In this document: piece after piece, positions 1-50,732 of the stretch | How the letters are laid out: every line of letters begins with the position of its first letter | Numbering within the stretch: position 1 is the stretch's first letter | From: Escherichia phage atuna | Length of the DNA stretch: 50,732 bases | Reading direction: 5' to 3' (one strand) | Sequence record: NC_049819.1 | Translations under genes and position numbers: made by a program | Notes under the pieces: model-generated | Told to the model about the DNA's origin: nothing | Databases searched by the model: none | The model's input: the letters and a program-made list of their open reading frames with translations, nothing else

Positions 1-279
1 TGCTGCACGCATACTATCAGGAATGTCAACCTTAACCTGCTTGTCAACTTCTTTTTTAGCAACCTGGATATGTTTAGCCAACAAAGCATCACACTCTTTT
101 TTAGTGTACGTTTTCCCCAGGATAACATCTGGTCCGGTGATTCCTGCGCAAACCGTCCATACCCCCGCAATATCTTTGTATGGCTTGTATCTTACCCCTT
201 CGATCTCTTCAAGAAGTGGAGAAGTCAAGGCAACCGCAACGCCAAAGGCCGCAGCCGCTACCCTGTTCTTTATGCTCAT
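1..279 (-). CDS. Endolysin, N-terminal 93 codons (GH24/T4-type lysozyme with hydrophobic SAR-like N-terminus); ORF runs off the window start and continues in frame at 50520-50732
   Basis: ATG at 279-277 on minus strand; translation [49 protein letters not shown] contains Glu/Asp/Thr lysozyme catalytic region; no stop before position 1. Confidence 0.8.
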
Positions 280-494
280 TACTTGCCCCTGATCTCAATA
301 GCTTTTTGAATATCACCTTTTTCGATCGCCTCATGGAATTTTTTACTATCACGCCAGCGAAGGTAAGCGCCCCATGCACCGAATGCAGCCATTAAAACAA
401 AGCTGGCAATAGCAATGGTTAACTGCCCTGTAGCGGCGCTTGCGATAGATGAACCGCCAGATCCGGCGGTAGCTGCGTTAATAAAATCTTTCAT
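279..494 (-). CDS. Holin (pinholin-like, 71 aa)
   Basis: Small protein with weakly hydrophobic Gly/Ala/Ser-rich segment then strong TM segment [21 protein letters not shown] and charged C-terminus; stop overlaps endolysin start (TAATG); position upstream of endolysin. Confidence 0.55.
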
Positions 495-562
495 TTTTAT
501 TCTCCATATTAATTAAAGTCAATATATTGACCGCATGATAAACGCACATGGTAAAAAATTAA

Positions 563-592
563 ACAAAAAAAAGAGGCGACAAACGCCGCCCC
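563..592 (-). terminator. Putative intrinsic terminator (GC dyad followed by T8 on minus strand) between phosphoesterase gene and lysis cassette
   Basis: Plus-strand A-run 563-572 followed by GC-rich dyad gaggcgacaaacgccgcccc; stem is imperfect. Confidence 0.4.
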
Positions 593-639
593 TTTGCAAG
601 TTTTTGATTTAATTTGTCATTGATTTAAATAAAAATTCA

Positions 640-1755
640 TCAATTCATCATTTCTGGATAGTGAACAAATCGCCCGACTTCTCCATGCTCTTTGTCGTAA
701 ATGATAACCGCTGCACGGCGTCGAGATCTCCAGCCACCTCGCGCGGCGTATGCGTCTTTTGCCGCCAGGGTGCTATGCACCTCCACGATGCCAAGCGACG
801 TTTCTGTCACGGTCTGGTGATGCCAGTGCCCTACGTGCGCATACATCGTTTTTGAGTTTCCGAAGTCCTCCCGCCAATCTGACGCGCACATCATTAGCAA
901 AGTCTCCGGTTTACGCACTGTGTGCCCGTGATGGTACGCAAGGAAAGTTTTTCCGTATTGCGTGTGGTGAACAACGCGAGGAGAAACATCAACGTAAACG
1001 CGCGGCTCGTTCTCATATGCTGCCGCCATTGCTGCGCGTAGCCAAATCATTCCTGATTGGTCGTGATTCCCCTCTACGATCTGGACCTCAACATGTTTAT
1101 GCTTTAACAGCATTTTATTAATTGCGCGGCGCATTGCACGTATTGCAACGTAAACCAATTTTGCATATCGGCTATCTTGATCAAGTACGTGACCGCTTGC
1201 AGGTGTCACCGCCTCCAGGCCGTCGCTATGCAGCATATCACCACCAATCAGGATAACAGCCTTTTCGCTGTCCGGTGCGCACATCAAAGCATAGTCGATA
1301 AAGTTATTCATGACGCGCTCTGCCGTCGCAGTATCCCAATTTTCGCCGCATTCGTGCTTATGGGCCATAGCGCCTAAGTGCATGTCAAAGATCGGATACA
1401 ATGAAAGCGTTTCATTATAATTACGCTCCTGCAATGGAACTGGATCTAATCGCGGCACTTCCTCGCTAAACGCCTCCATAGCTGCGCGCATCAGTGCCTC
1501 TAATTGCTCTTTATCCTTGCTGGTTTTGGTCCACTTGAGGATTATATTTCCTTCTTTGTCAGTCATTACTGACTCACCATGAACACCAAAACCAGGCGCT
1601 CCGATGGTCGATAACTGTCCTTGCTTTGCAAGACGCGCCGCGCGACGCTCAACGCTTCTCACATTCATTCCGTACTCTTGAGCGATCTGTTTATATGTCT
1701 TACCTGCCGCCCGTTCGATCTTGAATTGCTCATCTGTAATTTTTACATTTTTCAT
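640..1755 (-). CDS. HTH domain fused to calcineurin-like metallophosphoesterase (Mre11/SbcD/PP-lambda fold)
   Basis: N-terminal HTH-like KQIAQEYGMNVRSVERRAARLAKQG; phosphoesterase motifs DMHLG, GDMLHSDG, GNHD, HHGH, GHWHH; start chosen at internal Met (MKNVK) with upstream AGGT; longer ORF to 1905 possible. Confidence 0.6.
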   Translation of the reverse strand: MKNVKITDEQFKIERAAGKTYKQIAQEYGMNVRSVERRAARLAKQGQLSTIGAPGFGVHGESVMTDKEGNIILKWTKTSKDKEQLEALMRAAMEAFSEEVPRLDPVPLQERNYNETLSLYPIFDMHLGAMAHKHECGENWDTATAERVMNNFIDYALMCAPDSEKAVILIGGDMLHSDGLEAVTPASGHVLDQDSRYAKLVYVAIRAMRRAINKMLLKHKHVEVQIVEGNHDQSGMIWLRAAMAAAYENEPRVYVDVSPRVVHHTQYGKTFLAYHHGHTVRKPETLLMMCASDWREDFGNSKTMYAHVGHWHHQTVTETSLGIVEVHSTLAAKDAYAARGGWRSRRRAAVIIYDKEHGEVGRFVHYPEMMN

Positions 1756-1849
1756 TCTGCTACCTATCTCATCACTATATGGTACATAACTGTAACAGCG
1801 ATGATAACGGGTAACGGTAGAACAAACAAGCGCCACATGATAACTATCC

Positions 1850-2092
1850 TCATTTATAATATTTGCGAGGCTCTCGGATTTTAGCCATTGCCTCTTTGAA
1901 ATCAATTTTTGTTGGAACTGCTGGAACTCTTACCATTTTTCGCGGCCTTTCCTTGAGGAAAGTCATCTTGTCGCCGCTAATTATGCTCACATCTGCAATA
2001 TCAAAGTATTGCGCGATCTTCTTTATATCGTCGGCTATTCCGAATTCTTTAGCGTGATTCCATACCGCATCTCTACCTTGCTCAACCTTCAT
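1850..2092 (-). CDS. Hypothetical protein (80 aa)
   Basis: ORF; start at internal Met MKVEQ overlapping stop of upstream small ORF (ATGA-type coupling). Confidence 0.4.
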   Translation of the reverse strand: MKVEQGRDAVWNHAKEFGIADDIKKIAQYFDIADVSIISGDKMTFLKERPRKMVRVPAVPTKIDFKEAMAKIREPRKYYK

Positions 2093-2261
2093 GCTTATAA
2101 TATGCCTCCGCTTGTTCAATTGGCGCGTGACCGTATGCAACTTTCAGTAAAAACATTGCGATCTCCCAATCAAACTGGAATCCTTCCTTTGAACCGCCAT
2201 CCACTGAACCTTTTGCTACTTCTTGAGCAAGGTTAAAAGCGCGTTTATCGAATACCACCAT
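2082..2261 (-). CDS. Hypothetical small protein (59 aa), not in supplied ORF track
   Basis: ATG preceded by GAGGAAATAAAA Shine-Dalgarno; lies directly downstream of a promoter-like motif module; translation MVVFDKRAFNLAQEVAKGSVDGG... Confidence 0.35.
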   Translation of the reverse strand: MVVFDKRAFNLAQEVAKGSVDGGSKEGFQFDWEIAMFLLKVAYGHAPIEQAEAYYKHEG

Positions 2262-2318
2262 TTTTATTTCCTCATGTTTGCTTCGTTGAAATAATTATGC
2301 CCGACACTAGGCCGGGCG

Positions 2319-2338
2319 TTTTAACAAAAAGTGCTATT
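2319..2338 (-). promoter_or_regulatory. Conserved intergenic motif copy (exact AATAGCACTTTTTGTTAAAA on minus strand) + hairpin + ATAAT
   Basis: Exact 20-mer; followed on minus strand by hairpin cgcccggcctagtgtcgggc and ATAATT 23 nt after TTGTTA. Confidence 0.55.
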
Positions 2339-2594
2339 AGTGGATCATTCCGTGCTGAAAATTCCACGAATCGACAAACTCTTGCATGTCATTTCTGATT
2401 TGTTCGTGCCATTTTTCAAGCGGGAGTTTTCTTGTCTCCTCAAAGCTCATATCTAATGCGCTTGAAAATTCCCACGGATCGCAATCAATCATCTTTTTCA
2501 CGTTAGGGTTTTTATCAAGTGCATCGCACACCATAGCGCGAAATAACAACCACTCGCCAGTTTCATTTAAATAAACGCTTCTCTCTTTTTCCAT
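2337..2594 (-). CDS. Hypothetical protein (85 aa)
   Basis: ORF with stop embedded in conserved motif. Confidence 0.45.
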   Translation of the reverse strand: MEKERSVYLNETGEWLLFRAMVCDALDKNPNVKKMIDCDPWEFSSALDMSFEETRKLPLEKWHEQIRNDMQEFVDSWNFQHGMIH

Positions 2595-2598
2595 CGTG

Positions 2599-3351
2599 TT
2601 AGCTCCGTTTGCGTGCGCGACGTTCGGTTACAGAAGGGCAAATATCGCTGATCTTAACGTATCGCGTTTTCTGCTCCTCGCCTTCTTTAAGTTTGCGCAT
2701 GACAAAAATCACGCTTCCCTTGTTGTTGCCCTGCACAGGCTCGCCAGTCAATCCAGACACAAAGGCGATTCTTCCGGTGCGGGAGTATTCTACTCCACCC
2801 TCTTCGTAAACCTCGCCAGTGATCCAGATGATTTCAGCCGCGTTTTTCTGCGCCTCATAAAACCATGCTGTAGAGTTGTCTGCTGGCAACAAAACATCAA
2901 TTTGGTTGTTGTGCTCCATTTGCTCAATTGCTTTCTTGATAAATGGAGTTGGGTTGCTGTACGGCGGGTTAAGCCACACGTGCTTGTTGCTACCCCACCA
3001 ACGCTTTAAGCAGTTTGTCTCCTTGCTATAGAACTTCTCGCAAACTGCGTTTTCCTGGCTTGCTGCCGCGTCGAGATCGTATTCACCAAATTCTGATTCC
3101 ATCCACTCCACGATCTCTTGAGGTGTGCTCCACATATCGCGCACAACGTCCGGCGTAGTGCTTCCAGCGTATCGGTTTCCGCTTACCTTATAATATTGAT
3201 TTGGCTTTACTGCCTGGTAATGGCCTCCAGTTGCAAGGGCATTCCCTATAAACGTTTCTCTCTCCAACTGCTCAAAGCTAACGAATGCGTTATGGGTGTC
3301 TTTATCTAAAATATCTTTAGCCATTTTCATTTCTCCGCTATTAAAAGCCAT
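2599..3351 (-). CDS. dam: DNA N6-adenine methyltransferase (phage Dam-type)
   Basis: WLNPPYS catalytic motif (N/DPPY) in 250-aa protein; position next to helicase/VRR-NUC as in T1-like phages; GATC specificity is inferred, not seen. Confidence 0.7.
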   Translation of the reverse strand: MAFNSGEMKMAKDILDKDTHNAFVSFEQLERETFIGNALATGGHYQAVKPNQYYKVSGNRYAGSTTPDVVRDMWSTPQEIVEWMESEFGEYDLDAAASQENAVCEKFYSKETNCLKRWWGSNKHVWLNPPYSNPTPFIKKAIEQMEHNNQIDVLLPADNSTAWFYEAQKNAAEIIWITGEVYEEGGVEYSRTGRIAFVSGLTGEPVQGNNKGSVIFVMRKLKEGEEQKTRYVKISDICPSVTERRARKRS

Positions 3352-3389
3352 CTCGTGTTATTGAATTATGGCGCAATCCATCGCGCCAG

Positions 3390-3409
3390 TTTTAACAAAA
3401 AGTGCTATT
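3390..3409 (-). promoter_or_regulatory. Conserved intergenic motif copy (exact) + hairpin + ATAAT upstream of methyltransferase gene
   Basis: Exact 20-mer; minus-strand hairpin ctggcgcgatggattgcgcc then ATAATT at 23-nt spacing. Confidence 0.55.
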
Positions 3410-3824
3410 TAAGCATGTATTCAATAGCCAACTTAAACTGATTGAATCCGTAGGCTACCGCAGCGAATCCTCCTAAGCTGCGAACGCGACGCAAAAAAGC
3501 CTTTTGTTCATCGCTGACTGGTGATGCTTTCCCCTTGCCTGATTTATTCACTCGTTTGATCTCAATCGCTGCAAAGGGGTATTTTCCGTTTAAACCAATC
3601 AGGATGATGAAATCGCTTACTCCCTTAACCAAGCCGGACTGCTGATCAATCATCGCCGTTGCTTTAGACTTCTCATTCTCGTTTACCGTATGCCACGCCA
3701 GCAAATAAGGATGAGCATAAGTCAACCACTGAAAACTATCTATCTGGTGATTAACTTCCCTTCTCGTGTCGGTTGGATCCCTTTCGTAAAACTCAAGATA
3801 ATCGCCTTTATCAGTTATAGCCAT
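3405..3824 (-). CDS. VRR-NUC domain nuclease
   Basis: AIEIKRVNKSGKGKASPVSDEQKAFLRRVRSLGGFAAVAYGF resembles VRR-NUC E-x-K core; 139 aa. Confidence 0.55.
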   Translation of the reverse strand: MAITDKGDYLEFYERDPTDTRREVNHQIDSFQWLTYAHPYLLAWHTVNENEKSKATAMIDQQSGLVKGVSDFIILIGLNGKYPFAAIEIKRVNKSGKGKASPVSDEQKAFLRRVRSLGGFAAVAYGFNQFKLAIEYMLK

Positions 3825-5821
3825 TAAACAAACTCCCGTTTTGCAATGTTATCCTCACCTTTGCCGTTTTTGCGATGCGTTACGCGTACAGGAGGCATGA
3901 TGTGATGAGCGTATGACATTATTTTACGCGCATTTCTATAGCTCGCCACCATACCAGCAATCTTGCGATCCGGTATGTGCTGCAATGCTATTTTTCTCCA
4001 TATCGTCCGGCAAATGTTGCTTTCTGACTCAGGGAAAAATCTTTCGTATGCCTTGAACGTGTCGCCGTTGGCCTCAAGCTCATAGCAAAAAACAATTCCT
4101 TTCTGGTTTTTCGTCATATCAACGCGGAAAGATTTAACGTTGCACCAATCGTTTTTGGTGTAGTGCTTGCCGCTTAACTTCTCGTTAGGATCGACAAGAG
4201 AAATATCGCAACAACGGCAAACTCTCGCCACTACGTCGTTTTTTGTTCCGCAACCGCGCTTGATTATCTTTTTCGTTCTCGGATCTACCTGGTCCTCGCA
4301 AATTCTGTAAGTCCAAAAATGCTCGCATCTCTTCCCGTTATCGTCTACGTGCATACATCGGCGAGCGTAAAAGCTGTTTAGCGTTCCACATATCGGACAA
4401 GTCTTAGGCTCTTTCCCGTTTGTAAATCTCTTTTGGAATTGCGCTTGCTCAAGGATTGGATCGAAATACAAATCCCCTAACTCATCCATAGTACCAGCAA
4501 AATCCAATACAAGATGGTCTTTTTTCTTGAATCCCTGCTCAATGTGCCATTGCTTAAGCAGTCGCATACCGCGCCCCAAAAGCTGGATAAGCAATGTTAG
4601 AGATCCTATCTTTCTCAGTATTACAGAAGTATCCCAAAACGGAACGTTAACGCCAGTGGTAAGCGCCTGTACCTGGAAGATGTATTTTACTTTTCCCTCG
4701 TATGCCTCCCTCAGCCACTCTTTACGCTGATTGTCTCCAGTCTTGCCAGTTATGATCCTGTATTCAACGCCTGGCGGCAGTGCGGCGGCGGCCTCCTTGC
4801 AGTGTCTTTCCCCTGCGCATGTAACTAAAACTCCGTTCCTGTCTTTGCATATCTCATGGACTTTAGCCATGATTTTCTGTGTCATTGTTGCGTCTTGATG
4901 GATCTTTTCTTCCATCTTGCGCAATGTTTTAGCGTCAAAGTCTGAAACGCCATCCTCGCTACTGGCTTCGAACTCTGAAAGGTCATACCCCAGGTCGCCT
5001 ACGTCGCCGAAATTTGTTGGCACTACAGAACCGAATTTGATTAAGTAGTTTGTGTCTATGTTAGTCACCTGCTCACGCCAGAATCCCTTTTTGTTCTTAT
5101 CTTCAACCAGTATTGGAACCACGCCGCGAAATTCAGATCCAGTCATACCGAATATTCGCAATTCGTGCCCGTATGCCTCGCGACACCTGCGCATCATTTC
5201 CATGATTATTACCGTGTACTGTGTGCGTCCTGTTCCGAACATTGGATCGCCATTGGAATCAAATTGCTGTTCTTCTCCAATCAGTACAGGCAAATCCTTC
5301 TTAGTGGTCATCTGCTGGTAAGATTCATTATTTTCTATCGCGTCGGCGAGATCCTCCCAATCCACCTGGTGACATTCATCAATACCGATAACGTGCGGAA
5401 CATAATCACCTAACGACTTAAACAATCCGTTTACCACAGTGCCCTCAGAACCGACTACGATCGGAAAGTATGCGCTTTTTGTTTTCAGTCCGGCGCAATA
5501 GATTGAGTTTGGCACGCCAAGATTGCTGATCTCTTCTGAATCCTGATCAACAATTTCAGCCTGACGAGCAAGCACCATCATTTTCAATCCCATTTTGCGG
5601 CATTGCGCCGCAACCATCGCAAACATCAATGTTTTGCCAGCCGACACAGAAGCCTTAACAAAGAAAGGATGCTCATAGTTTTTCATGCGCTTTGCGATCT
5701 CGGCATACGCAACGCACTGATAAGGATAAGGCACTATATTGCCAACCGTGAATCGCTCTTGGATGCTTTTTATTACTGCCTCGCCTAACGCTGATATTTG
5801 TTTTTCGATATTTGGAATCAT
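3824..5821 (-). CDS. ATP-dependent SF2 helicase (DEAD/DEAH-like)
   Basis: Walker A SVSAGKT and motif II IDECHQ in 665-aa protein. Confidence 0.8.
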   Translation of the reverse strand: MIPNIEKQISALGEAVIKSIQERFTVGNIVPYPYQCVAYAEIAKRMKNYEHPFFVKASVSAGKTLMFAMVAAQCRKMGLKMMVLARQAEIVDQDSEEISNLGVPNSIYCAGLKTKSAYFPIVVGSEGTVVNGLFKSLGDYVPHVIGIDECHQVDWEDLADAIENNESYQQMTTKKDLPVLIGEEQQFDSNGDPMFGTGRTQYTVIIMEMMRRCREAYGHELRIFGMTGSEFRGVVPILVEDKNKKGFWREQVTNIDTNYLIKFGSVVPTNFGDVGDLGYDLSEFEASSEDGVSDFDAKTLRKMEEKIHQDATMTQKIMAKVHEICKDRNGVLVTCAGERHCKEAAAALPPGVEYRIITGKTGDNQRKEWLREAYEGKVKYIFQVQALTTGVNVPFWDTSVILRKIGSLTLLIQLLGRGMRLLKQWHIEQGFKKKDHLVLDFAGTMDELGDLYFDPILEQAQFQKRFTNGKEPKTCPICGTLNSFYARRCMHVDDNGKRCEHFWTYRICEDQVDPRTKKIIKRGCGTKNDVVARVCRCCDISLVDPNEKLSGKHYTKNDWCNVKSFRVDMTKNQKGIVFCYELEANGDTFKAYERFFPESESNICRTIWRKIALQHIPDRKIAGMVASYRNARKIMSYAHHIMPPVRVTHRKNGKGEDNIAKREFV

Positions 5822-5878
5822 CTTAAACCTTTAAAAAATGCCATTTGGAGTATATAATAGACTCATTACAATAAACTG

Positions 5879-5898
5879 TTTTAACAAAAAATGCTATG
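5879..5898 (-). promoter_or_regulatory. Conserved motif variant (TTTTAACAAAAAATGCTATG on plus) in divergent helicase / HTH-gene intergenic region
   Basis: Minus-strand reading gives motif then TATTAT 22 nt after TTGTTA, upstream of helicase; on plus strand the motif abuts the SD (GAGG) of gene 5909. Confidence 0.5.
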
Positions 5899-5908
5899 AG
5901 GTGACTAG

Positions 5909-6385
5909 ATGAAAGATGCACGAATTGCAGTATCTACTGGTGAGATCGACAAGCGCACTATTAACGGTAACAACGGAACGCGACGAGGTAAAGACAAAAA
6001 GCCACGAAAACACCGAACCGGATTTCTTATCCTGCGAGATGAGGTAAAAGCAAGCCTGAAATCTCGCCTTGACATTCTGATCGAGTATTACGGCGGTGTT
6101 CCTGCTATGGCCCGACGTCTGCGCGTATCTCAGCAAGTCGTTAACCAGTGGCGAAAGCGTGGTATGATTTCAGCCGCTGGAGCACAAAAGGTGCATAACG
6201 ACTACAAATATAATGGGTGCAAAGGATACCGCGCATCATTTTGTCGTCCAGATCTGCGGTTTGATTCTAACGGCAAGCCTCTTACTACCCGTTGCGACAA
6301 ATACGAAATGTTGCGCGTAGTCAAAAATTCAGACTACGAACCAGGCGGACGATTCTACAAAGGTGATAACAGCACGAATAGCTAA
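5909..6385 (+). CDS. HTH DNA-binding protein (Cro/YdaS-like motif)
   Basis: VPAMARRLRVSQQVVNQWRKRGMIS helix-turn-helix-like segment; SD gagg upstream. Confidence 0.5.
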   Translation: MKDARIAVSTGEIDKRTINGNNGTRRGKDKKPRKHRTGFLILRDEVKASLKSRLDILIEYYGGVPAMARRLRVSQQVVNQWRKRGMISAAGAQKVHNDYKYNGCKGYRASFCRPDLRFDSNGKPLTTRCDKYEMLRVVKNSDYEPGGRFYKGDNSTNS

Positions 6386-6392
6386 TGATAAG

Positions 6393-6428
6393 GCCCAGCG
6401 AAATGATAATATTTGCTGGGCTTTTTTA
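6393..6428 (+). terminator. Hairpin + T-run between HTH gene and primase-like gene
   Basis: gcccagcg...tgctgggc dyad followed by TTTTTTATT, then SD gagg and ATG 6441. Confidence 0.45.
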
Positions 6429-6440
6429 TTGAGGTTTGCC

Positions 6441-7370
6441 ATGAATACTGAAAACTTTATGACCTATCAGAAAGAAGATGTTTTACCATATATGAAGGGG
6501 TTATGGCGTGAAGCACTACAAAGCATTTGCGGACTGCATAGCGATGTTTTCAACAAAAAGCATCAGCCTTGCCCACACTGCGGCGGCAAGGATCGTTTTA
6601 GATGGACTGATAAGCTAAATGAAGAGGGCGACGGCGGCGCTATCTGCAACGTATGCGGTAACGACACGGGGATCGGTTGGTTAATGAAATTAACTGGCGA
6701 ACCTTACAGCGAGGCCATCAATATTTTGGGTCGCTTCCTCGGAAAAGTGCCGCAGGATTACAGGATCAGAGCAAACAAACGCGCTTCGCGTTCTTCTGGT
6801 TACTCGTTCGGGAAACAGGCAAGTCATGAATGCTGCGAAAAAGTGATGGCAAAAACATTAAAATTCGATCGCACACCTTTAAGCGTTTATGAGGGGATAT
6901 ATCCGACGGAAGGTTGTCATTATGATTGCGGCGTCAAGGATGGTCGATACATTCACGCGCTACCTTGTCACTTGGTGCATGATGACGGGCTTGATGATGA
7001 AATGTGTAACGTGCTTTTCATTGATGAGGATGGAAAGGATTGGTTTTTAGCTCGCGACTACACGCGCGGATCTGTTGTTAAAACAGGTAGCACAGATAAG
7101 ACGATCTATTTGTGCCTTGATTGGGTTGATTCCCAGCATGTTCATTTATCAACTGGTCAAGAGGTGTGGGCTTGCTTTACTCCTTCAAATCTTGAAATGG
7201 TTGCGCATAGATATAAAGGAGAAAGAAGAATGCGAGTAGTCTGCCGGAAAGATGATCGTGATGTGATAATCGCGGCAGAGGAAAGAGGTCTTGACATAAT
7301 GATGCCTGTTGACGATAATTTTAAACAGGGCGTAGAAAGAAAACTCTACAAGCCCGAATCACTACTATAA
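6441..7370 (+). CDS. Putative DNA primase-like protein with N-terminal zinc ribbon
   Basis: CPHCGG...CNVCG zinc-ribbon; start moved from 6363 to ATG 6441 (SD gagg; upstream region forms terminator hairpin); position between helicase and tail fibre. Confidence 0.5.
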   Translation: MNTENFMTYQKEDVLPYMKGLWREALQSICGLHSDVFNKKHQPCPHCGGKDRFRWTDKLNEEGDGGAICNVCGNDTGIGWLMKLTGEPYSEAINILGRFLGKVPQDYRIRANKRASRSSGYSFGKQASHECCEKVMAKTLKFDRTPLSVYEGIYPTEGCHYDCGVKDGRYIHALPCHLVHDDGLDDEMCNVLFIDEDGKDWFLARDYTRGSVVKTGSTDKTIYLCLDWVDSQHVHLSTGQEVWACFTPSNLEMVAHRYKGERRMRVVCRKDDRDVIIAAEERGLDIMMPVDDNFKQGVERKLYKPESLL

Positions 7371-7386
7371 AACTCCGCTAGTATTG

Positions 7387-7411
7387 CCCCGCTTATGCGG
7401 GGTTTTTTTTT
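7387..7411 (+). terminator. Rho-independent terminator after primase-like gene
   Basis: ccccgcttatgcgggg stem followed by T9. Confidence 0.75.
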
Positions 7412-7442
7412 GCATTTGAAAATGCTATTATCTGAATTGTCA

Positions 7443-7460
7443 TTAGCAAAAAGTGCTATT
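7443..7460 (-). promoter_or_regulatory. Conserved motif variant (TTAGCAAAAAGTGCTATT on plus) abutting tail-fibre SD; second partial copy at 7416-7430
   Basis: Sequence match to the 3' half of the motif, in inverted orientation relative to the downstream plus-strand gene. Confidence 0.4.
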
Positions 7461-7476
7461 TAGGAGGATTTTACAA

Positions 7477-9687
7477 ATGGCGATTTACAGACAAGGCCAA
7501 GCGTCTATGGACGCTCAAGGTTATGTAACTGGTTACGACACAAAATGGCGCGAGCAATTAACATTGATTCGCCCAGGTGCAACTATTTTCTTTCTTACTC
7601 AACCTTTGCAAGCTGCCGTGATCACAGAGGTGATTAGCGATACAAGCATTCGCGCAATTACTACTGGCGGCGCGGTAGTCCAGAAGACAAATTACCTGAT
7701 CTTGCTTCATGACTCGTTAACGGTTGACGGGCTTGCGCAGGATGTAGCGGAAACTTTGCGTTATTACCAGAGCAAGGAAACAGAAATTGCAGAAGCAATA
7801 GAGTTTTTTAAAGATTTTGATTTGGATGGCTTAAAGGATCTGGTGAATCAAGTTAAGGAATCTGCGCAACAAGTAGCAACAGATCGCGCAGCCACTGAAC
7901 AATTAAAAAATGACACTCAACAGATAAAGGATTCTGCTGTTGCTGAAACAAACCAGATTAAAGCAGACACTGACGCGATCAAAACTCAAACGCAACAGAT
8001 TAAAGATTCAGCTGTAACCGAAACTGAAGCCATTAAACAAGAGGCTTTCGGTGCTCGCGATCAGGCTGAACTGGCGCGTGATGCTGCTGGAAATCATGCC
8101 GTTGATGCAAATAATGCAAAGGCTGGCGCTGAAACTGCGCGTGATGAAGCTCGCCAGTGGGCGCAACAGGTAAATCCTGAAAATCTATTGCATAAGGATC
8201 AGAACCTTAAAGATCTTTCTGACATTGATGAAGCTCGCAGTACTCTTAGCATTGATTCATTTTTTCAGGATTACGTGCATACTATCTTGTACTCTAGAAA
8301 TAGAGAATATAGGCTCGTTATCAGAAATGATGGTCTTCTTGTTTTCCAGAGGGATGTATCAGGGTCTGGGTCATTTGAAACTGTTCCTTTAGCTATTTCT
8401 TCTGGTGGCACTGGAGCTATTGACGCAAATGGCATCAGAAACAATATAGGACTTGGCGAAAAACATGCACCAAAGTTTTTGAGTCTTAATGTTGAAAACG
8501 AAACGGAAAATGCAACTACTGCAAACGCAGGTATATACCATTCAAAACTAAAGAATACACAAGGTGAAGATATTGGATCTTCTCAGTCTTATTTTGAAAC
8601 TCAAGTAGGCGTAGGAAAGCATACAATAGGCGTATTTCATAATGGGGCATCACAGTATTATCAGTTTAATGAAAATGGTGCTTTTTCAGGAGCGAAAAGC
8701 ATTTCCTTAGCTCCTGGGGCTGGTATTTATGTAGATGGGAATGAGCGAAATGCGTCGCAATTGTTTTCAATTCCAAGTCCACCAATCAACACATGGACTG
8801 GTGTAAGTCGTTACAACTGGTATGACGATTACGCTATCGCTGGTTTAATCAGAAGAGGAGATACACACGTTGAATCTTTTGGAATAGAATTGTATCAAGC
8901 AGGGATACAGTCCTATATGCACAAGTTTTACCCTGACGGCAAAACGCATTCTGCTCAATACACCGGAAGAACTCAACAAATGGGGTGGGACGATCCAAAT
9001 TATTGGGGTAATGCTCTTGTTTGGGGTGAGGTTGTAACCAATAATGATGGCGGCTGGAGTCCTGGGTTATCTTGGGCTACACAATCAACTGGTGGATACC
9101 CGATTCGTGCAACTTGGGGTCTTATCGCACAAGGTAATAATGCATGGCCACTTTGTTCTCTAAGGCTTCGTGGTGATGGTGGTTTTTTCTGCAATTTCCA
9201 GTTTAATCCGGCATCAAACGATATAACTACATGGTCATCAAGTGGAAATTTCATTTTCCAAAAGGCAGCTAACTCTGACAGGGATTTAAAGCACGATATA
9301 ATTTATACAGATGGAAAAGAAAGCTATGATCGCGTTATGCAGTGGCTGCCTACCATGTTTAAATACAATGGAAGCAACATCCAGCGATTCGGGATGATAG
9401 CTCAGGATCTGTTAAAAATAGATCCTGAATATGTAAAGCTAATACCTGGAGGGGACATTTTTGCAGATGTTATAGGCGTTAATGATGAAGGTGAAGAATA
9501 TGTGGATCGTCAGATTGTGGTTGACAAAGCAGATGATACACTAGCTCTTGACAATAACGTTATCATGGCTGATATGGCTTGCGCTATGGTCTACATGGGA
9601 AACAAAATTGAGAAAATGGAGAAAGAGATAGAGGATCTAAAAAAAGCGGTAGCGAAATTAATAAACAATCCAACAGATACAGAATAA
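7477..9687 (+). CDS. Tail fibre protein with C-terminal intramolecular chaperone (peptidase S74-like) domain
   Basis: ATG 7477 after AGGAGG; C-terminal [30 protein letters not shown]...[13 protein letters not shown] resembles self-cleaving chaperone domain of T5-type fibres; coiled-coil ending. Confidence 0.75.
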
Positions 9688-9717
9688 AAAAATCCCCGCT
9701 TGTGCGGGGATTTTTAT
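9686..9717. terminator. Bidirectional terminator between convergent tail fibre and ssb genes
   Basis: A7-atccccgcttgtgcggggat-TTTTATT. Confidence 0.75.
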
Positions 9718-9719
9718 TA

Positions 9720-10172
9720 TTAGAAGGGTATATCGTCGTCAAAGTCAATCGGAGGCTGATTGCTTTGCTGTGGTTGCTGTTGAGTATTTTGTTGCTGTTG
9801 CTGTTGTGGTTGCCACCAGCCTCCTTGCGTTCGCTGTTGATATTGTTGCTGGCTTTCCCCACGCTGGCTAAATAGCAAGTTTGCAAATCCGCCAGGCTGC
9901 ACGGTGCTGTAAATCTTTCCGTTGTATTCTCGCGTTTCAACCCGCAAGGTGTCGCAGGAAACAGAAATAACCTTACCAACCTGGAACGCCTCAGCATACC
10001 AACCATTCAGGCCGTCTGTTTTCGCGTTAAAGAAAAATACATAGTTTGTATACTGCCAATTGCCTTCACGGTCTTTATATCGTTCGGAAAGCTCAACAAC
10101 ATATAGCGTGCTGCCGTTAGGCATTTGCTTTACTTTTGGCTCTTTTCGGATCTCACCTGTAATAACGTGCAT
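9720..10172 (-). CDS. ssb: Single-stranded DNA-binding protein
   Basis: Gln/Pro-rich tail ending DFDDDIPF (canonical SSB C-terminus); start at internal Met MHVITG preceded by AGGAG. Confidence 0.85.
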   Translation of the reverse strand: MHVITGEIRKEPKVKQMPNGSTLYVVELSERYKDREGNWQYTNYVFFFNAKTDGLNGWYAEAFQVGKVISVSCDTLRVETREYNGKIYSTVQPGGFANLLFSQRGESQQQYQQRTQGGWWQPQQQQQQNTQQQPQQSNQPPIDFDDDIPF

Positions 10173-10215
10173 TTTGTTTTCTCCTATGACAAAAGGGGCG
10201 CAAGCGCCCCGTTTA

Positions 10216-10884
<669 letters not shown>

Positions 10885-10945
10885 TTATCTGGTTGGCGAA
10901 TTATATCACCAACCATTATAAAAGTTTAGCTATTTATTTAGTTTG

Positions 10946-12001
10946 TCATAGATACTGCCTGAATTGAGCGCGGACCCAATCAGGAGTATCAAGATCAATT
11001 TCTGGTTGCCCGTTTGCATACGAAGGCCATTCATCTAACTGTTGGCAAACGTTGAACTTGTTGATCACGCTCATGTACTGGATACGCCCGATCTTCAATT
11101 GCTCAATGTTCATGCGGAATGCGAGCGGCAAGTAAGGCTCTTTCTTCTCTTGAGCAAGCAATCTCACAATTACTGGCCTTTCCTCGTCTGGATACGCCTT
11201 TTTAAATAAATCATGCTGCAAAGCCATTTTGAGATAATAGCCGTGATTGTAAGCCAGGCGCTGGAAGTCAACCGGATTTGCGCTAACCGTTGTTTTATAG
11301 TCAGTGATAATCACAGCTTCTGGATAGATGACTTCTTCATAAATCGGTCGGCCTTTTTCGTCGTAACCGTTAATGATTGTGGCCTTTACATCCTTGTTTA
11401 CGTCAACGTGATCAAGGCGCACTTTAACTTTTACGCCATTGATGATCCCGAATATTGACATTTCACGCTGCGCGGTTGGGCTATTCATGCAAGCATTATG
11501 CTCAGGTATTGCCTCAAGTACGCGCCGCATCGCTACACAGGCATCATAATCTTTCGCGTCGATTAGCTGCACGCCGTCCGCTGCGGCCTGGCATTCTGCC
11601 ATCATTTCGATAAGCCACCACACATTGAGATCCTCACCGCACTTGTACAGCATTTCCAGCAATTCAGGGTATTGCTTACCCGTCGTACCTTTCAGGCCAA
11701 AAGATTTCAGCTTTGAGGCTAACGCCGTTTGACTTGTGATCAGATCTTTAAAATCATCCTGCGACGGTGCGCGGCGATATGTTTTTTCGAATAACTCCTT
11801 GCTTTCAAAATTGGTATGCGACTGCGTACCGAAAACAAGTGCCTTAGTTTCCTGGCGAGGCTTGTACTTCCAGTACGCCGGGCAAGTGCTGTAAATCTCC
11901 GCCAAGCTGGAACCGCTGACGTATTCAGCCGTCCACGCGTTAGGATCATGATAAAGCTCATTGCTCATTTCTTCGCTAGTGTAGGCGTTAAAATCACTCA
12001 T
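10946..12001 (-). CDS. Recombination exonuclease (PD-(D/E)XK, RecE/YqaJ-like)
   Basis: 351 aa; VIITDYK-type D-x-K segment; first gene of exo/annealing/SSB cluster. Confidence 0.55.
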   Translation of the reverse strand: MSDFNAYTSEEMSNELYHDPNAWTAEYVSGSSLAEIYSTCPAYWKYKPRQETKALVFGTQSHTNFESKELFEKTYRRAPSQDDFKDLITSQTALASKLKSFGLKGTTGKQYPELLEMLYKCGEDLNVWWLIEMMAECQAAADGVQLIDAKDYDACVAMRRVLEAIPEHNACMNSPTAQREMSIFGIINGVKVKVRLDHVDVNKDVKATIINGYDEKGRPIYEEVIYPEAVIITDYKTTVSANPVDFQRLAYNHGYYLKMALQHDLFKKAYPDEERPVIVRLLAQEKKEPYLPLAFRMNIEQLKIGRIQYMSVINKFNVCQQLDEWPSYANGQPEIDLDTPDWVRAQFRQYL

Positions 12002-12140
12002 CTTTGATGCTCCTTGTTGCTTTGTGTGTGCATTGTAGCCATTTGGTTGATTTAGTCAATAGTTGTTTTGTTTTTTCTGTTTTCTAAACGTTCTTAGATT
12101 GCAAGAAAACAAATTTGAAACGTAAGTCAATGATTAATAT

Positions 12141-12350
12141 GTGTTATTTTTCTTGTTCCATTGTTCTCTCAGATACGCCGGATTATATACATACACATGA
12201 ATGATGGCACATACAGATACTCATAAAGAAAAATCACCACAAACAACCAAAACCACAAGAAACACAGATAACAAGAAAAAACAAATATACATACATAAAT
12301 AAATAAACTATTGATTTTATATGTATATATCTATTTTATTGATTGTTTAT
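12141..12350. repeat. A+C-rich strand-skewed low-complexity element, copy A (homologous to 42196-42510)
   Basis: Shared blocks tttttcttgttcc, cacatacagatac, gataacaa, acataaataaataa with copy B; plus strand almost devoid of G over ~150 bp. Confidence 0.6.
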
Positions 12351-12428
12351 TGCCCTTACGTTGGCTAAAATTTGCGCTAAATTTACGCCGTCTTAAATTC
12401 GATAACGCCGAAAAACAAAAAATAACAA

Positions 12429-12446
12429 GTAGCACTTTTTGCTAAA
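12429..12446 (+). promoter_or_regulatory. Conserved motif variant (GTAGCACTTTTTGCTAAA) + TATAGT upstream of lipoprotein gene
   Basis: Motif then TATAGT 21 nt after TTGCTA, then SD aaggag and ATG 12502. Confidence 0.5.
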
Positions 12447-12501
12447 CGCGCGCATTAAAATCGTGTATAGTTGAACCAACAACAACAAAGGAGATGAAAA
12501 G

Positions 12502-12771
12502 ATGAAAAAGTTAATTGCAGTTATCGCCACCGTAGCCGCTCTGACCGGATGCGCAGCGTCGCCTACTGGCGGCTTCAAAGAGATCGATTGCACGGCAAAA
12601 TTTAACGTTAAAACATTCCCTGTTAACGGATTCCATGAGGTCAAAATTAATGCAGTCCGCGAAAACAGATTCAGCCAAAAGCAATACAGGTTGAGCGTTG
12701 ACAATAAAGAAGTTAAGTTTATCAACCGCTGGCAAAATGAAAGTAAATTTATTGATTTGAGGTGTAATTAA
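12502..12771 (+). CDS. Outer-membrane lipoprotein, candidate superinfection-exclusion protein (Cor/Llp-like)
   Basis: Signal peptide with lipobox LTGC (MKKLIAVIATVAALTGC); small size; location beside tail-fibre genes. Confidence 0.55.
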   Translation: MKKLIAVIATVAALTGCAASPTGGFKEIDCTAKFNVKTFPVNGFHEVKINAVRENRFSQKQYRLSVDNKEVKFINRWQNESKFIDLRCN

Positions 12772-13049
12772 TGGCGCAATATGGTTATGCAATATATGAC
12801 GATCGAGGAAGGGAAGTTACAGGACTTTTAACGCCTGTTTTCTTCCTTGATAAATTCACTCAGCCATCAGGTAGCAAGACTTACCAAAACAGGCCACCAG
12901 GTAAATCATTGAAAGCAATATATGTTGGCATGAATTCCTGGCGTGGTGGCGACCCTGGCGCACCAAACTTAGGGGTAAGTGGCGACACCGTTACATGGAG
13001 TGGGCTTTCTGGATCTGATTCAAGATATATATATACTTTTTGGGGGTGA
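12771..13049 (+). CDS. Hypothetical protein (92 aa)
   Basis: ORF, start overlaps previous stop (TAATG). Confidence 0.4.
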   Translation: MAQYGYAIYDDRGREVTGLLTPVFFLDKFTQPSGSKTYQNRPPGKSLKAIYVGMNSWRGGDPGAPNLGVSGDTVTWSGLSGSDSRYIYTFWG

Positions 13050-13051
13050 TA

Positions 13052-13666
13052 ATGTACGGGATGAGTATAAAAAAATCAGACGGATCGTTATGGTTAAGTC
13101 CAGATTTCACTCCAGTTAATCTAATTGATCGGGCCGTAATATCTGCTAATACCGGAACCGTTTTTACTTCGTCAATTCCTGTTGATAGGGTATGTTTTTT
13201 CTTTGTTAGATTGACTGCTAAATCATACATATCATTTACGCAATTTAACAATGGTGGAAGGCACGCAATAAGAATTGATAGATCTGATAATCAAGGGGAG
13301 GTTATTGTTTATGCTTTTAGTAACATGGTGACTCCTCCAGGTAGTCACGGCATAGCGTTTTATAACGCTCATGGTGAAATGGTTTATCATGGAAAAATGA
13401 GGCCGCTTGATGCAAAGCAAGTTGGTGTGAGCGGGATCGCGTTTGATGTTAACCTGGGCTACCCTTGCGCAATAATGCCATCACTAACAGCGTTAAACTC
13501 TGTACCTAATCCGGCTTTAGGTGGATTTATGATTTTTGAGTCTCAAGCTGCCGCGTATGGTAACGGGATCTACTCTTTTTCTAGGCAGGTTGCACAAACC
13601 CCTGGACCTGTTGGTATTTACACCGCTTCATCTGTTTTGGTTATAAATGCATCACACTATGATTAA
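13052..13666 (+). CDS. Hypothetical protein (about 204 aa)
   Basis: ORF; ATG 13052 chosen over TTG 13040. Confidence 0.4.
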   Translation: MYGMSIKKSDGSLWLSPDFTPVNLIDRAVISANTGTVFTSSIPVDRVCFFFVRLTAKSYISFTQFNNGGRHAIRIDRSDNQGEVIVYAFSNMVTPPGSHGIAFYNAHGEMVYHGKMRPLDAKQVGVSGIAFDVNLGYPCAIMPSLTALNSVPNPALGGFMIFESQAAAYGNGIYSFSRQVAQTPGPVGIYTASSVLVINASHYD

Positions 13667-13669
13667 AAT

Positions 13670-13696
13670 TAAAGGGGGCTACGCCCCCTTTTTTTT
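13670..13696. terminator. Bidirectional terminator between convergent genes
   Basis: gggggctacgccccc stem followed by T8 on plus and T/A-rich run on minus. Confidence 0.75.
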
Positions 13697-16600
13697 ACCA
13701 GATTCCGGTAATCCTTCCGACTTCAACCCTCAATACTCCGTTTGCATCTTTTACCTTCAATCCTTCGTTGGTGAATTTAGTAGCTCCCTCTCCTGGAGTT
13801 GAACCGTAGTTTTCAAATGTTCCGTTTTTATCAAGCCTCCAACCTTGCTGATTTTGAACAAAATTGTTTGACTGAATAAAGTTTCCAATCATGGCATTAG
13901 TTATTGAACCATCTTTCACAAGTAAGCTATTGATGAAAACCTGGTTATTCTCAACCACGAAAGGAAGCGTATATGCCCCGCCGCTAGAACTTGTCATGAT
14001 CGCGAATCTGTTAGCGTCAAACAGAATCTGTGATATTAATCCTTGCGGTGATTGCGTTAACTGCATAACCATTCCGGCGCTGTACTGCTGACCGTTATAG
14101 GTTAGGCCCAGCTTCATTGAATATTGAGCACCAACGGAATCAACGCCAGCCCATGAATCAAGTTTTTCAGTAAGTGCCGACTCAAGATCACCAAACTTTG
14201 CCGTTAATGCAGTATCGGCAGAAACGCGCGCCTCTGTTTCGCTTGCAATCGCTTCCTCAACTCTCGTTAACTGCCCCTGTATATCATCACCAATCTGTGA
14301 TTTTAATTCCTCTATAGCTGTTGCTCGCGTTTCTGATTCTGTTGCGATCGCCTGATCAAGTCTTGTTACTTCGCTAGTTATCTCCTCATCAAATTCTGCT
14401 TTTAATTGCGTTAACGCTATCACCCTTGCTTCTGTTTCATCAGCAATCATCTGTATAGATTGCCTAAATTCAGCTTTCCGTTTCCCATTCTCCTTTTTCA
14501 TAACTCTAACATCAGAATCATTTGCCAAAGCGTTCTGAATGATTGATTGCGCCTGGTCTTTGATTTTGTTGGCGCTGTCTATGGCGTTCTCTTTGATTTC
14601 TTGACCAGCTTCGGTATCAAAAATCTTGTCCAGAATGTCGCCTAAAACAGAATCAACATCATCTGACGCCATGCCGCGAACAAAGTCAGTCCAGCCGGAA
14701 ACATTGCCGATCCTGTCAACGCTACGGATTCTATACCATACAACTTGCCCCGCTGGTAACGTGCCATGCCAATACTCATATTGAGGATACGGGATCAGCG
14801 TAAGCAAACTTGAGTTTTCCACCGTTCCATCTGGCGATTGGTGAAGCTCGATGTAAGCCGTATCTCCTGACCCTTCCGGCATACCCCATTTGACACGAAT
14901 GCCAAAAACTTCATTATCAGAAGCTGTAAGATTAATCGGCGCTCCTGGCTCGCCAACTTTACCTGTCAGGGTTGCGGTTGCAATCTTTGACCACGGGGAA
15001 GTGTTACCGCTTGCAGAAACAGATCTAACCCTTACTTGGTAGTTACCAGAATAAATTCCTTCTACCTCTATCTCTTTGTTAGCTGTCTGCGGCGTATTCA
15101 GCCAGTTGCCATCACCTTTTCGCCATTGCATTTCATACAGTGACGCATAAGGCACTTTATCCCACGACACAACCATAGTCTCAACGCTGACACCCTGCAC
15201 GACGCGAGAATAAGATGAGATTTGCACGTTCTCAGGAGCTGCCATTACGTCAGGCTGAACAATTGAAGTCGGCCTGTCATCAATGTTTACTCCATAATCA
15301 ATCTCGTCGTATTTGTTCGGATCGTACTCTACAGCCGTTATTGAATAGGTAAACTCATTTTCGTCATCACCCTTGCTGATAGTTGTCACAACGTATTGCT
15401 GCAACGCAAGGTCAGTACGGTCAATCGCAAAAACAGTATCAGGCTTAACATCAAAACCAAATCCAATATTTAACTCAATGGTTTTTCCGTCTGCGCTCAC
15501 CTTTGAGATCGTTCGCTTAACTGGCTTGCCGTCCGGCTTGTTGATGATAATAAAATCACCAGGACGAGCATCAACCTTAAACGGAACGAAAACCTGCAAT
15601 CCTGAAACTTCCATCACTCGGCCCGATAGGTTTAACGTTAGGTTGCTGCTCTGAAAATTATCAGCGATAGCAATCACATCACCTATTGATGGAATCATCC
15701 CCTCCAGTCCAGTAGCAAAGTTTACAGTAGTGCTTCTAAGGTTTGTTTTCAAAACCCACCGACCGCGACGATTCGCCTCGCTCCTGCGTGTACACCCGAT
15801 CGCTGTAATGCTTGTTGGATTGTATCCAAATCGTAATGCCGCCTCAGTATCAAAAACCCCCTCTACGTCCTGTTGATACATGTTTTGTTCGTCGTCAAAC
15901 GTCACGTTACACTGCGTGTACATGCTTTTTTCGCTTGCGGTTGTGTACTGAAAATCACCGTTGATGACGTTTTCATTAGTAAACACGTATGATGGATCGC
16001 GCGGCTTATCAATCACGATTGATAAGCTCTCACCATTCCAAAAGCTCATTCCGCGAAAGATTGAGCAAATGTCACGGATTAGCTGATAAGCCTCAACCTG
16101 ATTCTGGATCACCACATCGCATAGGTAGCGAGGCTCTGTACCGCCCTTACCGTCTGGAACTTTCTGATCACAGTAAACGCCTGCCTCGTATAAGCTCCAC
16201 TTGTCGATCTGTATTCCTAACTCTCGCTGGTCAAGTCCATAACGCTGATTCGTCACCAGATCATAAAGAACCCATGCAGGATTATTTGACCACGCTTTTT
16301 TAAAAGTCCCATCCCATGACCCGTGATATTCTCTTGATATTGGATCGTAGTTGCTTGGCACATTAATAATCTTCCATTTCTTTTTTATAGAAATGTTAGG
16401 GATTTGTGTAGGAAACAATTCGCTGTCAAATTCTACAAATACAAGGCCAGTCAGAGGATAACGGAATTTTGCATCCACAACCTCAGCGTAACTTTGCAGT
16501 TTGATTTTATCAGTCACCTTTGAAGATGTGCTATCTGGAGTCAGTCGCTTGACTCTGATTAAAACGCGCTCCTCAAACTTAGGAAGATCAATCCTTCTGC

Positions 16601-17120
16601 TGCGGTCATATCCTGATCTTGTCTTGCCATCAATTACATCTCTCATAACCTCGTTATAAGAACCGCCATCAACAGCCATATCTACGGCATATTGAACCCT
16701 TACACCAACAAGATCGCCGTTATCCTCCTGTTTTATGCCAACTGGCATCAGAATCTTGATTCTGATTGCAGAAAGATTTTTATTTGTTACAGAGATAATA
16801 TAGGGATTGTCTGTTGTAATATCTCGCGAAACTGTCACCTCGCTTGATGTGTCAGTAAACCCCTGGATGTAATCTTGCGTCTGTGTGCCTGGCCTATATT
16901 CAGCCGTTACCCCCTCATAGTTAACAGTGCCATCGCTGGCAATAACCGGAACATCATCAAGATAAAGATCACGCAACGTGAAATCTGGATCGCACTCGCC
17001 ATCAGATACAGCCAGCAAAACTTTAATCTTGTTTATCGAGATCAGGTTATCTTCCATCTCTTTTGGCACGTATGGCTTTTTGCTTCCGCCCTTACTGCCG
17101 CTTATCATATATTTAGCCAT
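13695..17120 (-). CDS. Central tail fibre / host-specificity protein (lambda J-like)
   Basis: 1141-aa protein downstream of I-like gene; start at Met MAKYMISG with upstream AAGG; size and position typical of J. Confidence 0.75.
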   Translation of the reverse strand: MAKYMISGSKGGSKKPYVPKEMEDNLISINKIKVLLAVSDGECDPDFTLRDLYLDDVPVIASDGTVNYEGVTAEYRPGTQTQDYIQGFTDTSSEVTVSRDITTDNPYIISVTNKNLSAIRIKILMPVGIKQEDNGDLVGVRVQYAVDMAVDGGSYNEVMRDVIDGKTRSGYDRSRRIDLPKFEERVLIRVKRLTPDSTSSKVTDKIKLQSYAEVVDAKFRYPLTGLVFVEFDSELFPTQIPNISIKKKWKIINVPSNYDPISREYHGSWDGTFKKAWSNNPAWVLYDLVTNQRYGLDQRELGIQIDKWSLYEAGVYCDQKVPDGKGGTEPRYLCDVVIQNQVEAYQLIRDICSIFRGMSFWNGESLSIVIDKPRDPSYVFTNENVINGDFQYTTASEKSMYTQCNVTFDDEQNMYQQDVEGVFDTEAALRFGYNPTSITAIGCTRRSEANRRGRWVLKTNLRSTTVNFATGLEGMIPSIGDVIAIADNFQSSNLTLNLSGRVMEVSGLQVFVPFKVDARPGDFIIINKPDGKPVKRTISKVSADGKTIELNIGFGFDVKPDTVFAIDRTDLALQQYVVTTISKGDDENEFTYSITAVEYDPNKYDEIDYGVNIDDRPTSIVQPDVMAAPENVQISSYSRVVQGVSVETMVVSWDKVPYASLYEMQWRKGDGNWLNTPQTANKEIEVEGIYSGNYQVRVRSVSASGNTSPWSKIATATLTGKVGEPGAPINLTASDNEVFGIRVKWGMPEGSGDTAYIELHQSPDGTVENSSLLTLIPYPQYEYWHGTLPAGQVVWYRIRSVDRIGNVSGWTDFVRGMASDDVDSVLGDILDKIFDTEAGQEIKENAIDSANKIKDQAQSIIQNALANDSDVRVMKKENGKRKAEFRQSIQMIADETEARVIALTQLKAEFDEEITSEVTRLDQAIATESETRATAIEELKSQIGDDIQGQLTRVEEAIASETEARVSADTALTAKFGDLESALTEKLDSWAGVDSVGAQYSMKLGLTYNGQQYSAGMVMQLTQSPQGLISQILFDANRFAIMTSSSGGAYTLPFVVENNQVFINSLLVKDGSITNAMIGNFIQSNNFVQNQQGWRLDKNGTFENYGSTPGEGATKFTNEGLKVKDANGVLRVEVGRITGIW

Positions 17121-17168
17121 GACTTTTAACCTTTTGTGCTGTTTCTTGGTTTGCACATTATAAATGCA

Positions 17169-17193
17169 CAAAAAAACCAGCGCAATGCTGGTT
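17169..17193 (-). terminator. Hairpin + T8 between HNH endonuclease gene and J-like gene
   Basis: accagcattgcgctggt followed by TTTTTTTT on minus strand. Confidence 0.5.
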
Positions 17194-17197
17194 AAAT

Positions 17198-17674
17198 CTA
17201 CTTTCCGTGGTTTATGTGGAATTTGTTTAAAACTTCAATCTCTATCCTCTTTTCTGCCGCATCCTGAAATGAATCAAAGTAAAATTCATGCCTAACACCA
17301 TCAATCTTTGCTCTTGCAATCCATTTTCCGCGACTAAAGTTTACTCCAGTAATTCCCGTCTTGCTGTTCCTGTAAAGCGACTTATTCTTGTTGTTAACAC
17401 TCATTCTAACAAGTCTTAAGTTTGAAATATTGTCGTTCATTGTGTTGTGATCTATGTGATCAACTTGCATTCCATGCGGTATTTCTCCATTATGAATTTC
17501 CCAAACTATCCTGCTCCTGTAGTATCTTTCTCCATCAATTGATATTCTAACCCTTTCTCCACTCTTCTTGCTTTTGCTTACGCTTCCTGCCTCACTTCCT
17601 TTCTTTATCCTTCTTCCTACGTCTACAGCCCAAAATAACTTACCGTCATTATAATAAAAAATATCACGCCACAT
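17198..17674 (-). CDS. HNH homing endonuclease with AP2 DNA-binding domain
   Basis: HIDHNTMNDNISNLRLV (HNH) and GITGVNFSRGKWIARAKIDGVRHEFYFDSFQDAAEKR (AP2-like); ATG 17674 after AAGGAGGTG. Confidence 0.8.
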   Translation of the reverse strand: MWRDIFYYNDGKLFWAVDVGRRIKKGSEAGSVSKSKKSGERVRISIDGERYYRSRIVWEIHNGEIPHGMQVDHIDHNTMNDNISNLRLVRMSVNNKNKSLYRNSKTGITGVNFSRGKWIARAKIDGVRHEFYFDSFQDAAEKRIEIEVLNKFHINHGK

Positions 17675-17717
17675 GATCACCTCCTTAATTAATTGTAAAG
17701 CGAAAATCCGTTTTCGC

Positions 17718-17737
17718 TTTAACATATTGTGCTATTT
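17718..17737 (-). promoter_or_regulatory. Degenerate motif copy (AATAGCACAATATGTTAAA) + hairpin immediately upstream of HNH gene
   Basis: Motif with TTTTT replaced by AATAT, followed by aaagcgaaaacggattttcgcttt hairpin and SD. Confidence 0.45.
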
Positions 17738-18332
17738 ATGCTTTGTCCTCTGCGTAGCTGCCAGCCGACCAGATCGCGCCGCCTACTGTCCTATATCCAT
17801 ATGGCAAAGGAACCGGATAGCCTGCCGCCGTGGTATTTACTGCGCCGCCGAAAGCGTAAGAAGGCTTGTTTTCTGCTGATTGGCTTTGCAGTTTCATTCC
17901 GCCCTGCTGCGGCGAAATCATTTGCATGACACCCCCAAGCGCGATAGCACCACCCATCATAAATGCGGAAGATGCAAAAGCGCCCATAGCCGCAAGGCTT
18001 GCACCACCAGTAATGAACGCAGTAGCCATAATTACAGCGCCAAAAACAACATTGAACAGGCCGCCGGACTTAGAACCAGTTGGAACGGGAATTATTCTAA
18101 CCTCTCGCGCGCACTTCCATGATTTTTCATCATGCTGACCAATGTTTTTACCGTCAACGAATATAGCATACTTCATGCGCGATCCAACTTCGCTTTGCAT
18201 GTAGTCTTTGAACCCTTCAACCTGGGAAGATAACGCGCGTATTGCTTCGGGGTATGAGTCAACCGCCATTTTGTGAAAGACGCCAAATCTACGCCCCAGG
18301 GAACCAGATAGCTTAATTACTTTCAATGTCAT
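17736..18332 (-). CDS. Tail assembly protein (lambda I-like)
   Basis: 198 aa, Gly/Ala-rich hydrophobic C-terminal half; position between K-like and J-like genes. Confidence 0.6.
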   Translation of the reverse strand: MTLKVIKLSGSLGRRFGVFHKMAVDSYPEAIRALSSQVEGFKDYMQSEVGSRMKYAIFVDGKNIGQHDEKSWKCAREVRIIPVPTGSKSGGLFNVVFGAVIMATAFITGGASLAAMGAFASSAFMMGGAIALGGVMQMISPQQGGMKLQSQSAENKPSYAFGGAVNTTAAGYPVPLPYGYRTVGGAIWSAGSYAEDKA

Positions 18333-19044
18333 ATTTCAGATCCTTATGTCGGCAAATTTTTACAGTGTGCTCCTGATACCATCCAGAATACAAGTCAATG
18401 CGAGATAGCTTTCCAAACGCATGATGTAATAGCTGGTTGTTTCCCAAATATATACCCGCATGATTCCAGACTGGCGATGATAGTTGCATGATAACCATAT
18501 CGCCAGGCTTTGGAGGCTCGTTAGTTTCAATAAATCCCTCTTTTAAATAATTATCCTGGTAAAGATTTTCACCATATTCTGACTTCCACCACTCGTAAGG
18601 CTTTCGGAAGTCATTCAATACTACTCCGTGCTGTTTATGCCACGCCATGATAAGACCCCAGCAATCGAACGACCCAAGCGACCACGGGCGACCGATAAGC
18701 GGCCTCTCCTGCGGCTCGACAATTCTCATATCACCTTCGGGCCATGACACTATAATCCACGACACACCCATTTCATCGCACATACATGAGTCGTGCGCGC
18801 TCGGTATCGTGCTAGCACCATCCCCGCAATGGGAATGCACCACCGCGATTAATTCGCCTTTGTCGAGCGATTCAGCGTATTCTACAGCGTCCATTTCAAA
18901 ATGATTTTCTGGATCGTCATGCACGTTGGTTATGCGGTGATATTTCTGTACCCGTGACTTTTGAGTTATGACGCCGCAAGCCTCTTTAGGGTATTCCTCT
19001 TTAACGTGCTGCATTATTTCAAGTTTAATTTTTGCACTAATCAT
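18313..19044 (-). CDS. Tail assembly protein (lambda K-like; JAB/MPN + NlpC/P60 domains)
   Basis: HSHCGDGAST...SAHD metal-site-like motif and Cys/His/His NlpC/P60 triad (CWGLIMAWH, HAGIYLG, HHAF); start ATG 19044 after GGAGGA overlapping L stop. Confidence 0.8.
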   Translation of the reverse strand: MISAKIKLEIMQHVKEEYPKEACGVITQKSRVQKYHRITNVHDDPENHFEMDAVEYAESLDKGELIAVVHSHCGDGASTIPSAHDSCMCDEMGVSWIIVSWPEGDMRIVEPQERPLIGRPWSLGSFDCWGLIMAWHKQHGVVLNDFRKPYEWWKSEYGENLYQDNYLKEGFIETNEPPKPGDMVIMQLSSPVWNHAGIYLGNNQLLHHAFGKLSRIDLYSGWYQEHTVKICRHKDLKYDIESN

Positions 19045-19805
19045 TATTGATTCCTCCGTAGCAGTGAAGCAACAGCGCAACCGCCGAAATCCAATTCGTT
19101 TTGCTGACCGAACCTCAATTTGCAAGCCGTTACAGTTCCGGCGCAATAGTCTTGTGATGGATCTGTTACTGGCTTATTGTCTTTATCGAACATTGCCGAT
19201 CCGTTATAAGAGCAACCCTTTCCGCTCCTGTACCACCCCCTTTGCGCCCAATAGCAAACGCTTTGAGTGATGCGCGGCGGGATCATTAATCCATCCATAT
19301 CGTAAGGCGATGTCAGATCAAATTTCGCCACCTCTCTATTATACTGGCTTGGGCGCTCAATGTAATAAACCAATTTTCTGTAAGCGCCATCTTTGATTGC
19401 TCCGCCTTCTCCTATAAATTCATTTGCCGTAATCCAGAAAGTCACCTTTGCTTGCATCATGCCATTGTAATTTCTGATCATGGCGCTAACCCTGCTGTCA
19501 AGGTTTGACACTATAAGCTGAGGCTTATCTGCCCTGCCGTTACTTGTGAAGTTAATCCCGCTCACACCGAAAGGCCGCGCTCCGTAAACCTCACCCTGGA
19601 AAATAATATCTTTCGGCGGCAAGATTCCGGTTTGCTGCGCTTGCATTAATTCTTCGGCAGTATAAGAGATATTCTCATTGTGAAATCGGTAAATATTTGC
19701 CCCGAACTTCGTCCCGTCAATCTCTACAAGCGTTATAATTTCTCCTGGGTACAAACTTTGTAGGCAGTTCTCAAATTCAACTCTACCTGATTCTTTATTA
19801 GCCAT
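19044..19805 (-). CDS. Minor tail protein (lambda L-like)
   Basis: 253 aa; synteny M-L-K-I-J. Confidence 0.65.
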   Translation of the reverse strand: MANKESGRVEFENCLQSLYPGEIITLVEIDGTKFGANIYRFHNENISYTAEELMQAQQTGILPPKDIIFQGEVYGARPFGVSGINFTSNGRADKPQLIVSNLDSRVSAMIRNYNGMMQAKVTFWITANEFIGEGGAIKDGAYRKLVYYIERPSQYNREVAKFDLTSPYDMDGLMIPPRITQSVCYWAQRGWYRSGKGCSYNGSAMFDKDNKPVTDPSQDYCAGTVTACKLRFGQQNELDFGGCAVASLLRRNQ

Positions 19806-19867
19806 TTTCTACCTCCTTTTTGCTCATTGTAACATCAAGAAAAAAGCCGCACAAAGGCGGCTTTAAA

Positions 19868-20224
19868 TTACTGCATTGATGTAAATTGCTCCGTAAAAGT
19901 GGCTTTTACTTCCTGAACGGTTGGCGACAGTGGAGTAAGGCCGACGCTGCCGCTTTTCACCCTGAACAATCCAGGGCTTCCATCAGGCATGATCCACAAG
20001 AAAGGTTTTAGCCTGTGCTCATTCAGGAAATTGACAACATCTCTGTAGTCAAGCCCAACGTAAACAATGCTAAACTCTCGCCGGATTGTGTTAAAACCTC
20101 CAGATGCTACCTGTGTGTATCCGTTACCGAATGCAATCTCTCGATCGTTATTCGATGACGTCATGGCCCCGCCGCCATTCTGAACCTGCGTACACCACTT
20201 AAACTGATCCAGCTTCATTATCAA
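19868..20224 (-). CDS. Minor tail protein (lambda M-like)
   Basis: 118 aa, start overlaps tape-measure stop (ATGA). Confidence 0.55.
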   Translation of the reverse strand: MIMKLDQFKWCTQVQNGGGAMTSSNNDREIAFGNGYTQVASGGFNTIRREFSIVYVGLDYRDVVNFLNEHRLKPFLWIMPDGSPGLFRVKSGSVGLTPLSPTVQEVKATFTEQFTSMQ

Positions 20225-22902
20225 CCTCGCTTGCTCATAACAAATTCGTAAACCTCTCCGCCCTGCATACAGGAACGTTTAATCATATCAGTAAAGATCA
20301 TCTTAACGCCAGTTTCGATGCCCTTCGGATCGCTGCCGTTATTGATGCTAACATCAATCCCACCAATGTTAAATTGAGGTGCTCCACCAGTGACAGCGCC
20401 ACCGCCAGTATATCCGGAACTACCAACCGCGCCGCCGTTAGCATAGCCTCGCATCATGCGGTACAAGTTGCCTACCCCGATACGCTGCGTCGCCTCCTTC
20501 GTCATGACAAATTCACCTTTATGGACAATTCCGGCTGGCTCATACTTCCCGCCGTCGCCAGTGTATCCACCGCCAGCAAATCCGCCAATGTTCTTAAGCA
20601 AGCTCCCCATCGTCCAGGTTTGACCACCCATCAGGCCAGATAACGCATTAAAGACAACCATTTTCGTGATCATCTGAATAATCATTTTGATGATAGCCGT
20701 CGAGAAGTCTTTAAAGTTTGCCTTGCCAGTAGCGATAAAATTCGCTAATTGGTTTGTAAGGCCGTTTAACGCCTCGCTTGCGATCTGCTGAACATTGCCA
20801 TAGGCATTGTTTGCATCTTCCGCGAATAGCTCCCATGCGTTTTTTGCTCCTGCCAACCAGTTGCCTTGAACCTCATCCTGTGTCTGATAATACTGCTTAA
20901 GTTTCGCCTCCATTTGCTGAAAAACTTCATCGCTAACGCTTCCTCCTTGCGCCTCGTAGTCGGTGCGCAGCTTGCGTAACTCTAGCTCACGCTCGATCTG
21001 CTTTTCAGTGTAGCCAAGTTGCTTAAGGCCAAGCACATCAATAGCCGCCTGCGTTTCACGGATAAACTTAATGCTATCTTGCTCCAGCTTGTTTTTGCGC
21101 TCCTGCAAAACAATCTGATCCCCTAATTCAGCCTTTTGCCTTGCCATTTCAAGAACGGCTTTTTGCTCGTTTAGTAGCGCCTGTTCCGCTCCTGTCAATT
21201 TACGCTTGCTCTGCGCACCCTCCAGGATCTCGATCTGCTTTTCGATGCTCCATAAAGATTTACGCTGGCGAGAAATAACATCGTTAACAGTGCGATGCTC
21301 TTTAAGAGTTTCCAGTTGCGCTTTTAAAACGTACAACTCTTTATCAAGCTGCTCAGTAGGGCCGCGAACTATTCCACCTTTAGCCTCTTTCTTTTTCTGC
21401 TCCTGCTTCTTGATCTCCTCAAGCTCTTTGCGTCTGAACTCCACGTTTTCAGCCGCGCGCTTTTTCAGTTCTTCATCAGCCGAACGCGCCACGCCCTTCT
21501 GATCTTCAATGGCTTTGTTTAAAGCCTCCTGTGCTGCTCTCACTCTGTTCAAGGCAAGGTTTTCTTTGTCGATTCGCTCCGCTCGTTCAGCCATGTCCTT
21601 ATTCGCATCTTTTACGACCTTTCCAATGTCTTCATAAGTGTTAAGTGCAAACTTAAGCATAGGATTAACATAGCCAAGCTCTTTACCTAACAGGCCGCCG
21701 GACGGGGAAGCGTAATCACGCTTCGCTTTCAAAACTTCATACCACGAGTCGCCCAACTCAAGGACTTTGTTTTTGTGGTTTGCAATTTCGTTATTCAAGC
21801 TGACAAAGCTAGACGCGCCTTTGTACTCGTTGACTTTCTTTTTTGCATCATCATAAGTCATGCCAACGTCAACCAGTTTTTTAATCGCCTCGCTCGCGCC
21901 GTCTTTCGTGGTGATGTAAGCCTTTGCCAGATCTTCTGCGCTTTCGCCTGTCTTGTCGGAAAGCTCCTGGATTCCGGTAGCAATCTTTTCGGCAAAATCA
22001 CCAGTCAAGCCAGTTGTTTCCTGAACGGTTTTTTTAATTGCCTCAAACTCTGTCTGTGTTTTGTAGGCATTATATGCAGCAATTGCCAGCGTGCCGGAAA
22101 GCAAGCCAAAAGCCACGTTTACCGGATTCAGGAAAGATAGCAACGCTTTTAAAGCATTGGATGCGCCACCAAAAGAATCCTTAATCTGTCCGCCCTGCTG
22201 GATTGCGACCAGCCAAACAGGCATACCAGAAGCAAGTGAAGTCACCACGTCTGTGATCTGCATTGGCAATAGCTTCATTGCTTGATTGTATTGGCCTGTA
22301 GAAATCCCAAGTTTTTGAATCTGCTTTTCCTGCTCTTTCAGTCTTGCGATGTAAGGTGCTGCCTCCTGGCTAACTCCAAGCTGTGCCGCTTTCATTTCCA
22401 GTAATTCAGACTTGCTTTTTCCGGCTGCTTCTTCCTGCTCACGCAAAGCCTGGATGAATTTTTTAGCCTCTTCCGCTGCACGCGCTTTGTTCTTTGATTC
22501 CTCAAGCGCCGCGCGGCCTTCCTCTGTCATCGCTTTTTTGGTTGCGATCAGCTTGTTTTGCTGTGTCTCAAGAATTGCCCCAAGCTCAAAAAAAGTCTCA
22601 TCAGGAACAATACCCTTTTTCCATAGCGCATCAAGCTGTGTCGCTGCCTTTCGCAGCTTATCCATCTTTGACGCGGTGGGATCAATTGACTCCTGGATTT
22701 TCTTAAATTCTGCTTTCTGGCGCGCCAATTCTTCGGCAAACTGTTTAGCTTGCTGTCGCGCCACAACCTCAGAATCAACAAATTCATTAACGCTTTTTTT
22801 TGCGTCGTCGTTTGCCTTCTTGAATTGCTGCAATGATTTAACAGCATTATTGACCTGCGACACGTCAACGCCTAGCGTTAGGCCAGCGTATTTCTCAGCC
22901 AT
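20221..22902 (-). CDS. Tail tape measure protein
   Basis: 893 aa, long coiled-coil Ala/Glu/Lys-rich N-terminal two thirds, Gly-rich C-terminus; position. Confidence 0.8.
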   Translation of the reverse strand: MAEKYAGLTLGVDVSQVNNAVKSLQQFKKANDDAKKSVNEFVDSEVVARQQAKQFAEELARQKAEFKKIQESIDPTASKMDKLRKAATQLDALWKKGIVPDETFFELGAILETQQNKLIATKKAMTEEGRAALEESKNKARAAEEAKKFIQALREQEEAAGKSKSELLEMKAAQLGVSQEAAPYIARLKEQEKQIQKLGISTGQYNQAMKLLPMQITDVVTSLASGMPVWLVAIQQGGQIKDSFGGASNALKALLSFLNPVNVAFGLLSGTLAIAAYNAYKTQTEFEAIKKTVQETTGLTGDFAEKIATGIQELSDKTGESAEDLAKAYITTKDGASEAIKKLVDVGMTYDDAKKKVNEYKGASSFVSLNNEIANHKNKVLELGDSWYEVLKAKRDYASPSGGLLGKELGYVNPMLKFALNTYEDIGKVVKDANKDMAERAERIDKENLALNRVRAAQEALNKAIEDQKGVARSADEELKKRAAENVEFRRKELEEIKKQEQKKKEAKGGIVRGPTEQLDKELYVLKAQLETLKEHRTVNDVISRQRKSLWSIEKQIEILEGAQSKRKLTGAEQALLNEQKAVLEMARQKAELGDQIVLQERKNKLEQDSIKFIRETQAAIDVLGLKQLGYTEKQIERELELRKLRTDYEAQGGSVSDEVFQQMEAKLKQYYQTQDEVQGNWLAGAKNAWELFAEDANNAYGNVQQIASEALNGLTNQLANFIATGKANFKDFSTAIIKMIIQMITKMVVFNALSGLMGGQTWTMGSLLKNIGGFAGGGYTGDGGKYEPAGIVHKGEFVMTKEATQRIGVGNLYRMMRGYANGGAVGSSGYTGGGAVTGGAPQFNIGGIDVSINNGSDPKGIETGVKMIFTDMIKRSCMQGGEVYEFVMSKRG

Positions 22903-22941
22903 TTTAAAACCTCCAGATATTAAAAAAGCGCCTTGCGGCGC

Positions 22942-23268
22942 TTATGTTTTGTTTGAATGAATCATTTCTAGCGCCTTTTGTTCCATGATGCGCAAATCAT
23001 TTAGCGCCATCTCCCGATCCTCAATCTTGTAAATGTCAAAAAGCATAGGCAAAACGTTATAGTCGAACCCATACACACTGCCGCTAGTCGATCTCCATTG
23101 CGTCTGCATAGCGCAAAACAGATCCCAAGATTGAAACATTGATTCATCAAAAATTACCTCCGGCGGCTCCTCCCCTTCGTAGTCTGAACGGGATAGGCCG
23201 ACGGCCTCTAATTGTGCGTCAGTTGGCGGCTTGAGGTAAAACAGGTAAACCGCCCGCTTTAGTTTTTT
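22942..23268 (-). CDS. Tail assembly chaperone, -1 frameshift extension (T-like part of G-T fusion)
   Basis: Frame open from slippery A_AAA_AAC (23268-23262) to stop at 22942 in the -1 frame relative to G gene; no SD/ATG of its own at the 5' end. Confidence 0.5.
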   Translation of the reverse strand, partial: KKLKRAVYLFYLKPPTDAQLEAVGLSRSDYEGEEPPEVIFDESMFQSWDLFCAMQTQWRSTSGSVYGFDYNVLPMLFDIYKIEDREMALNDLRIMEQKALEMIHSNKT

Positions 23269-23576
23269 ACCCGCTGCCCCGCAAGTGCTTTCATATAATG
23301 ACCAGTCAGCGATAATGACGCAGAAGGGTAATAATCCAGCAATTTAGCAACGTTTTCCTCGTTAAATTCATCTTCCAGATCCCAACCGGAAGCAAGGAAG
23401 GTGATCATTTCTACGTCGCTCATCGGCTTTTCTGCCGTGTATCGTTCGTGAATCTCGCTTGCCTTCTTGTGGCGCACGGTAAAAACAATAACTTGCTCAT
23501 CACCATTTGGAAGCACAAAAGAAACAGGCAGCTTAAAATCAGGCAGTGGCCCTAACGTTAGCTTCATCTTTGCCAT
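23259..23576 (-). CDS. Tail assembly chaperone (lambda G-like)
   Basis: 105 aa, acidic; directly upstream of tape measure; ends 2 codons after slippery heptamer. Confidence 0.55.
   Translation of the reverse strand: MAKMKLTLGPLPDFKLPVSFVLPNGDEQVIVFTVRHKKASEIHERYTAEKPMSDVEMITFLASGWDLEDEFNEENVAKLLDYYPSASLSLTGHYMKALAGQRVKN
23262..23268 (-). other. Programmed -1 ribosomal frameshift slippery heptamer A_AAA_AAC
   Basis: Heptamer in G frame as gtA AAA AAC immediately before stop; -1 frame continues open into downstream ORF. Confidence 0.55.
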
Positions 23577-23590
23577 CTCAAGATCTCCTT

Positions 23591-23609
23591 ATAGCACTTT
23601 TTGTTAAAA
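23591..23609 (+). promoter_or_regulatory. Conserved motif copy (ATAGCACTTTTTGTTAAAA), inverted relative to flanking minus-strand late genes; abuts SD of G-like gene
   Basis: Exact 19/20 match; plus-strand reading is followed 35-40 nt later by bidirectional hairpin aaggggcgcaacgcccctt + gtttt. Confidence 0.5.
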
Positions 23610-23675
23610 GTGGAATTGATTTATTTGATAGATTGATTTTACAGGAATGAAAAAAGGGGCGCAACGCCCCTTGTT

Positions 23676-24338
23676 TTAATTGATGTCGGAAGATAAGAAC
23701 GTAAATCTACCTTTCAGAGATACGGAAAGGGAAACAGTTTCCATTTCGTTCATAGTGGTTTGCGGAATGTCATTAAAGGACAATACGCCAGCCCAGCAAC
23801 GCATCTCTTTAGCTTTCGGAACATACATACGTAAAGCGGTTACGTCGCCGGATTCCTCAGCCTCGCGTAAGATCGGATAAATCGGATTATCATATTCATG
23901 CGCGAAAGTGTAGGTAAGAGAAACCGCGCTCTTGTAGGTCGGTAACTGCTGCTCCTGGTCATCAGCCAAACACTGATAAGTGTAATACTGTTGCTCGCCT
24001 CCGTCCTGCGCAAGATCCTGTACGCAAGGAATCTCTACCCATGATTTTACTTCTCGGAAGGTTGCTGTATTAGAACCAGCCGGAAACACGTTCTGATCGG
24101 TTGTGTCTACACCTTCAAGGGTAACACTTTCATTGTCGGTAACGGCCTTAACGCGCAACACGCGGCTAACCAACTTACCCCACGAAGACGTTTCAATCAG
24201 AACATAAGCACCCTTCTTGATATTTTTTGTGTCGGTCGCTGTAAATACAGGCTCATTAGCGTTAGTGATAGCCGTAGCCTGAATCGGATCGCCCATATTA
24301 ACGCCGATGAAAATTTGAGAACCATTAGGCAAGTGCAT
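23676..24338 (-). CDS. Major tail protein
   Basis: 220 aa, position upstream of G/T chaperones. Confidence 0.6.
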   Translation of the reverse strand: MHLPNGSQIFIGVNMGDPIQATAITNANEPVFTATDTKNIKKGAYVLIETSSWGKLVSRVLRVKAVTDNESVTLEGVDTTDQNVFPAGSNTATFREVKSWVEIPCVQDLAQDGGEQQYYTYQCLADDQEQQLPTYKSAVSLTYTFAHEYDNPIYPILREAEESGDVTALRMYVPKAKEMRCWAGVLSFNDIPQTTMNEMETVSLSVSLKGRFTFLSSDIN

Positions 24339-24340
24339 GA

Positions 24341-24742
24341 TTATTCCTCCTTTGTATCAAGCCTAACACTGAAACGGATCGGCAAGAACCAACCTGTTTC
24401 ACTTTTTAGTAATGTGTGGACGTTTGCCCCCTCGCTAATATAGCCAGTTTCAATCATTCTACCATCATAGAAAAATCTCGCAATCTCTTTAGCCAGCAAA
24501 CGCGCTTTATCAGTGCCACCGCCAGGAGGAATGACAATCCCAACCTGAACCAAACCGATATAAGAAACACATTTTCTATCAAGAGATATGCGATCCGTGT
24601 CTGCTTCCATGTAGTTAAATTTTAACCACATAGAACCATCTCCAGGCGGCACAAAATCAACGTTTTCATAGGCTATCTTAAATCGTGATTCATATTCAGC
24701 CGCCAGCGCCTTTCTTGCCGCCAACATTAAATCATAGTGCAT
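24341..24742 (-). CDS. Tail completion / tail terminator protein (positional)
   Basis: 133-aa ORF between neck genes and major tail gene. Confidence 0.35.
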   Translation of the reverse strand: MHYDLMLAARKALAAEYESRFKIAYENVDFVPPGDGSMWLKFNYMEADTDRISLDRKCVSYIGLVQVGIVIPPGGGTDKARLLAKEIARFFYDGRMIETGYISEGANVHTLLKSETGWFLPIRFSVRLDTKEE

Positions 24743-25184
24743 TTTTTGCCCTCGAATCCTTTATTGCCTTAGCCATATAAGATCGCAGCTTTACCGCCAC
24801 GATTCCAAGTACGCCGGACGGCGCTTGTTTTGAATGACCGTATTCAAGCGCGTTGGCGTAAATGAGCATGTTTGAAAAATAGATTGACCGCACCGCGCCA
24901 CCGCCACGCATGATTGCATATATTGCTCGCTTACCTTCTGCAATGGTTTTACCACCATCGCGATCGTATTGGTTGAGCGCATATAGCGGCGGCTTGTTTG
25001 CTGTTATCTGCCAGTTGGCTTTATATCGGCCCGTATCAACTGGCGAGCGATTTACAAGATCCTCGTGGACGTTTGTCGCGAACATTTCAACGCAATCAAC
25101 AAGGCCGCTGCTTACTGAATCAATCCACCTGCTTATATCACCGTGAAATTCCCTGATCTTATAATTATCAGCCATGCACAGCAA
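24732..25184 (-). CDS. Neck / tail-attachment protein (positional)
   Basis: 150-aa ORF; start uncertain (Met1 or Met4). Confidence 0.35.
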   Translation of the reverse strand: MLCMADNYKIREFHGDISRWIDSVSSGLVDCVEMFATNVHEDLVNRSPVDTGRYKANWQITANKPPLYALNQYDRDGGKTIAEGKRAIYAIMRGGGAVRSIYFSNMLIYANALEYGHSKQAPSGVLGIVAVKLRSYMAKAIKDSRAKNAL

Positions 25185-25548
25185 TCCTCCTTAATATCGG
25201 ACGATAAGCCGCTGTGATGTTAGTCTGCCTGACTGGTCTTGCTTCAACGACAACATAACGTTCGCCATCAATTTCAATCTGATAACCATTTTTGATCTCA
25301 GTTTCATTGGTGAATATCCCCAACTTGTCGGTTACTCGGATTGTTTCACCGTCAACCTCTCTAGTCCTCGGAGATCTAACAAGCCCCTTTATCATCACTG
25401 AAATCTCCGGCTTGGTAACTTCCTCTCCGCCGATAATCTCAACTCCGCCCTGCTGCGTGATGCACTTAAACATACCGTTAGCGTCGCTGAAAAAGTTAAT
25501 CCCAGCCGTAGCCATTCTTGCAATCTCATTGTAGTTCATCGGCAACAT
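25168..25548 (-). CDS. Head closure protein (positional)
   Basis: 126-aa ORF in head-tail joining cluster. Confidence 0.35.
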
Positions 25549-25955
25549 CTCCGGCGCAATCCAGTTACAAGGCCAAAACCGCCACCGTGCTTACGGTTTA
25601 ACACTTCGTACATTTTTCCCCACGGCGTTTGTCGGATCTGCTTTCCGCTTGTATCGGAAGAGATTCGATCAAACGTCTGACTAAACTCACCAGTCAGAGT
25701 GAACGAGGCGACGCGGCGGGAATAGCTTTCTACGCTTTCACCTTCCTGTTTCATTGCCCCGTCTAAGGTCATAAGGTGAAGAGTGTAAAGCGCAACCGCT
25801 TTCGGGTATGAGTTTTTAAACCTCTTTTTGCAAACAAACTCTTTAGCAAGCTCAATCCATGCCACAATTAAATCGGGATCAACTTGTTGCATTGGCGGCG
25901 CTAACTTTACGATTTGCTGCATGATTTCAGCGTCTGTGTAAAATTCATCTACCAT
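25536..25955 (-). CDS. Head-tail connector / adaptor protein (positional)
   Basis: 139-aa ORF downstream of capsid gene. Confidence 0.4.
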
Positions 25956-26001
25956 TTTGTTTTCTCCAGATGTGACAAAGGGCGCATAAGCGCCCCAATT
26001 A

Positions 26002-26316
26002 TTAATATTCGCCGCCGTCCTCTAGCTCTTTGCGGCTCTTGCCCTCGGTAGGATCTTTTTTGCGCTTCTTCTCCGCTTTCGCCTTGATTTGCTCGTTAAT
26101 TTCTGAATTGTCTTTAACTTCCACATCACCGCGAGCGATCAGGTATTCAACTGCGGAATCATTAATGCGATCGGATTCAATTTCAATTTCATCACCAGGA
26201 TGATAACGCTTACCGTCCATAATAATCATGCAAACGCCAGTTACTTTAAGTTTTAAAGTTTTGCTCATTTTGTGTACTCCATAAATAAAGAAAGGGGAAC
26301 CATTAAGGCTCCCCAT
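26002..26316 (-). CDS. Hypothetical structural protein (104 aa)
   Basis: ORF with basic C-terminus immediately downstream of capsid gene. Confidence 0.4.
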
Positions 26317-26325
26317 GTTATCTAA

Positions 26326-27297
26326 TTAATCAGCTTTTTTCAAGCCAGTAATAAGCACCATCGTAAAAGGACGATAAATCGTAAGGCCAGTACACTTGGA
26401 AGTGCAAGGAACCTTGAAATGTAGGTCTTTTGGCTGCGCCGGAAGCATGTTAAACGCTTCTGGAATCTCAATGCTCATGTTCATTGGATCTTTTTCGTAA
26501 ACCAAGCAACCTTTCGTACCTTTGCCGTCAATATCCTCAAGCTCTGCGATAGAGTCGATAGTGATACCGCCGTTTTGCTTCTGGAAGTATTCCAGATAAC
26601 TTTCAGTGGTATTTTCCATTCGAACCGTCAGGACTTTGCGCATGGACGGCGGGATCAGGATGTTAGTCGCGCGGTGCTGGCCTTTTGTTACTTCCTCGAT
26701 CGTTTCGATTGCGGCCTCCAGTTCATCGCTTGCTACCTGCGGGAACTTGGTATTGCCGTCATTGCTCATCCAGCCTTTGGATGCAATTTTCGTAAGGTTA
26801 GGATGATCGAAAACGGAAACGATCTTATGAGGCTTGGAACCTTTGAACACCAGGAAGTTAATCAACTGATCATGCGCATTTTGCGCAGCGTTAGCCTTGC
26901 GAGTTGACAGGCTCTTGCCAGTTCGCTGACCTGCTTTAATCTCATCAATGGAGATCAGATAAGCGTTACCCAGGCGGAACACTTTGCCAAACTCAGAAGT
27001 CATCAACGCGTCCACAGTCGGCAGATCATCGGTGTAGTCGGCGATAATTTTCGCGTAGCCAACCTTATCAAAAGTCTGATATTCGAAAGTCTTGTCAGTA
27101 TCAGAAAGCTCGTTTGTTACAGGGAATACGCGAAGCGCGGAACCTGCCGGATACTCTTTCTCGTATGCGGTAGAGCGGATCTTGTGTAGCTCTTGAGCGG
27201 TCCAAATACCCATATCAGAAGCGTCGGTCTTAACACCCTGAATCTGCAAATGATTCGCTACAATCGTAGCATCTAGTTCATCATATTTTTTAGCCAT
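26326..27297 (-). CDS. Major capsid protein
   Basis: 323 aa; preceded by strong SD GGAGG; position after scaffold/decoration-like genes. Confidence 0.6.
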   Translation of the reverse strand: MAKKYDELDATIVANHLQIQGVKTDASDMGIWTAQELHKIRSTAYEKEYPAGSALRVFPVTNELSDTDKTFEYQTFDKVGYAKIIADYTDDLPTVDALMTSEFGKVFRLGNAYLISIDEIKAGQRTGKSLSTRKANAAQNAHDQLINFLVFKGSKPHKIVSVFDHPNLTKIASKGWMSNDGNTKFPQVASDELEAAIETIEEVTKGQHRATNILIPPSMRKVLTVRMENTTESYLEYFQKQNGGITIDSIAELEDIDGKGTKGCLVYEKDPMNMSIEIPEAFNMLPAQPKDLHFKVPCTSKCTGLTIYRPFTMVLITGLKKAD

Positions 27298-27343
27298 TTT
27301 GTTTCCTCCATAAAAAAGGCCGTTAAATGTAACGGCCTAGATG

Positions 27344-27361
27344 ATAGCACTTTTTGTTAAA
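27344..27361 (+). promoter_or_regulatory. Conserved motif copy inverted relative to capsid gene, with partial inverted partner at 27370-27386
   Basis: ATAGCACTTTTTGTTAAA then cgtgcaatg then tttttttATGCTATTAG; located between hairpin/T-run/SD of capsid gene and preceding stop. Confidence 0.45.
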
Positions 27362-27387
27362 CGTGCAATGTTTTTTTATGCTATTAG

Positions 27388-28170
27388 TTATTCGCCAGCG
27401 GTTTTCGTAAATACAATATCAAACTGGTCAGCAACTCCAGAACCATCATTAGCAGTCCAGTTGACGTTAACTCTACCTCCTACACCAGTAGGAACAACAA
27501 GACCTGTGCGGCTAACACTGGCAACACTTGGATCTTGTGGATTTGTAATTGTCCACTGACCAGTTTTGTCATCAGCCCAAGTTGGAACAACTGTTACCTT
27601 TAATTGAACGTTATTGATCGTCTCTGTTCCCTCTATGTATCCATTTTCAGCCTCAATGATCGCACCAGTGAGAAGATATTTTCTATGATAAAGCGGCGTT
27701 ATTCTGACTCCGACTATGTTTATTGTTTCATCAAACTTGTAGAAGTCACCAGTAAAAATCCAGCCATCGACGATTTCATCGCCATCACTCTTTGCTACAA
27801 AACCATCATTGTTAACATAAACAAGATCCCCATGCTCAGGGGGAGATTCAATTGTTTGAGTTACACACCATACAACACCTCTTGTCAAAATGTTGATGGC
27901 GTCTCCTTCCTTGTAGTCGGAATACCCGTCTTCCTCGTTAACTGTCGTTGTTATGTTGCTTCTTAGCGCAACACCCGCAACCACAGCACCACCCTCTTTG
28001 TGGTCAACAAATATGTTGTAGCCGTCGATTCTCTCCTTAAAGAAAACAACCTTACCAGCAATGATCGATTCAGAACCACAAACGCCAGTACCATCAATAT
28101 TGTAGCGAGTAGAATCAACCAAACAACCAGGGCAAGAAAGACCCATAACAGATGAATAATCTTTAGCCAT
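27388..28170 (-). CDS. Capsid-associated structural protein (decoration-like), paralog of 28221-28730
   Basis: N-terminal similarity to neighbour (MAK...S..YNIDG.GVC); position before capsid gene. Confidence 0.4.
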   Translation of the reverse strand: MAKDYSSVMGLSCPGCLVDSTRYNIDGTGVCGSESIIAGKVVFFKERIDGYNIFVDHKEGGAVVAGVALRSNITTTVNEEDGYSDYKEGDAINILTRGVVWCVTQTIESPPEHGDLVYVNNDGFVAKSDGDEIVDGWIFTGDFYKFDETINIVGVRITPLYHRKYLLTGAIIEAENGYIEGTETINNVQLKVTVVPTWADDKTGQWTITNPQDPSVASVSRTGLVVPTGVGGRVNVNWTANDGSGVADQFDIVFTKTAGE

Positions 28171-28220
28171 TTCATTTCTCCTTACATAATAAAAAAGGCG
28201 CTCAAGCGAGCGCCTTGATT

Positions 28221-28730
28221 TTAGCTTGGGAAGACCTGAACTTCAAACAAAGTCAACATATTATTGCCAGTTCCAAAAGTGGTTTTATCGCCAGTGTAAA
28301 CCCAGTTTGTATTGATAGCGCCAGCACTTTTCACCTTGCCAGAGTTTTCATCAATTTTTACAGGCTCACGATATTCTGGCTTTTTGCTTTTATCGGAATC
28401 ATCGCCAATCATCCAGACACGGCCCTCAGTCATAACGTTGATTCCGCCGCCAGCCTCATAAACCATTCGACCATTATCAGCCGTAGTTTGAAAGTGCGAA
28501 CGAACGCCAACGCCATAAGGAACATCACCACCACCAGAAATAGCGTCGATCAGCTTATTACCCATTGAGTCAACGCCTTTTAGCTTAACAGCCACGCCAA
28601 CCAGGATTGGGATGCCGTCTTCCTTGTCAAGAACGCAAGCGCCGTCGATGTTATATGCTGACGTGTCGGATACCTGACCAGGAAGCGCACGCGCCATAGT
28701 GTCAAAATAACTTGCTCCAATTTTAGCCAT
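28221..28730 (-). CDS. Capsid-associated structural protein (decoration-like), paralog of 27388-28170
   Basis: Shared N-terminal motif MAKIGASYFD...SAYNIDGACV with neighbour. Confidence 0.4.
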   Translation of the reverse strand: MAKIGASYFDTMARALPGQVSDTSAYNIDGACVLDKEDGIPILVGVAVKLKGVDSMGNKLIDAISGGGDVPYGVGVRSHFQTTADNGRMVYEAGGGINVMTEGRVWMIGDDSDKSKKPEYREPVKIDENSGKVKSAGAINTNWVYTGDKTTFGTGNNMLTLFEVQVFPS

Positions 28731-28742
28731 TTTAATTACTCC

Positions 28743-29858
28743 TTATTTCAGTTTCTCAAAACGAGCGTTAGGATTCAGCTTAGAACCTGCTTCATCCTGT
28801 TTTTCATTCGCGAAAGAGTCACCCTTAATGCTCTTACGCTGCGCCGCCATTTTATCAGAGTTTTTGGCGATGTCGAAAGCTGTTTCGATATAGGCATCAG
28901 TTTTATCGGAAACGTCATTGCCCATAACTTCTTTGATGTATGCAACCTTGATTGCTTTCGCATCCAGGCTGTCGCACTTGATGCCTAACTCTTTAGCGTC
29001 TGCCACTAATTGAGCATATTGCTCGGCATCTTCTTTGGCCTTCTTGACTGCGGCATCAATCTGATCCTGAATGCCATCTACTTTGGTTTGCAGCGCATCG
29101 CGCTCAGCTTCCAGGCCATCCGCCTTTTCTTTCTGTGCTTTGGCATCAGCTTTAAGCGTTTCAATGTGATCCGCAACTGCTTTCGGCACATCAAATTCTA
29201 CAGCGCCATCCAGTTTAATTTTTACAGTCATGATTTGATCCTCTTTGTTGTTAATAACGTCGTCACTATACGGAAAATCTTGCTGGCTATCAAGGTTTAA
29301 TTTTGCAATACCGGCTCGACCTCGGAAAACTAAAGCGATGTGGTTTACCTTGATTTCAGTCTGGATTGCATCAAACTTAACCCAATCAGGAGAGTCAGGT
29401 TTCCAGTCTTCGCTAACATCCTCATCGAAAACGTACTCACCAGTTTTATTATTGCCCCAGCCTGGTTTATCAATATCAACCGATGTGTAACCAACTGAAA
29501 TTTCCGCCGTGTCTCTCTTCTTCGCGCTTTCGATTGCTCGTTTTGAGTAAATGCTTAACGGAACCTCTACGCCGATCCCGTTCGGCACACCAGCGCCAGC
29601 ACAAGAACCAACCACAACCTTTTCTGCGTTTTCTGGCGTTACCGTGACGTGACCAACCGTGACTGGCTTCCCTGCGAAGGTGGCGAGTGAGTCGGCCTTG
29701 AATACTTCGGACGCCGGACGAAATTCTCTGCGCTCACCGAAAGGAGTCTGATAGACTTGTAAACCAATTCGCGCCACGATAGGGCGATCAACTAAAAAAC
29801 CGTTATCATCAAAGTGCGCCTTTACTTTGGCGCTATCAAATCTTTGTTTTGCCTTCAT
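28743..29858 (-). CDS. Scaffolding protein, possibly fused to prohead protease
   Basis: 371 aa with long coiled-coil (KADAKAQKEKADGLEAERDALQTKVDGIQDQIDAAVKKAKEDAEQ); position between head-morphogenesis and capsid genes. Confidence 0.45.
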   Translation of the reverse strand: MKAKQRFDSAKVKAHFDDNGFLVDRPIVARIGLQVYQTPFGERREFRPASEVFKADSLATFAGKPVTVGHVTVTPENAEKVVVGSCAGAGVPNGIGVEVPLSIYSKRAIESAKKRDTAEISVGYTSVDIDKPGWGNNKTGEYVFDEDVSEDWKPDSPDWVKFDAIQTEIKVNHIALVFRGRAGIAKLNLDSQQDFPYSDDVINNKEDQIMTVKIKLDGAVEFDVPKAVADHIETLKADAKAQKEKADGLEAERDALQTKVDGIQDQIDAAVKKAKEDAEQYAQLVADAKELGIKCDSLDAKAIKVAYIKEVMGNDVSDKTDAYIETAFDIAKNSDKMAAQRKSIKGDSFANEKQDEAGSKLNPNARFEKLK

Positions 29859-29868
29859 TTAACACCTC

Positions 29869-30624
29869 TTAACTGTTCCAATCTGGTATGGCCCAACAAC
29901 GACAACCGAAAGGCTCACCAGGAAAATCATGTTCAGAATCTAGCGCAATGCGCTTACCTTCCCATTGTACATGCTGCAATCGTTCTCTGTCATCAAGCAT
30001 ACCATGCCAAAAATAATGAGTTACTTTTGCATCATAAAGACGCTGGCGCATAAGCCTACTATTCCAAGCGCCTATGATATTTTCAGCCCTTGTCTTACCC
30101 CAAGAGCTATACACTGCGAACCTCTTACCAGCCAATTCATTAACCTGACTATCTCTCATTCCGCGAAAGTTTGCCGATCTGATATTGGTTGACCAGTCAG
30201 ACACGATGTTTCCAAATAGCTTTTGAAGAGATGCGATCGTCATGTCATGCCATTGACCGTATAGCGTCCTATACCAACTCTCATTCGCATTGGCCCCAAT
30301 AGCCATAAGGATGATAACGGCGGAATTTGACTTACCTCCCGTTGATTTCGCTACGTTAATAAATTGCTTTGCGTTGAATTTATAAACAGCAAGGCCGATA
30401 GCCGGAAGTGATGCGGCGATGCCAGCTATTAGCTTTAACGCGAAGCTACTAATCTCATCCTCTGCGGCGTTGATTTCTTCGGTGTCCGCGTCAAATTTCA
30501 TTTCCTTTGTTTTGCTGCGCATCAGCACAACAAGATCCCTTATCGCCTCCTGAATTGAGCGGCGCAATTGCCGCTCGCTTGCTTCAGGAAAGCGCCATTG
30601 TTTAACGACGCCTTTCACTATCAT
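29869..30624 (-). CDS. Head morphogenesis protein (Mu F / SPP1 gp7-like, positional)
   Basis: 251-aa ORF immediately downstream of portal, start overlapping. Confidence 0.5.
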   Translation of the reverse strand: MIVKGVVKQWRFPEASERQLRRSIQEAIRDLVVLMRSKTKEMKFDADTEEINAAEDEISSFALKLIAGIAASLPAIGLAVYKFNAKQFINVAKSTGGKSNSAVIILMAIGANANESWYRTLYGQWHDMTIASLQKLFGNIVSDWSTNIRSANFRGMRDSQVNELAGKRFAVYSSWGKTRAENIIGAWNSRLMRQRLYDAKVTHYFWHGMLDDRERLQHVQWEGKRIALDSEHDFPGEPFGCRCWAIPDWNS

Positions 30625-31919
30625 TGATTGCTACCCTCGGTTGTTCCTGGCTCCGGCTCTACGTCCTGCTCAGGTAATTTAATGTTATTGCCGTCTTTTA
30701 GTTTAACGTTAGGCGCAATGGCTCGCAATGTGTCGCGCGCCTCCTCTGTATCCATGAATTGACCGTCAATAGCCTTGCTCAAAGAATCAATATTCTTGTT
30801 CAAGATCTCGGCCTGGTCCTTTTCGCTTGGAACGCTTAACGGCGCAAACTGAATACTCCATTCTTCCTCTTGAATCAGGAACGGGATCAGAAATTCAAGG
30901 ATTGGTTTGTATTCTTCCTTTCGCTTTCGGTCGATCAGCTTGTAGAAGGTTTCAAGCGCCGTGTTTTGGCTCGCGCTAACACCGCCAACGTTCTTGTTTT
31001 TGAGGATGATTTCATGGATGCCGGAAAGAGATACAATGCGATCCATCTTCTTTTCCAAGAACGAATCGACGGCAGAAATATCAGAATTTAAAACATCATA
31101 TTCCTCATCTTCCGCATCAATGCCGATCGCACGGCCTACGCCACCCTCATCATCAACTTGAGCAAGTCGCAAACGTGCGGCACTAACACCATCATCATCA
31201 TCACAAAGATCAGCAAGACCTTTAACTTTCCATACCGCCTGTTGCTTACGTCGCAACAATTGAGTTGCTAAGTTTTCGCAGTAGTTATAATCACAAATAG
31301 CCTCAACAAGTCGCTTATTCAGGATCGACTCACCCCACCCATCATTTGATTGACGCCGCTGATTCGGTAGCCGCTCACCGTCGATGATACAGACTCGCGA
31401 ATAGTGAACCTGGTATTCTGGCAAGTCGGCACCAGGTGCAATGGTGTAAATTAATGGCTCACCATATCGTACCTTGCGTGGATTAGTTTCTCGCTTTTCT
31501 ACGCGAACCTGAAAGCGATCGTAAACGCGAACATCTTCAAGGATTGCACCAGGCGCTACAGGTGACTTTAACGACCTGCCATCCTGAACGATTGCCACGA
31601 TTGCCGCGCCACCAAAAAGACGCGACCAGCAAAGCGCATCAATGATTTTATCGTTTAGTCGCTTCTCATCCCACAAAGATCTAAAACTCTCCTCATCTTC
31701 CACGCCATCAATATTAAATCCAGGTGTCACCATTTCTTCTGGAACAACGTCGATAATTCGTTTTGCTAGGCCGTCGCGAATGTAAAAATCAGCGTGCGTG
31801 GTGTATTCGAACCCTTGCATAAAGAAAGGCAACTCCACACGCCCATTGCCATTGCTACCCTTGAAAATCTCGTTGTATCCATCGGCCTTAACTAGCCTTG
31901 TTTTTTCACTCATCGTCAA
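30621..31919 (-). CDS. Portal protein
   Basis: 432 aa, acidic C-terminus, position after terminase large subunit. Confidence 0.7.
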   Translation of the reverse strand: MTMSEKTRLVKADGYNEIFKGSNGNGRVELPFFMQGFEYTTHADFYIRDGLAKRIIDVVPEEMVTPGFNIDGVEDEESFRSLWDEKRLNDKIIDALCWSRLFGGAAIVAIVQDGRSLKSPVAPGAILEDVRVYDRFQVRVEKRETNPRKVRYGEPLIYTIAPGADLPEYQVHYSRVCIIDGERLPNQRRQSNDGWGESILNKRLVEAICDYNYCENLATQLLRRKQQAVWKVKGLADLCDDDDGVSAARLRLAQVDDEGGVGRAIGIDAEDEEYDVLNSDISAVDSFLEKKMDRIVSLSGIHEIILKNKNVGGVSASQNTALETFYKLIDRKRKEEYKPILEFLIPFLIQEEEWSIQFAPLSVPSEKDQAEILNKNIDSLSKAIDGQFMDTEEARDTLRAIAPNVKLKDGNNIKLPEQDVEPEPGTTEGSNQ

Positions 31920-31970
31920 ATCTCCATAATAAAAAAAGGCTGGAAAAATCCAGCCTTGATTATATAACTT

Positions 31971-31990
31971 TTTAGCAATTAGTGCTATTT
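31971..31990 (-). promoter_or_regulatory. Motif variant (AATAGCACTAATTGCTAAAA) + TATAAT + hairpin/T-run upstream of portal gene
   Basis: Minus-strand reading: variant motif, TATATAAT, hairpin aaggctggatttttccagcctt, T7, ATTATGGAG, ATG. Confidence 0.5.
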
Positions 31991-33553
31991 ATTGCGTAGA
32001 CCTGCCAGCTTTTTCATCCTTGCCACCGGATCATCTGCCAAATTCATTTCGACGTTAACAGCATCAACTATATTATCGACAATATCATCATGGGGATGAG
32101 AATCATCAAAAGTGAATGCTGCAACCTCTGCCAGTATCTCAGGCAGCATGGGGTGATTTTCTGGCAGTGCCACACGTCCGGCCCTCATCACTGGCGCGGC
32201 GTCCATTGCTCGCGTTACCTTGTCATTGCTTCGCTGAACGGGATTTATATCAATCGGGATCTTCTTTTTGGCCCCCTGAATTAAACCCGTGCCGCTGGCC
32301 TTGTCCTCAATGTGGATACGTCGCAAGCTGCCACACTCCTTATTGCGCTTCCAGCACTGGTTAACGAAGGCAATAAAATTTAATTCAAGATCCGGCGCTT
32401 CCCACTTTCCGCGAATGCCATCAATGAAGTAAACGCGATTCTTATACATCCCCCAATAACAAAAAACTGAATAGTCGTTAAGCTCTCCGGCCTTCTGTGC
32501 GGTATCTCCAGTGATAAATGTGTATTCAAAGCGATCCGGTTTAGGAAGTGCGCATTTTTCGCCGCTGCCGTAATACTGGAACCACTCTGTTTTAAACACG
32601 TTCCCGCCCAGCGCGATTGGTTGCTGTTGGTATTGGCTGGCGAACGTGTAAGGATCTGCATTGCGCAATGCAAGCAATTCCTCCGCGCTTTCCTTTGCAG
32701 GCCAAAATGAATAATGAGCAACGCCATCTATCATCACTGGCTTACTTGATAGCACATCACGATCAAATTCAGGCTTCAACCAATCAGGAAGCGTTTCGCG
32801 GTATTCTTTCGTAACCAGCGCCGGAATGCTCACGACTTTAAACTCAATACCACCCATCCCGCCATTAAGCATGAACCAAGTGGAATCATTAACGTGTAGT
32901 CGCTGTTGCACCATAACAATTGGCGTGGTGTCTTTCATTCGACGCGATCGCACTGTGTTTTTTAACCGCATGTGAATAGCCTCGCGCTTGACCTTAGAAA
33001 GCATATCATCCGGCTTGTCTGGATCGTCAAGAACCAGCATACCAGTAAAACCATCGTCCATATAGCCGCCACGCAAACCTGTTACCTGGCCGCCAATAGA
33101 TCGTGAGTTAACTTGCAATTTAACCTTGCCGCCTTCGGTGACTATCAGATCTTTAGCGCTCGCCTTTGCCAGTTTTCCAGGCCATAGCTCTTGCCACTCA
33201 GGAGAACCAATAATCTCCTTTATCCTGTTGCTGTTTTGCTGGACAAGGCCATCACTAAACGAAAGGTTAAGGTTTCTCACCTTCCGGCTTTTCAATGACG
33301 CGTAGGGTGACATGTGGATCGAGAAAATCTCAGTCTTACCGCTACCTGGCGTAATGTTGAAAATCACATTCTGCGACTCTCCATTGATGATCTTCTCTAC
33401 CTCACTGCACAATAAGCTAAAATGCCAGTTGCTCTGGAATTTTTGCCCCTGTAATAGTTGGAACCAGATCCTGATCATCTTTTCGAATGAATGCTCACTG
33501 ATTTCTTTAATGGCTCGCTTTTGCGCCGCCGTCAAATCTTCCCATATGATCAT
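31985..33553 (-). CDS. Terminase large subunit
   Basis: 522 aa; Walker A-like PGSGKT; position after small subunit. Confidence 0.75.
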   Translation of the reverse strand: MIIWEDLTAAQKRAIKEISEHSFEKMIRIWFQLLQGQKFQSNWHFSLLCSEVEKIINGESQNVIFNITPGSGKTEIFSIHMSPYASLKSRKVRNLNLSFSDGLVQQNSNRIKEIIGSPEWQELWPGKLAKASAKDLIVTEGGKVKLQVNSRSIGGQVTGLRGGYMDDGFTGMLVLDDPDKPDDMLSKVKREAIHMRLKNTVRSRRMKDTTPIVMVQQRLHVNDSTWFMLNGGMGGIEFKVVSIPALVTKEYRETLPDWLKPEFDRDVLSSKPVMIDGVAHYSFWPAKESAEELLALRNADPYTFASQYQQQPIALGGNVFKTEWFQYYGSGEKCALPKPDRFEYTFITGDTAQKAGELNDYSVFCYWGMYKNRVYFIDGIRGKWEAPDLELNFIAFVNQCWKRNKECGSLRRIHIEDKASGTGLIQGAKKKIPIDINPVQRSNDKVTRAMDAAPVMRAGRVALPENHPMLPEILAEVAAFTFDDSHPHDDIVDNIVDAVNVEMNLADDPVARMKKLAGLRNK

Positions 33554-34122
33554 TAAAGTTGCTCCAGAATATCAATCACAGCCTCTTTCACCTCATCGGC
33601 AGTTACTGCGTCAATGCTTGCATTAGCTGCCGCGCTCGCTTCAACGCTCACTGTTGCTGGCTTCTCTACTCCGATCTCTTTACCGATAAATCCAGCGTTA
33701 ATCATGTTATTTGCCGCAAGCTGGAATTTTTGCTCGTAAATTACTTTATCAACAAACTCCATCACATCGCAGAATCCAGGCTCTTTACGCCATTTGCTTA
33801 CAGCCGCCTCAGTAACGCCGAGATACAAGCTGAATCCGTTAACCGTGAAAACGCGAGGCTTGTAAACTCTGCTCTCGTACACGTCACCCTGAAAGGAAGC
33901 AGTTTCAGCCGCCTGGATGTGATTCTCTTCGGCCCAAGTGAAATAGCGGATCGCCATATCAAAAACCTGTTCCGGCGTGTACTTGTGGCGGTTGTTTAGC
34001 GTAACAATATCTCCATAAGTTTTATTGTATAACTCTTTGAAATTTAATGCCTTTACAGCAGGCTCAACATTTTTAGCCATTGTTAATCCTCCTTTTGTTA
34101 GATGCCTGATTATACCAGACAA
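33553..34122 (-). CDS. Terminase small subunit (positional)
   Basis: 189-aa ORF overlapping TerL start (ATGA); preceded by SD AAGGAGG. Confidence 0.5.
   Translation of the reverse strand: MSGIIRHLTKGGLTMAKNVEPAVKALNFKELYNKTYGDIVTLNNRHKYTPEQVFDMAIRYFTWAEENHIQAAETASFQGDVYESRVYKPRVFTVNGFSLYLGVTEAAVSKWRKEPGFCDVMEFVDKVIYEQKFQLAANNMINAGFIGKEIGVEKPATVSVEASAAANASIDAVTADEVKEAVIDILEQL
34109..34117 (-). promoter_or_regulatory. Extended -10 promoter element TGGTATAAT upstream of terminase genes
   Basis: TGnTATAAT on minus strand about 25 nt upstream of SD; preceded by terminator hairpin. Confidence 0.5.
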
Positions 34123-34128
34123 TGGGCA

Positions 34129-34158
34129 ATAAAAAACCCGCCGTTCGGCGGGTGATTT
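34129..34158 (-). terminator. Rho-independent terminator upstream of terminase promoter
   Basis: cacccgccgaacggcgggt stem followed by TTTTTT on minus strand. Confidence 0.65.
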
Positions 34159-34383
34159 TTAAGCTGTATATTTTACTTTTCCATCTTTGGCTCGAATGGA
34201 ATTTAGGATCTTGCTGCCGATCATCAGGTATTGACCACGTACAAGCCATTTCTTTTGTTTTTCGCTCCAGATTGCAGAAGCGTACCAGCCTTTATTAATA
34301 ACGAACTTATAAGCAAAGCGCATGACAACGGAAAAGATAATGATAGCCATGATAAAACCAATGCAGAAAGATAATGCGATCAT
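34159..34383 (-). CDS. Small membrane protein (74 aa)
   Basis: N-terminal TM segment IALSFCIGFIMAIIIFSVV. Confidence 0.45.
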   Translation of the reverse strand: MIALSFCIGFIMAIIIFSVVMRFAYKFVINKGWYASAIWSEKQKKWLVRGQYLMIGSKILNSIRAKDGKVKYTA

Positions 34384-34547
34384 TGTAAAGCCCTCACAAG
34401 GTTAATTGAAAATTGATGTGTTTCAGGATTAGCGCCCGATTGCTCTTTTGCTTTTGCTACTGCTTCCAGTTCATCAAGAGCATCAACTACGCATTCATAT
34501 TCCTGTTTGCATGATTGGCAATTACGCCCCATTCGCCGGATCGTCAT
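34380..34547 (-). CDS. Small Cys-containing protein (55 aa)
   Basis: Start at internal Met (MTIRRM) overlapping upstream stop; CQSCKQEYEC motif. Confidence 0.35.
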   Translation of the reverse strand: MTIRRMGRNCQSCKQEYECVVDALDELEAVAKAKEQSGANPETHQFSINLVRALQ

Positions 34548-34755
34548 CTTCACTTTGTAATTCATCAGCGACAACCTCACGCTTAATGCTGGTAATGTTG
34601 TGAATCGGGTAAGCAACATTTCCAATAGAAATGCAAGTTTCGTCACCGTCTAGCTGATCCTCTGTAACTTCTACTGTAAAGCTGTTAACAAAGCTATTGT
34701 AGAAAGGATGAATAACGGTATCACGGAAAGAAACGGTTAATTTGTATTTGATCAT
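34522..34755 (-). CDS. Hypothetical protein (77 aa)
   Basis: ORF preceded by T-run and SD GGAG. Confidence 0.4.
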   Translation of the reverse strand: MIKYKLTVSFRDTVIHPFYNSFVNSFTVEVTEDQLDGDETCISIGNVAYPIHNITSIKREVVADELQSEDDDPANGA

Positions 34756-34917
34756 TTTGAATCTCCATTAAAAAAGGCGATACGTCTTACGGATTATTTT
34801 GCATTGCAAAAACCTCCTGCATATCGCCGTTGTTGTGTGACTATCGCGTCACGCGTTCGGACTAAGCCGCTCTTATGTAAACGACGCCATGCTAACCAAT
34901 CAGGAAAGAGTTGTCAA

Positions 34918-35148
34918 TCATTCCCTGTCGAAAGCGTTCCCCCAACGTCCACGCAAGTAACCACATAGCCAAATGAATTGAGTGATCGTCAACATTGGCG
35001 CGATTGGCTGGTAGTGTTCTGCAATGATGCCCTTCATTACTTCATCAACATACTTCCCGCGCTTTTCCACATCCGCTTTCATCGCCTCGCCGCACTTTTT
35101 AGCCTGGCGTTTAGCTGCGTTGAATTGCGCCTCATTCATGCCGAACAT
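34918..35148 (-). CDS. Hypothetical protein (76 aa)
   Basis: Start at Met MFGMNEAQ overlapping upstream stop (TGATG). Confidence 0.4.
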   Translation of the reverse strand: MFGMNEAQFNAAKRQAKKCGEAMKADVEKRGKYVDEVMKGIIAEHYQPIAPMLTITQFIWLCGYLRGRWGNAFDRE

Positions 35149-35276
35149 CAGTATCCTCTCCCCTTCCATTCTTCCGCAAGTTTGAAATAGTTCATAGCTT
35201 CTTCCACATCTCCGCGCTCCAGTGCCTCTTCTTGCTTCTCTTTGCACCACTGCGAAGGTTGTTTGTACTCATCCAT
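35148..35276 (-). CDS. Hypothetical small protein (42 aa), not in ORF track
   Basis: ATG preceded by AAGGTGA SD; translation MDEYKQPSQWCKEKQEEALERGDVEEAMNYFKLAEEWKGRGY. Confidence 0.3.
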   Translation of the reverse strand: MDEYKQPSQWCKEKQEEALERGDVEEAMNYFKLAEEWKGRGY

Positions 35277-35346
35277 TAAATCACCTTACCAGAAAAATAG
35301 CTCGTTAGAATGCGATTGAGGCGCTCTAACTGCTATGCGTTTTTAA

Positions 35347-35661
35347 TTAAAAACCGTCGAGAATCTCTCGAAAGTTGTTTAGCGTCTTAACTTTGGCCTT
35401 ATCCCACGTTACAGATCCTGCATCTTCCCACGGGGAACCAGGGCCGTGATTTGTCATATCATCAATCAAGCAAGAGATCTCATCAATAACAACATCTTTT
35501 AAATGCTCGCGGTACTCAATATCTTCCACAGGCTCAAAAGCCTGAATGACGCCGCCTAAAACCTGTTGCTGGGCCTTTGCCTTGTCCAAATCATCGTGGA
35601 TGAAACGATGCTCTTTTTTGTTCTCGTTAGTTCCTATTTGGTAGTAGTGAATGTAAATCAT
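35347..35661 (-). CDS. Hypothetical protein (104 aa)
   Basis: Start at Met overlapping upstream stop (ATGA). Confidence 0.4.
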   Translation of the reverse strand: MIYIHYYQIGTNENKKEHRFIHDDLDKAKAQQQVLGGVIQAFEPVEDIEYREHLKDVVIDEISCLIDDMTNHGPGSPWEDAGSVTWDKAKVKTLNNFREILDGF

Positions 35662-35921
35662 AAACCTGATTCCTCCATAGTCTCGTTTATGCGCTTCCAG
35701 TTTTCGACTTGCTGATCTCTGTATCCGTTCTCTCCGAACCATGCGGCAGTTTCCGCTTGCTCAGTCCCAGCAGGATCAAATGCGTGTTCTAGCTGGCTGA
35801 AAACTTCACGCGCCACTGGCTCATAAATTTTAACTGTGGCCTGTAAACCGTCATTGTCTCGCCAACCGAAGGCCGACAACATAATGCGCGCTTGCTGCTC
35901 TGACAGGTTAATCGTGATCAT
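35658..35921 (-). CDS. Hypothetical protein (87 aa)
   Basis: Start ATG overlapping upstream stop (ATGA). Confidence 0.4.
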   Translation of the reverse strand: MITINLSEQQARIMLSAFGWRDNDGLQATVKIYEPVAREVFSQLEHAFDPAGTEQAETAAWFGENGYRDQQVENWKRINETMEESGL

Positions 35922-36130
35922 TCTTCTACTACCTCGCATTCGTCATGGTTAACACTAATATTGTCGCCAGCCTTGATAAACTCGCTGTTACGCGGCGCAA
36001 TAACACAATAAGATCCGTCGCTGAAATGTCCGTCAACTTCCAGCACATCACCAACAACCAAACCGCATTGCTCAAGAGTGATTGATCCGTCTCCGTTGAT
36101 AGTGTCGATTTTGGTGATTTTGATTTTCAT
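35918..36130 (-). CDS. Small acidic protein (70 aa)
   Basis: Asp/Glu-rich; first gene downstream of a motif module. Confidence 0.45.
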   Translation of the reverse strand: MKIKITKIDTINGDGSITLEQCGLVVGDVLEVDGHFSDGSYCVIAPRNSEFIKAGDNISVNHDECEVVEE

Positions 36131-36187
36131 TGCGCTTTCCTCTGTTTCGCTTCAATAAGGGCACTTTATCAAATGCCCCTGCGGAAG

Positions 36188-36207
36188 TTTTAACAAAAAG
36201 TGCTATT
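36188..36207 (-). promoter_or_regulatory. Conserved intergenic motif copy (exact) + hairpin
   Basis: Exact 20-mer; hairpin ggggcatttgataaagtgccc follows on minus strand; leader GAAGCGAAACAGAGG. Confidence 0.5.
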
Positions 36208-36496
36208 AGCTCAGATAGTAAAGCTCATCGCGCGCGAAGTCATCAAAATCTAGCTGTGTCAGCGGTCGATCCTCTCGCGCCGCTTCCTCTATCATGTTGA
36301 TCAAAAAATCGCCCATCGCTCCTAGTCCGCCATCCGGCATATAGCAAGCTGCGAAAGCTCGCGCCCATGAACGAGCATTTTTGAATCCGGCGCGCTTCAT
36401 TGTGACTGGCGAGTGTTTAGAGTCGTTCCACTTGTTACACTGCGCGATGTTTTCAAAAGCGTTAACCAGTAGTTTGCGGTAAGTTTTGTTTGCCAT
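36206..36496 (-). CDS. Hypothetical protein (96 aa)
   Basis: ORF. Confidence 0.45.
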   Translation of the reverse strand: MANKTYRKLLVNAFENIAQCNKWNDSKHSPVTMKRAGFKNARSWARAFAACYMPDGGLGAMGDFLINMIEEAAREDRPLTQLDFDDFARDELYYLS

Positions 36497-36507
36497 TTCA
36501 GATCCCC

Positions 36508-36690
36508 TTATTTTTGTTTAAGCCCCATCAGCATCTTGCGAACGCCGTCCTTTTTCCCGTCAGAGTAGCCAGTAATTGAACCAGCGGCAAACACCATCAA
36601 GTTGCCCCAAAAGGCCATAATGCCCTCATAGTTAATGGTTAAATGGCTGCCGAAAAGGATCAGGAAAAGAACAATAATACCAGTTTTCAT
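36508..36690 (-). CDS. Small membrane protein (60 aa)
   Basis: Start at Met MKTGII preceded by GAGGTG; two hydrophobic segments. Confidence 0.4.
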   Translation of the reverse strand: MKTGIIVLFLILFGSHLTINYEGIMAFWGNLMVFAAGSITGYSDGKKDGVRKMLMGLKQK

Positions 36691-36697
36691 TTTCACC

Positions 36698-36946
36698 TCA
36701 GTAACAATCATTAACGTGAATCAGTACGGAAAAACGACACTTGCGTAAGCTGTGGCGCTTCTTGACGTACATATAAGCATCACTGTAATACTTAAATTCA
36801 GTGGCAATGATGCCGAAAAAGTCGTCTGTAACATAGTGCCAATTGCCTCCTAAGCTGCGTCGCTGCACATGATAAGTAGAACAGTCGCGGCAAAATACGA
36901 TCCGGTATTCCGGCTTAAACAGTCGTTTCAATGCGTTAAAAACCAT
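36698..36946 (-). CDS. Hypothetical protein (82 aa)
   Basis: ORF. Confidence 0.4.
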   Translation of the reverse strand: MVFNALKRLFKPEYRIVFCRDCSTYHVQRRSLGGNWHYVTDDFFGIIATEFKYYSDAYMYVKKRHSLRKCRFSVLIHVNDCY

Positions 36947-37045
36947 AGTAGCGCCCTCATGCTATAAAGAAAAAGTAGCATTGATAATACCGCAATCATT
37001 GCGGAATGAAAATCAAAAGGTGGCTTAGGATTCGTTGCGTTATTG

Positions 37046-37426
37046 TTATTTCCCAGCATTGCGCGCAATCCTCTTGTATCCATAGTAGAAATCATCGCCT
37101 ACGCCACGGAATTTTAACGCGTTACGCGCCAGGCGGCGGATTCGACGATTATCCAGTTTGCCGTAATTTATTGGCGCTTTAATCGTCTTGATTGGACAAC
37201 CGCGATGATTAGTGATTCGCTTAAGAGTGGCAACAATACCCTCAAGCGCACGGATAGCGAAGCCGTCGAATCCAAGATCTTTATTGATTAGATAGCCATT
37301 GATACCAGGGATTCCGAACCTTTTGCTATCAACCTTAACAATCTGGCCCTTCTTCATTCCGCTATCGGGAATTGCATAAGTAACTAAGAATTTAGTGCCG
37401 ACGCGGATTTTTCGGATGTTAACCAT
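37046..37426 (-). CDS. Hypothetical basic protein (126 aa)
   Basis: ORF downstream of a motif module with TATAAT. Confidence 0.45.
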   Translation of the reverse strand: MVNIRKIRVGTKFLVTYAIPDSGMKKGQIVKVDSKRFGIPGINGYLINKDLGFDGFAIRALEGIVATLKRITNHRGCPIKTIKAPINYGKLDNRRIRRLARNALKFRGVGDDFYYGYKRIARNAGK

Positions 37427-37482
37427 TGTAATTTCCTCTTGCTTGTTGATGTGCGCATTATAGCGGGGCAGATAACCCCGCG

Positions 37483-37502
37483 TTTAGCAATTCGTGCTAT
37501 TT
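37483..37502 (-). promoter_or_regulatory. Motif variant (AAATAGCACGAATTGCTAAA) + hairpin + TATAAT
   Basis: Minus strand: variant motif, hairpin cggggttatctgccccg, TATAAT 22 nt after TTGCTA, SD agagg, ATG 37426. Confidence 0.55.
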
Positions 37503-38087
37503 AATCTGTGTGTGCTTCCATTTGACCGTATTGACGATCTCGTTTACAGCCATTTCCGGCTTGCCGTCCTGCAATTGGAAGTCATAGTGATGGATTCGAT
37601 AGTGATAACCGCTCAGGTCAATGTAGTCTCTCGAATCGCCAGCAAACGTGAAGCCGTCGCGATGCAATCGGCAAATATGCACTTCATGCCCTGCCTTAAC
37701 CAGCGGTTTGATTTCTTCGGGGAACCCGCCATCACTGATCACAACCGCCAAATCTCGGTACATCTCGTGAATCTCTTCAACCATTCGACGCCCGAAATAG
37801 TGATCCCCAAAAACTGGCTTCATTACATCCTCGCTAATCCAGATCATGAATTGTCGAGGTGACTTGCCGCCTAAGATAACTTGAGGCTTTTCTTTTTGCT
37901 CTCGGTCGTTGTACAGGTCCATAAATTCATCGTATCGAGTCGGGCCAAGCATAGAAAAAGCAATGTCGAACATAGGTTGCTTGAATGATGCCTTAACCGC
38001 TGGGTAACGATGGCCTGTTAGGTAAGCTGCAATAGTGTCCTTCCCGCAACCTGGAGGCCCATTAAGGATGATAATGTCTCGTTTCAT
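37497..38087 (-). CDS. P-loop kinase, dNMP-kinase-like (GKDT-type Walker A)
   Basis: ILNGPPGCGKDT Walker A with GKDT signature recalled from phage deoxynucleoside monophosphate kinases. Confidence 0.6.
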   Translation of the reverse strand: MKRDIIILNGPPGCGKDTIAAYLTGHRYPAVKASFKQPMFDIAFSMLGPTRYDEFMDLYNDREQKEKPQVILGGKSPRQFMIWISEDVMKPVFGDHYFGRRMVEEIHEMYRDLAVVISDGGFPEEIKPLVKAGHEVHICRLHRDGFTFAGDSRDYIDLSGYHYRIHHYDFQLQDGKPEMAVNEIVNTVKWKHTQIK

Positions 38088-38089
38088 GA

Positions 38090-38281
38090 TTACTCTCCCC
38101 TTGCTTTCAAGACGGTAATTTCTGTTGTCTCGCTTAAAACCTTGAAATTTCTATTCTCGCTTTTGATCGTCATATTGACAATCATAACCTGACCGCGCTC
38201 TATCATGTCGGCAAGCTCTCGAAGGTGACATGCAGTTTTGGCAATCTCTTCGCTTTTTTTGTCAAATGGTGGCAATTGCAT
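38090..38281 (-). CDS. Hypothetical protein (63 aa)
   Basis: ORF. Confidence 0.4.
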   Translation of the reverse strand: MQLPPFDKKSEEIAKTACHLRELADMIERGQVMIVNMTIKSENRNFKVLSETTEITVLKARGE

Positions 38282-38425
38282 TTATTTTTCTCCATAGCGT
38301 GAGTTGATATTACGCAGCATTTCGCGTCTATGGCGCTTCTTGCGCTGTTTGTTCACAAACTCCACATGCTCATCGTACCCGCGACGCTTCTTTTTGGTAA
38401 TGATTTTTTCAAAGTTACGCATCAT
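38282..38425 (-). CDS. Small basic protein (47 aa), not in ORF track
   Basis: ATG preceded by AAGGGGGAAATG SD; stop abuts next start; Lys/Arg-rich. Confidence 0.3.
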   Translation of the reverse strand: MMRNFEKIITKKKRRGYDEHVEFVNKQRKKRHRREMLRNINSRYGEK

Positions 38426-38662
38426 TTCCCCCTTTATGTTTTCTCAACATGGCGCACTGCATGAATGCGCCATAGCAAGAATCACCAATCAAATTTCTGT
38501 TTGTCTCTGATAATCTCGTAAATTGCTAACCACACCCAAACAAACCAGAAAGCGAGAACGATTTTATCTTCTTTGTCTGTCGTGTCAGAATATTTCACCA
38601 ACGCGCGGAACGTAAACAAGCCTGAAATGTAAAGAAAAACAACCAAAAAGCAAGTAACCAAA

Positions 38663-38926
38663 TCATTTATTTTCTCCTTCTACTACCAGAGTGTAAAGCA
38701 GAACAGGCTCTACCATGTCGCGGCGGCGCGGCTCTCGTGGCGAATCGGGCCATGCACATTTCCCGTTTGCCACAACATGACCTACCAGGTCACTAAGTTT
38801 TGAGATTCCATCTCGACGGATAACGTTATACCCAATATCCTTGCCGTCAATAGAATGGATAGCGAAGAAGCTAGGCGCACCATCAATAATGTCTACCGCT
38901 TTAAAAAACTCGATCTTGTTAGCCAT
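38663..38926 (-). CDS. Hypothetical protein (87 aa)
   Basis: ORF downstream of a motif module. Confidence 0.45.
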   Translation of the reverse strand: MANKIEFFKAVDIIDGAPSFFAIHSIDGKDIGYNVIRRDGISKLSDLVGHVVANGKCAWPDSPREPRRRDMVEPVLLYTLVVEGENK

Positions 38927-38982
38927 GATTTAATCCTAGTTTGTTGTTGATGGGCCTACTATACCGCAGGCCGTAAAGTTGA

Positions 38983-39002
38983 TTTTAACAAAAAGTGCTA
39001 TT
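38983..39002 (-). promoter_or_regulatory. Conserved intergenic motif copy (exact) + hairpin containing ATAGTA
   Basis: Exact 20-mer; ATAGTA 23 nt after TTGTTA on minus strand; leader CCCATCAACAACAAAC. Confidence 0.55.
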
Positions 39003-39297
39003 TGCGCGCCATTTTGCGAAGCTGGCGGCTGGTTAGTTTGCGCGGATCGACTACGTGACTGGCAACAATTCGGCCTCCTGCAATCAATACTTTATTCCAA
39101 TGGTTATGGTTGCTTTGTTCTGTTGCATGCCATCTAAACATGAAGAACGCAGGAGAAATTCTGCCACGCAGAGAAGGCCTACACTTCCCGCGAGCGTCGC
39201 GATACATCGCGATTGAGGTGTTGCCTTTATGGTTTACGTGGTAAAGGTGAACCCCCATCTCGTTTGTGAATTTATAAATCGCATTGCGTACTAACAT
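38998..39297 (-). CDS. Hypothetical basic protein (99 aa)
   Basis: ORF downstream of a motif module. Confidence 0.45.
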   Translation of the reverse strand: MLVRNAIYKFTNEMGVHLYHVNHKGNTSIAMYRDARGKCRPSLRGRISPAFFMFRWHATEQSNHNHWNKVLIAGGRIVASHVVDPRKLTSRQLRKMARK

Positions 39298-39353
39298 CGC
39301 CGTTTCCTCTTTCGTTGTTGATGGGCTTACTATACCGCAAGCCCGATAATCTG

Positions 39354-39373
39354 TTTTTGCAAAAAGTGCTATT
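39354..39373 (-). promoter_or_regulatory. Motif variant (AATAGCACTTTTTGCAAAAA) + hairpin containing ATAGTA
   Basis: Near-duplicate of module at 38983, including hairpin gggcttgcggtatagtaagccc. Confidence 0.5.
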
Positions 39374-39560
39374 CTTTAATCTCAAAGCAATCCGTATCAT
39401 CTTCAAAAATCCACGGATCGCCATTATCATCAATCATAGATATGTTGCCAAAACTGGTTAAAGATGCGCTGTATGATTTCTCAATGGTGAAGCATTCGCG
39501 AACCTCTTCATCTTCACTGCCCTTAAATACAACAATCATTTGATGCATAAAGTCAGCCAT
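39369..39560 (-). CDS. Small acidic protein (63 aa)
   Basis: Asp/Glu-rich ORF. Confidence 0.4.
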   Translation of the reverse strand: MADFMHQMIVVFKGSEDEEVRECFTIEKSYSASLTSFGNISMIDDNGDPWIFEDDTDCFEIKE

Positions 39561-40097
39561 CTATAATTTCTCCACGCCGTGAGATTGTATGTGAGCGTGT
39601 GGCTTGTCGTATTCCGTGACCTGATAGGTTGTGATCCCCAAGCTGCGGAAGTGCTTAACCACGTTAGGCGAATCGTCAAAGGCGCAAACAATGTTGTCCA
39701 GGCCAATAGCGCGCAAGGCTTCTTCTTTAATAACCGTATCCTTTCGGTTGTCCTCCTGGCGGCGCATGATGATTTCGTCAAACTTCACGCCGTTCTCATT
39801 CAACCATTTGCAGGTTTCATAGCGAACCTCGTCGCTGCGTCCGGTCAAGATGACGATGGCAAATCCAGACACCCATAAACCGTTAATAACCGCGATCGTG
39901 CTTTTAATCGGTGAATCTCCGGCGGCGGCCCTGTTAAACTCGCGCCACGATTCCGTAAGGTGCAAGTTTTCAGTTGGCAGCAAATGCAAGCGATGCGATC
40001 CGTCCGATAGTGTGCCGTCCAGGTCAACGATAACAATCGGCTTACTGGTCATTAATTCGTACTTCTTGCCCCACAGTTCGAAAGTGTATTTTTTCAT
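39561..40097 (-). CDS. HAD-superfamily phosphatase (nucleotidase / polynucleotide phosphatase-like)
   Basis: Motif I VIVDLDGTLSDG (DxDGT), downstream LTGR and FDDS motifs; ATG after GAGGCG. Confidence 0.65.
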   Translation of the reverse strand: MKKYTFELWGKKYELMTSKPIVIVDLDGTLSDGSHRLHLLPTENLHLTESWREFNRAAAGDSPIKSTIAVINGLWVSGFAIVILTGRSDEVRYETCKWLNENGVKFDEIIMRRQEDNRKDTVIKEEALRAIGLDNIVCAFDDSPNVVKHFRSLGITTYQVTEYDKPHAHIQSHGVEKL

Positions 40098-40303
40098 TGC
40101 ATCGCCTCAATCTTTGCCGCCAGTTTATTTAACACGTTCGCCATGCGGCGAGCGCTCTCTGCCGAAAGTATTCCCCGAAAGTCTGGCATCCGCCCATATT
40201 CGAAAGTGCCATCTATGAAGATCTGATTTCCACGCTGATAAACGTCGATAGTGTCTCCGTAGTCGTCGGTGAATTTATATTTTGCTGTTTTGTTCTGGTC
40301 CAT
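40094..40303 (-). CDS. Hypothetical protein (69 aa)
   Basis: ORF. Confidence 0.4.
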   Translation of the reverse strand: MDQNKTAKYKFTDDYGDTIDVYQRGNQIFIDGTFEYGRMPDFRGILSAESARRMANVLNKLAAKIEAMQ

Positions 40304-40305
40304 GA

Positions 40306-40665
40306 TTAATCCTTAAACGCGTGAGCAATTTTGCTGTTAACCTTCGCTTTGATAATCGCGACGCAATAATCAGCCAGTCCGCCGCTTGCAATGCGCGATT
40401 GCTGATTATTAAATTCAATGATGGCCTCGCCAGTTTCGCCATCAATGAATCGCTCGCGTCCCCAATTGTCTGATATGCGAGCTACACGGGAAACAGCCAA
40501 GTAGGGATCGTCAATCCCGTAAAATTCCTTGACGGCCTTTTTGGTTAGCTCGTCCTTTTTCGCTACGATTTTCATCGCCACATTGTGACCAATCTGATCT
40601 ACTGACTGGTTGCGTTCGATGATATGGCTTACGCGAAAATCAACGTCTTTGTAGCTCTTGAACAT
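40306..40665 (-). CDS. Hypothetical protein (119 aa)
   Basis: ORF. Confidence 0.45.
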   Translation of the reverse strand: MFKSYKDVDFRVSHIIERNQSVDQIGHNVAMKIVAKKDELTKKAVKEFYGIDDPYLAVSRVARISDNWGRERFIDGETGEAIIEFNNQQSRIASGGLADYCVAIIKAKVNSKIAHAFKD

Positions 40666-40892
40666 TATTTGACTTCCTCAAAGGTTGCGATAAGGTCTGC
40701 GTAAGCGCAAATTGCGTTGCCGTTTTGACCGTTCAGGAACATACGGAATCCTTGATTGTTATTGACGTAAAACGATCCGGTTGATGTTCTCATTTTCTGC
40801 GCGGAGTAGATATGCCCCACTGTGAACATAAAGCCGCAACCTGGCGCTACACTGACACACTTCATTTTTTTCTGGATGATTAAACTTTCCAT
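40665..40892 (-). CDS. Hypothetical protein (75 aa)
   Basis: Start moved to ATG (MESLII) after GGGA SD; the ORF-track TTG start lies inside the promoter motif. Confidence 0.4.
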   Translation of the reverse strand: MESLIIQKKMKCVSVAPGCGFMFTVGHIYSAQKMRTSTGSFYVNNNQGFRMFLNGQNGNAICAYADLIATFEEVK

Positions 40893-40946
40893 CGCGTTTC
40901 CCATCTCGTTGAAAGTAGGGCCATTATACCTGGCCCCACATTTGAG

Positions 40947-40966
40947 TTTTAACAAAAAGTGCTATT
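40947..40966 (-). promoter_or_regulatory. Conserved intergenic motif copy (exact) + TATAAT
   Basis: Exact 20-mer; TATAAT 21 nt after TTGTTA on minus strand. Confidence 0.55.
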
Positions 40967-41151
40967 TAGAATTTTACCTCTTCCACAAGCTCAACCATCT
41001 TGTAACCAAGACGATAAGAGTCACCGAACAACAAGATCCCCATAAATTCATCGTGGCTTATTGACTCTTTGCCAACCGTTCTAAGCTCTCCGTTGTGAAT
41101 AACAGTATCGCCGATCTTGATTTCTGATTTATGGACTAATTTCGTTTTCAT
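40966..41151 (-). CDS. Hypothetical protein (61 aa)
   Basis: ORF. Confidence 0.4.
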   Translation of the reverse strand: MKTKLVHKSEIKIGDTVIHNGELRTVGKESISHDEFMGILLFGDSYRLGYKMVELVEEVKF

Positions 41152-41166
41152 TTATTCACCTGTTAA

Positions 41167-41352
41167 TTAAAAGAACGCTACATAGTTTGCAATGCCTTTG
41201 GCGTCGTCGTTTGGCATTGCTTTCACAGCCAGGTCATAACCCGCCTCTACCTTCTGCTTTGCTGTTTCTTCGTTGTAGCCCCAGATAACCAGGATTTTAA
41301 CTACGTTTTCTTTGTTCAGGACTTTAAGGTCTTTGGTGATGCGACGTGCCAT
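41167..41352 (-). CDS. Hypothetical protein (61 aa)
   Basis: ORF downstream of a motif module. Confidence 0.4.
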   Translation of the reverse strand: MARRITKDLKVLNKENVVKILVIWGYNEETAKQKVEAGYDLAVKAMPNDDAKGIANYVAFF

Positions 41353-41409
41353 TTTTGTTTCCTCAATCTCGTTTCGATGAGGCTATTATGCCAGGCTTTG
41401 CGCCTGGCG

Positions 41410-41429
41410 TTTTAACAAAAAGTGCTATT
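41410..41429 (-). promoter_or_regulatory. Conserved intergenic motif copy (exact) + hairpin + ATAAT + leader CATCGAAACGAG
   Basis: Exact 20-mer, hairpin cgccaggcgcaaagcctggc, ATAAT 23 nt after TTGTTA. Confidence 0.55.
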
Positions 41430-41685
41430 TAATATCTGTTGTGACTTGCTGGTGCATTACGTTCTTTCCGCTGTTGTACGTGCTATCCGTTGCGCCTTTG
41501 CAATTGGTGTAATAGATCGCGCGACCGTTATCATAGAATCTGTATGCTGTGCATCCGTCAACAGTGAACAGGCGGCCGACTTTGAAATCTGACTCCACGC
41601 CTACGACAACCGTTGATTCTGATGCCTTTTCGCATCCGGTCAGGAGTGTCATTGCCACCAAAACACCGATTAACGCCTTTTTCAT
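41425..41685 (-). CDS. Lipoprotein (86 aa)
   Basis: Signal peptide with lipobox LTGC (MKKALIGVLVAMTLLTGC). Confidence 0.55.
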   Translation of the reverse strand: MKKALIGVLVAMTLLTGCEKASESTVVVGVESDFKVGRLFTVDGCTAYRFYDNGRAIYYTNCKGATDSTYNSGKNVMHQQVTTDIK

Positions 41686-42146
41686 TGTTCATCCTCCAGG
41701 AAAGTTTTTTTGATCATCGCGTGAAAGTCAGCGACGGCCTTTGATAATGTTTCATACTCTTCCGGCGCATAGTTTGCCAGGTTTGGCGACATATCAATGA
41801 TCGCCTCTGCAACCTTGCGCTTAGCCTGGCGCACCGCCCTTTCCAGTGCCTCTTTGTTGTAAACCTTGCGACGGCCTTCAACAATCCGCACCTCGTAGAA
41901 AGTGCTACCGAAGTTTTCATCTTCCGGCCCGTAAACGCCACGGGTAACGGATACGCGCCCCCGCTCGGCGACTTCTGGCACTCGACTCATGATCTGGCGA
42001 ATGTAGGCCGCCGGATTGCTTGCCGACTTCTTGCCGAACATGTGGACCTGCAAATACGCGTCAGGAATCTTGATCGTCTCTTCCTCGCCATTAGCCAGCA
42101 TAATAGCGGCACGGCGCAGCGTGTCAGTGAATGATTGCTCGCTCAT
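41682..42146 (-). CDS. Hypothetical early protein (154 aa)
   Basis: Start at ATG (MSEQSF) after CAGGAGGTAG; first gene of leftward early arm. Confidence 0.5.
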   Translation of the reverse strand: MSEQSFTDTLRRAAIMLANGEEETIKIPDAYLQVHMFGKKSASNPAAYIRQIMSRVPEVAERGRVSVTRGVYGPEDENFGSTFYEVRIVEGRRKVYNKEALERAVRQAKRKVAEAIIDMSPNLANYAPEEYETLSKAVADFHAMIKKTFLEDEQ

Positions 42147-42174
42147 TTCTACCTCCTGGTTGTTAGGTGTGGGC

Positions 42175-42203
42175 ATTATCAATAATGCTATTTAATGTGT
42201 CAA
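42175..42203 (-). promoter_or_regulatory. Sigma70-type promoter (TTGACA-N17-GATAAT) for leftward early arm
   Basis: Exact TTGACA, 17-nt spacer, GATAAT on minus strand about 30 nt upstream of SD of gene 41682-42146. Confidence 0.6.
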
Positions 42204-42510
42204 CTGTTTTTTCTTGTTCCCGCGTGTTTTATCAATTTTACATGGTGGCACAATAACAATATAGGCGTTATTTTTCCTTATAAATCAATGTTATCATTGC
42301 CTGTTATCTAAGTTTTCTCGCGGAAAGTGCCATATAGATATATATACCCCTACATACCCATACACACATACAGATACACAAAAACTATATACCCCCACCA
42401 AATACCACAATAACCAAGATAACAAAAGAGAATATATAGATACATATAAATAAATAATCCTTATTTTTCAATGTATTATATAGGTATTGTTTGTTATTTT
42501 TTGTTATCGT
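42196..42510. repeat. A+C-rich strand-skewed low-complexity element, copy B (homologous to 12141-12350, with about 100-bp extra segment)
   Basis: Shared blocks with copy A; sits in the 640-bp non-coding region between divergent early arms. Confidence 0.6.
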
Positions 42511-42741
42511 ATTTTGCGGAAGGTCAACAAAAGAACAGGCGGGAACGTAACATAACAACCACTGACAGCCAGGCGGAAAAGTGAGGCAAGAGGGGAAGGT
42601 TTCACTATCTCCCATGCAACCAATGATTAAACGTGATTGCTTTTCTCATCAAATTTGCAAAGGCAATCATCATTTTGACGTGATTTGATTACGAATGATT
42701 ACTTTTGATTATTTCGATCACAATCCTGGCGCTAACCGTCA

Positions 42742-42761
42742 AATAGCACTTTTTGTTAAAA
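42742..42761 (+). promoter_or_regulatory. Conserved intergenic motif copy (exact) + leader CATCGAAACGAA for rightward early arm
   Basis: Exact 20-mer about 60 nt upstream of ATG 42821. Confidence 0.55.
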
Positions 42762-42820
42762 CTCAGGCCACCTGATCGGGTACATTACACACATCGAAAC
42801 GAACCGCTCAGGAGATAGCA

Positions 42821-43093
42821 ATGAACATCAGCAAAACCACTTTCAACTTCGCTAAGCGTCACGGTCTGGATCTGACTGTTGAAGATTTTGGCGATGTTCT
42901 GCAACTCTGCATTTGGGAAGCAGATAACGATTGCGAGTGGCTTTGCTCTTATCGTATCAACTACGATTGCTTGACCTGGCACGGCAATATCTATCTGCCG
43001 CAAGAAGTGAAAGAAGAATTGCCAGCGACTATCAACAACGAGGTTTTCTTGCGTCAGGTGCTGAAATTTATCAGTGAGGAGATCAAGAAGTAA
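42821..43093 (+). CDS. Hypothetical early protein (90 aa)
   Basis: ORF with SD caggagatag. Confidence 0.45.
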   Translation: MNISKTTFNFAKRHGLDLTVEDFGDVLQLCIWEADNDCEWLCSYRINYDCLTWHGNIYLPQEVKEELPATINNEVFLRQVLKFISEEIKK

Positions 43094-43359
43094 TGGCGGT
43101 GATTACCGAAAATGATTTGGATCTGGCGGAGGCATTTTGCAGGGCCGCCAGGGCTAACCTGGATGTGGCTACTAAATTTCTTCCGGCGCGACCACTCTTT
43201 TCGTGTGCGCCCGTGAATAAACCGACTCGCGTAATGATCGTGATTGAAGGTGATGGCCTGTACGCTGAAAAGACGTTTCACATCAGCAACATTAAGGGCC
43301 GTGCTGATTTTATCAATGATGTTTGCTTATTGCAGGAGAAGAAAAAATGTTGGATGTGA
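43093..43359 (+). CDS. Hypothetical early protein (88 aa)
   Basis: ORF, start overlaps previous stop. Confidence 0.4.
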   Translation: MAVITENDLDLAEAFCRAARANLDVATKFLPARPLFSCAPVNKPTRVMIVIEGDGLYAEKTFHISNIKGRADFINDVCLLQEKKKCWM

Positions 43360-43556
43360 TCAAGAAAGCACATGAGATGGGTATGGATGTTTCAATCTGC
43401 GACGCTTCCGCGCGCCACCCGTCAGCGCCTGAAAATATGGTTGTTGTCATCGTGCATAATCACCGCTATGAGTGCCGTGCGATGTTTGAGAAACAGGATA
43501 AAGAGTCTCAACGCTGTTTTATCAACGAAGTCTGTGATCTGTATGGGCGTATCTGA
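43347..43556 (+). CDS. Hypothetical early protein (69 aa)
   Basis: Start at ATG after GGAGAAGAAAAA. Confidence 0.35.
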   Translation: MLDVIKKAHEMGMDVSICDASARHPSAPENMVVVIVHNHRYECRAMFEKQDKESQRCFINEVCDLYGRI

Positions 43557-43557
43557 A

Positions 43558-43770
43558 ATGTTCAAGAAATTGTTATGGCTGTACCGCTCCAGGCGCAACA
43601 AGGGATATTGCAGGGGCACGGAAAGGAATCTTGACCGCGCTTATAAATACTGCCTGTTGTTGCTCGCCAGTCTGCCGGAAAACAGGAAGGAATATATTGC
43701 ACTGCGAGAAATAACAATGCGGATATATAGTTACCGCAATAAACTATACGTCTTTAAATCTTTACGATAA
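43558..43770 (+). CDS. Small basic protein (70 aa)
   Basis: Translationally coupled (TGAAATG); the longer overlapping ORF 43372-43770 is rejected. Confidence 0.35.
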   Translation: MFKKLLWLYRSRRNKGYCRGTERNLDRAYKYCLLLLASLPENRKEYIALREITMRIYSYRNKLYVFKSLR

Positions 43771-43782
43771 GGAGTAATAACC

Positions 43783-44046
43783 ATGAAAATTAATGCACCT
43801 ATTCCAGTTAAGCGCAAAGCACGTTTGCTCAATAACGGATGTTACGCCCTGCGGCCTGCATTTAAGGATCGCACATTTCCGGTTATCGTTAACGTGTCTC
43901 ACGTAAGCCGTAGCGGAAACCTGGTATTCGTTAAAGGTGAAGATCTGACGGCTCTTGGATTCTATGGCGGTGTTCACGGCGAAGCGCTCGGATTCTGGCT
44001 TGTGGATCCGTTAACTGGAGAGCGTGAAATCGAATTCCTGGACTAA
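43783..44046 (+). CDS. Hypothetical early protein (87 aa)
   Basis: SD TAAGGAG upstream. Confidence 0.45.
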   Translation: MKINAPIPVKRKARLLNNGCYALRPAFKDRTFPVIVNVSHVSRSGNLVFVKGEDLTALGFYGGVHGEALGFWLVDPLTGEREIEFLD

Positions 44047-44065
44047 ATAGCACTTTTTGTTAAAA
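44046..44065 (+). promoter_or_regulatory. Conserved intergenic motif copy (exact) + hairpin with TGGTATAGT + leader CATCGAAACGAAAC
   Basis: Exact 20-mer starting in the stop codon of upstream gene; TATAGT 22 nt after TTGTTA. Confidence 0.6.
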
Positions 44066-44123
44066 ACGATGCGCTGCTGATTGGTATAGTAAGCGCATCG
44101 AAACGAAACAGAGGATTTTCAAA

Positions 44124-44351
44124 ATGTCAGTAGTCGCCAACCAGAAAGCAATCGACCAGACAAACGACAAACGTTTTGCGATTTTCATCACTCGCAACCA
44201 TAAGCGCTACGCTGTTAAGGCTATCCCTGGCGGTTATGCTACATACATGGAATTGAGCGGCGGCTGGTATCGTTGTGAGAATCTCTCAAACTTCCTGGTA
44301 TGGAATGCGGAATTCCAGGGCTTTGATGATATTTCTTCAATCACTTACTAA
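44124..44351 (+). CDS. Hypothetical early protein (75 aa)
   Basis: ORF with SD cagagg. Confidence 0.45.
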   Translation: MSVVANQKAIDQTNDKRFAIFITRNHKRYAVKAIPGGYATYMELSGGWYRCENLSNFLVWNAEFQGFDDISSITY

Positions 44352-44365
44352 CAGGAGATCAAAAA

Positions 44366-44773
44366 ATGGTATCGCAGTCTCTTAAATTCATTGGCGAAAA
44401 CACCAGTCACGCATGGACTTTCACAAAAGGCGCTGAATACGCCGTATTGCGCGATGAAAAATATGGCGATGAGTATGTTCTTGATGATTATCGCGAACCT
44501 CTTTACATCTCGCGTGACGATGATAACCGATTCTATGGCACTGGCTTTGAAAGTTACGCTTTCCGACCAGTATTTGAAGAGGAATTACGGCCTATTTACC
44601 GCGTAATTGCAACTAATCGCGAGAATGGACGGGCCACCCTTTGTTATGCAGGCCATTTTAAAAAGAGAGCGCAAAATTGCTACAATGGCCTGAAAGATAA
44701 AGAATCAATTATTCGCGATCATCGTGTGACGCTCCAGGAGTTGCGGCCAATCACTATCGACACCACGGAATAA
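44366..44773 (+). CDS. Hypothetical early protein (135 aa)
   Basis: ORF with SD caggag. Confidence 0.5.
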   Translation: MVSQSLKFIGENTSHAWTFTKGAEYAVLRDEKYGDEYVLDDYREPLYISRDDDNRFYGTGFESYAFRPVFEEELRPIYRVIATNRENGRATLCYAGHFKKRAQNCYNGLKDKESIIRDHRVTLQELRPITIDTTE

Positions 44774-44792
44774 AAAGCACTTTTTGTTAAAA
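44773..44792 (+). promoter_or_regulatory. Motif variant (AAAAGCACTTTTTGTTAAAA) + hairpin with TGGTATATT + leader CATCGACAACAAAC
   Basis: 19/20 match, same architecture as 44046. Confidence 0.55.
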
Positions 44793-44848
44793 GTCGTATG
44801 CGGTAAGTTGGTATATTTACCGCATCGACAACAAACGAGGATTTAAAG

Positions 44849-45046
44849 ATGGAAAATCAGGTTGATGTTAAAGTTGTTAAGCGCGACAAGTCTCACGAAA
44901 AAGGTTTGTTTAAGAAAGGTGCTGAAATCACCATTGACCTTGATGATATGGAGGCGTACCACTCAGGGCTAACTTGGAACGTGCGCAAATGTGAAAACGG
45001 CCTGTTCAAGTTAAATGGCTTTGAAACATACATGGAGATCATTTAA
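44849..45046 (+). CDS. Hypothetical early protein (65 aa)
   Basis: ORF. Confidence 0.45.
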   Translation: MENQVDVKVVKRDKSHEKGLFKKGAEITIDLDDMEAYHSGLTWNVRKCENGLFKLNGFETYMEII

Positions 45047-45327
45047 TGGCATACGAAAAGAATGATTTCAATAGCGCAAGAGAAAAAATCAAGGCGGCGC
45101 GAATTAAACAGCGCGCCTTTAGATTCTGGCTTGACTATCGCGATCTAAGAAAAGAGATGGATACGCTTATTAAGACTGGTAGCGCATTCTGCTCTAATAG
45201 AACGGTTTGGCGAAATATGAATGCGCAGTACGGCCAGGGTAAAATTCGTGTATTTGGCGGCGCTGTTGATGCTTATGTATTTAGCGCAACAAAGGCTGTA
45301 AGTTTTAACGTAACTGGGATCGCATAA
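45046..45327 (+). CDS. Hypothetical early protein (93 aa)
   Basis: ORF, TAATG coupling. Confidence 0.45.
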   Translation: MAYEKNDFNSAREKIKAARIKQRAFRFWLDYRDLRKEMDTLIKTGSAFCSNRTVWRNMNAQYGQGKIRVFGGAVDAYVFSATKAVSFNVTGIA

Positions 45328-45539
45328 TGGCAAAGCAATTAAAACTTAAATGCGTAGAAACTTATAACTCAATTTGGAAATTTACGCGCGGAAAAGAATA
45401 TCCACTAATGGGAAATCTCAAAGAAGATCCTCATGTAATTTCAGATAATGGTCTTCACCTTTATTTAATGGAATACAACGATGGGTATATTGGCGCTGGT
45501 GTTACAGGTCATAAATTTAAGCTGAAAAATAAGAAATGA
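45327..45539 (+). CDS. Hypothetical early protein (70 aa)
   Basis: ORF, TAATG coupling. Confidence 0.45.
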   Translation: MAKQLKLKCVETYNSIWKFTRGKEYPLMGNLKEDPHVISDNGLHLYLMEYNDGYIGAGVTGHKFKLKNKK

Positions 45540-45647
45540 GGCTATTTATTTTCAAAAACGCTTGGATGGTGGCGGTTGCAAATGACCATTACGGCGGCGA
45601 CGGAAAAAGAGCGCCACGTCATTCATATTTCAATTGAGGATATTTAA

Positions 45648-45875
45648 ATGAAAGCAAAAGTTTTAAACATTATGGCAACTATTGACGCTCATCACCGCGT
45701 GGCTGTAAAACTTGATAAGTCCTGCGGAATTAGCCAAATCACTATCACCGAGGGCAAAGGCGGCTATCTTATTGGTATCCATCCAGGCGGTAAGGTGCGC
45801 AAATACAATAAAGATCAGGTAAAAGAATTACTGGAAGAAAACGCTTTCTATATTCAAAGTTGGCGCTCTCTTTAA
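45648..45875 (+). CDS. Hypothetical early protein (75 aa)
   Basis: ORF. Confidence 0.45.
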   Translation: MKAKVLNIMATIDAHHRVAVKLDKSCGISQITITEGKGGYLIGIHPGGKVRKYNKDQVKELLEENAFYIQSWRSL

Positions 45876-45883
45876 TTAATCTG

Positions 45884-45904
45884 GCGGCGTTTTGCCGCCT
45901 TTTA
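45884..45904 (+). terminator. Hairpin + T-run (possible attenuating terminator)
   Basis: ggcggcgttttgccgcc followed by TTTT, then SD gaggtgg. Confidence 0.45.
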
Positions 45905-45917
45905 AATGAGGTGGAAA

Positions 45918-46034
45918 ATGATAGATAAAGCTATTGATTTCTTTTTTTATTCGATTATTGGCGCGGTTGGTTTTTTGGTTACTGCTGCTGGCCTGGCTAT
46001 TATCTTGGCTGTTATTAAGGGAGTTATGCGATGA
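45918..46034 (+). CDS. Small membrane peptide (38 aa), not in ORF track
   Basis: ATG after GAGGTGG; hydrophobic FFFYSIIGAVGFLVTAAGLAIILAVI; stop overlaps next start (ATGA). Confidence 0.3.
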   Translation: MIDKAIDFFFYSIIGAVGFLVTAAGLAIILAVIKGVMR

Positions 46035-46255
46035 GTCAGGACGGTTTTTTTGAGCGCCTTCAAATGGCAGAAGATGCCGGACTAAATAAAGAGGCGGCGC
46101 TTGAAGTGGCATATAAAATTAAGACTCTTGATGAGGCTTTAGGTGATATGGATATGGATCTTGAATCAAGCGCAATATTTGCAGATCCCACTATGATTGT
46201 TAATGATTGTGGATGCGATTTCGATCCTAGTTGTCCGCGCTGTTTTCCGTTTTGA
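46031..46255 (+). CDS. Small acidic protein (74 aa)
   Basis: Asp/Glu-rich, C-terminal Cys cluster CGCDFDPSCPRC; coupled to downstream methyltransferase-like gene. Confidence 0.45.
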   Translation: MSQDGFFERLQMAEDAGLNKEAALEVAYKIKTLDEALGDMDMDLESSAIFADPTMIVNDCGCDFDPSCPRCFPF

Positions 46256-46265
46256 GGTAATGACG

Positions 46266-46976
46266 ATGTATAAAGGTTTAATATTCTCCCTATTTGATGG
46301 ATCTGGTAAAGCCGTTAAAGATTGGGCTGATAATGGATATAAGTGCATTTGCTTTAATGCTGACGGTGGCGATCACGGTGATTACCAGTCAGTGCGCATA
46401 CAGCATGAGAATATCGAATACGTTAACGTCTGGATTGATGAAAGATTTTACCACCGCGCGCGCTGGGAGGAATGGGGCATTCCTGACTTTATTATGGCAT
46501 TTCCGCCGTGCACCGACCTTGCAAATAGCGGATCTCGCCATTGGGCCAAAAAACGCCTTGAGAATCCATCGTTCCAGGATGAGGCCGCCGACACTTGCAG
46601 AATCGCGGCTGATATAGCTGATTATTTCGGTGTTCCTTACATGATCGAAAATCCGGTTGGCAAGTTGTCAACGTTATGGCGAAAGCCTGATTATACGTTC
46701 CATCCGTGCGATTACGCTGGCTATCTGCCGGAAGATGATAAACATCCCGACTTCCCTGATATTATTCCGGCACGGGATCGCTATTTTAAGAAAACGTGCC
46801 TCTGGACTGGCAACGGCTTTGTTATTCCTCCTCGCGCTTTAATCCTGCCGAAAGAGGAAGACAAAGATAATCCAGGCTGGGCCAAAACTGGCGGTAAGTC
46901 ATCGCGCACAAAGATGATCCGCTCCCTCACTCCGCGCGGCTTTGCTCGCGCCGTCTTTGAGTCAAACTCAAAATAG
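46266..46976 (+). CDS. C5-cytosine methyltransferase-like protein (compact, about 237 aa)
   Basis: Motif I IFSLFDGSG, motif IV-like FPPC (catalytic Cys), motif VI-like ENPVG; no obvious large target-recognition domain; start ATG 46266 chosen for SD spacing. Confidence 0.55.
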   Translation: MYKGLIFSLFDGSGKAVKDWADNGYKCICFNADGGDHGDYQSVRIQHENIEYVNVWIDERFYHRARWEEWGIPDFIMAFPPCTDLANSGSRHWAKKRLENPSFQDEAADTCRIAADIADYFGVPYMIENPVGKLSTLWRKPDYTFHPCDYAGYLPEDDKHPDFPDIIPARDRYFKKTCLWTGNGFVIPPRALILPKEEDKDNPGWAKTGGKSSRTKMIRSLTPRGFARAVFESNSK

Positions 46977-46991
46977 CACTTTTTGTTAAAA
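46972..46991 (+). promoter_or_regulatory. Conserved intergenic motif copy (exact) + hairpin + CATAAT + leader CACATCGAACAAAC
   Basis: Exact 20-mer overlapping stop of upstream gene; ATAAT 23 nt after TTGTTA. Confidence 0.6.
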
Positions 46992-47045
46992 GCCAGGTGT
47001 AAAAACCTGGCATAATCACATCGAACAAACAAAGGAGATCTGATC

Positions 47046-47432
47046 ATGAATGTTATCTGTAATGAAACCAACGTATTGATGAAAGGCCGTTTTAAAACGG
47101 TTTATCAGAAGATTGCAGGAAGTGATGATGTGATCGAGGTGGAAGAGTTCCAGGTTAAGACGCTTGTTAAGGGTAGCCGCTGGCTTCCAGCAAACCGAGA
47201 TGATTACCGCGCCATTAACACAAAAACCGTTCTTTGCACGTTTGTAGATCATAACATGCCGTGCAAAAAGCACTTTAAGCAGGGCAAGCGATACCAGATC
47301 GAGAAAGGGCGACCGCTTGGAAGCGTTGCGGGTTATGTTTTTGATGAGTGCGGCGACCGCTGGAACCTGTACCGTGAAGAGGTCGGATTCTCTGCTGGCG
47401 GCTGTTATCTGTTTGAGGGCAAATATCTGTGA
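47046..47432 (+). CDS. Hypothetical early protein (128 aa)
   Basis: ORF with SD aaggag. Confidence 0.45.
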   Translation: MNVICNETNVLMKGRFKTVYQKIAGSDDVIEVEEFQVKTLVKGSRWLPANRDDYRAINTKTVLCTFVDHNMPCKKHFKQGKRYQIEKGRPLGSVAGYVFDECGDRWNLYREEVGFSAGGCYLFEGKYL

Positions 47433-47650
47433 TAAACAGTGAAAACCGTTACAAAGTAACGCATTCTACCACAAAGACTTTCAAGCCTGGCGATATAGTC
47501 AGGCCCATCAAAAAAACGGCGGTAGGTTGGCTGATTGGTTTTTCATATCATAAGGCGCTTTACTTTACGTTTAAGGATGGGATTACAGGAGAATGCTACA
47601 GCGACCGCCAGCCTGATCGACTTCTGGTTGCAATAGAGCGGATCAAATAG
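47429..47650 (+). CDS. Hypothetical early protein (73 aa)
   Basis: ORF, ATGA coupling. Confidence 0.45.
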   Translation: MINSENRYKVTHSTTKTFKPGDIVRPIKKTAVGWLIGFSYHKALYFTFKDGITGECYSDRQPDRLLVAIERIK

Positions 47651-47665
47651 CACTTTTTGACAAAA
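47646..47665 (+). promoter_or_regulatory. Motif variant (AATAGCACTTTTTGACAAAA) + hairpin upstream of P-loop NTPase operon
   Basis: Variant creates exact TTGACA; hairpin tgggccgttaaaatttacggccca follows. Confidence 0.55.
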
Positions 47666-47718
47666 CGGGGTAGTATTGGGCCGTTAAAATTTACGGCCCA
47701 CAAAGGAGAAGCTAACGA

Positions 47719-49299
47719 ATGTTTTCATTAGAAACGAACAAATTAACTCCACAGCAAATAATCGCTATGGCTGAAAGCCAGAACCTTTCACCAGTTCGCG
47801 TATCAATTCAGGCTAACGGCTATCGCCAGTCGTCCAGCTTTTGGGGCGACGTGAAGGATGTAAATAGCGGTCACGATCGCTACCCCGTAATTTCTCTTGG
47901 TAATGATATTGATGTTGTCGGCAAGCTATCACGCAGTATTGCGCGATCCGTTCAATTCCCTGAATCATCGGCTTACATGCACTTTATCGGCTGCATTTCT
48001 GCCGCCATGCTTGGACGCTTTACGGTTGACTATCACGGGACCGATCAGCCGACTGCGCTTTACGTAGTTACAAGCCAGCCGCCGTCAACTGGTAAATCTG
48101 CGATCAACAGTATGGCTATTGCTCCGATGATTGCGGAAGTTGAGAAGATCAACGAGCAACGCCGCAAGGAAAGAAAGAAAATACAGGCAAAGTTGGCAGG
48201 TCTTGCAAAGGAGATGAAAAGCGAAAGATCAGGCGCTGATATGGAATCTCTATACCAGGAAAAAGAGGATCTGGAGGAGAAGCTGGAAAAGATGTGTGAT
48301 ATAACTTTCCCTGTTTCAGATACAACTCCAGAAGGCTTGGCAAAAATCAACAACAAGCAAGGTAACTTTGCCGTAATATCTGACGAAGCAACAAGTATTA
48401 ACAGTCTGTTAGGCTTGACCTATGCCAATAGCGAAAGGAAGACTAACAGTGAGCTAGTGCTTAAGGCGTGGGATAATGGTCACGTATCAATTGCCCGTGC
48501 TAATGCTGACAATAACATGAGTTTTCGCGCGCTTGGATGTATGAGCGTTATAGCCCAGGATGAAACGATAAGCGGAATCATGGATGCTGGATCTCGCGGT
48601 ATCGGTGTGAGTGAGCGCTTTTTGTTGGTCCGTGAGGAATCATTCTTAGGCCGTCGCTCATTCATTGATGAAAATGGTGATTCTACCTATGAGGCGGTGG
48701 ATCCTGAATTGAAGGCCCAATATTATCAATTGGTGCATAACATCATGAGCGAATCAAATATATCGCTGAAAATAAGCCGTTCAGCTATGCGAGTGCTCAA
48801 CATTGCTCGCCAGGATATGGAACCGCATCTTGCAGACGGCGGAAAGTATTCTCATACAATGTTACGCGGTGCGCTGGGTAAAATGGATAAACAGGTGATC
48901 AGGCTTGCTTCCGTCCTGCATGTTATCCGCAACTGGTTTAATCCTGCCGGATACCCGCAGAAGTCGAAAGAGATCGACGTGGAAACAATGCAAGAGGCGC
49001 TGATCATGTTTCAGGAATTGAGCAAAACATACATTAGCGCCGCCAATGCTTCTGGTTATGCTGGTGATGATGCTGAAATGGGTAAATTGATTGAATTGAT
49101 CACTAGACACGGCAAGGCTAATAAAGGGATTCTGAATATCCGCGCCCTGTACGAATCAGCGAGAAAGGTAAAACCTTTCGTTGGTCAGGCTGGCGTAATG
49201 AAGAGGATAGAGGGGCACTTGCTGCCAATGCTGGAAGAAAGAAATTATGTTTGCGTGATTAATGGTGTTATTTTTGTCAATCCAATACTGCTGGGATGA
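47719..49299 (+). CDS. P-loop NTPase-like protein of unknown function (526 aa)
   Basis: Degenerate Walker A PPSTGKS and Walker B-like FAVISDEAT; internal coiled-coil; largest early-arm gene. Confidence 0.55.
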   Translation: MFSLETNKLTPQQIIAMAESQNLSPVRVSIQANGYRQSSSFWGDVKDVNSGHDRYPVISLGNDIDVVGKLSRSIARSVQFPESSAYMHFIGCISAAMLGRFTVDYHGTDQPTALYVVTSQPPSTGKSAINSMAIAPMIAEVEKINEQRRKERKKIQAKLAGLAKEMKSERSGADMESLYQEKEDLEEKLEKMCDITFPVSDTTPEGLAKINNKQGNFAVISDEATSINSLLGLTYANSERKTNSELVLKAWDNGHVSIARANADNNMSFRALGCMSVIAQDETISGIMDAGSRGIGVSERFLLVREESFLGRRSFIDENGDSTYEAVDPELKAQYYQLVHNIMSESNISLKISRSAMRVLNIARQDMEPHLADGGKYSHTMLRGALGKMDKQVIRLASVLHVIRNWFNPAGYPQKSKEIDVETMQEALIMFQELSKTYISAANASGYAGDDAEMGKLIELITRHGKANKGILNIRALYESARKVKPFVGQAGVMKRIEGHLLPMLEERNYVCVINGVIFVNPILLG

Positions 49300-49691
49300 T
49301 TATGTTTTTGCTTGATCTGTATAAATGGTGTGAGTCATACGACTGGTTTAACAGGCAGCACATAGCCAAATTTATCTATCAGCATAGAGAATGTGAGCGG
49401 CTCGCACGGGCCGCCGGACTTACTCCGCGAATGTTCTCCAGCCTTACATCTAAGGAATTTTGCGCAAGAATGATGACGGCTGGCTATATAGATGGGGTCT
49501 GCGGTAAATACTGGTCCAAAGGATCGTCAAAGCGGCCTTTCGGATTCGAATTGTATAGCCTGGATGGTATGCGCAACGACTGGGTCAGGGATATGGCTAG
49601 AATAGGGGAGATGGGCGATGATGAATTGTTCCAGGCAAAAGCTAATAGACAAGATCTTGAAGCACTGCGCCGTAAATTCAATATCACATGA
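49296..49691 (+). CDS. Hypothetical protein (131 aa), coupled to P-loop NTPase gene
   Basis: Start overlaps upstream stop (ATGA). Confidence 0.45.
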   Translation: MIMFLLDLYKWCESYDWFNRQHIAKFIYQHRECERLARAAGLTPRMFSSLTSKEFCARMMTAGYIDGVCGKYWSKGSSKRPFGFELYSLDGMRNDWVRDMARIGEMGDDELFQAKANRQDLEALRRKFNIT

Positions 49692-49807
49692 GGATTTTAT
49701 TCATGCTTTACTTACGCTACTTTATTCAGATATGCGCGCTTTTAGCACCACTGAACATGTTTTATGCAATGATGATGGTGTATTACTGGTTACGGTAAAG
49801 CGTATGG

Positions 49808-49827
49808 AATAGCATTTTTTGTTAAAA
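49808..49827 (+). promoter_or_regulatory. Motif variant (AATAGCATTTTTTGTTAAAA) + hairpin + leader CATCGAAACGAAAT
   Basis: Hairpin cgcccggcctagtgtcgggt is the inverted counterpart of the hairpin at 2300-2318. Confidence 0.55.
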
Positions 49828-49888
49828 CGCCCGGCCTAGTGTCGGGTATATTTGTTTCATCGAAACGAAATAACCAAAAGGTAAAATT

Positions 49889-50113
49889 ATGTCCAGCAAG
49901 TTTTTAGTAGTTCGCGTATATAATCATGACAACGGATCTTCTGCTGAAATCCCGACAATTTATGACAGGGATTTTGGATGGAGTGAGCAATCGGCTGTTG
50001 AAAATGAGCGCAAGATTGCAGAAATGTATGGCGACACTTGCAGCATTGAAGTAAGGCAGTACGACGAATCGAACAAGCCAACAAACGAAACTCATATGTG
50101 GCCCGACGCATAA
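49889..50113 (+). CDS. Hypothetical early protein (74 aa)
   Basis: ORF with SD aaaagg; last gene of rightward arm. Confidence 0.45.
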   Translation: MSSKFLVVRVYNHDNGSSAEIPTIYDRDFGWSEQSAVENERKIAEMYGDTCSIEVRQYDESNKPTNETHMWPDA

Positions 50114-50135
50114 AAATAAAGGAGGCATTAAGCCT
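50103..50135. terminator. Bidirectional terminator between rightward early arm and spanin gene
   Basis: A-run, aaggaggcattaagcctcctt hairpin, T-run. Confidence 0.7.
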
Positions 50136-50523
50136 CCTTTTTCTTTTCTCTCCAGTAAAGACAAATCAGCACAATTAACACAACCACGCATATGATTACC
50201 GGATCGTACCATCTGCCGTTATTACCCTGCACGACCTGAATTTTGTCTGCCTTGATGGTATTGGCCTGAATGGTTGATGTTGTGAAATCCTTCTTGCTGG
50301 ACGTGTCCACCTTGTCAACCGCAGATTCCTTTATTGTGGTTTTCTGTTTTGTGCTGGCGTCCTGCTTTGCTGTAATGCCAACTGTCTGCTTCACGTTCTC
50401 CGCGCCAGCCTGTGCTGTGATTTCCGGCTTACTGCCGATTAATCCGGTCAGTGGCGTAACGCTTGAACATCCAGACAAGATCACCGCCATTGCGATTGGT
50501 GTAAGTAAAAATTTCTTCATCAT
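50128..50523 (-). CDS. Unimolecular spanin (outer-membrane lipoprotein with C-terminal transmembrane anchor)
   Basis: Signal peptide with lipobox LSGC ([19 protein letters not shown]), Ser/Thr/Lys-rich linker, C-terminal [19 protein letters not shown] then basic tail; start overlaps endolysin stop (ATGA). Confidence 0.7.
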
Positions 50524-50732
50524 TTCAGATCCATTGTGCAATATTTGTATTCGACCTTGCGCCTGTTAAGTAAGCCTTTAGACTTCTCGCGCCTTCCTGT
50601 TTTGGGGTTATGGTAATACGTCCAACGATAAAGCTGATCGCAAGCCTCGTTTAATTTCCCCTGGTTGATGAGTTTCAGCATTGTTGAATTTCTGAAAGCT
50701 CCCACGCCTGCATTATAAGTGAATGAGTACAT
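50520..50732 (-). CDS. Endolysin, C-terminal 70 codons (continuation of ORF at 1-279 across the window junction)
   Basis: Translation [36 protein letters not shown] matches C-terminal lobe of T4/P22/P21-type lysozymes; in frame with 1-279 when the window is circularised. Confidence 0.8.

What the first reader, a model, noticed from the sequence alone, without database searches (positions are those of the whole stretch)
12141..12350. Two diverged copies of a strand-skewed A+C-rich element in the two large non-coding regions (12141-12350 and 42196-42510)
Seen directly: both regions share ordered blocks (tttttcttgttcc; cacatacagatac; caaccaaa/ccaaatacca; gataacaagaaaa/gataacaaaagag; acatacataaataaataa/gatacatataaataaataa; tatt-rich tail) in the same orientation. 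Over about 150 bp the plus strand is almost free of G. They occupy the only two long non-coding stretches of the genome: upstream of the recombination operon and divergent lipoprotein gene, and between the two divergent early arms. Copy B carries an extra segment of roughly 100 bp. Candidates: replication origins or DNA-unwinding elements, recombination hot spots for the adjacent exo/annealing/SSB module, packaging-related sites, or an unstructured non-coding RNA.
Basis: seen in the sequence. Interest (0 to 1): 0.7.

Follow-up and report, generated by a model that had tools for sequence, protein, structure and literature searches.

The report
Paired candidate replication origins, T1-like phage
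The two look-alike non-coding stretches are real, and every T1-like phage examined carries the same pair; they are built like replication origins (the easiest-to-melt DNA in the genome, flanked by short repeats that face each other), which gives the first testable candidates for where this classic phage family starts copying its DNA.

Summary
Window 12207-12351 and 42364-42498 align far better than shuffled sequence, and both are strongly G-poor on the plus strand. The window is a Warwickvirus-like member of the Drexlerviridae (T1 family).

A profile built only from relatives finds exactly two copies in the window (12247-12358 and 42399-42509). It also finds exactly two, in the same orientation, in FritzSarasin, T1 and TLS.

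The conserved part is not the A+C tract, which turns over in sequence and keeps only its composition. It is a 90-98 bp unit: an AT-rich core that holds the two least stable 60-bp windows of all four complete genomes, flanked by short lineage-specific repeats in opposite orientation (GATAACAA-type here, TGTAACA in T1).

The same layout lies directly upstream of the gene for an MCM-like helicase (Pfam DUF3987) in phages whose helicase is only 36-41% identical. One of them has an (AAC)13 tract next to its core.

Best reading: two replication origins, or origin-like binding sites for a phage initiator (confidence about 0.55). Rivals are an operator region for the early and DNA-metabolism operons, a packaging accessory for copy B, or a non-coding RNA.

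Nothing here is shown experimentally. The open literature I could search says the origin of these phages is unknown.

The parts
12247..12358 (+). Copy A of the conserved element, as delimited by a profile HMM built from relatives only
   Evidence: nhmmer E = 1.8e-13, plus strand; only two significant places in the window
42399..42509 (+). Copy B of the conserved element (same profile)
   Evidence: nhmmer E = 1.9e-10, plus strand; 30,152 bp from copy A
12285..12335 (.). AT-rich core of copy A (45 of 51 bases are A or T); candidate DNA-unwinding element
   Evidence: The least stable 60-bp window of the genome starts at 12283 (-57.7 kcal/mol against a mean of -81.8, sd 5.1). It is also the most AT-rich 120-bp window. 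A perfect IHF consensus lies at 12304-12316 on the minus strand, one of only 5 in the genome.
42433..42480 (.). AT-rich core of copy B
   Evidence: The second least stable 60-bp window starts at 42423 (-59.3); the third in the genome is -65.6. The motif TATTATATAG (minus strand TATAAT) is conserved across the family.
12185..12266 (+). A+C-rich, G-poor tract of copy A (A 44, C 20, G 7, T 11)
   Evidence: Sequence is poorly conserved among relatives but the composition is kept.
42330..42417 (+). A+C-rich, G-poor tract of copy B (A 41, C 29, G 2, T 16), with internal short direct repeats (TATATACCCCTAC three times)
12267..12284 (+). Left flanking repeat of core A, A-rich orientation: GATAACAAGAAAAAACAA
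   Evidence: Matches the 18-mer TTGTTATTTTTTGTTATC on the minus strand with 2 mismatches. There are 3 such matches in the genome, all in these two regions, against 0.12 expected.
12336..12352 (+). Right flanking repeat of core A, T-rich orientation, degenerate (TTATTGATTGTTTATTG)
   Evidence: Inverted-repeat arms 12270-12302 / 12315-12347, 33 nt, 73% complementary; orientation map of AACAA/TTGTT
12141..12166 (+).
   Evidence: conserved among relatives
12060..12084 (+). Further T-rich repeats next to the exoVIII promoter
12401..12428 (+). Outer A-rich repeats of region A (GATAACGCCGAAAAACAAAAAATAACAA)
   Evidence: the 15-mer AACAAAAAATAACAA is shared in inverted orientation with 42491-42505
42418..42432 (+). 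Left flanking repeat of core B (GATAACAAAAGAGAA)
   Evidence: Inverted repeat with 42494-42508, 87% complementary
42481..42508 (+). Right flanking repeats of core B, including the perfect 18-mer TTGTTATTTTTTGTTATC (two TTGTTAT units 10 bp apart)
42204..42221 (+).
42222..42329 (.). Extra segment of copy B, carrying three more ATAACA motifs (42253 plus strand; 42289 and 42302 minus strand)
42526..42562 (+). Outer A-rich repeats of region B (AACAAAAGAACAGG...ACATAACAACC)
47719..49299 (+). MCM-like (DUF3987) helicase with a C-terminal winged helix; candidate protein acting at the elements (inferred)
   Evidence: Pfam DUF3987 E = 6e-44. AlphaFold model pLDDT 87; the best PDB fold matches listed (50 of 294 with E <= 10) are MCM subunits. 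Same strand as both element copies in every genome.
5909..6385 (+). Cro/YdaS-like helix-turn-helix protein encoded next to the primase; alternative candidate binder of the repeats (inferred)
   Evidence: A homologous HTH ORF sits between the element and the helicase gene in distant locus L096.
6363..7370 (+). DNA primase (zinc-ribbon type), part of the replication set

Best explanation
Each copy is a replication origin, or at least an origin-like assembly site for a phage-encoded initiator.

Anatomy. The working unit is about 100-110 bp. It has an AT-rich, easily melted core flanked on both sides by short repeats that point toward each other. Here the repeats are GATAACAA / TTGTTAT, often as two units 10 bp apart. 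More repeats of the same kind lie further out in both orientations. An A+C-rich, G-poor tract lies on one fixed side of the core.

Inferred mechanism. A sequence-specific phage protein binds the repeats on both sides of the core. The candidates are the MCM-like DUF3987 helicase, through its C-terminal winged helix, or the Cro/YdaS-like protein encoded next to the primase. Binding distorts and opens the core, helped by the negative supercoiling left behind the promoters that fire away from the element. The helicase is then loaded and the phage primase starts synthesis, with the host polymerase doing the copying.

The two copies lie 30 kb and 20 kb apart on the circular map and would act as two origins, or as one origin plus an auxiliary site.

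The A+C-rich tract is not a specific binding site. Its sequence drifts quickly, partly by slippage of short units, while its strand composition is kept. It most likely provides a structure-free single strand on one side of the opened core.

Shown versus inferred. Shown: the anatomy, its conservation, the copy number, the melting propensity, and the association with the helicase module. Inferred: who binds, that melting occurs, and that replication starts here.
For: 1. The similarity is real: alignment score 83 against 22 +/- 3 and 29 +/- 5.5 in two kinds of shuffle.

2. A profile built without the window's own copies finds exactly two hits in the window (E = 1.8e-13 and 1.9e-10). It also finds exactly two, in the same orientation, in FritzSarasin, T1 and TLS, and one per locus at the expected place in 65 partial loci fetched from relatives, most of which supplied the profile's own training sequences (nine did not).

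3. In all four complete genomes the two cores are the two least stable 60-bp duplex windows: -53 to -59 kcal/mol against a mean of -82, sd 5, with the third at -63 to -66. They are also the two most AT-rich 120-bp windows in the three genomes tested (window, T1, FritzSarasin).

4. Short repeats flank the core in opposite orientation. The 18-mer TTGTTATTTTTTGTTATC, allowing up to 3 mismatches, occurs 3 times, only in these regions, against 0.12 expected. ATAACAA occurs 6 times in 1.4% of the genome and 14 times elsewhere (p = 3e-7).

5. The repeats differ between lineages while the architecture stays the same: TGTAACA in T1 (6 in the two regions, 0 in the other 47.6 kb), GTGAACA in TLS, and GATTACA, TCTACCGCAAAA, GGTAAGATTA and ATCCTCCGTAA in others.

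6. The length of the unit is fixed at 90-98 nt in 21 diverse copies.

7. In TLS-type phages copy A lies between a terminator and a promoter of co-directional genes, so the element is not tied to a divergent promoter pair.

8. In phages whose DUF3987 helicase is 36-41% identical (L096, L097, L099, L100), a 480-620 bp non-coding region lies directly upstream of a small ORF, the helicase and other replication genes (primase, ResIII helicase, DUF3799 exonuclease and, in L096, SSB, in varying combinations). That region has an AT core and repeats that are mostly plus-strand left of it and minus-strand right of it. TGGGGT occurs 11 times in the region against 0-4 elsewhere in the locus. L097 has (AAC)13 next to its core. 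In three of the four loci this region holds the least stable window.

9. The helicase is MCM-like with a C-terminal winged helix (family-level statement in PMC4889955). Self-loading helicases of staphylococcal pathogenicity islands use exactly such a domain on iterons that face each other across an AT-rich region (PMC9371898).
Against: - There is no experimental datum of any kind: no marker frequency, no binding, no transcript map.
- GC skew simply follows gene orientation and neither supports nor contradicts an origin.
- The winged-helix region of the helicase is fairly conserved (44-89% identity to the window) even between lineages with unrelated repeats. It does not diverge more than the N-terminal domain. 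So the helicase may not be the protein that reads the repeats.
- The right-hand repeat of copy A is degenerate.
- In Drexlerviridae the elements are not next to the helicase gene: copy B is 5 kb upstream and copy A is 30 kb away.
- Both elements lie upstream of operons, so an operator or upstream-activating role fits much of the same evidence.
- A -10-like TATAAT is conserved inside the core.
- No DnaA boxes and no GATC cluster are present.
Confidence: 0.55

Rival explanations
1. The elements are transcription-control regions. The repeats would be operators or upstream activating sites for a phage regulator, for example the Cro/YdaS-like protein. That regulator would switch the early and DNA-metabolism operons on either side (the exoVIII-erf-ssb operon, and the two early arms). 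The AT-rich core would be bendable upstream DNA or an RNA-polymerase entry site.
For: - In the window both copies lie between outward-firing promoters: sigma-70-like sites at 12059->12032 and 42203->42175, and the ATAGCAC...TAAA motif at 12429 and 42743.
- A TATAAT on the minus strand is conserved in the right arm of the core across very divergent members.
- In distant phages the element is directly upstream of the replication operon, which starts with a small ORF; in L096 that ORF is HTH-like.
- The recognition-helix region of the regulator differs between the window and T1, as do the repeats.
Against: - No -35 element lies at any sensible spacing from the conserved TATAAT in any lineage I inspected (reading).
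- The real promoters lie 100-250 bp away from the core.
- In TLS-type genomes copy A has no gene downstream in its forward direction.
- An operator region does not need to be the least stable DNA of the genome, nor to keep a fixed 90-98 bp unit with facing repeats.
- The repeats occur nowhere else in the genome, although about 20 other promoter-like motifs do.
- Origin and autoregulation often coexist, so this rival may be an additional function rather than an alternative.
Confidence: 0.2
2. Copy B, and perhaps copy A, is part of the packaging (pac) signal recognised by the small terminase for headful packaging.
For: - The T1 and TLS records, which their authors opened at the mapped pac site, start about 190-200 bp from core B (PMC11447400).
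- The SU57 paper places the genome end in the same untranslated region (PMC7718038).
- A second-hand report says that five ATATA repeats in T1 were once proposed as the pac motif (PMC8421802).
Against: - The record starts fall in a different feature, a run of TGATT(G) repeats (window 42619-42715), not in the shared element.
- Copy A is 30 kb from that end and has only one such motif (12128-12137).
- Two equivalent pac sites would give two series of permuted chromosomes, whereas the classical T1 work describes one (my recollection, not checked here).
- Distant phages place the element next to the helicase gene; in L097 that spot is also about 2 kb from the terminase genes.
Confidence: 0.08
3. 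The A+C-rich tract is transcribed. It would act as an unstructured RNA (a sponge for an RNA-binding protein, or a small RNA) or as a Rho-loading (rut-like) site.
For: - C-rich, G-poor composition over 80-100 nt.
- A weak TTGTTC-17-TATATA arrangement at 12161-12189 could fire rightward (reading).
- The AT hairpin followed by a T-run could end a transcript.
Against: - No Rfam match, even at E <= 1.
- No conserved secondary structure.
- Fold z-scores of only -1.5 and -1.75.
- The putative promoter is not conserved in spacing among relatives.
- The tract lies between promoters that fire away from it.
- Its sequence is the least conserved part of the region.
Confidence: 0.07
4. The elements are leftover low-complexity spacer: AT-rich, slippage-prone DNA with no function of its own, similar only because of composition.
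For: Internal short direct repeats and microsatellite-like tracts, such as (AAC)13 and (TAA)n in distant relatives, show slippage. The A+C tract turns over fast.
Against: - The similarity exceeds composition-matched shuffles.
- Exactly two copies with fixed orientation and unit length are kept across genera, and across A and B positions. The window's copy A is closer to the B copies of other phages than to its own B copy.
Confidence: 0.05

Closest known systems
Replication origins of staphylococcal pathogenicity islands (SaPI ori), used by self-loading Rep helicases
   Same: An AT-rich centre, with short iterons on each side pointing in opposite directions. The iterons differ between elements. 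The helicase carries a C-terminal winged helix that reads them (PMC9371898). Here: an AT core, facing repeats that differ between lineages, and an MCM-like helicase with a C-terminal winged helix.
   Different: SaPI ori lies immediately downstream of rep and is single-copy. Here there are two dispersed copies, 5 kb and 30 kb from the helicase gene. There is a one-sided A+C-rich tract. The winged helix does not obviously co-vary with the repeats. Binding is untested.
Bacillus phage SPP1 oriL / oriR
   Same: A pac-type siphovirus. From memory, its two origin sites are homologous, lie tens of kb apart and are bound by one phage initiator. The held abstract (PMC3485210) gives only oriL as the replication origin, oriR as the 'late' origin that binds G38P, and recombination-dependent restart. 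Here: two homologous sites 30 kb and 20 kb apart, one of them next to the recombination operon.
   Different: SPP1 uses a different initiator (G38P) and, from memory, a DnaB-type helicase with a loader; also from memory, oriL lies inside the initiator gene. There is no sequence relationship. The role of the second site here is unknown.
Satellite phage P4 ori and crr (from memory: Flensburg and Calendar 1987; Ziegelin et al. 1993; not checked here)
   Same: Two separated cis sites carry the same short repeats (about 8 bp, TGTTCACC-type) and are bound by one primase-helicase-initiator. The T1 primase is annotated as similar to the P4 alpha primase. TLS-type repeats read TGTTCAC.
   Different: In P4 all activities are in one protein with its own origin-binding domain. 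Here primase, helicase and HTH protein are separate genes. The likeness of the repeat sequence may be coincidence.
Phage lambda ori
   Same: Iterons next to an AT-rich, strand-asymmetric region (from memory).
   Different: Lambda ori lies inside the initiator gene O, its iterons are tandem on one side only, and it depends on the host DnaB. The TLS authors looked for this pattern and reported none (PMC11447400).

Membership tests
Iteron-flanked AT-rich origin of a self-loading helicase-initiator (SaPI-ori type) | Central AT-rich, easily melted segment | tested here: met
   The two least stable 60-bp windows in all four complete genomes, and the two most AT-rich 120-bp windows in the three tested
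Iteron-flanked AT-rich origin of a self-loading helicase-initiator (SaPI-ori type) | [quoted passage not shown] | tested here: met
   Copy B: GATAACAAAAG on the left, and TTGTTAT twice on the right. Copy A: GATAACAAG plus AAAACAAA on the left, and a degenerate TTATTGATTGTTTATTG on the right. Copy A's right side is weak.
Iteron-flanked AT-rich origin of a self-loading helicase-initiator (SaPI-ori type) | The genome encodes a replicative helicase with a DNA-binding winged helix | tested here: met
   DUF3987, MCM-like fold, C-terminal H-E-H-H-E-E arrangement
Iteron-flanked AT-rich origin of a self-loading helicase-initiator (SaPI-ori type) | Origin adjacent to the initiator gene | tested here: not met
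   5 kb (copy B) and 30 kb (copy A) from the helicase gene in the window. It is met in the distant phages L096, L097, L099 and L100.
Iteron-flanked AT-rich origin of a self-loading helicase-initiator (SaPI-ori type) | Repeat specificity matches the cognate initiator | tested here: inconclusive
   The repeats are lineage-specific, but the helicase winged helix is not unusually divergent. The HTH protein differs in its recognition helix between the window and T1. There are too few independent lineages to test this properly.
Iteron-flanked AT-rich origin of a self-loading helicase-initiator (SaPI-ori type) | The initiator binds and melts the site, and the site supports replication | not testable with these tools
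   Needs EMSA or footprinting, permanganate probing, marker-frequency analysis and plasmid amplification assays
Two-origin phage genome (SPP1 oriL/oriR type) | Two separated sites carrying the same repeat set | tested here: met
   Exactly two profile hits per genome, with shared repeats
Two-origin phage genome (SPP1 oriL/oriR type) | One site lies inside the initiator gene | tested here: not met
   Both sites are intergenic
Headful packaging (pac) site | Coincides with the mapped end of the first packaged chromosome | tested here: inconclusive
   The T1 and TLS records open about 190-200 bp from core B, in TGATT repeats and not in the element. Copy A is nowhere near an end.
Headful packaging (pac) site | A single initiation site per genome | tested here: not met
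   Two homologous copies in every genome
Sigma-70 promoter | -35 and -10 hexamers 16-18 bp apart | tested here: not met
   A conserved TATAAT exists but without a -35. The scans place promoters only outside the element, apart from one weak site at 12210->12182.
Structured non-coding RNA (any Rfam family) | Match to a covariance model, or a conserved fold | tested here: not met
   (no match at E <= 1); RNAalifold predicts no pairs
Rho-utilisation (rut) site | C-rich, G-poor, unstructured stretch of at least about 70 nt within a transcript | tested here: inconclusive
   The composition is met. Being transcribed is unsupported, because the tract lies between outward-firing promoters.
oriC-like (DnaA-dependent) origin | A cluster of DnaA boxes and GATC sites | tested here: not met
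   One one-mismatch DnaA box per region, about what chance gives. No GATC in 12002-12501 or 42147-42715.

The most novel reading that the evidence does not exclude
The one-sided A+C-rich, G-free tract may be a functional part of the origin rather than filler. It would be a structure-free, strand-specific single-strand track next to the melted core, on which the viral MCM-like helicase (or the primase) is loaded in a defined polarity. This would be a viral counterpart of the trinucleotide 'DnaA-trio' tracks of bacterial origins. It would account for three things: the tract always lies on the same side and strand relative to the helicase gene, its sequence drifts while its composition is kept, and a distant relative has a pure (AAC)13 array at the same place.
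Probability: 0.12. Interest if true: 0.8.

Novelty: new member of a known kind. Interest (0 to 1): 0.55.

Why it matters
T1 is one of the seven classic T phages, and T1-like phages are common laboratory and fermentation contaminants. Even so, the two genome papers I could read say their origin of replication was not found (PMC11447400, PMC7718038), and one states that no iterons exist.

A conserved, duplicated element with origin-like anatomy gives two precise, short targets for marker-frequency, binding and deletion experiments. It links them to an MCM-like viral helicase family whose origins are unknown. It also offers a defined cis element for engineering or disabling these phages. If both copies fire, the family becomes a second example, after SPP1, of a pac-type siphovirus with two origins.

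Tried and rejected
1. A+C tract as an array of degenerate repeats in one orientation. AACAA occurs once in 12185-12265, where composition alone predicts about two, so the tract is compositional and not an iteron array (the expectation is a hand calculation).

2. Helical or triplet periodicity in the tract. There is only a weak autocorrelation at 9 and 18 nt (about 0.10), pooled over related sequences. This is not robust.

3. Conserved hairpin or cruciform in the core. Single sequences fold into an AT hairpin (z = -1.5 and -1.75), but RNAalifold finds no conserved pair in 20 diverse copies. What is kept is orientation and composition, not a base-paired register.

4. Covariation of the helicase winged helix with repeat type. 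Not seen.

5. Cumulative GC skew as evidence for an origin. The minimum at 42-43 kb coincides with the switch in gene orientation, so it carries no independent information.

6. Small ORFs in the elements (for example 12201-12302, 33 aa). They are not conserved in relatives.

7. Rfam at gathering and at permissive thresholds: nothing.

8. Host-factor sites. There are no DnaA-box or GATC clusters; copy A alone has a single IHF consensus.

9. Sequence search of the helicase against the PDB: nothing. The fold search was needed.

10. The T1 genome paper (PMID 14972552) is not held. I therefore could not check what its authors said about these regions.
Full report
**What the window is.** The window is essentially a complete genome of a T1-like siphovirus (Drexlerviridae, Tempevirinae, Warwickvirus). 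Region 42140-42830 is 98.7% identical to Escherichia phage tiwna. Region 12000-12520 is 93-96% identical to about 60 phage records. Region A (12002-12501) lies between the leftward exoVIII-erf-ssb recombination operon and the rightward cor lipoprotein gene. Region B (42147-42820) lies between the two divergent arms of small early genes.

**Check of the observation.**
- A local alignment of the two regions gives one colinear match, 12207-12351 to 42364-42498, with score 83. Dinucleotide shuffles give 22 +/- 3. Shuffles that keep local composition give 29 +/- 5.5, maximum 60.
- G is depleted to 10 and 7 per 150 nt, against 30.9 +/- 5.9 genome-wide.
- The regions also share long exact words in inverted orientation (15 and 14 nt) and a block, TAGCACTTTTTG, about 70 bp upstream of the rightward genes.
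- FritzSarasin's curated annotation has no other gap above 300 bp, and the elements hold no conserved ORF.

**The element is family-wide and comes in pairs.** I fetched the exoVIII upstream region from 43 relatives (57-100% protein identity, T1 included). I also fetched the early-arm junction from loci found through the helicase.
- A G-poor window sits 165-230 bp from the exoVIII start in 42 of the 43 loci.
- An alignment of 60 A and B copies shows a common core...AACAnnGnnAACAA..AAAT-ATAGATATATA-(ATA)ATAAnTAA..TTT..ATGTATTATATAGAT..TTTGTTnTTTTTGTT.
- The window's copy A is closer to the B copies of other phages (86% over 51 nt) than to its own B copy. Its core B matches the A copies of others.
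- A profile HMM built without the window's own sequences finds exactly two significant places in the window: 12247-12358 (E = 1.8e-13) and 42399-42509 (E = 1.9e-10). The next hit has E = 9.5.
- The same profile finds exactly two places in FritzSarasin, T1 and TLS. In every genome the two copies have the same orientation, on the strand of the helicase gene and opposite to exoVIII.
- From the outer AACA to the outer TTGTT the unit measures 90-98 nt in 21 diverse copies.

**What is conserved and what is not.** Among moderately diverged relatives, several parts are conserved: the flanking T-rich and A-rich repeats, a (A)TTTaCGCC / TTGCGG motif, and the core. The A+C-rich tract is the least conserved part in sequence and keeps only its composition. 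It is not an array of the flanking repeat, and it has at most a weak 9/18-nt periodicity. Copy B's tract contains its own short direct repeats, which suggests growth by slippage.

**Physical character.** Nearest-neighbour duplex energies put the two cores first and second among the least stable 60-bp windows in the window, FritzSarasin, T1 and TLS. The values are -53 to -59 kcal/mol against a mean of -82 (sd 5), with a clear gap to the third. The cores are also the two most AT-rich 120-bp windows in the three genomes tested (window, T1, FritzSarasin). Alternating purine-pyrimidine words (ATATA, ACACA, ATACA) are the most enriched k-mers.

**Repeats.**
- In the window the repeat unit is (G)ATAACAA / TTGTTAT, often two units 10 bp apart. 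The perfect 18-mer TTGTTATTTTTTGTTATC is at 42491.
- Allowing up to 3 mismatches, that 18-mer occurs three times, only in the two regions, against 0.12 expected.
- The A-rich orientation lies left of each core and the T-rich orientation lies right of it. Further copies lie outside in both orientations.
- The repeat changes with lineage while the layout is kept. T1 has TGTAACA, six copies in its two regions and none in the other 47.6 kb. TLS has GTGAACA / GGAACAA. Others have GATTACA, TCTACCGCAAAA, GGTAAGATTA, ATCCTCCGTAA, or C-rich and G-rich runs.

Lineage-specific repeats around a conserved meltable core are the signature of sites read by a co-evolving phage protein.

**Context argues against a purely promoter-linked role.** In the window both elements lie between promoters that fire away from them. 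In TLS-type genomes, however, copy A lies between the terminator of the tail gene and the exoVIII promoter, which are co-directional. There it has no gene downstream in its forward direction. A TATAAT on the minus strand is conserved inside the core, but no -35 accompanies it in any lineage.

**Link to the replication machinery.**
- The 526-aa protein at 47719-49299 is a DUF3987 protein.
- Its AlphaFold model (pLDDT 87) matches MCM subunits in every one of the best PDB fold hits listed, and it ends in a winged helix. This agrees with the published assignment of the family to MCM-related replicative helicases (PMC4889955; helicase activity shown for one member in PMC11724360).
- In phages whose helicase is only 36-41% identical (L096, L097, L099, L100), a 480-620 bp non-coding region lies directly upstream of a small ORF, the helicase and other replication genes (primase, ResIII helicase, DUF3799 exonuclease and, in L096, SSB, in varying combinations).
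- That region has an AT core (TTTATATAGGG, or ATATATATGGGGTAATGGGG) and repeats that are mostly plus-strand left of it and minus-strand right of it. TGGGGT occurs 11 times there against 0-4 elsewhere in the locus. L097 uses CTTACA / TGTAAG.
- In L097 an (AAC)13 array lies immediately 5' of the core, and in L098 a (TAA)n array does.
- In three of these four loci the region holds the least stable window.
- The small ORF of L096 shares its HTH with the window's 158-aa Cro/YdaS-like protein, which is encoded next to the primase.
- The window's exoVIII carries DUF3799. The genes downstream of the single element in compact relatives are therefore the ones that sit beside copies A and B in Drexlerviridae.

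**Interpretation.** The anatomy matches origins used by self-loading helicase-initiators. In SaPI origins, iterons face each other across an AT-rich centre and are read by the winged helix of the Rep helicase (PMC9371898). Two homologous origin sites in one pac-type siphovirus have a precedent in SPP1 oriL/oriR (PMC3485210).

I therefore favour two origins, or an origin plus an auxiliary initiator-binding site, at about 0.55. Which protein reads the repeats is open. The helicase winged helix is not unusually divergent between lineages with unrelated repeats, while the HTH protein differs in its recognition helix between the window and T1.

The main rival, at 0.2, is an operator or upstream-activating region. 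It could well coexist with origin function.

**Packaging.** The T1 and TLS records, opened by their authors at the mapped pac site, begin about 190-200 bp from core B. They begin inside a separate run of TGATT(G) repeats, which corresponds to window 42619-42715 (PMC11447400; PMC7718038). A second-hand note says five ATATA repeats were once proposed as the T1 pac motif (PMC8421802). Copy A, 30 kb away, and the placement next to the helicase gene in distant phages both argue that the shared element is not pac itself.

**RNA.** There is no Rfam match even at E <= 1, no conserved fold, and only unremarkable fold z-scores.

**Novelty.** The TLS paper states that no iterons are present anywhere in the genome and lists the origin among open issues. 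The SU57 paper did not find an origin. Searches for T1-like origins, iterons or transcript maps found nothing. I could not read the T1 or Rtp genome papers. The kind of element is known; its identification in this family, in two copies and with a one-sided A+C tract, appears to be new. All functional statements are inference.

Noticed in passing
window 12429-12446 and 42743-42760, plus 19 other sites (for example 2320, 3391, 23591, 27344, 36189, 44047, 46973): The motif ATAGCACnnnTTGnTAAA occurs 21 times, against 0.02 expected. Most copies point in the direction of transcription of the neighbouring genes, a few do not (e.g. 7442, 23591, 27344). This is the 21-nt intergenic repeat already described in phage TLS, whose function is unknown. 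In region A a conserved TATAGT lies about 20 nt downstream, so it looks like a phage-specific promoter element.
   Followed up: partly
window 42619-42715: A run of TGATT(A/G) repeats lies to the right of copy B. The T1 and TLS GenBank records, opened at the mapped pac site, start inside the equivalent repeats, so this is probably the pac region. One copy of CAATGATTAA also sits in region A (12128-12137) and is conserved among relatives.
   Followed up: partly
window 12304-12316 (minus strand): A perfect IHF consensus (AATCAATAGTTTA) lies in the centre of core A, one of only 5 in the genome. From my reading, many other copies (L006-L010, L015, L051/L089 B) keep it, while copy B of the window and TLS-type copies do not.
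   Followed up: partly
window 12002-12501 and 42147-42715: There is no GATC site in either element, although the genome has about 306 sites (one per 166 bp) and encodes a Dam-like methylase.
   Followed up: no
window 42140-42534 compared with relatives: Copy B is mosaic among close relatives. 14 of 82 matching records cover at least 80% of the query; the other listed records match only from about 42421 or 42534 rightward, at 88-97% identity. Copy A is kept at 93-96% identity in 62 of 63 matching records. Contig L050/L004 has a 100% identical helicase and a 99% identical exoVIII protein, but a different B copy (GAGAACAA-type repeats).
   Followed up: partly
one search hit list: Seven records labelled Campylobacter phage (host C. 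jejuni) match this E. coli T1-like sequence. These are probably contaminated or mislabelled records.
   Followed up: no
window 5794-5909: The third most AT-rich spot of the genome is the 88-bp gap between the divergent ResIII/SNF2-type helicase gene and the HTH-primase operon. It carries an ATAGCAT-type motif (5880-5897) but no copy of the core element.
   Followed up: no
L097 9391-9430; L098 1-30: Pure trinucleotide arrays, (AAC)13 and (TAA)n, lie next to the AT core upstream of the helicase gene in distant phages. The L098 contig ends inside the array, probably because the assembly broke at the repeat.
   Followed up: partly
window 12170-12184 and 12378-12390; 42317-42329 and 42513-42526: A direct-repeat motif, (A)TTTACGCC in region A and T(C/T)GCGGAA in region B, brackets each element about 200 bp apart. 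Versions of it (TTGCGGAGGATT, ATTTACGCC) recur at the same places across the family, T1 included. It is unexplained.
   Followed up: partly

Follow-up and report, generated by a model that had tools for sequence, protein, structure and literature searches.

A putative BtuB-type receptor-binding and exclusion cassette beside the J-like gene of a T1-like coliphage

Described loci and the cassette of the window

Loci of the kind analyzed here have been described as a receptor-binding protein (RBP) together with a cognate exclusion protein (PMC8594841, PMC9586334, PMC12685063, PMC12309495, bioRxiv 10.64898/2026.04.02.716166). The closest is the BtuB-type 'bona fide RBP locus' of the BASEL phages FritzSarasin (Bas04) and KarlJaspers (Bas06), in which the same genes lie in the same order and orientation beside J, and in which the functions of the individual genes have likewise been inferred (PMC8594841; bioRxiv 10.64898/2026.04.02.716166). 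Receptor mutants identified BtuB, not FhuA, as the terminal receptor of Bas04, and Bas06 is also BtuB-dependent (Maffei et al. 2021, PMC8594841).

Oekolampad (Bas18) resembles the present locus in that an operon of exclusion lipoprotein and RBP, in this order, converges on J. Its RBP bas18_0025 (rtp44 in phage Rtp) recognizes LptD rather than BtuB (Dunbar et al. 2025, PMC12685063; PDB 9RPT, 9RPS) and is a single chain of 321 aa assigned to PHROG 1265, whereas the window encodes separate proteins of 92 and 204 aa. The exclusion lipoprotein of Oekolampad, bas18_0026 (rtp45 in Rtp), has the cysteine pair Cys30-Cys38 and acts by a steric clash inside LptD.

The FhuA-type cassette of T1, consisting of ST32, ST31 and Cor (also N15 gp22, gp23 and Cor, as well as HK022 and phi80), contains proteins of PHROG 557 and PHROG 425 too, and the pair is again situated beside J with a small exclusion lipoprotein close by. 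Its proteins are, however, only 23-27% identical to those of the window, the pair is co-directional with J, the receptor is FhuA, and Cor represents another lipoprotein family, encoded in both T1 and PeterMerian on the strand opposite to the pair. The same two protein families include the 'hand-like' and Ig-like tail-spike tip proteins of Dhillonvirus JLBYU60, Traversvirus (Stx phage 24B) and Littlefixvirus, which use FhuA or BamA as receptors and in which the pair and the spike gene point in the same direction (Matusiak et al. 2025, PMC12309495); the evidence for these tip proteins is in silico plus one SDS/PAGE band.

The window, a stretch of 50,732 nucleotides (Escherichia phage atuna, NC_049819.1), belongs to a Warwickvirus (Drexlerviridae), i.e. 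a T1-like coliphage. Comparison with the above systems showed no difference of substance from the Bas04/Bas06 locus, and the window represents a further isolate from that species group; the locus type is already described in the BASEL papers of 2021-2026. The lipoprotein, the 92-aa protein and the 204-aa protein shared 100% (bas04_0025), 98.9% and 99.5% identity with their FritzSarasin counterparts, and 56%, 72% and 65% with those of KarlJaspers, which has the same three-gene layout. Adjacency to the 3' end of J together with high identity to a BtuB-dependent phage, the two features of a BASEL BtuB-type RBP locus, was found. PeterMerian, an FhuA-dependent phage of the same genus, carries at the same site a different cassette with a true Cor and another arrangement. 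Since homologues of about 45% identity are also present in Stx podophages, for which BamA is the reported receptor, family membership alone leaves the receptor unfixed; judged from the near-identity to Bas04, the receptor of the window phage is most likely BtuB and not FhuA. The initial annotation had placed the locus in an FhuA/Cor frame on the basis of location and a signal peptide. That basis is superseded by the evidence from homology, fold and synteny, and the frame itself is contradicted by the 99-100% identity of the window proteins to those of Bas04.

Gene layout, promoter motif and terminator

Three tightly packed genes on the plus strand, encoding the 89-aa lipoprotein, a 92-aa protein and a 204-aa protein, are preceded by one recurring promoter motif (Table 1). 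The three-gene island had been delineated in the initial annotation, and each of its features was recovered at the same position. The ATG of the 92-aa ORF overlaps the stop codon of the lipoprotein gene (TAATG), and the 204-aa ORF starts 2 nt past the stop codon of the 92-aa ORF. For the latter gene, a mechanical ORF call gave a TTG start at 13040; since all homologues begin with MYGM, we regard 13052 as the real start.

Table 1. Features of the locus, with positions in the 50,732-nucleotide window
Feature	Position	Strand	Basis
Recurring promoter-associated motif copy, TAGCACTTTTTGCTAAAC (consensus ATAGCACTTTTTGTTAAAA)	12430..12447	+	Motif scan
-10-like hexamer TATAGT, putative operon promoter	12466..12471	+	Constant distance from motif
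RBS AGGAG of the lipoprotein gene	12489..12493	+	Read from sequence, 8 nt before ATG 12502
89-aa outer-membrane lipoprotein, candidate BtuB-specific superinfection-exclusion protein	12502..12771	+	Lipobox, homology
92-aa small tail-tip module, proposed N-terminal/adaptor part of a split RBP	12771..13049	+	PHROG 557
204-aa receptor-binding protein candidate, probable BtuB binder	13052..13666	+	PHROG 425, fold, identity
Bidirectional intrinsic terminator hairpin, common to the operon and the J-like gene	13671..13691	both	Structure scan
J-like central tail fibre/tail-tip protein, 1141 aa	13695..17120	-	Homology

When the genes were compared with those of KarlJaspers, the substitutions at codon positions 1/2/3 numbered 29/22/51 for the lipoprotein, 18/15/45 for the 92-aa protein and 58/33/112 for the 204-aa protein. 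The excess at third positions shows that the plus-strand frames of the three genes are coding. Four ORFs on the minus strand (12393-12725, 12511-12792, 12991-13251 and 13232-13420) were rejected as spurious, the substitutions being distributed according to the plus-strand frames.

The consensus ATAGCACTTTTTGTTAAAA was present in 22 copies on both strands of the window (at most four mismatches), as against 0.6 in shuffled sequences. Every copy pointed toward downstream genes, and most were followed, at equal distance, by a -10-like hexamer (CATAAT, TATAGT or TATAAT). A scan for canonical sigma-70 promoters upstream of the lipoprotein gene did not find a standard promoter; the hexamer TATAGT was missed because its spacing from TTGCTA is approximately 21 nt. 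The putative operon promoter was accordingly called from the recurring motif and not from the sigma-70 scan, and the motif-type promoter suggested earlier for the lipoprotein gene is one of the 22 copies. The leader of this gene, AACAAAGGAGAT, has a second occurrence at 47028.

With a 9-bp stem, six G-C pairs and a loop of 3, the terminator hairpin has a dG of -16.6 kcal/mol and a z of -3.2 on either strand. U8 follows it on the plus strand, UUUAAUUUU on the minus strand; the G+C-rich hairpin and subsequent U-tract of an intrinsic (rho-independent) terminator were found in both directions, as had been proposed. Gene layout and hairpin also agree with the earlier view that a single operon converges on the J-like gene and shares its terminator with it. 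For a structural gene it is unusual to share a transcript with an exclusion gene and to depend on a class of promoter that belongs mainly to non-structural regions; Oekolampad, however, has the same layout.

Rfam contained no RNA family matching any part of the whole window, PADLOC gave no result, and all NCBIfam matches were below threshold. In Pfam, the 92-aa and 204-aa proteins had no family, and the lipoprotein had a sub-threshold match to a lipoprotein site alone. Neither the three proteins nor the fused protein P0078 had a sequence match in the PDB.

The lipoprotein and its relation to Cor and Llp

The N-terminus of the lipoprotein, MKKLIAVIATVAALTGC, contains the lipobox L14-T15-G16-C17 with Ala at +2; the signal peptide comprises residues 1-16 and the lipid anchor is Cys17. 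Two further cysteines, Cys30 and Cys88, were invariant in 13 homologues. The resulting pattern (Cys17/30/88) parallels Cys17/25/73 of T1 Cor, and the Cor of PeterMerian likewise has Cys25 and Cys73. By analogy with the proteins described in PMC9586334, Cys30 and Cys88 may form an intramolecular disulphide. An AF2 model of the mature domain was all-beta with a pLDDT of about 80, and the match to the Llp fold was weak.

The full-length lipoprotein matched PHROG 1119, 'Cor', with an E-value of 1e-7. This match was gone when residues 1-16 were removed, whereas mature T1 Cor, used as a control, kept an E-value of 6e-19. The score against the NCBIfam Cor model (NF047972) was 18 bits, compared with the curated cut-off of 31, and the mature lipoprotein showed no significant sequence match to Cor or Llp. 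The protein has the lipobox, the sorting residue and the cysteine layout of Cor but not the mature-domain score, and the near-identical phage Bas04 uses BtuB and not FhuA. After the signal-peptide control, the reading as a true Cor was rejected; judged from these profile comparisons, the 'Cor' label is an artefact of the common signal peptide. The lipoprotein is Cor/Llp-like in architecture, but a member of a separate family linked to BtuB. The Cor/Llp-type lipoprotein of the initial annotation remains a good candidate for superinfection exclusion, but it is not demonstrably a member of the Cor family. Lipoprotein homologues of at least 50% identity were found in the same phage groups as homologues of the 204-aa protein of at least 60% identity. 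The GenBank record of phage Kalemo names the lipoprotein Cor.

The 92-aa and 204-aa proteins and their possible roles

The two downstream ORFs, previously listed as unknown, belong to PHROG 557 and PHROG 425. The 92-aa protein matched phrog_557 with an E-value of 4e-20 over residues 3-92 (2e-31 for T1 ST32), and the 204-aa protein matched phrog_425 with an E-value of 4e-49, its residues 1-204 aligning to profile positions 3-224 (9e-68 for T1 ST31). When the window pair was compared with the T1 pair by BLASTP, the E-values of 0.016 and 0.10 were close to noise, and only profiles made the kinship visible. In a set of 1.84 billion proteins, the PHROG 425-type family had 126 representatives at E ≤1e-3. 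A signal peptide is absent from the 92-aa and the 204-aa protein alike; the 92-aa protein lacks a hydrophobic segment (maximum KD 0.55) and the 204-aa protein lacks a membrane segment (maximum 19-residue hydropathy 1.28). The PHROG 557 name 'outer membrane protein' is a mislabel, and 'membrane associated protein' for PHROG 425 appears to be a misannotation, as the model of the 204-aa protein is a soluble beta-sandwich and does not show the membrane localization that the name implies. PMC12309495 likewise argues that 'membrane' names misannotate receptor-binding components of the tail tip.

A PHROG 557 gene was in every case immediately followed by a PHROG 425 gene, next to the J-like gene (T1, PeterMerian, KarlJaspers, JenP1 and Stx2 phage 86), an adjacency kept in seven phage groups. 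The two families also occur as natural fusions of about 315 aa, of which Pantoea phage Vid5 gp23 is a homologue (35% identity over the full length). The constant pairing, and the fusion in some phages, led us to conclude that the 92-aa and 204-aa proteins are most likely a split tail-tip RBP. The initial annotation had considered accessory receptor-binding or host-range proteins; the link to receptor binding and host range stands, but the two proteins are more than accessories. Two data sets gave no sign of the small proteins in the virion: the distal J region is not resolved in the cryo-EM of the T1 tail tip, and the fused homologue gp23 is not listed in the virion proteomics of Vid5.

The AF2 model of the 204-aa protein (pLDDT 89, pTM 0.83) was all-beta with two beta-sandwich modules, and a structural match showed that it shares its fold with the experimentally proven and solved RBP of Oekolampad. 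Comparison of the two families by hhalign gave a probability of 88% and an E-value of 2.8e-6 over 73 columns in the same register, with residues 79-155 of the 204-aa protein aligned to residues 196-269 of Oekolampad; significance was reached only when the Oekolampad family entered as an alignment of nine members, a single Oekolampad sequence giving none. Against phrog_1265, the 204-aa protein reached an E-value of 0.007 over 46 residues and thus fell short of sequence membership. On these alignments, it is classed as a remote homologue of the LptD-type RBP family and not as a member of it. For the 92-aa family, hhalign against residues 1-118 of Oekolampad was not significant (E 0.066), and the length arithmetic fits a correspondence with the N-terminal module of Oekolampad (offset of about 117 residues). 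The N-terminus of the 92-aa protein carries G-x-x-I-x-D/N-x-x-G as do the starts of both modules of the 204-aa protein, with weak similarity (E 0.015, 0.011-0.02).

Taken as a whole, the locus is quite likely the BtuB allele of the host-recognition cassette of T1-like siphophages, i.e. a split tail-tip RBP together with a BtuB-blocking lipoprotein. One promoter would drive three translationally coupled genes. The soluble two-module 204-aa protein would bind BtuB, and the 92-aa protein, as a third small module and most likely the counterpart of the N-terminus of the fused RBPs, would help to dock it onto J, which is the presumed docking partner of both. The lipoprotein most likely attaches to BtuB from the periplasmic side and alters the extracellular loops of the transporter, in the way T5 Llp does with FhuA; the Llp-FhuA complex (van den Berg et al. 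2022, PMC9586334; PDB 8A60) serves as the model for this action. With BtuB blocked, infected cells and debris would adsorb neither the window phage nor other BtuB-dependent phages. Such a cassette sets the outer-membrane receptor and hence the host range, the resistance mutations and the co-infecting phages that are shut out, which makes it relevant to receptor prediction from genomes and to the design of phage cocktails. The practical result for the window is a corrected annotation.

Other explanations were weighed against this reading. That a Cor/Llp-type lipoprotein blocks FhuA, the downstream ORFs being accessory host-range proteins of an FhuA-dependent phage in the style of T1, phi80 and N15, would agree with the full-length match to PHROG 1119, the Kalemo record and the presence of the pair in the PHROG families of T1 ST32 and ST31. 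It is highly improbable in view of the BtuB dependence of near-identical Bas04, the loss of the Cor match by the mature lipoprotein, the low NCBIfam score, the low identity to the T1 proteins, and the true Cor and other arrangement of FhuA-dependent PeterMerian. A membrane-located superinfection-exclusion or moron cassette of all three proteins, with the small ones absent from the virion, is suggested by the PHROG labels and categories, by the co-transcription of the three window genes from one promoter, and by the KanT1 authors, who presume an exclusion role from the association with cor. We consider it very unlikely, since the 92-aa and 204-aa proteins are devoid of signal peptides and hydrophobic segments, the 204-aa model is soluble and matches a solved phage RBP, and membrane-affinity calculations (PMC12309495) oppose membrane insertion. 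Moreover, the pair follows the tail-tip gene directly and in the same direction in T1, PeterMerian, Stx phage 86 and Vid5, and JenP1 has the pair without any lipoprotein.

Two further possibilities concern the division of labor at the tail tip. [quoted passage not shown] However, the natural fusions place one PHROG 557 module N-terminal to one PHROG 425 module, which implies a 1:1 stoichiometry in the phages carrying them, AF2-Multimer in PMC12309495 favoured J capped by the large protein over the small trimer, and the 92-aa protein shares, weakly, the N-terminal motif of the 204-aa modules; this arrangement is therefore unlikely. The chances are also slim that J itself recognizes BtuB through its C-terminal domain, with the small proteins only modulating or stabilizing J. 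Lewis et al. 2023 take J as the RBP of T1-like phages, the J C-terminus sets specificity in relatives targeting TolC, LamB and NupG, and J of the window (98.3% identical to the J-like tail tip protein of FritzSarasin and 68% to T1 gp33) is mosaic relative to PeterMerian around residues 840-960. Nevertheless, the last 100 aa of J are conserved across phages with BtuB-type and FhuA-type cassettes, whereas the cassette proteins differ completely with the receptor; the structure matched is that of a separate protein with a proven RBP role; and AlphaFold3 interaction models in a 2026 preprint, including BtuB with the Bas06 protein, support locus-encoded RBPs according to its authors.

The fold of the 204-aa protein, its remote homology to the LptD-binding RBP and the natural fusions suggest a single modular RBP superfamily; the link between the BtuB/FhuA-type large protein and the LptD-binding RBP goes slightly past the literature. 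We tentatively propose, as a possibility that we rate at somewhat below even, that the 92-aa and 204-aa proteins are a split three-module RBP sharing ancestry with the FhuA-type pair of T1, N15 and phi80 as well as with Oekolampad's single-chain RBP for LptD, and that the lipoprotein acts on BtuB as a second, independent case of the 'reverse allostery' that Llp exerts on a TonB-dependent transporter. If so, at least the FhuA, BtuB and LptD types of RBP, which were called 'unrelated' in 2026, and the pair of the Stx podophages would form one ancient superfamily that diversifies by splitting, fusing and swapping modules. The pair of Stx phage 86 is 48% (92-aa protein) and 45% (204-aa protein) identical to that of the window. 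Within the 204-aa family, the N-terminus and the starts of the modules are conserved, and residues 121-132 and 145-192 are variable.

Gene content of the cassette and its implied receptor

The initial annotation of this region was confirmed in its observations and partly supported in its interpretation. The three plus-strand ORFs described at 12502-13666 were present exactly as reported. In the comparison with KarlJaspers (Bas06), substitutions at codon positions 1/2/3 numbered 29/22/51 in the lipoprotein gene, 18/15/45 in the 92-aa gene, and 58/33/112 in the 204-aa gene. This third-position excess in the plus-strand frames shows that the three genes are real, and the antisense ORFs of the region were therefore rejected. 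The true start of the 204-aa gene is at 13052 and not at the mechanically called TTG at 13040, because all homologues begin with MYGM.

Positions of the cassette and of the compared features
Feature	Position	Strand	Details
A/C-rich element	12227-12306		ACCAAAACCACAAGAAACACAGATAACAAG...ATAAATAAATAA; recurs at 42397-42457
Promoter motif copy	12430-12447	+	followed by TATAGT (12466-12471), AGGAG (12489-12493) and the lipoprotein ATG
Lipoprotein gene	12502-12771	+	89 aa; signal MKKLIAVIATVAALTGC, lipobox L-T-G-C, lipid-anchor Cys17, Ala at +2
92-aa gene	12771-13049	+	start codon overlaps the stop of the lipoprotein gene (TAATG)
204-aa gene	13052-13666	+	starts 2 nt past the stop of the 92-aa gene
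Terminator hairpin	13671-13691	both	9-bp G+C-rich stem; dG -16.6 kcal/mol, z -3.2 on either strand
J-like gene	17120-13695	-	convergent with the operon
KarlJaspers lipoprotein signal peptide	L007 3001-3051		identical to that of PeterMerian Cor
PeterMerian Cor signal peptide	L009 11213-11163		true Cor
PeterMerian J	L009 6429-10007
Pantoea phage Vid5 gp23	L006 5001-5981		full-length homologue of the fusions
Stx2-converting phage 86 pair	L004 5714-6618		small and large genes
Distant Oekolampad RBP homologues	L015 2450-3469, L016 344-1363, L017 2159-3193		between tail-fibre and transglycosylase or DNA-injection genes

The motif-type promoter assigned to the lipoprotein gene was borne out in the sense that the ATAGCACTTTTTGTTAAAA motif has 22 copies in the window when up to 4 mismatches are allowed (0.6 expected). 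All copies are oriented toward downstream genes, most have a -10-like hexamer at a fixed distance (TATAGT in the lipoprotein copy), and many then carry a conserved leader, CATCGAAACGA...AGGAG. A canonical sigma-70 scan did not detect a promoter at the lipoprotein copy. The motif may represent a phage-specific promoter or regulatory class. The gap from TTGTTA to the -10 hexamer is approximately 22 nt, which exceeds standard sigma-70 spacing, and an inverted repeat forms the spacer in many copies, e.g. GCCAGGCGCAAAGCCTGGCATAAT. Sites include 2336(-), 3407(-), 23592(+), 36205(-), 39000(-), 40964(-), 41427(-), 42744(+), 44048(+), 46974(+), and 49810(+).

The proposed convergence on the J-like gene and the bidirectional terminator also held, as the hairpin is common to both transcription units and is followed by U-tracts in both directions, U8 on the plus strand and a weaker run on the minus strand. 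Upstream of the operon, a 500-bp intergenic stretch contains an A/C-rich low-complexity element that recurs approximately 30 kb away with 70% identity; the three tiny ORFs annotated in this region in the Kalemo record are probably not genes.

Of 69 records matching the operon region at the DNA level, 46, all published coliphages in the 95-99% identity band, are 96-98% identical to it. The near-identical coliphages include tonnikala and FritzSarasin (Bas04), both of Warwickvirus, Tempevirinae, Drexlerviridae; identity to Bas04 was 100% for the lipoprotein, 98.9% for the 92-aa protein, 99.5% for the 204-aa protein, and 98.3% for J. The terminal receptors of the BASEL phages have been determined with defined mutants, and that of Bas04 is BtuB (PMC8594841). 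BtuB-dependent KarlJaspers matches the window in the content, order, and orientation of its three cassette genes, with 56%, 72%, and 65% identity, whereas PeterMerian (Bas05), which belongs to the same genus as the window phage but is FhuA-dependent, has a T1-like cassette at the same site: J is followed by 103-aa and 197-aa genes on its own strand, beyond which a true cor lies in the opposite orientation. Since the cassette resembles those of the BtuB-dependent phages and differs from that of PeterMerian, the receptor implied for the window phage is BtuB and not FhuA, and the earlier FhuA framing is corrected on this point.

The lipoprotein and its Cor label

The lipoprotein had been proposed to be of Cor/Llp type. 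The full-length protein matched PHROG 1119 'Cor' (E 1e-7), and one GenBank record names it Cor. However, the mature part (73 residues) had no Cor match at a threshold as loose as E 1, whereas that of T1 Cor retained 6e-19, and the score of the lipoprotein in the curated NCBIfam Cor model, 18 bits, was below the cut-off of 31. It was therefore rejected as a true Cor, and the 'Cor' match of the BtuB-type lipoproteins is a signal peptide artefact. The signal peptide of the KarlJaspers lipoprotein is identical to that of PeterMerian Cor in 17/17 residues (MKKLIAVLIAAVALTGC), which explains the database labels, although the mature parts are unrelated. This shared signal peptide may mark a recombination joint.

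What stood of the proposal was the architecture of a small outer-membrane lipoprotein, alanine at +2 directing sorting to the outer membrane in E. coli, together with the cysteine pattern (Cys17/30/88 compared with Cys17/25/73 in Cor). Cys30, 13 residues past the anchor, is invariant, and the second invariant cysteine, Cys88, is the penultimate residue. The cysteines of the LptD-type exclusion proteins are arranged differently (Cys30-Cys38). In Llp and Cor, the cysteine pair forms an intramolecular disulphide (PMC9586334). Homologues with at least 50% identity occurred in the same phage groups as 204-aa homologues with at least 60% identity and were absent from the JenP1 and Stx groups, a distribution that fits a factor tied to one receptor. 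Compared with Kalemo, there were 15 nucleotide differences in the lipoprotein gene, 0 in the 92-aa gene, and 2 in the 204-aa gene.

The 92-aa and 204-aa proteins as a candidate receptor-binding protein

The two downstream ORFs had been listed as unknown, possibly receptor-binding accessory or host-range proteins. The latter part of the suggestion was retained, and the ORFs are identified as a candidate two-part tail-tip receptor-binding protein (RBP). The 92-aa protein matched PHROG 557 (E 4e-20), and the 204-aa protein matched PHROG 425 over its full length (E 4e-49), as does T1 ST31. The PHROG 425-type family is of modest size (126 representatives among 1.84 billion proteins), and no Pfam family was found for the 204-aa protein. 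No export signal was found in the 92-aa protein; the 204-aa protein showed neither a signal peptide nor a hydrophobic segment, leaving its database name 'membrane associated protein' unsupported.

The AlphaFold2 model of the 204-aa protein (26-sequence alignment) was confident and all-beta (pLDDT 89, pTM 0.83). Comparison with the single Oekolampad (Bas18) RBP sequence was not significant; family-to-family comparison with the nine-member Oekolampad family gave a probability of 88% and an E of 2.8e-6, aligning residues 79-155 with Oekolampad residues 196-269 in the register of a weak PHROG 1265 match. As in the window, the RBP gene of Oekolampad (bas18_0025) comes after that of a small exclusion lipoprotein (bas18_0026) and is convergent with J; Rtp and ETEP102 share this design. 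The Oekolampad LptD-type RBP also has distant homologues (23-26% identity) in phages of approximately 69-78 kb (the Kuravirus podophage EcoN5 as well as Bas93 and FH3); in several, e.g. FH3 and EP335, the match begins at residue 110, the proposed module boundary.

The 204-aa family is conserved at the N-terminus (residues 1-24) and at the start of the second module (85-120), and most variable at residues 121-132 and 145-192. Two members (P0084 and P0112) keep just the first 140 residues of PHROG 425, followed by unrelated C-terminal sequence with many PGYW-type repeats. Such a pattern would be expected if the N-terminal part anchors to the virion and the distal part contacts the receptor.

The PHROG 557 gene always lies directly upstream of the PHROG 425 gene, beside a J-like or tail-spike gene, as seen in T1, PeterMerian, KarlJaspers, JenP1 (which lacks the lipoprotein), and the short-tailed Stx2 phage 86. 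Natural single-chain fusions of approximately 315 aa have the PHROG 557 module N-terminal to PHROG 425 (P0075, P0078, P0081, P0107, and P0118); Vid5 gp23 is 35% identical to them, and its gene directly follows the J-like gene, overlapping its stop. Such fusions imply that the small and large proteins act as a single unit.

We read the 92-aa protein as the RBP's N-terminal or docking module, encoded separately. The 321-aa Oekolampad RBP is offset from the 204-aa protein by approximately 117 residues, which leaves space for an N-terminal module of this size, but the 92-aa family showed no significant match to that module when the sequences were compared directly. Both halves of the 204-aa protein start with a G-x-x-I-x-D/N-x-x-G motif (half-against-half E 5e-6), to which the 92-aa protein matched weakly (E 0.015 and 0.011-0.02); this hints at repeated modules. 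It is also possible that the 92-aa protein is a trimeric Ig-like extension of J (Matusiak et al., PMC12309495) or an assembly chaperone. The last 100 residues of J are alike in BtuB-type and FhuA-type phages, which is consistent with a shared docking surface for homologous RBP modules, with the receptor-specific differences residing in the cassette. J is otherwise a mosaic relative to PeterMerian J, with approximately 100% identity in residues 1-600, 92-100% as far as about residue 840, 47-68% around 840-960, and 73-87% from there to the C-terminus.

Proposed function and relation to published cassettes

A single promoter would thus produce the lipoprotein and the small and large modules. The candidate exclusion lipoprotein would block BtuB both on debris and on the infected cell, and the small and large proteins would assemble on the J trimer and confer BtuB specificity on the virion. 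Because BtuB, like FhuA, is a TonB-dependent transporter, the lipoprotein most likely acts by an Llp-type mechanism, in which it would bind the periplasmic face of BtuB and alter the extracellular loops; van den Berg et al. anticipated this mechanism for other transporters (PMC9586334). In T1 the pair is transcribed with J, whereas in the window it is inverted behind the exclusion gene, a layout that Oekolampad shows to be compatible with a virion RBP.

The cassette type is already known, and the window leaves the catalogue unchanged. A 'bona fide RBP locus' and its cognate exclusion genes have been described (Maffei 2021, PMC8594841; van den Berg 2022, PMC9586334), an LptD example has been solved (Dunbar 2025, PMC12685063), the small and large proteins have been recognized as misannotated tail-tip proteins (Matusiak 2025, PMC12309495), and the KanT1 paper (2026) uses the term 'extended cor cassette'. 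A 2026 preprint (bioRxiv 10.64898/2026.04.02.716166) distinguishes 'four unrelated protein families', FhuA-, BtuB-, LptD- or YncD-associated. The BtuB- and FhuA-type large proteins belong to one PHROG family and have fold and remote homology in common with the LptD-type RBP; these three families are therefore probably not unrelated. This relatedness, the small-large natural fusions, and the signal-peptide-driven 'Cor' label on BtuB-type lipoproteins go beyond the published descriptions.

Approximately 100 Stx phage records represent short-tailed Stx-converting phages with such a pair directly after the tail-spike gene. The Stx2-converting phage 86 proteins share 48% (small) and 45% (large) identity with the window pair. 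Under the within-family rule of the preprint (>30% identity), the Stx pairs would fall with the BtuB-type RBPs, yet the receptor reported for these phages is BamA. Five GenBank records (MG065643, MG065649, MG065663, MG065680, and MG065681) are named 'Campylobacter phage' with C. jejuni as the host, yet their cassettes are of T1-like coliphage type, with proteins 53-65% identical to those of the window, and this host assignment looks doubtful.

What the first reader, a model, noticed from the sequence alone, without database searches (positions are those of the whole stretch)
17161..17737. HNH-AP2 homing endonuclease inserted between tail genes I and J, flanked by its own terminator and a degenerate promoter motif
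The endonuclease gene (HNH motif HIDHNTMNDN plus AP2 DNA-binding domain) interrupts the otherwise lambda-like M-L-K-I-J tail block. It has the strongest SD in the region (AAGGAGGTG), a degenerate copy of the 20-bp motif upstream and a hairpin/T8 downstream, consistent with a self-contained mobile cassette.
Basis: partly seen in the sequence, partly recalled or inferred. Interest (0 to 1): 0.5.

Follow-up and report, generated by a model that had tools for sequence, protein, structure and literature searches.

The report
Selfish nuclease gene between phage tail genes
A small selfish nuclease gene (an HNH-AP2 homing endonuclease) sits between two tail genes of this T1-like E. coli phage. It is present in some close relatives and cleanly absent from most, so it is real and mobile, but it is an ordinary, already-annotated kind of phage element.

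Summary
On the minus strand, a 158-aa ORF (17198-17674) lies between lambda-like tail genes I (17736-18332) and J (13695-17120) of a Warwickvirus (Drexlerviridae) genome.

- **Protein:** it is an HNH_3 nuclease. Its C-terminal AP2 domain shows up only by fold and family profile, not by single-sequence Pfam.
- **Presence/absence:** ten database records (seven distinct phages) carry the same insert. Two phages carry a copy with a 323-bp deletion. About 58 records have an empty site.
- **Divergence:** insert copies differ by 1-3 of 564 nt, while the flanks differ by 2-10%. The window's closest flank relatives lack the insert.
- **Linked changes:** only five substitutions in 8 kb separate occupied from empty genomes. 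All lie within 21 bp of the insert.

It is the resident I-J terminator, also present in phage T1, in a cassette-linked allele with a compensatory stem change. The T-run is T7, not T8. The upstream motif copy, hairpin, TACAAT and 13-nt Shine-Dalgarno do lie inside the insert.

Best reading: a free-standing homing endonuclease cassette that spreads by intronless homing. Cleavage itself is untested. The identical protein is already annotated in GenBank, so interest is low.

The parts
17198..17674 (-). HNH-AP2 endonuclease ORF, 158 aa. The N-terminal beta domain plus HNH (HNN-type) core cover about aa 1-102. The AP2-like domain covers about aa 108-150.
17675..17687 (-). Shine-Dalgarno TAAGGAGGTGATC, directly abutting the ATG at 17674.
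   Evidence: Perfect 13-nt complement of the 16S rRNA 3' end and the longest match among the tail genes. It is mutated to AAGGATGTG in the decayed copies of tonn and ityhuna, and also in mar001J1.
17692..17697 (-). TACAAT, a -10-like hexamer 21 nt after the motif.
   Evidence: The spacing from motif to hexamer (20-21 nt) matches the other copies in the window. Function is inferred, not shown.
17697..17720 (-). Perfect 10-bp inverted repeat AAAGCGAAAA-cgga-TTTTCGCTTT, between the motif and the -10-like hexamer.
   Evidence: Sequence. RNA fold -11.8 kcal/mol, z -2.4. It is AU-rich and has no T-run, so it is a poor terminator.
17719..17735 (-). Degenerate copy (14 of 17) of the family-wide promoter-associated motif ATAGCACTTTTTGTTAA. 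It begins right after the stop codon of gene I and forms the left end of the inserted DNA.
   Evidence: 20 copies against 0.28 expected. It is absent from empty sites.
17736..17748 (-). Last codons and stop of tail gene I, carrying two cassette-linked synonymous substitutions at 17745 and 17748 (GAGGAC in occupied genomes, GAAGAT in empty ones).
   Evidence: Fixed differences. Alignment. No empty-site record carries them.
17170..17193 (-). Resident I-J intrinsic terminator (stem 17175-17193, seven T's at 17170-17176) in a cassette-linked allele. Positions 17189 and 17179 form a compensatory pair and 17186 is a loop base.
   Evidence: Terminator scan. It is homologous to the terminator of empty-site phages and of T1. 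Fixed differences.
17157..17162 (-). TATAAT hexamer upstream of J. It is present in occupied and empty genomes and in T1, and is not part of the cassette.
17736..18332 (-). Tail assembly gene I (upstream flank).
   Evidence: Pfam Lambda_tail_I, E 1.3e-20.
13695..17120 (-). Tail tip gene J (downstream flank), ATG at 17120.
   Evidence: Pfam FNIII-A_GpJ, Phage-tail_3 and Phage_Tail_Tip.

Best explanation
This is a free-standing (intergenic, intron-less) HNH-AP2 homing endonuclease gene cassette lodged in the 6-nt spacer between the stop codon of tail gene I and the resident I-J terminator of a Warwickvirus.

**Shown**
- The inserted DNA adds a net 537 bp.
- It brings a copy of the phage family's promoter-type module (motif, hairpin, TACAAT), a perfect Shine-Dalgarno and the ORF.
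- It reuses the resident terminator. The I - terminator - TATAAT - J layout is therefore kept, and the insertion should cost the phage little.

**Inferred mechanism**
1. In a mixed infection the enzyme recognises the empty I-J junction of a related phage. The N-terminal beta domain and HNH core are I-HmuI-like. The AP2 domain probably reads the GC-rich terminator stem ACCCGCC, which resembles the plant AP2 GCC box.
2. The enzyme nicks or cuts there.
3. Recombinational repair from the occupied genome copies in the cassette plus a few flanking bases.
4. The five linked substitutions are either co-converted donor markers or self-immunity changes. Two are synonymous changes in gene I. Three are in the terminator, two of them a compensatory pair that preserves the stem.
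For: - **Polymorphism:** 10 records are occupied, 3 records hold a remnant and dozens are empty at the same site.
- **Divergence:** the insert differs by 1-3 of 564 nt among 7 phages. Their flanks differ by 2-10%.
- **Flank phylogeny:** the window's nearest flank relatives are empty-site phages (tonnikala 0.50%, B1.2 1.92%). Phunderstruck (occupied) and JLBYU16 (empty) differ by 0.08% over 2.6 kb of J.
- **Fixed differences:** only 5 in 8 kb, all within 21 bp of the insert. No empty-site record carries any of them.
- **Composition:** GC is 36.5% in the insert and 44.6% in the window.
- **Intact enzyme:** HNH_3 catalytic residues are present and the fold is I-HmuI-like plus AP2.
- **Decayed copies:** tonn and ityhuna have a 323-bp frameshifting deletion between GGAAGCG and GGATGCG, plus an SD mutation.
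- **Homologues elsewhere:** they occupy unrelated intergenic positions in other phages. A 38%-identical homologue in T1 has the same motif-hairpin-(-10)-SD layout at another locus.
- **Not an intron:** no ribozyme or other Rfam family is found.
- **Literature:** HNH/HNN-AP2 free-standing homing endonuclease genes and intronless homing are established (PMC2248197, PMC10448857, PMC2988022).
Against: - No cleavage or inheritance data exist for this protein.
- The linked flanking tract is very short (13 bp or less on the I side, 21 bp or less on the J side). Linkage is gone by about 85 bp. This is shorter than many co-conversion tracts described for T4 free-standing endonucleases.
- These phages are highly mosaic anyway. 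Ordinary recombination could move a neutral insertion.
- The recognition-site proposal (AP2 reading the terminator stem) rests only on sequence resemblance.
- The promoter role of the motif and TACAAT is not demonstrated.
Confidence: 0.75

Rival explanations
1. It is a passive accessory insertion. The gene is a foreign ORF, active or not, that entered once and is now shuffled among Warwickviruses only by the ordinary homologous recombination that makes these genomes mosaic. There is no nuclease-driven drive.
For: The flanks are strongly mosaic, with nearest neighbours differing on the two sides. Linkage to flanking markers is lost within about 85 bp. The occupied state is the minority: 13 of about 71 records.
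Against: The catalytic residues are intact, and the protein is identical in six of the seven database phages and in the window; only mar001J1 has G48V. The family is the classic free-standing homing endonuclease family (PMC2248197, PMC10448857). The five tightly linked substitutions include a structure-preserving compensatory pair in the terminator, as expected for a protected target. A decayed copy coexisting with intact ones fits the homing endonuclease life cycle.
Confidence: 0.15
2. It is a domesticated nuclease that benefits the phage, for example by excluding competing phages, by countering host defence, or as a packaging-associated HNH like HK97 gp74. On this reading it is not a purely selfish element.
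For: Some HNH nucleases with the architecture of homing endonucleases have phage functions (discussed in PMC10448857). Cutting competitors at the I-J junction would amount to marker exclusion next to the host-range gene J (PMC2988022).
Against: The gene is absent from most close relatives and decayed in two, so it is dispensable. It is not next to a terminase; the large ORF at 31985-33553 and the head genes are about 14 kb away. Marker exclusion is in any case a by-product of homing, not a separate mechanism.
Confidence: 0.07
3. It is an ancestral gene of the tail block that has been lost by precise deletion in most lineages, with no insertion and no mobility.
For: Presence/absence alone cannot give direction. 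A microhomology-mediated internal deletion does occur in tonn and ityhuna.
Against: The empty junction, including the exact terminator sequence, is shared with phage T1 in a different subfamily. The insert is far less diverged than its flanks and has lower GC. All empty sites share one identical junction rather than a set of different deletion scars.
Confidence: 0.03

Closest known systems
HNH(HNN)-AP2 free-standing homing endonuclease genes of phages. Examples are the Xanthomonas phage Xp10/OP1/Xop411 group I genes (PMC2248197), the IPA-HNH genes of ICP1 (PMC10448857), and the family first noted by Magnani et al. 2004 (cited from memory via PMC10448857 ref 45).
   Same: N-terminal HNN-type HNH_3 core (DH...N...N, no Cys dyads) plus a C-terminal AP2 domain. 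About 160 aa. Intergenic, scattered through phage genomes, with intact and decayed copies side by side.
   Different: Only 30-42% identical to any other phage homologue. This lineage is confined to one site, the I-J junction of Warwickviruses. None of these relatives has been tested biochemically as far as I could find.
I-HmuI (PDB 1u3e), the intron-encoded HNH nicking endonuclease of Bacillus phage SPO1.
   Different: I-HmuI is intron-encoded and ends in a helix-turn-helix domain. This protein is free-standing and ends in an AP2 domain. Whether it nicks or makes a double-strand cut is unknown.
T4 free-standing endonucleases (the seg and mob genes) and intronless homing (PMC2988022, PMC2790892).
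   Same: An intergenic endonuclease gene with a presence/absence polymorphism between related phages, and flanking markers linked to the gene.
   Different: T4 seg/mob enzymes often cut hundreds of bp from their insertion site and drag long co-conversion tracts. Here the linked tract is 21 bp or less, more like an intron-type target that the insertion itself disrupts.
Phage T1 'homing endonuclease' gene at MN153797.1 42014-42496.
   Same: A full-length homologue (38% identity, E 8e-31). It sits behind the same arrangement: upstream stop codon TAA, motif, GC hairpin, -10-like hexamer, SD.
   Different: It lies at a different locus, between a phosphoesterase gene and the holin gene, and it is a different lineage.
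PeSL promoter/stem-loop cassettes of T4-like phages (PMC2839356, PMC4122927).
   Same: Short repeated promoter-plus-stem-loop units that bound small variable genes. The left end of this insert coincides exactly with such a repeat.
   Different: There is no sequence relationship. Only one motif copy flanks the gene. No evidence here shows that the motif mediates recombination.

Membership tests
HNH endonuclease, Pfam HNH_3 (PF13392) / beta-beta-alpha-Me nucleases | Sequence match above the curated cut-off. | tested here: met
   57.5 bits against a cut-off of 24.8, E 1e-15, aa 51-95.
HNH endonuclease, Pfam HNH_3 (PF13392) / beta-beta-alpha-Me nucleases | Catalytic Asp-His and the conserved Asn residues are present. 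| tested here: met
   D72, H73, N85 and N94 are invariant in the 21-sequence alignment.
HNH endonuclease, Pfam HNH_3 (PF13392) / beta-beta-alpha-Me nucleases | Fold resembles a solved HNH homing endonuclease. | tested here: met
HNH endonuclease, Pfam HNH_3 (PF13392) / beta-beta-alpha-Me nucleases | Metal-dependent DNA cleavage. | not testable with these tools
   Needs purified protein.
AP2 DNA-binding domain (PF00847) | Pfam match of this protein. | tested here: not met
   No PF00847 hit even at E<=10, for the full protein or for the C-terminal 63 aa.
AP2 DNA-binding domain (PF00847) | Family-level sequence relationship to AP2 domains. | tested here: met
   Eight of 21 aligned family members hit PF00847, best E 2.6e-6. 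The family profile hits the WRI1 AP2 at E 1.8e-5 and the TEM1 AP2 at E 0.01.
AP2 DNA-binding domain (PF00847) | Three-stranded antiparallel sheet packed on one helix. | tested here: met
Free-standing homing endonuclease gene (intronless homing) | Presence/absence at one fixed site among closely related genomes. | tested here: met
Free-standing homing endonuclease gene (intronless homing) | History of the insert is decoupled from the flanks (lower divergence, incongruent neighbours). | tested here: met
Free-standing homing endonuclease gene (intronless homing) | Flanking markers co-inherited with the gene. | tested here: met
   Five fixed substitutions within 21 bp, with perfect association in 13 occupied and about 58 empty records. 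There is no longer tract.
Free-standing homing endonuclease gene (intronless homing) | Not inside an intron or intein. | tested here: met
   It is intergenic. I and J are intact on both sides. There is no Rfam hit in the window.
Free-standing homing endonuclease gene (intronless homing) | Site-specific cleavage of the empty allele and nuclease-dependent over-inheritance in mixed infection. | not testable with these tools
   Needs cleavage assays and phage crosses.
Packaging-associated HNH (HK97 gp74 type) | Encoded next to the terminase/cos region and conserved in relatives. | tested here: not met
   It lies in the tail block, about 14 kb from the head/terminase region. It is absent from most relatives.
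Group I intron-encoded endonuclease | ORF embedded in a self-splicing intron that interrupts a gene. | tested here: not met
   The insert lies after the stop codon of I and before the terminator. No intron model matches.

The most novel reading that the evidence does not exclude
The cassette may be a self-expressing module whose left boundary is exactly the Drexlerviridae-wide 'motif - variable hairpin - -10' unit. On this reading such units act, like the PeSLs of T4-type phages, both as an unusual promoter class and as the junction points at which endonuclease cassettes and other small genes are swapped between loci and phages.

The unit is unusual in two ways:
- The motif-to-hexamer spacing is 20-23 nt, too long for a standard sigma-70 -35/-10.
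- The hairpin is conserved in structure but not in sequence.

On the same reading, the cassette-linked terminator allele would be a self-immunity allele. It would abolish AP2 recognition of the GCC-box-like stem (ACCCGCC changed to ACCAGCA) while a compensatory change keeps the terminator working.
Probability: 0.15. Interest if true: 0.45.

Novelty: already known. Interest (0 to 1): 0.15.

Why it matters
It matters little beyond housekeeping. The element is an ordinary selfish gene, and the identical protein is already annotated as 'HNH endonuclease' in GenBank relatives (JLBYU01, JLBYU10, mar001J1, Phunderstruck, Kalemo).

Its modest value is practical:
- The Warwickvirus I-J junction is a clean natural system for testing an uncharacterised HNH-AP2 enzyme. 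There is a near-isogenic occupied/empty pair (Phunderstruck and JLBYU16), a defined 40-bp candidate target, five candidate immunity substitutions and a natural decayed allele.
- It sits beside J, the host-range gene. Any nuclease-stimulated recombination there could influence exchange of receptor-binding modules.
- Anyone building phylogenies or engineering these phages should treat 17179-17748 as horizontally moving DNA.

Tried and rejected
- **Single-sequence AP2 detection:** Pfam at E<=10, NCBIfam and phmmer against PDB found nothing. Profile and fold methods were needed.
- **IMG/VR scans for the junctions:** the occupied junction gave 0 hits. The 18-mer for the empty junction gave 16 mostly unrelated A-rich hits. 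This was uninformative, so I used the GenBank phage collection instead.
- **Alternative 175-aa start (ATG 17725, used in the Phunderstruck and Kalemo annotations):** rejected. It has no SD, lies inside the motif and would put the hairpin in the coding sequence. ATG 17674 has the perfect SD and matches the N-termini of the homologues.
- **Upstream hairpin as a terminator for gene I:** unlikely. It is AU-rich, has no T-run and was not called by the scan.
- **Paralogues in the window:** none.
- **Group I intron or another RNA family:** none.
- **Literature:** no paper was found on Warwickvirus HNH genes or on the motif string.
- **BEK12A's different 107-bp filler at the same junction:** its first 116 nt match nothing else. 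The rest is a junction of the type found in phages such as vojen and egaa, so this is a recombinant junction and not a second endonuclease.
- **Sigma-70 scan:** no standard promoter was found upstream of the gene. The promoter call rests only on analogy with the other motif copies.

Full report
**What is there**

The window is a T1-like coliphage of the genus Warwickvirus (Drexlerviridae, Tempevirinae). A 2-kb query around the finding matches 104 phage records, the best at 96-98% identity (taxonomy).

The tail genes lie on the minus strand. Pfam identifies M (19868-20224), L (19044-19805), K (about 18313-19044), I (17736-18332) and J (13695-17120). Between I and J lies a 158-aa ORF at 17198-17674, with its ATG at 17674.

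**The protein**

- It matches Pfam HNH_3 (57.5 bits, cut-off 24.8) and PHROG 99 'HNH endonuclease' (E 4e-49).
- D72-H73, N85 and N94 are invariant in an alignment with 20 homologues.
Other evidence shows it is real.
  - Eight of 21 family members hit PF00847.
  - The family profile hits I-HmuI (E 2.6e-10) and the AP2 domains of WRI1 (1.8e-5) and TEM1 (0.01).
  - An AlphaFold model (pLDDT 84.9) ends in three strands and a helix.

**The signals around the gene**

- The Shine-Dalgarno is TAAGGAGGTGATC (17675-17687). It is a perfect 13-nt complement of the 16S rRNA 3' end and the strongest in the tail block.
- Upstream lie a 14-of-17 copy of a motif (ATAGCACTTTTTGTTAA), a perfect 10-bp hairpin and TACAAT. 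The motif occurs 20 times in the window against 0.28 expected.
- The motif-to-hexamer spacing of 21 nt matches the other copies.
- Downstream is a 7-bp GC hairpin with seven T's in all, not eight.

**Is it an insertion?**

Yes.

- Ten records (seven distinct phages: brachmannus, JLBYU01, JLBYU10, mar001J1, Phunderstruck, orkinos, Kalemo) carry the same DNA at the same place.
- tonn and ityhuna carry it with a 323-bp internal deletion.
- Dozens of Warwickviruses have nothing there.
- In empty genomes the stop codon of I is followed by AAAAAT and then the terminator ACCCGCCTTGCGCGGGT(T7), TATAAT and J.
- In occupied genomes 543 nt replace that 6-nt spacer, a net gain of 537 bp.

**Is it mobile relative to the backbone?**

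I aligned 8 kb from 17 relatives and compared the insert with its flanks.

- The insert differs from the window by 1-3 of 564 nt. The flanking genes differ by 2-10%.
- The window's closest relatives in the flanks are empty-site phages. tonnikala is 0.50% away over I-K-L-M and B1.2 is 1.92% away over the 5' 2.6 kb of J.
- Phunderstruck (occupied) and JLBYU16 (empty) differ by only 0.08% over that J segment.
- The insert is also AT-richer (36.5% GC against 44.6%).
- Six of the seven database phages encode a protein identical to the window's; only mar001J1 differs (G48V).
- The decayed copies have a frameshifting deletion between the near-repeats GGAAGCG and GGATGCG, plus an SD mutation.

**What travels with it**

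- Across the 8-kb alignment only five positions are fixed between the 10 occupied or remnant genomes and the 8 empty ones.
  - 17745 and 17748 are both synonymous and lie in the last codons of I.
  - 17189, 17186 and 17179 lie in the terminator.
- A chimeric query carrying the occupied-type bases on an empty junction found no contiguous match better than 94.9%, which equals five mismatches. All 13 occupied or remnant records matched the two halves at 95-100%.
- The association therefore holds over about 58 empty and 13 occupied records.
- Of the terminator changes, 17189 and 17179 are the two sides of one base pair (C-G to A-T). 17186 is a loop base, so the hairpin survives.
- Linkage is already partial 85 bp away and absent beyond that.

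**Correction on the terminator**

The hairpin downstream of the gene is not a terminator the cassette brought along. The same element, AACCCGCCTTGCGCGGGT(T8) followed by TATAAT, sits after gene I in phage T1, which belongs to a different subfamily.

The cassette went in just upstream of the resident terminator. That keeps termination and the J-proximal TATAAT intact. The upstream hairpin is AU-rich and has no T-run, so read-through from I into the endonuclease gene is likely. This last point is inference.

**The left end**

- The inserted DNA starts exactly at the motif, directly after the TAA of I. Many other motif copies in the window also abut the stop codon of the preceding gene.
- Phage T1 has 13 copies of the motif.
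- T1 also has a 38%-identical, full-length homologue of this protein at a different locus. It sits behind the same arrangement: TAA, motif, GC hairpin, TATTAT, SD, with the ATG 72 nt from the motif start.
- The promoter-gene layout is therefore a family habit, and this cassette probably derives from such a module.

**Wider family**

- tblastn finds homologues in 2653 phage records, all below 60% identity apart from this lineage.
- Metagenomic relatives sit beside a DNA polymerase gene, between P22-type coat and tail genes, and among head-tail genes with other HNH_3 genes.
- The window has no paralogue.
- The literature already describes HNN-AP2 free-standing endonuclease genes that are scattered, gained and decayed in Xanthomonas phages (PMC2248197) and ICP1 (PMC10448857). 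The general mechanism of intronless homing is reviewed in PMC2988022.

**How it most likely works**

The shown facts are the insertion, its decoupled history, the intact catalytic core and the linked flank changes. The steps below are inferred.

1. During co-infection the enzyme binds the empty I-J junction and nicks or cuts it.
2. Repair from the occupied genome copies in the cassette with a few flanking bases.
3. The GC-rich stem ACCCGCC is one base away from the plant AP2 GCC box AGCCGCC (recalled from memory). In the occupied allele it is changed to ACCAGCA. The terminator may therefore be the AP2 target and the linked allele a self-immunity allele. I rate that specific idea at no more than about 0.3.

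Rival readings:
- Passive spread by ordinary recombination (0.15).
- A domesticated function that benefits the phage (0.07).
- An ancestral gene lost in most lineages (0.03). This one is contradicted by the T1 junction and the divergence contrast.

**Verdict**

The only errors are the 'own' terminator and T8. The element is a routine free-standing homing endonuclease gene, and the identical protein is already annotated in public Warwickvirus genomes. Interest is low.

The more curious object is the genome-wide motif-hairpin-(-10) unit, recorded under things noticed in passing.

Noticed in passing
window, 20 sites: 2321, 3392, 5881, 7443, 12429, 17719, 23591, 27344, 31972, 36190, 38985, 39356, 40949, 41412, 42743, 44047, 44774, 46973, 47647, 49809 (17 nt each): The motif ATAGCACTTTTTGTTAA occurs 20 times against 0.28 expected. 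Most copies have a fixed layout: upstream stop codon TAA, the motif, about 20-21 nt, a TATAAT-like hexamer, a leader of about 25 nt (often CATCGAAACGA), an SD, and an ATG 72-80 nt from the motif start. An inverted repeat lies between the motif and the hexamer, or brackets the hexamer. Its arm sequences differ from copy to copy, so structure is conserved but sequence is not. The TTGTTA-to-hexamer distance of 21-23 nt is too long for a normal sigma-70 -35/-10. Three copies (7443, 23591, 27344) point against the flanking genes. Phage T1 has 13 copies. There is no Rfam hit, and no paper was found with the motif string.
   Followed up: partly
window 31972-31988 (-), 17719-17735 (-); L044 (T1) 8362-8378: The copies with a scrambled T-tract are CTAATTG, CAATATG and CTAAATG. 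All lie in the late or structural region: before the ORF at 30621-31919 downstream of the large ORF 31985-33553, before the endonuclease gene in the tail block, and before the T1 small terminase gene. 'Degenerate' may therefore mean a late-region variant rather than decay.
   Followed up: no
window 13500-14500 (3' end of J, minus strand): The distal end of J comes in two very different alleles. The window, Kalemo and tonnikala share one, 8-16 differences per kb apart. The other 14 relatives differ from it by about 25% and a 155-nt indel. The pattern is independent of endonuclease occupancy, so this looks like a swapped receptor-binding module.
   Followed up: no
L003 (BEK12A, MN158210.1) 1122-1306: BEK12A and BEK26 carry a different, ORF-less filler of about 107 bp at the same I-stop/terminator position. 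Its first 116 nt match nothing else in the phage collection. The terminator and J leader that follow are of the type found in phages such as vojen and egaa. The junction seems to be a recurrent recombination point.
   Followed up: partly
L044 (T1, MN153797.1) 41942-42496: T1 carries a 38%-identical HNH-AP2 homologue behind the same motif-hairpin-hexamer-SD arrangement. It lies between a phosphoesterase gene and the holin gene.
   Followed up: partly
search results: Between 11 and 18 records labelled 'Campylobacter phage' (for example A123, A14b, A131; about 47-50 kb; host C. jejuni) match this enterobacterial Drexlerviridae tail region. The match reaches about 90% identity in the J leader. The host labels look doubtful.
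   Followed up: no
L004 (vB_EcoS_XY3, MN781674.1) 1200-1923: In XY3, tail gene I is annotated as two overlapping CDSs, and the match comes in three pieces with about 127 extra bases. This is a possible frameshift or a small insertion within I.
   Followed up: no

Follow-up and report, generated by a model that had tools for sequence, protein, structure and literature searches.

The window, i.e. the whole stretch of 50,732 nucleotides that was analysed, belongs to a T1-like coliphage (Drexlerviridae, Warwickvirus) with 98.5% identity to phage FritzSarasin, and its minus strand carries the late genes. The junctions between these genes are marked by hairpins followed by T-runs. The first-pass annotation had listed eight such sites, and at all of them (8/8) a hairpin on the minus, i.e. 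coding, strand precedes a T-run. Folding with RNAfold, which had been proposed as a check on their stability, yielded stable hairpins with -9.8 to -21.1 kcal/mol. The hairpin reported before a connector gene is present ahead of the head-tail adaptor gene, but it is located at 25996-25976 instead of 25965-25990, and its T-run is merely TTTG. The same arrangement had been described for six late genes; five of these sites are alike, while the site before gene 34522-34755 is of a different kind and is the final stem of a conserved leader RNA (see below). Four further late-region sites of the same kind, located before terS, after the MCP gene, after the major tail gene and before J, were absent from that annotation. 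The features of these junctions are as follows, with the positions of the terminators annotated at the corresponding sites of phage T1.

34131..34153, minus strand: terminator-like hairpin with T6 before terS, -14.1 kcal/mol (T1 terminator 8322-8344)
34109..34117, minus strand: extended -10 element TGGTATAAT of the predicted terS promoter; TGG starts 13 nt past the end of the T-run
31931..31964, minus strand: TATAAT (31964-31959), one base, then the portal hairpin, followed by the SD and the portal ATG
31957-31931, minus strand: portal (TerL/portal) hairpin AAGGCTGGA/TCCAGCCTT with T7, -15.3 kcal/mol (T1 terminator 10545-10573)
28246-28218, minus strand: promoter-like TTGAAG, 17 nt, TAAAAT, overlapping the stop codon of the decoration gene
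28216-28191, minus strand: hairpin with T6 before the cement-protein (decoration-like) gene, -16.0 kcal/mol (T1 terminator 14235-14267)
27368-27341, minus strand: predicted promoter P_MCP, TTGCAC, 16 nt, TGC-TATCAT; the hairpin follows two bases later
27338-27312, minus strand: MCP hairpin with T6, -13.5 kcal/mol, then the SD and the MCP ATG at 27297
26343-26315, minus strand: promoter-like TTGAAA, 17 nt, TAACAT, adjoining the post-MCP terminator hairpin
26314-26287, minus strand: putative terminator hairpin after MCP, -16.3 kcal/mol (T1 terminator 16107-16137)
25976..25996, minus strand: hairpin GGGGCGC/GCGCCC with TTTG before the head-tail adaptor gene, -14.3 kcal/mol (T1 terminator 16445-16470)
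24456..24483, minus strand: predicted internal promoter of the major tail gene, within the preceding gene, TTGCGA, 16 nt, TGn-TAGAAT
23672-23650, minus strand: putative terminator after the major tail gene, -13.4 kcal/mol (T1 terminator 18770-18796)
23643-23636, minus strand: TGTAAAAT, predicted tape-measure chaperone promoter, 3' of the major tail terminator
22922..22943, minus strand: terminator-like hairpin with T6 directly before the tape measure SD, -12.2 kcal/mol (T1 terminator 19508-19527)
19864-19840, minus strand: putative terminator before the L-like minor tail gene, -11.8 kcal/mol (T1 terminator 22793-22816)
19834-19826, minus strand: extended -10 element TGTTACAAT before the L-like minor tail gene, 3' of the terminator
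17193-17170, minus strand: putative terminator after the inserted HNH gene and before J, -9.8 kcal/mol (T1 terminator 24972-24994)
17162-17157, minus strand: TATAAT before J, 3' of the HNH terminator
10191..10210, minus strand: hairpin GGGGCGC/GCGCCCC with TTTT between the recombination gene and ssb, -13.8 kcal/mol

Under a strict terminator rule (stem of at least 6 bp, at least 4 GC pairs, at least 5 T in 7), 17 sites were found in the window compared with 2.01±1.35 (maximum 5) in 100 dinucleotide-preserving shuffles. Chance is therefore excluded as an explanation for this approximately 8-fold excess. All of these sites (17/17) are intergenic, have the same orientation as the flanking genes and come after a stop codon as transcription proceeds. 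The hairpins have stems of 6-9 bp with 4-6 GC pairs, loops of 3-6 nt and energies of -9.8 to -16.3 kcal/mol. At 11 of the minus-strand sites listed here, a U-tract with at least 5 T in 7 nt starts 0-2 nt after the stem, and the canonical late hairpins are followed by 4-8 T. Thus, all sequence features of the intrinsic terminators that these elements had been said to resemble are present, and nine late junctions coincide with sites at which rho-independent terminators are annotated in T1.

Conservation was surveyed in 89 Drexlerviridae loci, with unique sequences counted per junction at 10 junctions, so that the family counts are not phylogenetically independent. A hairpin of at most -8 kcal/mol is present in 87-100% of the unique sequences per junction (median -12.5 to -15.9), and it is followed by a T-run in 43-95%, depending on the junction. 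At each junction, 17-35 distinct hairpin sequences occur while a stable hairpin persists, i.e. the structure and not the sequence is kept family-wide. RNAalifold gave a weak result for the one junction analysed, as its stems were misaligned. The distance from the end of the hairpin to the start codon has a median of 19-24 nt at the portal, MCP, adaptor and tape measure (TMP) junctions. The hairpin before the MCP gene lacks a T-run in more than half of the unique family sequences and may therefore not be a canonical terminator there.

These observations suggest, with a probability of roughly 80%, that the hairpin and U-run elements are intrinsic (Rho-independent) terminators which divide the late region into short transcription units. 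As a literature search for transcript 3'- or 5'-end data (Term-seq, RNA-seq) for any Drexlerviridae phage found none, termination by the late hairpins, its efficiency and the positions of transcript starts are deduced from the DNA. The elements had been proposed to sit within operons, immediately ahead of strongly expressed genes. A more fitting description is that of borders separating short transcription units. Each of the high-copy genes (those for the decoration and cement proteins, MCP, the major tail protein and the tape-measure chaperone) has a terminator-like element at its 3' side.

Most of the putative terminators appear to be physically coupled to a sigma-70-type promoter of the next unit, and this coupling would occur in two layouts. 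In the first layout, the putative terminator comes first and the -10 element of the predicted promoter, in some cases an extended one, lies 10-22 nt after the stem; this is seen ahead of terS, the tape-measure chaperone, the L-like gene and J. In the second layout, a -10-like hexamer ends 0-2 nt before the stem, so that promoter and hairpin would overlap and the predicted transcription start falls inside the 5' arm; this is seen at the portal, cement-protein and MCP genes and at the gene that follows MCP. The two high-copy genes with a hairpin directly in front of them, MCP and the cement-protein gene, thus both belong to the second layout. With such a start, the unit's own RNA could not form the hairpin and would therefore escape termination; RNA from the canonical +1 retains only -1.6 to -2.7 of the -13 to -14 kcal/mol of the hairpin. 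The element would stop solely transcripts arriving from upstream, and the high-copy genes would thereby occupy short promoter-gene-terminator units.

Each of the genes for MCP, the major tail protein and the chaperone is provided with a conserved sigma-70-type promoter motif. The MCP promoter is kept family-wide as TTGnnn, 16 nt, TGn-TAnnnT. In the window, the -35 hexamer of the internal major tail promoter begins 145 nt upstream of the major tail ATG, and nearly all non-Webervirus loci have this promoter at the same distance (approximately 145 nt). In a comparison of nine genomes, the -10 elements of the promoters predicted for the chaperone, the L-like gene and J recurred, a -10-like element is found at the same position before terS in relatives, and an extended -10 promoter is annotated for the chaperone site in the record of Rogue1. 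A TAnnnT hexamer ending 0-2 nt before the stem was found at the portal in 45/66 unique family sequences (38/58 at 0-1 nt), before MCP in 47/68, after MCP in 54/77 and after the decoration gene in 25/72, and at the adaptor in merely 6/72. At the TMP stem, it was present in none of the 19 sequences with enough upstream context. For P_MCP, a hairpin after the -10 element excludes a terminator ahead of the promoter and vice versa (table [[3,41],[25,8]], Fisher p = 2e-10, uncorrected for phylogeny). The portal and decoration junctions have poor -35 elements, and the TAnnnT hexamers there may therefore not be promoters.

The second layout can also be read at the level of RNA decay. RNase E prefers AU-rich single-stranded sites beside hairpins, and E. 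coli mRNAs are stabilised by 5'-terminal stem-loops. The late hairpins could thus be mainly processing and stability determinants, with RNase E cutting in the AU-rich TAnnnU just 5' of the stem, so that the mRNA downstream is shielded by the resulting 5'-terminal stem-loop, and the terminated upstream mRNA has its 3' end protected by the same hairpin. This is consistent with the A/U-rich hexamer adjoining the stem at four junctions and with the persistence of the pre-MCP hairpin in lineages without a T-run. However, the MCP hexamer clearly belongs to a full promoter with a TTG -35 element and a TGn extension, the predicted start of the primary transcript lies inside the stem and not at its base, and the adaptor and TMP hairpins have no AU-rich hexamer. 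In addition, most junctions have retained their T-runs, for which an element of stability alone would have no use, and a role mainly in RNA processing and stability is thus considered unlikely. An ompA-type 5' stabiliser of primary transcripts was rejected, as +1 falls 4-6 nt into the 5' arm and only the residual energy mentioned above is left. As secondary roles of putative terminators, the hairpins may protect the 3' ends of upstream mRNAs, and the U-rich tract by the SD could aid ribosome binding.

No promoter was seen near the adaptor hairpin (25976..25996) or the tape measure hairpin (22922..22943). As the TMP gene and the genes from the adaptor to the tail terminator are located behind predicted strong terminators without a visible promoter, either leaky termination or an unseen promoter is required. 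With terminators as the preferred reading, TMP and adaptor would get only read-through, and it is plausible that partial termination, e.g. before these two genes, sets stoichiometry.

The hairpin before gene 34522-34755 is part of a larger element at the upstream end of the late region:

34889..34917, minus strand: predicted sigma-70 promoter of the leader, TTGACA, 17 nt, TAGCAT (10/12 matches)
34770..34882, minus strand: leader RNA of about 113 nt up to the T-run (MFE -37.7, z -2.9; covariation)
34869-34858, minus strand: leader stem P1
34852-34837, minus strand: leader stem P2
34828-34770, minus strand: P4 at the 3' end of the leader, a 59-nt composite with a terminator-like long stem and T6

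The stop codon of the upstream gene adjoins the -35 element of the leader promoter, and P4 is followed by an SD and then by the start codon, an ATG at 34755. A comparison of 28 diverse family members showed TTGAC without any change and a conserved motif, CTGAnnGG, in the spacer. A search of the whole window against Rfam gave no match at the gathering threshold; the sole match in the leader region (E = 6.6) was dismissed as a chance match. A tRNA/tmRNA search found none. A leader-peptide attenuator was also rejected, as relatives that keep the stem do not have the mini-ORF (MQNNP) which the leader of the window carries in its loop.

The lambda PR'-6S RNA-tR' region with Q and the HK022 put RNA are known systems of processive antitermination. 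The order found here at 34917-34770, where the late genes begin, is that of a promoter-proximal structured RNA and then a terminator, and it resembles lambda PR'-tR' and HK022 put. Accordingly, the late region might be one long operon read by an antiterminated RNA polymerase, in which the leader (34882-34770), or a protein acting on it, confers terminator resistance as do HK022 put or lambda Q at PR'-tR', and the terminators block solely unmodified polymerase. This model would fit the finding, in 66/89 loci, of a strong and conserved promoter with a covarying leader, joined in this lineage by a terminator, at approximately 475-860 nt (mostly 600-700) upstream of terS. It would also fit the conserved motif in the promoter spacer, which is unusual for a plain promoter, and the position of TMP and adaptor behind terminators. 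In contrast to the lambda Q and HK022 put systems, downstream units here carry their own promoters: those of MCP and major tail are conserved, and the predicted -10 elements of chaperone, L-like gene and J are recurrent. The high-copy genes therefore need no antitermination. Furthermore, the leaders of T1 and TLS have no terminal U-run, no Q-like or other antiterminator domain was found in the neighbouring proteins with Pfam and PHROG, and a leader profile had no match in the HK022 genome at E<=10 at the sequence level. Antitermination of the late region as a whole is thus rather improbable, and division into short units by terminators is preferred.

The closest comparison for this reading is T1 itself (RefSeq NC_005833; Roberts, Martin and Kropinski 2004, 'transcriptons'), a member of the same family with the same form of GC-rich hairpin and T-run. 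The promoter-to-terminator layout of late genes is not new, as this record already annotates rho-independent terminators at the orthologous junctions, namely pre-terS, TerL/portal, post-decoration, post-MCP, pre-adaptor, post-major-tail, pre-TMP, pre-L-like and pre-J. No terminator is annotated there between gp48 and MCP, yet the T1 sequence has a hairpin with a T-run at this junction, and the overlap of promoter and stem is likewise unannotated. For other T1-like genomes, 18-21 predicted terminators have been reported (PMC4070988).

Coupling of promoters and stem-loops has also been described for the PeSL cassettes of the T4-type phages RB49 and phi1 (Arbiol et al. 2010), in which the stem-loop can be located in the spacer that separates -35 from -10, on top of one of these boxes, or immediately 3' of -10; one PeSL stem-loop lowered the expression of a reporter to roughly the extent seen with rrnB T1 (PMC2839356). 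A role in recombination has been proposed for PeSLs (PMC2839356), and the cassettes of the window might similarly act chiefly as DNA, by serving as substrates of recombination through which gene modules are shuffled, with a secondary transcriptional effect. This would agree with a 19-nt repeat of about 25 copies that is coupled to stem-loops, and with an HNH endonuclease gene which is inserted between two tail genes together with its own repeat-promoter and terminator and is absent from FritzSarasin. This insertion is the sole hint of recombination between cassettes, and an indirect one. However, the hairpins occupy the same orthologous junctions throughout the family, and the late hairpins differ in sequence within the genome and therefore offer little homology for recombination. 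A primarily DNA-level function is thus highly improbable.

As transcriptional elements, the putative terminators of the window and the PeSLs are both read as terminators or attenuators of upstream transcription. Both form intergenic cassettes with a stop codon, an AT-rich stretch, a sigma-70-like promoter, a GC-rich stem-loop, an SD and an ATG, and in both the position of the stem-loop is variable; in the window, sigma-70-type promoter motif and stem-loop share one intergenic cassette. They differ in phage family, in the additional presence of cassettes in the late structural region here, and in the upstream promoter element, which is not a -35 consensus but the 19-nt repeat ATAGCACTTTTTGTTAAAA at -50 to -32. 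A hairpin of at most -12 kcal/mol is found at 13/17 early repeat-promoters, either between repeat and -10 or enclosing the -10. For bacteria, a preprint (bioRxiv 10.64898/2026.08.19.745784) claims an extensive, genome-wide coupling of the initiation and termination sites of adjacent genes.

Over a 6-kb piece, the window shares 98.5% identity with Escherichia phage FritzSarasin (Bas04) and 98.4% with phage tonnikala, both of which belong to the Drexlerviridae (Tempevirinae, Warwickvirus), i.e. to the T1-like siphoviruses. Mapping of the FritzSarasin genes onto the window shows that the genes for packaging, head, and tail occupy the minus strand between ~34.8 kb and 13.7 kb, and all sites described in the first-pass annotation therefore have to be read on this strand. 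In this orientation, the GC-rich hairpin, T-run, Shine-Dalgarno (SD) sequence, and start codon described there are present at every site, and folding with RNAfold confirmed stable hairpins of -11.8 to -21.1 kcal/mol over the eight sites. Only the hairpin of the adaptor (connector) gene is shifted relative to the range first described, and its T-run is weak (TTTG). One hairpin precedes a gene labelled 'hypothetical protein', whose product matches the Phage_cement family and has an Ig-like Big_2 domain at its C terminus.

Hairpins with RNAfold energies, and the cement-protein gene
Minus strand, hairpin before the portal gene, -15.3 kcal/mol
Minus strand, hairpin before the cement-protein gene, -16.0 kcal/mol
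Minus strand, hairpin before the major capsid protein (MCP) gene, -13.5 kcal/mol
Minus strand, hairpin before the tape measure (TMP) gene, -12.2 kcal/mol
Minus strand, hairpin before the L-like gene, -11.8 kcal/mol
Minus strand, hairpin before ssb, -13.8 kcal/mol
25996-25976, minus strand, hairpin before the adaptor gene, -14.3 kcal/mol
34828-34770, minus strand, composite stem before gene 34522-34755, -21.1 kcal/mol
27388-28170, minus strand, cement-protein gene between the decoration gene and the MCP gene (Pfam Phage_cement, E = 3e-22)

A strict terminator rule (stem of at least 6 bp, at least four GC pairs, at least five T in seven) yielded 17 sites in the whole window, compared to 2.0±1.35 (maximum 5) in 100 dinucleotide shuffles. 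All 17 are intergenic and have the same orientation as their genes. A loose scan of the region 17-36.9 kb gave 30 sites versus 20.3±4.9 in shuffles. Four further late hairpins were found in addition to those first described:

34153-34131, minus strand, before the terminase gene terS
26314-26287, minus strand, after the MCP gene
23672-23650, minus strand, after the major tail gene
17193-17170, minus strand, before J

The T1 RefSeq record contains 'rho-independent transcriptional termination site' features at orthologous late junctions, namely before terS, at TerL/portal, after gp49, after MCP, at gp46/gp45, after the major tail protein, before TMP, at gp37/gp36, before J, and after J. For other T1-like genomes, 18-21 predicted terminators have been reported (PMC4070988). 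The bare observation of late hairpins is therefore already known; as first stated, it describes a feature annotated in T1 since 2004 and changes little on its own. A literature search found no transcriptome or transcript-end data for T1-like phages (Drexlerviridae), and termination, start sites, and efficiencies at the late hairpins are all deduced from sequence.

Conservation was first assessed in nine genomes representing four lineages (Tempevirinae, Tunavirinae, Rogunavirinae, and Webervirus), in which the hairpin and T-run are found at corresponding junctions, built from stems of unrelated sequence. The survey was then enlarged by 80 loci gathered via MCP, and the late genes were mapped in all 89. 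For the junction after the major tail gene, MAFFT and RNAalifold gave a weak consensus of five pairs because stems of different length fell out of register; per-sequence folding against shuffles and counts of distinct hairpins were used instead. Each junction has 17-35 distinct hairpins among the 89 loci, and 87-100% of its sequences form a hairpin of -8 kcal/mol or lower. The median energies lie between -12.5 and -15.9 kcal/mol, with median z-scores of -2.2 to -4.3 relative to shuffles.

Terminator-like hairpins among unique junction sequences from the 89 loci
Before terS, 57 of 67
At TerL/portal, 42 of 58
After the decoration gene, 51 of 63
Before MCP, 29 of 68
After MCP, 58 of 64
Before the adaptor gene, 51 of 64
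After the major tail gene, 58 of 61
Before TMP, 40 of 45
After the M-like gene, 38 of 55
Before J, 50 of 58

Side-by-side comparison of the junctions revealed two layouts in which these hairpins are combined with putative promoters. In the first layout, the terminator is followed by a -10 or extended -10 element within 10-22 nt of the T-run, which is seen before terS, the tape-measure chaperone gene, the L-like gene, and J. At the chaperone junction, an extended -10 promoter is also annotated in the Rogue1 record.

34117-34109, minus strand, TGGTATAAT, -10/extended -10 after the T-run, before terS
23643-23636, minus strand, TGTAAAAT, -10/extended -10 after the T-run, before the tape-measure chaperone gene
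19834-19826, minus strand, TGTTACAAT, -10/extended -10 after the T-run, before the L-like gene
17162-17157, minus strand, TATAAT, -10 after the T-run, before J

Such tight pairs could form a relay, in which a polymerase released at the terminator would restart at the adjoining promoter.

In the second layout, promoter and hairpin overlap, with a TAnnnT hexamer ending 0-2 nt 5' of the stem. This applies to four junctions: portal (45/66, mostly TATAAT), before MCP (47/68), after MCP (54/77), and after the decoration gene (25/72). The hexamer abuts the stem in only 6/72 sequences at the adaptor, and none was seen at TMP among the 19 sequences that reach far enough upstream. The MCP promoter (P_MCP) is complete and its motif is found family-wide, with TTGACG, TTGACC, TTGCAC, or TTGAAC, a 16-nt spacer, and TGC-TATCAT or TATTAT (TGn in 41/47). 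The portal and decoration junctions have poor -35 elements, and promoter function is less certain there.

27368-27341, minus strand, P_MCP, full promoter whose -10 adjoins the stem
24483-24456, minus strand, promoter of the major tail gene within the preceding coding sequence, TTGCGA, 16 nt, TGn-TAGAAT

The canonical +1, 7 nt past the hexamer, falls 4-6 nt inside the 5' arm. By this geometry, an RNA from an abutting promoter is predicted to start within the stem, and RNA from the canonical +1 would retain only -1.6 to -2.7 of the -13 to -14 kcal/mol of the hairpin. With the predicted start inside the 5' arm, the geometry is unsuitable for hairpins acting as 5' stabilizers of primary transcripts, and this explanation was rejected. 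A hairpin after the P_MCP -10 and a terminator upstream of the promoter are mutually exclusive ([[3,41],[25,8]], Fisher p = 2e-10), with shared ancestry uncorrected and the effective sample accordingly smaller. The upstream terminator without a hairpin after the -10 occurs in Webervirus and a few others. Such a pattern would be expected of a hairpin that serves the upstream unit as its stop signal and can lie either before or after the next promoter.

Terminators follow the decoration gene, the cement-protein gene, the MCP gene, the major tail gene, and the tape-measure chaperone gene. MCP appears to form a one-gene unit of predicted promoter, gene, and predicted terminator. For the major tail gene, the apparent difficulty that strong terminators would starve it, as read-through of two terminators would be needed, is resolved by its conserved internal promoter. 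The family form of this promoter is TTGCnn, 16 nt, TGn-TA(A/G)AAT, with the -35 starting ~145 nt upstream of the ATG. Nearly all loci outside Webervirus have it at this distance, and Webervirus has an intergenic promoter instead. No promoter is visible near TMP and the adaptor operon, which both lie behind terminators; they would receive read-through only, in keeping with their low copy number. The interpretation in the first-pass annotation, terminators placed before highly expressed genes, was thus partly right: the terminator reading is supported, but the high-copy genes have a promoter on their 5' side and a terminator on their 3' side and are better described as bracketed.

The site before gene 34522-34755 does have a hairpin and a T-run, but it is not of the same kind as the others. 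Its 59-nt composite stem (34828-34770) is the last stem of a conserved leader RNA and begins ~55 nt past the predicted start of a strong promoter:

34917-34889, minus strand, leader promoter, TTGACA, 17 nt, TAGCAT

From the predicted start (~34882) to the T-run, ~113 nt in this phage, the RNA folds with -37.7 kcal/mol (z = -2.9). A profile built from eight relatives and run on the 89 loci detected the leader in 66 Drexlerviridae loci, including T1, TLS-like phages, and partly Webervirus, with one copy per genome and always 475-860 nt upstream of terS. In its promoter, TTGAC is invariant and the spacer has a conserved CTGAnnGG; conservation of the transcript starts at the predicted start with CGTnnACAnAAGAG. 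Two leader helices covary strongly, with 84.6% of cells paired versus 59.4% in shuffles and at most 47% with the partner slid, 72 double-change cells versus 24.5±4.7 expected, and a covariation score of 0.69 versus 0.22, which none of 500 shuffles reached. The loop of the last stem has CCGUAA at its end, and this stem pairs in 32 of the 39 sequences versus 12% in controls. The U-run after it is restricted to the Warwickvirus/Hanrivervirus group, with another form in Webervirus and none in T1 and TLS. No Rfam or tRNA match was found for the leader.

The leader RNA stands at the head of the packaging and morphogenesis genes, and the simplest reading is that it regulates the first late genes in cis. 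The loop of its last stem contains a five-codon mini-ORF (MQNNP; 34787-34812, minus strand) with a strong SD. The mini-ORF is not kept in relatives, so MQNNP is probably not a leader peptide, and a leader-peptide attenuator at 34828-34770 was rejected. An antitermination role is possible and, because internal promoters exist, not needed. A search of the HK022 genome with the leader profile gave no put-like similarity at E<=10; among the neighbouring proteins, no Q-like antiterminator or other regulator was found, and the only regulator detected, a Cro/YdaS-like HTH protein (5909-6385), is encoded away from the leader. That the leader, alone or with a phage protein, acts in cis and governs the passage of RNA polymerase through the ~ten late terminators, as an RNA-based late-gene switch of the put/Q type, is improbable, at roughly one in ten. 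A lesser version would be an undescribed phage small RNA or 5'-UTR regulator.

In the early regions, putative promoters are linked to hairpins as well. The 19-nt repeat ATAGCACTTTTTGTTAAAA has 25 copies at up to three mismatches (2.8 expected), for example:

41410-41428, minus strand, repeat copy
44047-44065, plus strand, repeat copy
46973-46991, plus strand, repeat copy

It ends at a fixed distance of 18-19 nt upstream of a -10 hexamer, and 13 of 17 repeats have a GC-rich hairpin of -12 kcal/mol or lower between repeat and -10 or enclosing the -10 (median -14.9 versus -5.1 kcal/mol in random windows, p = 2e-7). The function of the 19-21-nt repeat was left open in the 2024 TLS paper; given its fixed position, the simplest reading is a promoter upstream element in cassettes resembling the PeSL (promoter/stem-loop) cassettes of T4-type phages. 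Its TTGTTA, 22 nt from the -10, is too far away for a -35 element. Relative to the late genes, two copies are reversed. The one at 27344-27362 (plus strand) is the spacer and extended -10 of P_MCP, and the one at 23591-23609 (plus strand) lies in the 5' UTR of the tape-measure chaperone gene just ahead of the SD. The motif is used in either orientation, and its position within promoters differs; antisense promoters were rejected as an explanation of the reverse copies, since the -10-like part in the early regions lacks the final T. In Rogue1, the terminator after MCP (12068-12089) has the arms ATAGCACCC and GGGTGCTAT, followed by TTTTGTTT; ATAGCAC, with which the family repeat opens, thus serves there as a terminator arm as well. 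At two early promoters (~41389-41408, minus strand; ~46992-47011, plus strand), the hairpin arms CCAGG/CCTGG are Dcm (CCWGG) sites, and a gene for a Dcm-like methyltransferase lies at 46203-46976. Between the tail assembly gene and J, the window has an inserted HNH endonuclease gene (17198-17725, minus strand) with its own repeat-promoter (17735-17717) and its own terminator (17193-17170). It is missing from the 98.5%-identical FritzSarasin, so the whole unit (17170-17735) looks like a mobile gene cassette.

The new elements are the family-wide map of terminators conserved in place and structure and wired to promoters, the reading of the 19-21-nt repeat, and the covarying leader RNA without an Rfam match, which is directly testable in the BASEL phage Bas04. 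The map provides a concrete model for how a phage in which, according to the TLS paper, no RNA polymerase gene is annotated could make capsid, tail, and minor proteins in widely differing amounts. T1-like phages are used as models and are candidates for therapy, so a correct transcription map is of practical value for their engineering. A 2026 preprint claims genome-wide promoter-terminator coupling in bacteria. The late hairpins are a kind of element already known in T1, with a tested analogue in T4-type phages. In RB49 and phi1, Arbiol et al. described PeSL cassettes as sigma-70-like promoters joined to stem-loops, with five subclasses according to stem-loop position, including between -35 and -10, over the -35, over the -10, and just after the -10; one PeSL stem-loop lowered lacZ expression to an extent similar to that seen with the rrnB T1 terminator (PMC2839356). 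The PeSL of T4-type phages are the closest known system, and the T1-like phage has the same design of promoter and stem-loop.
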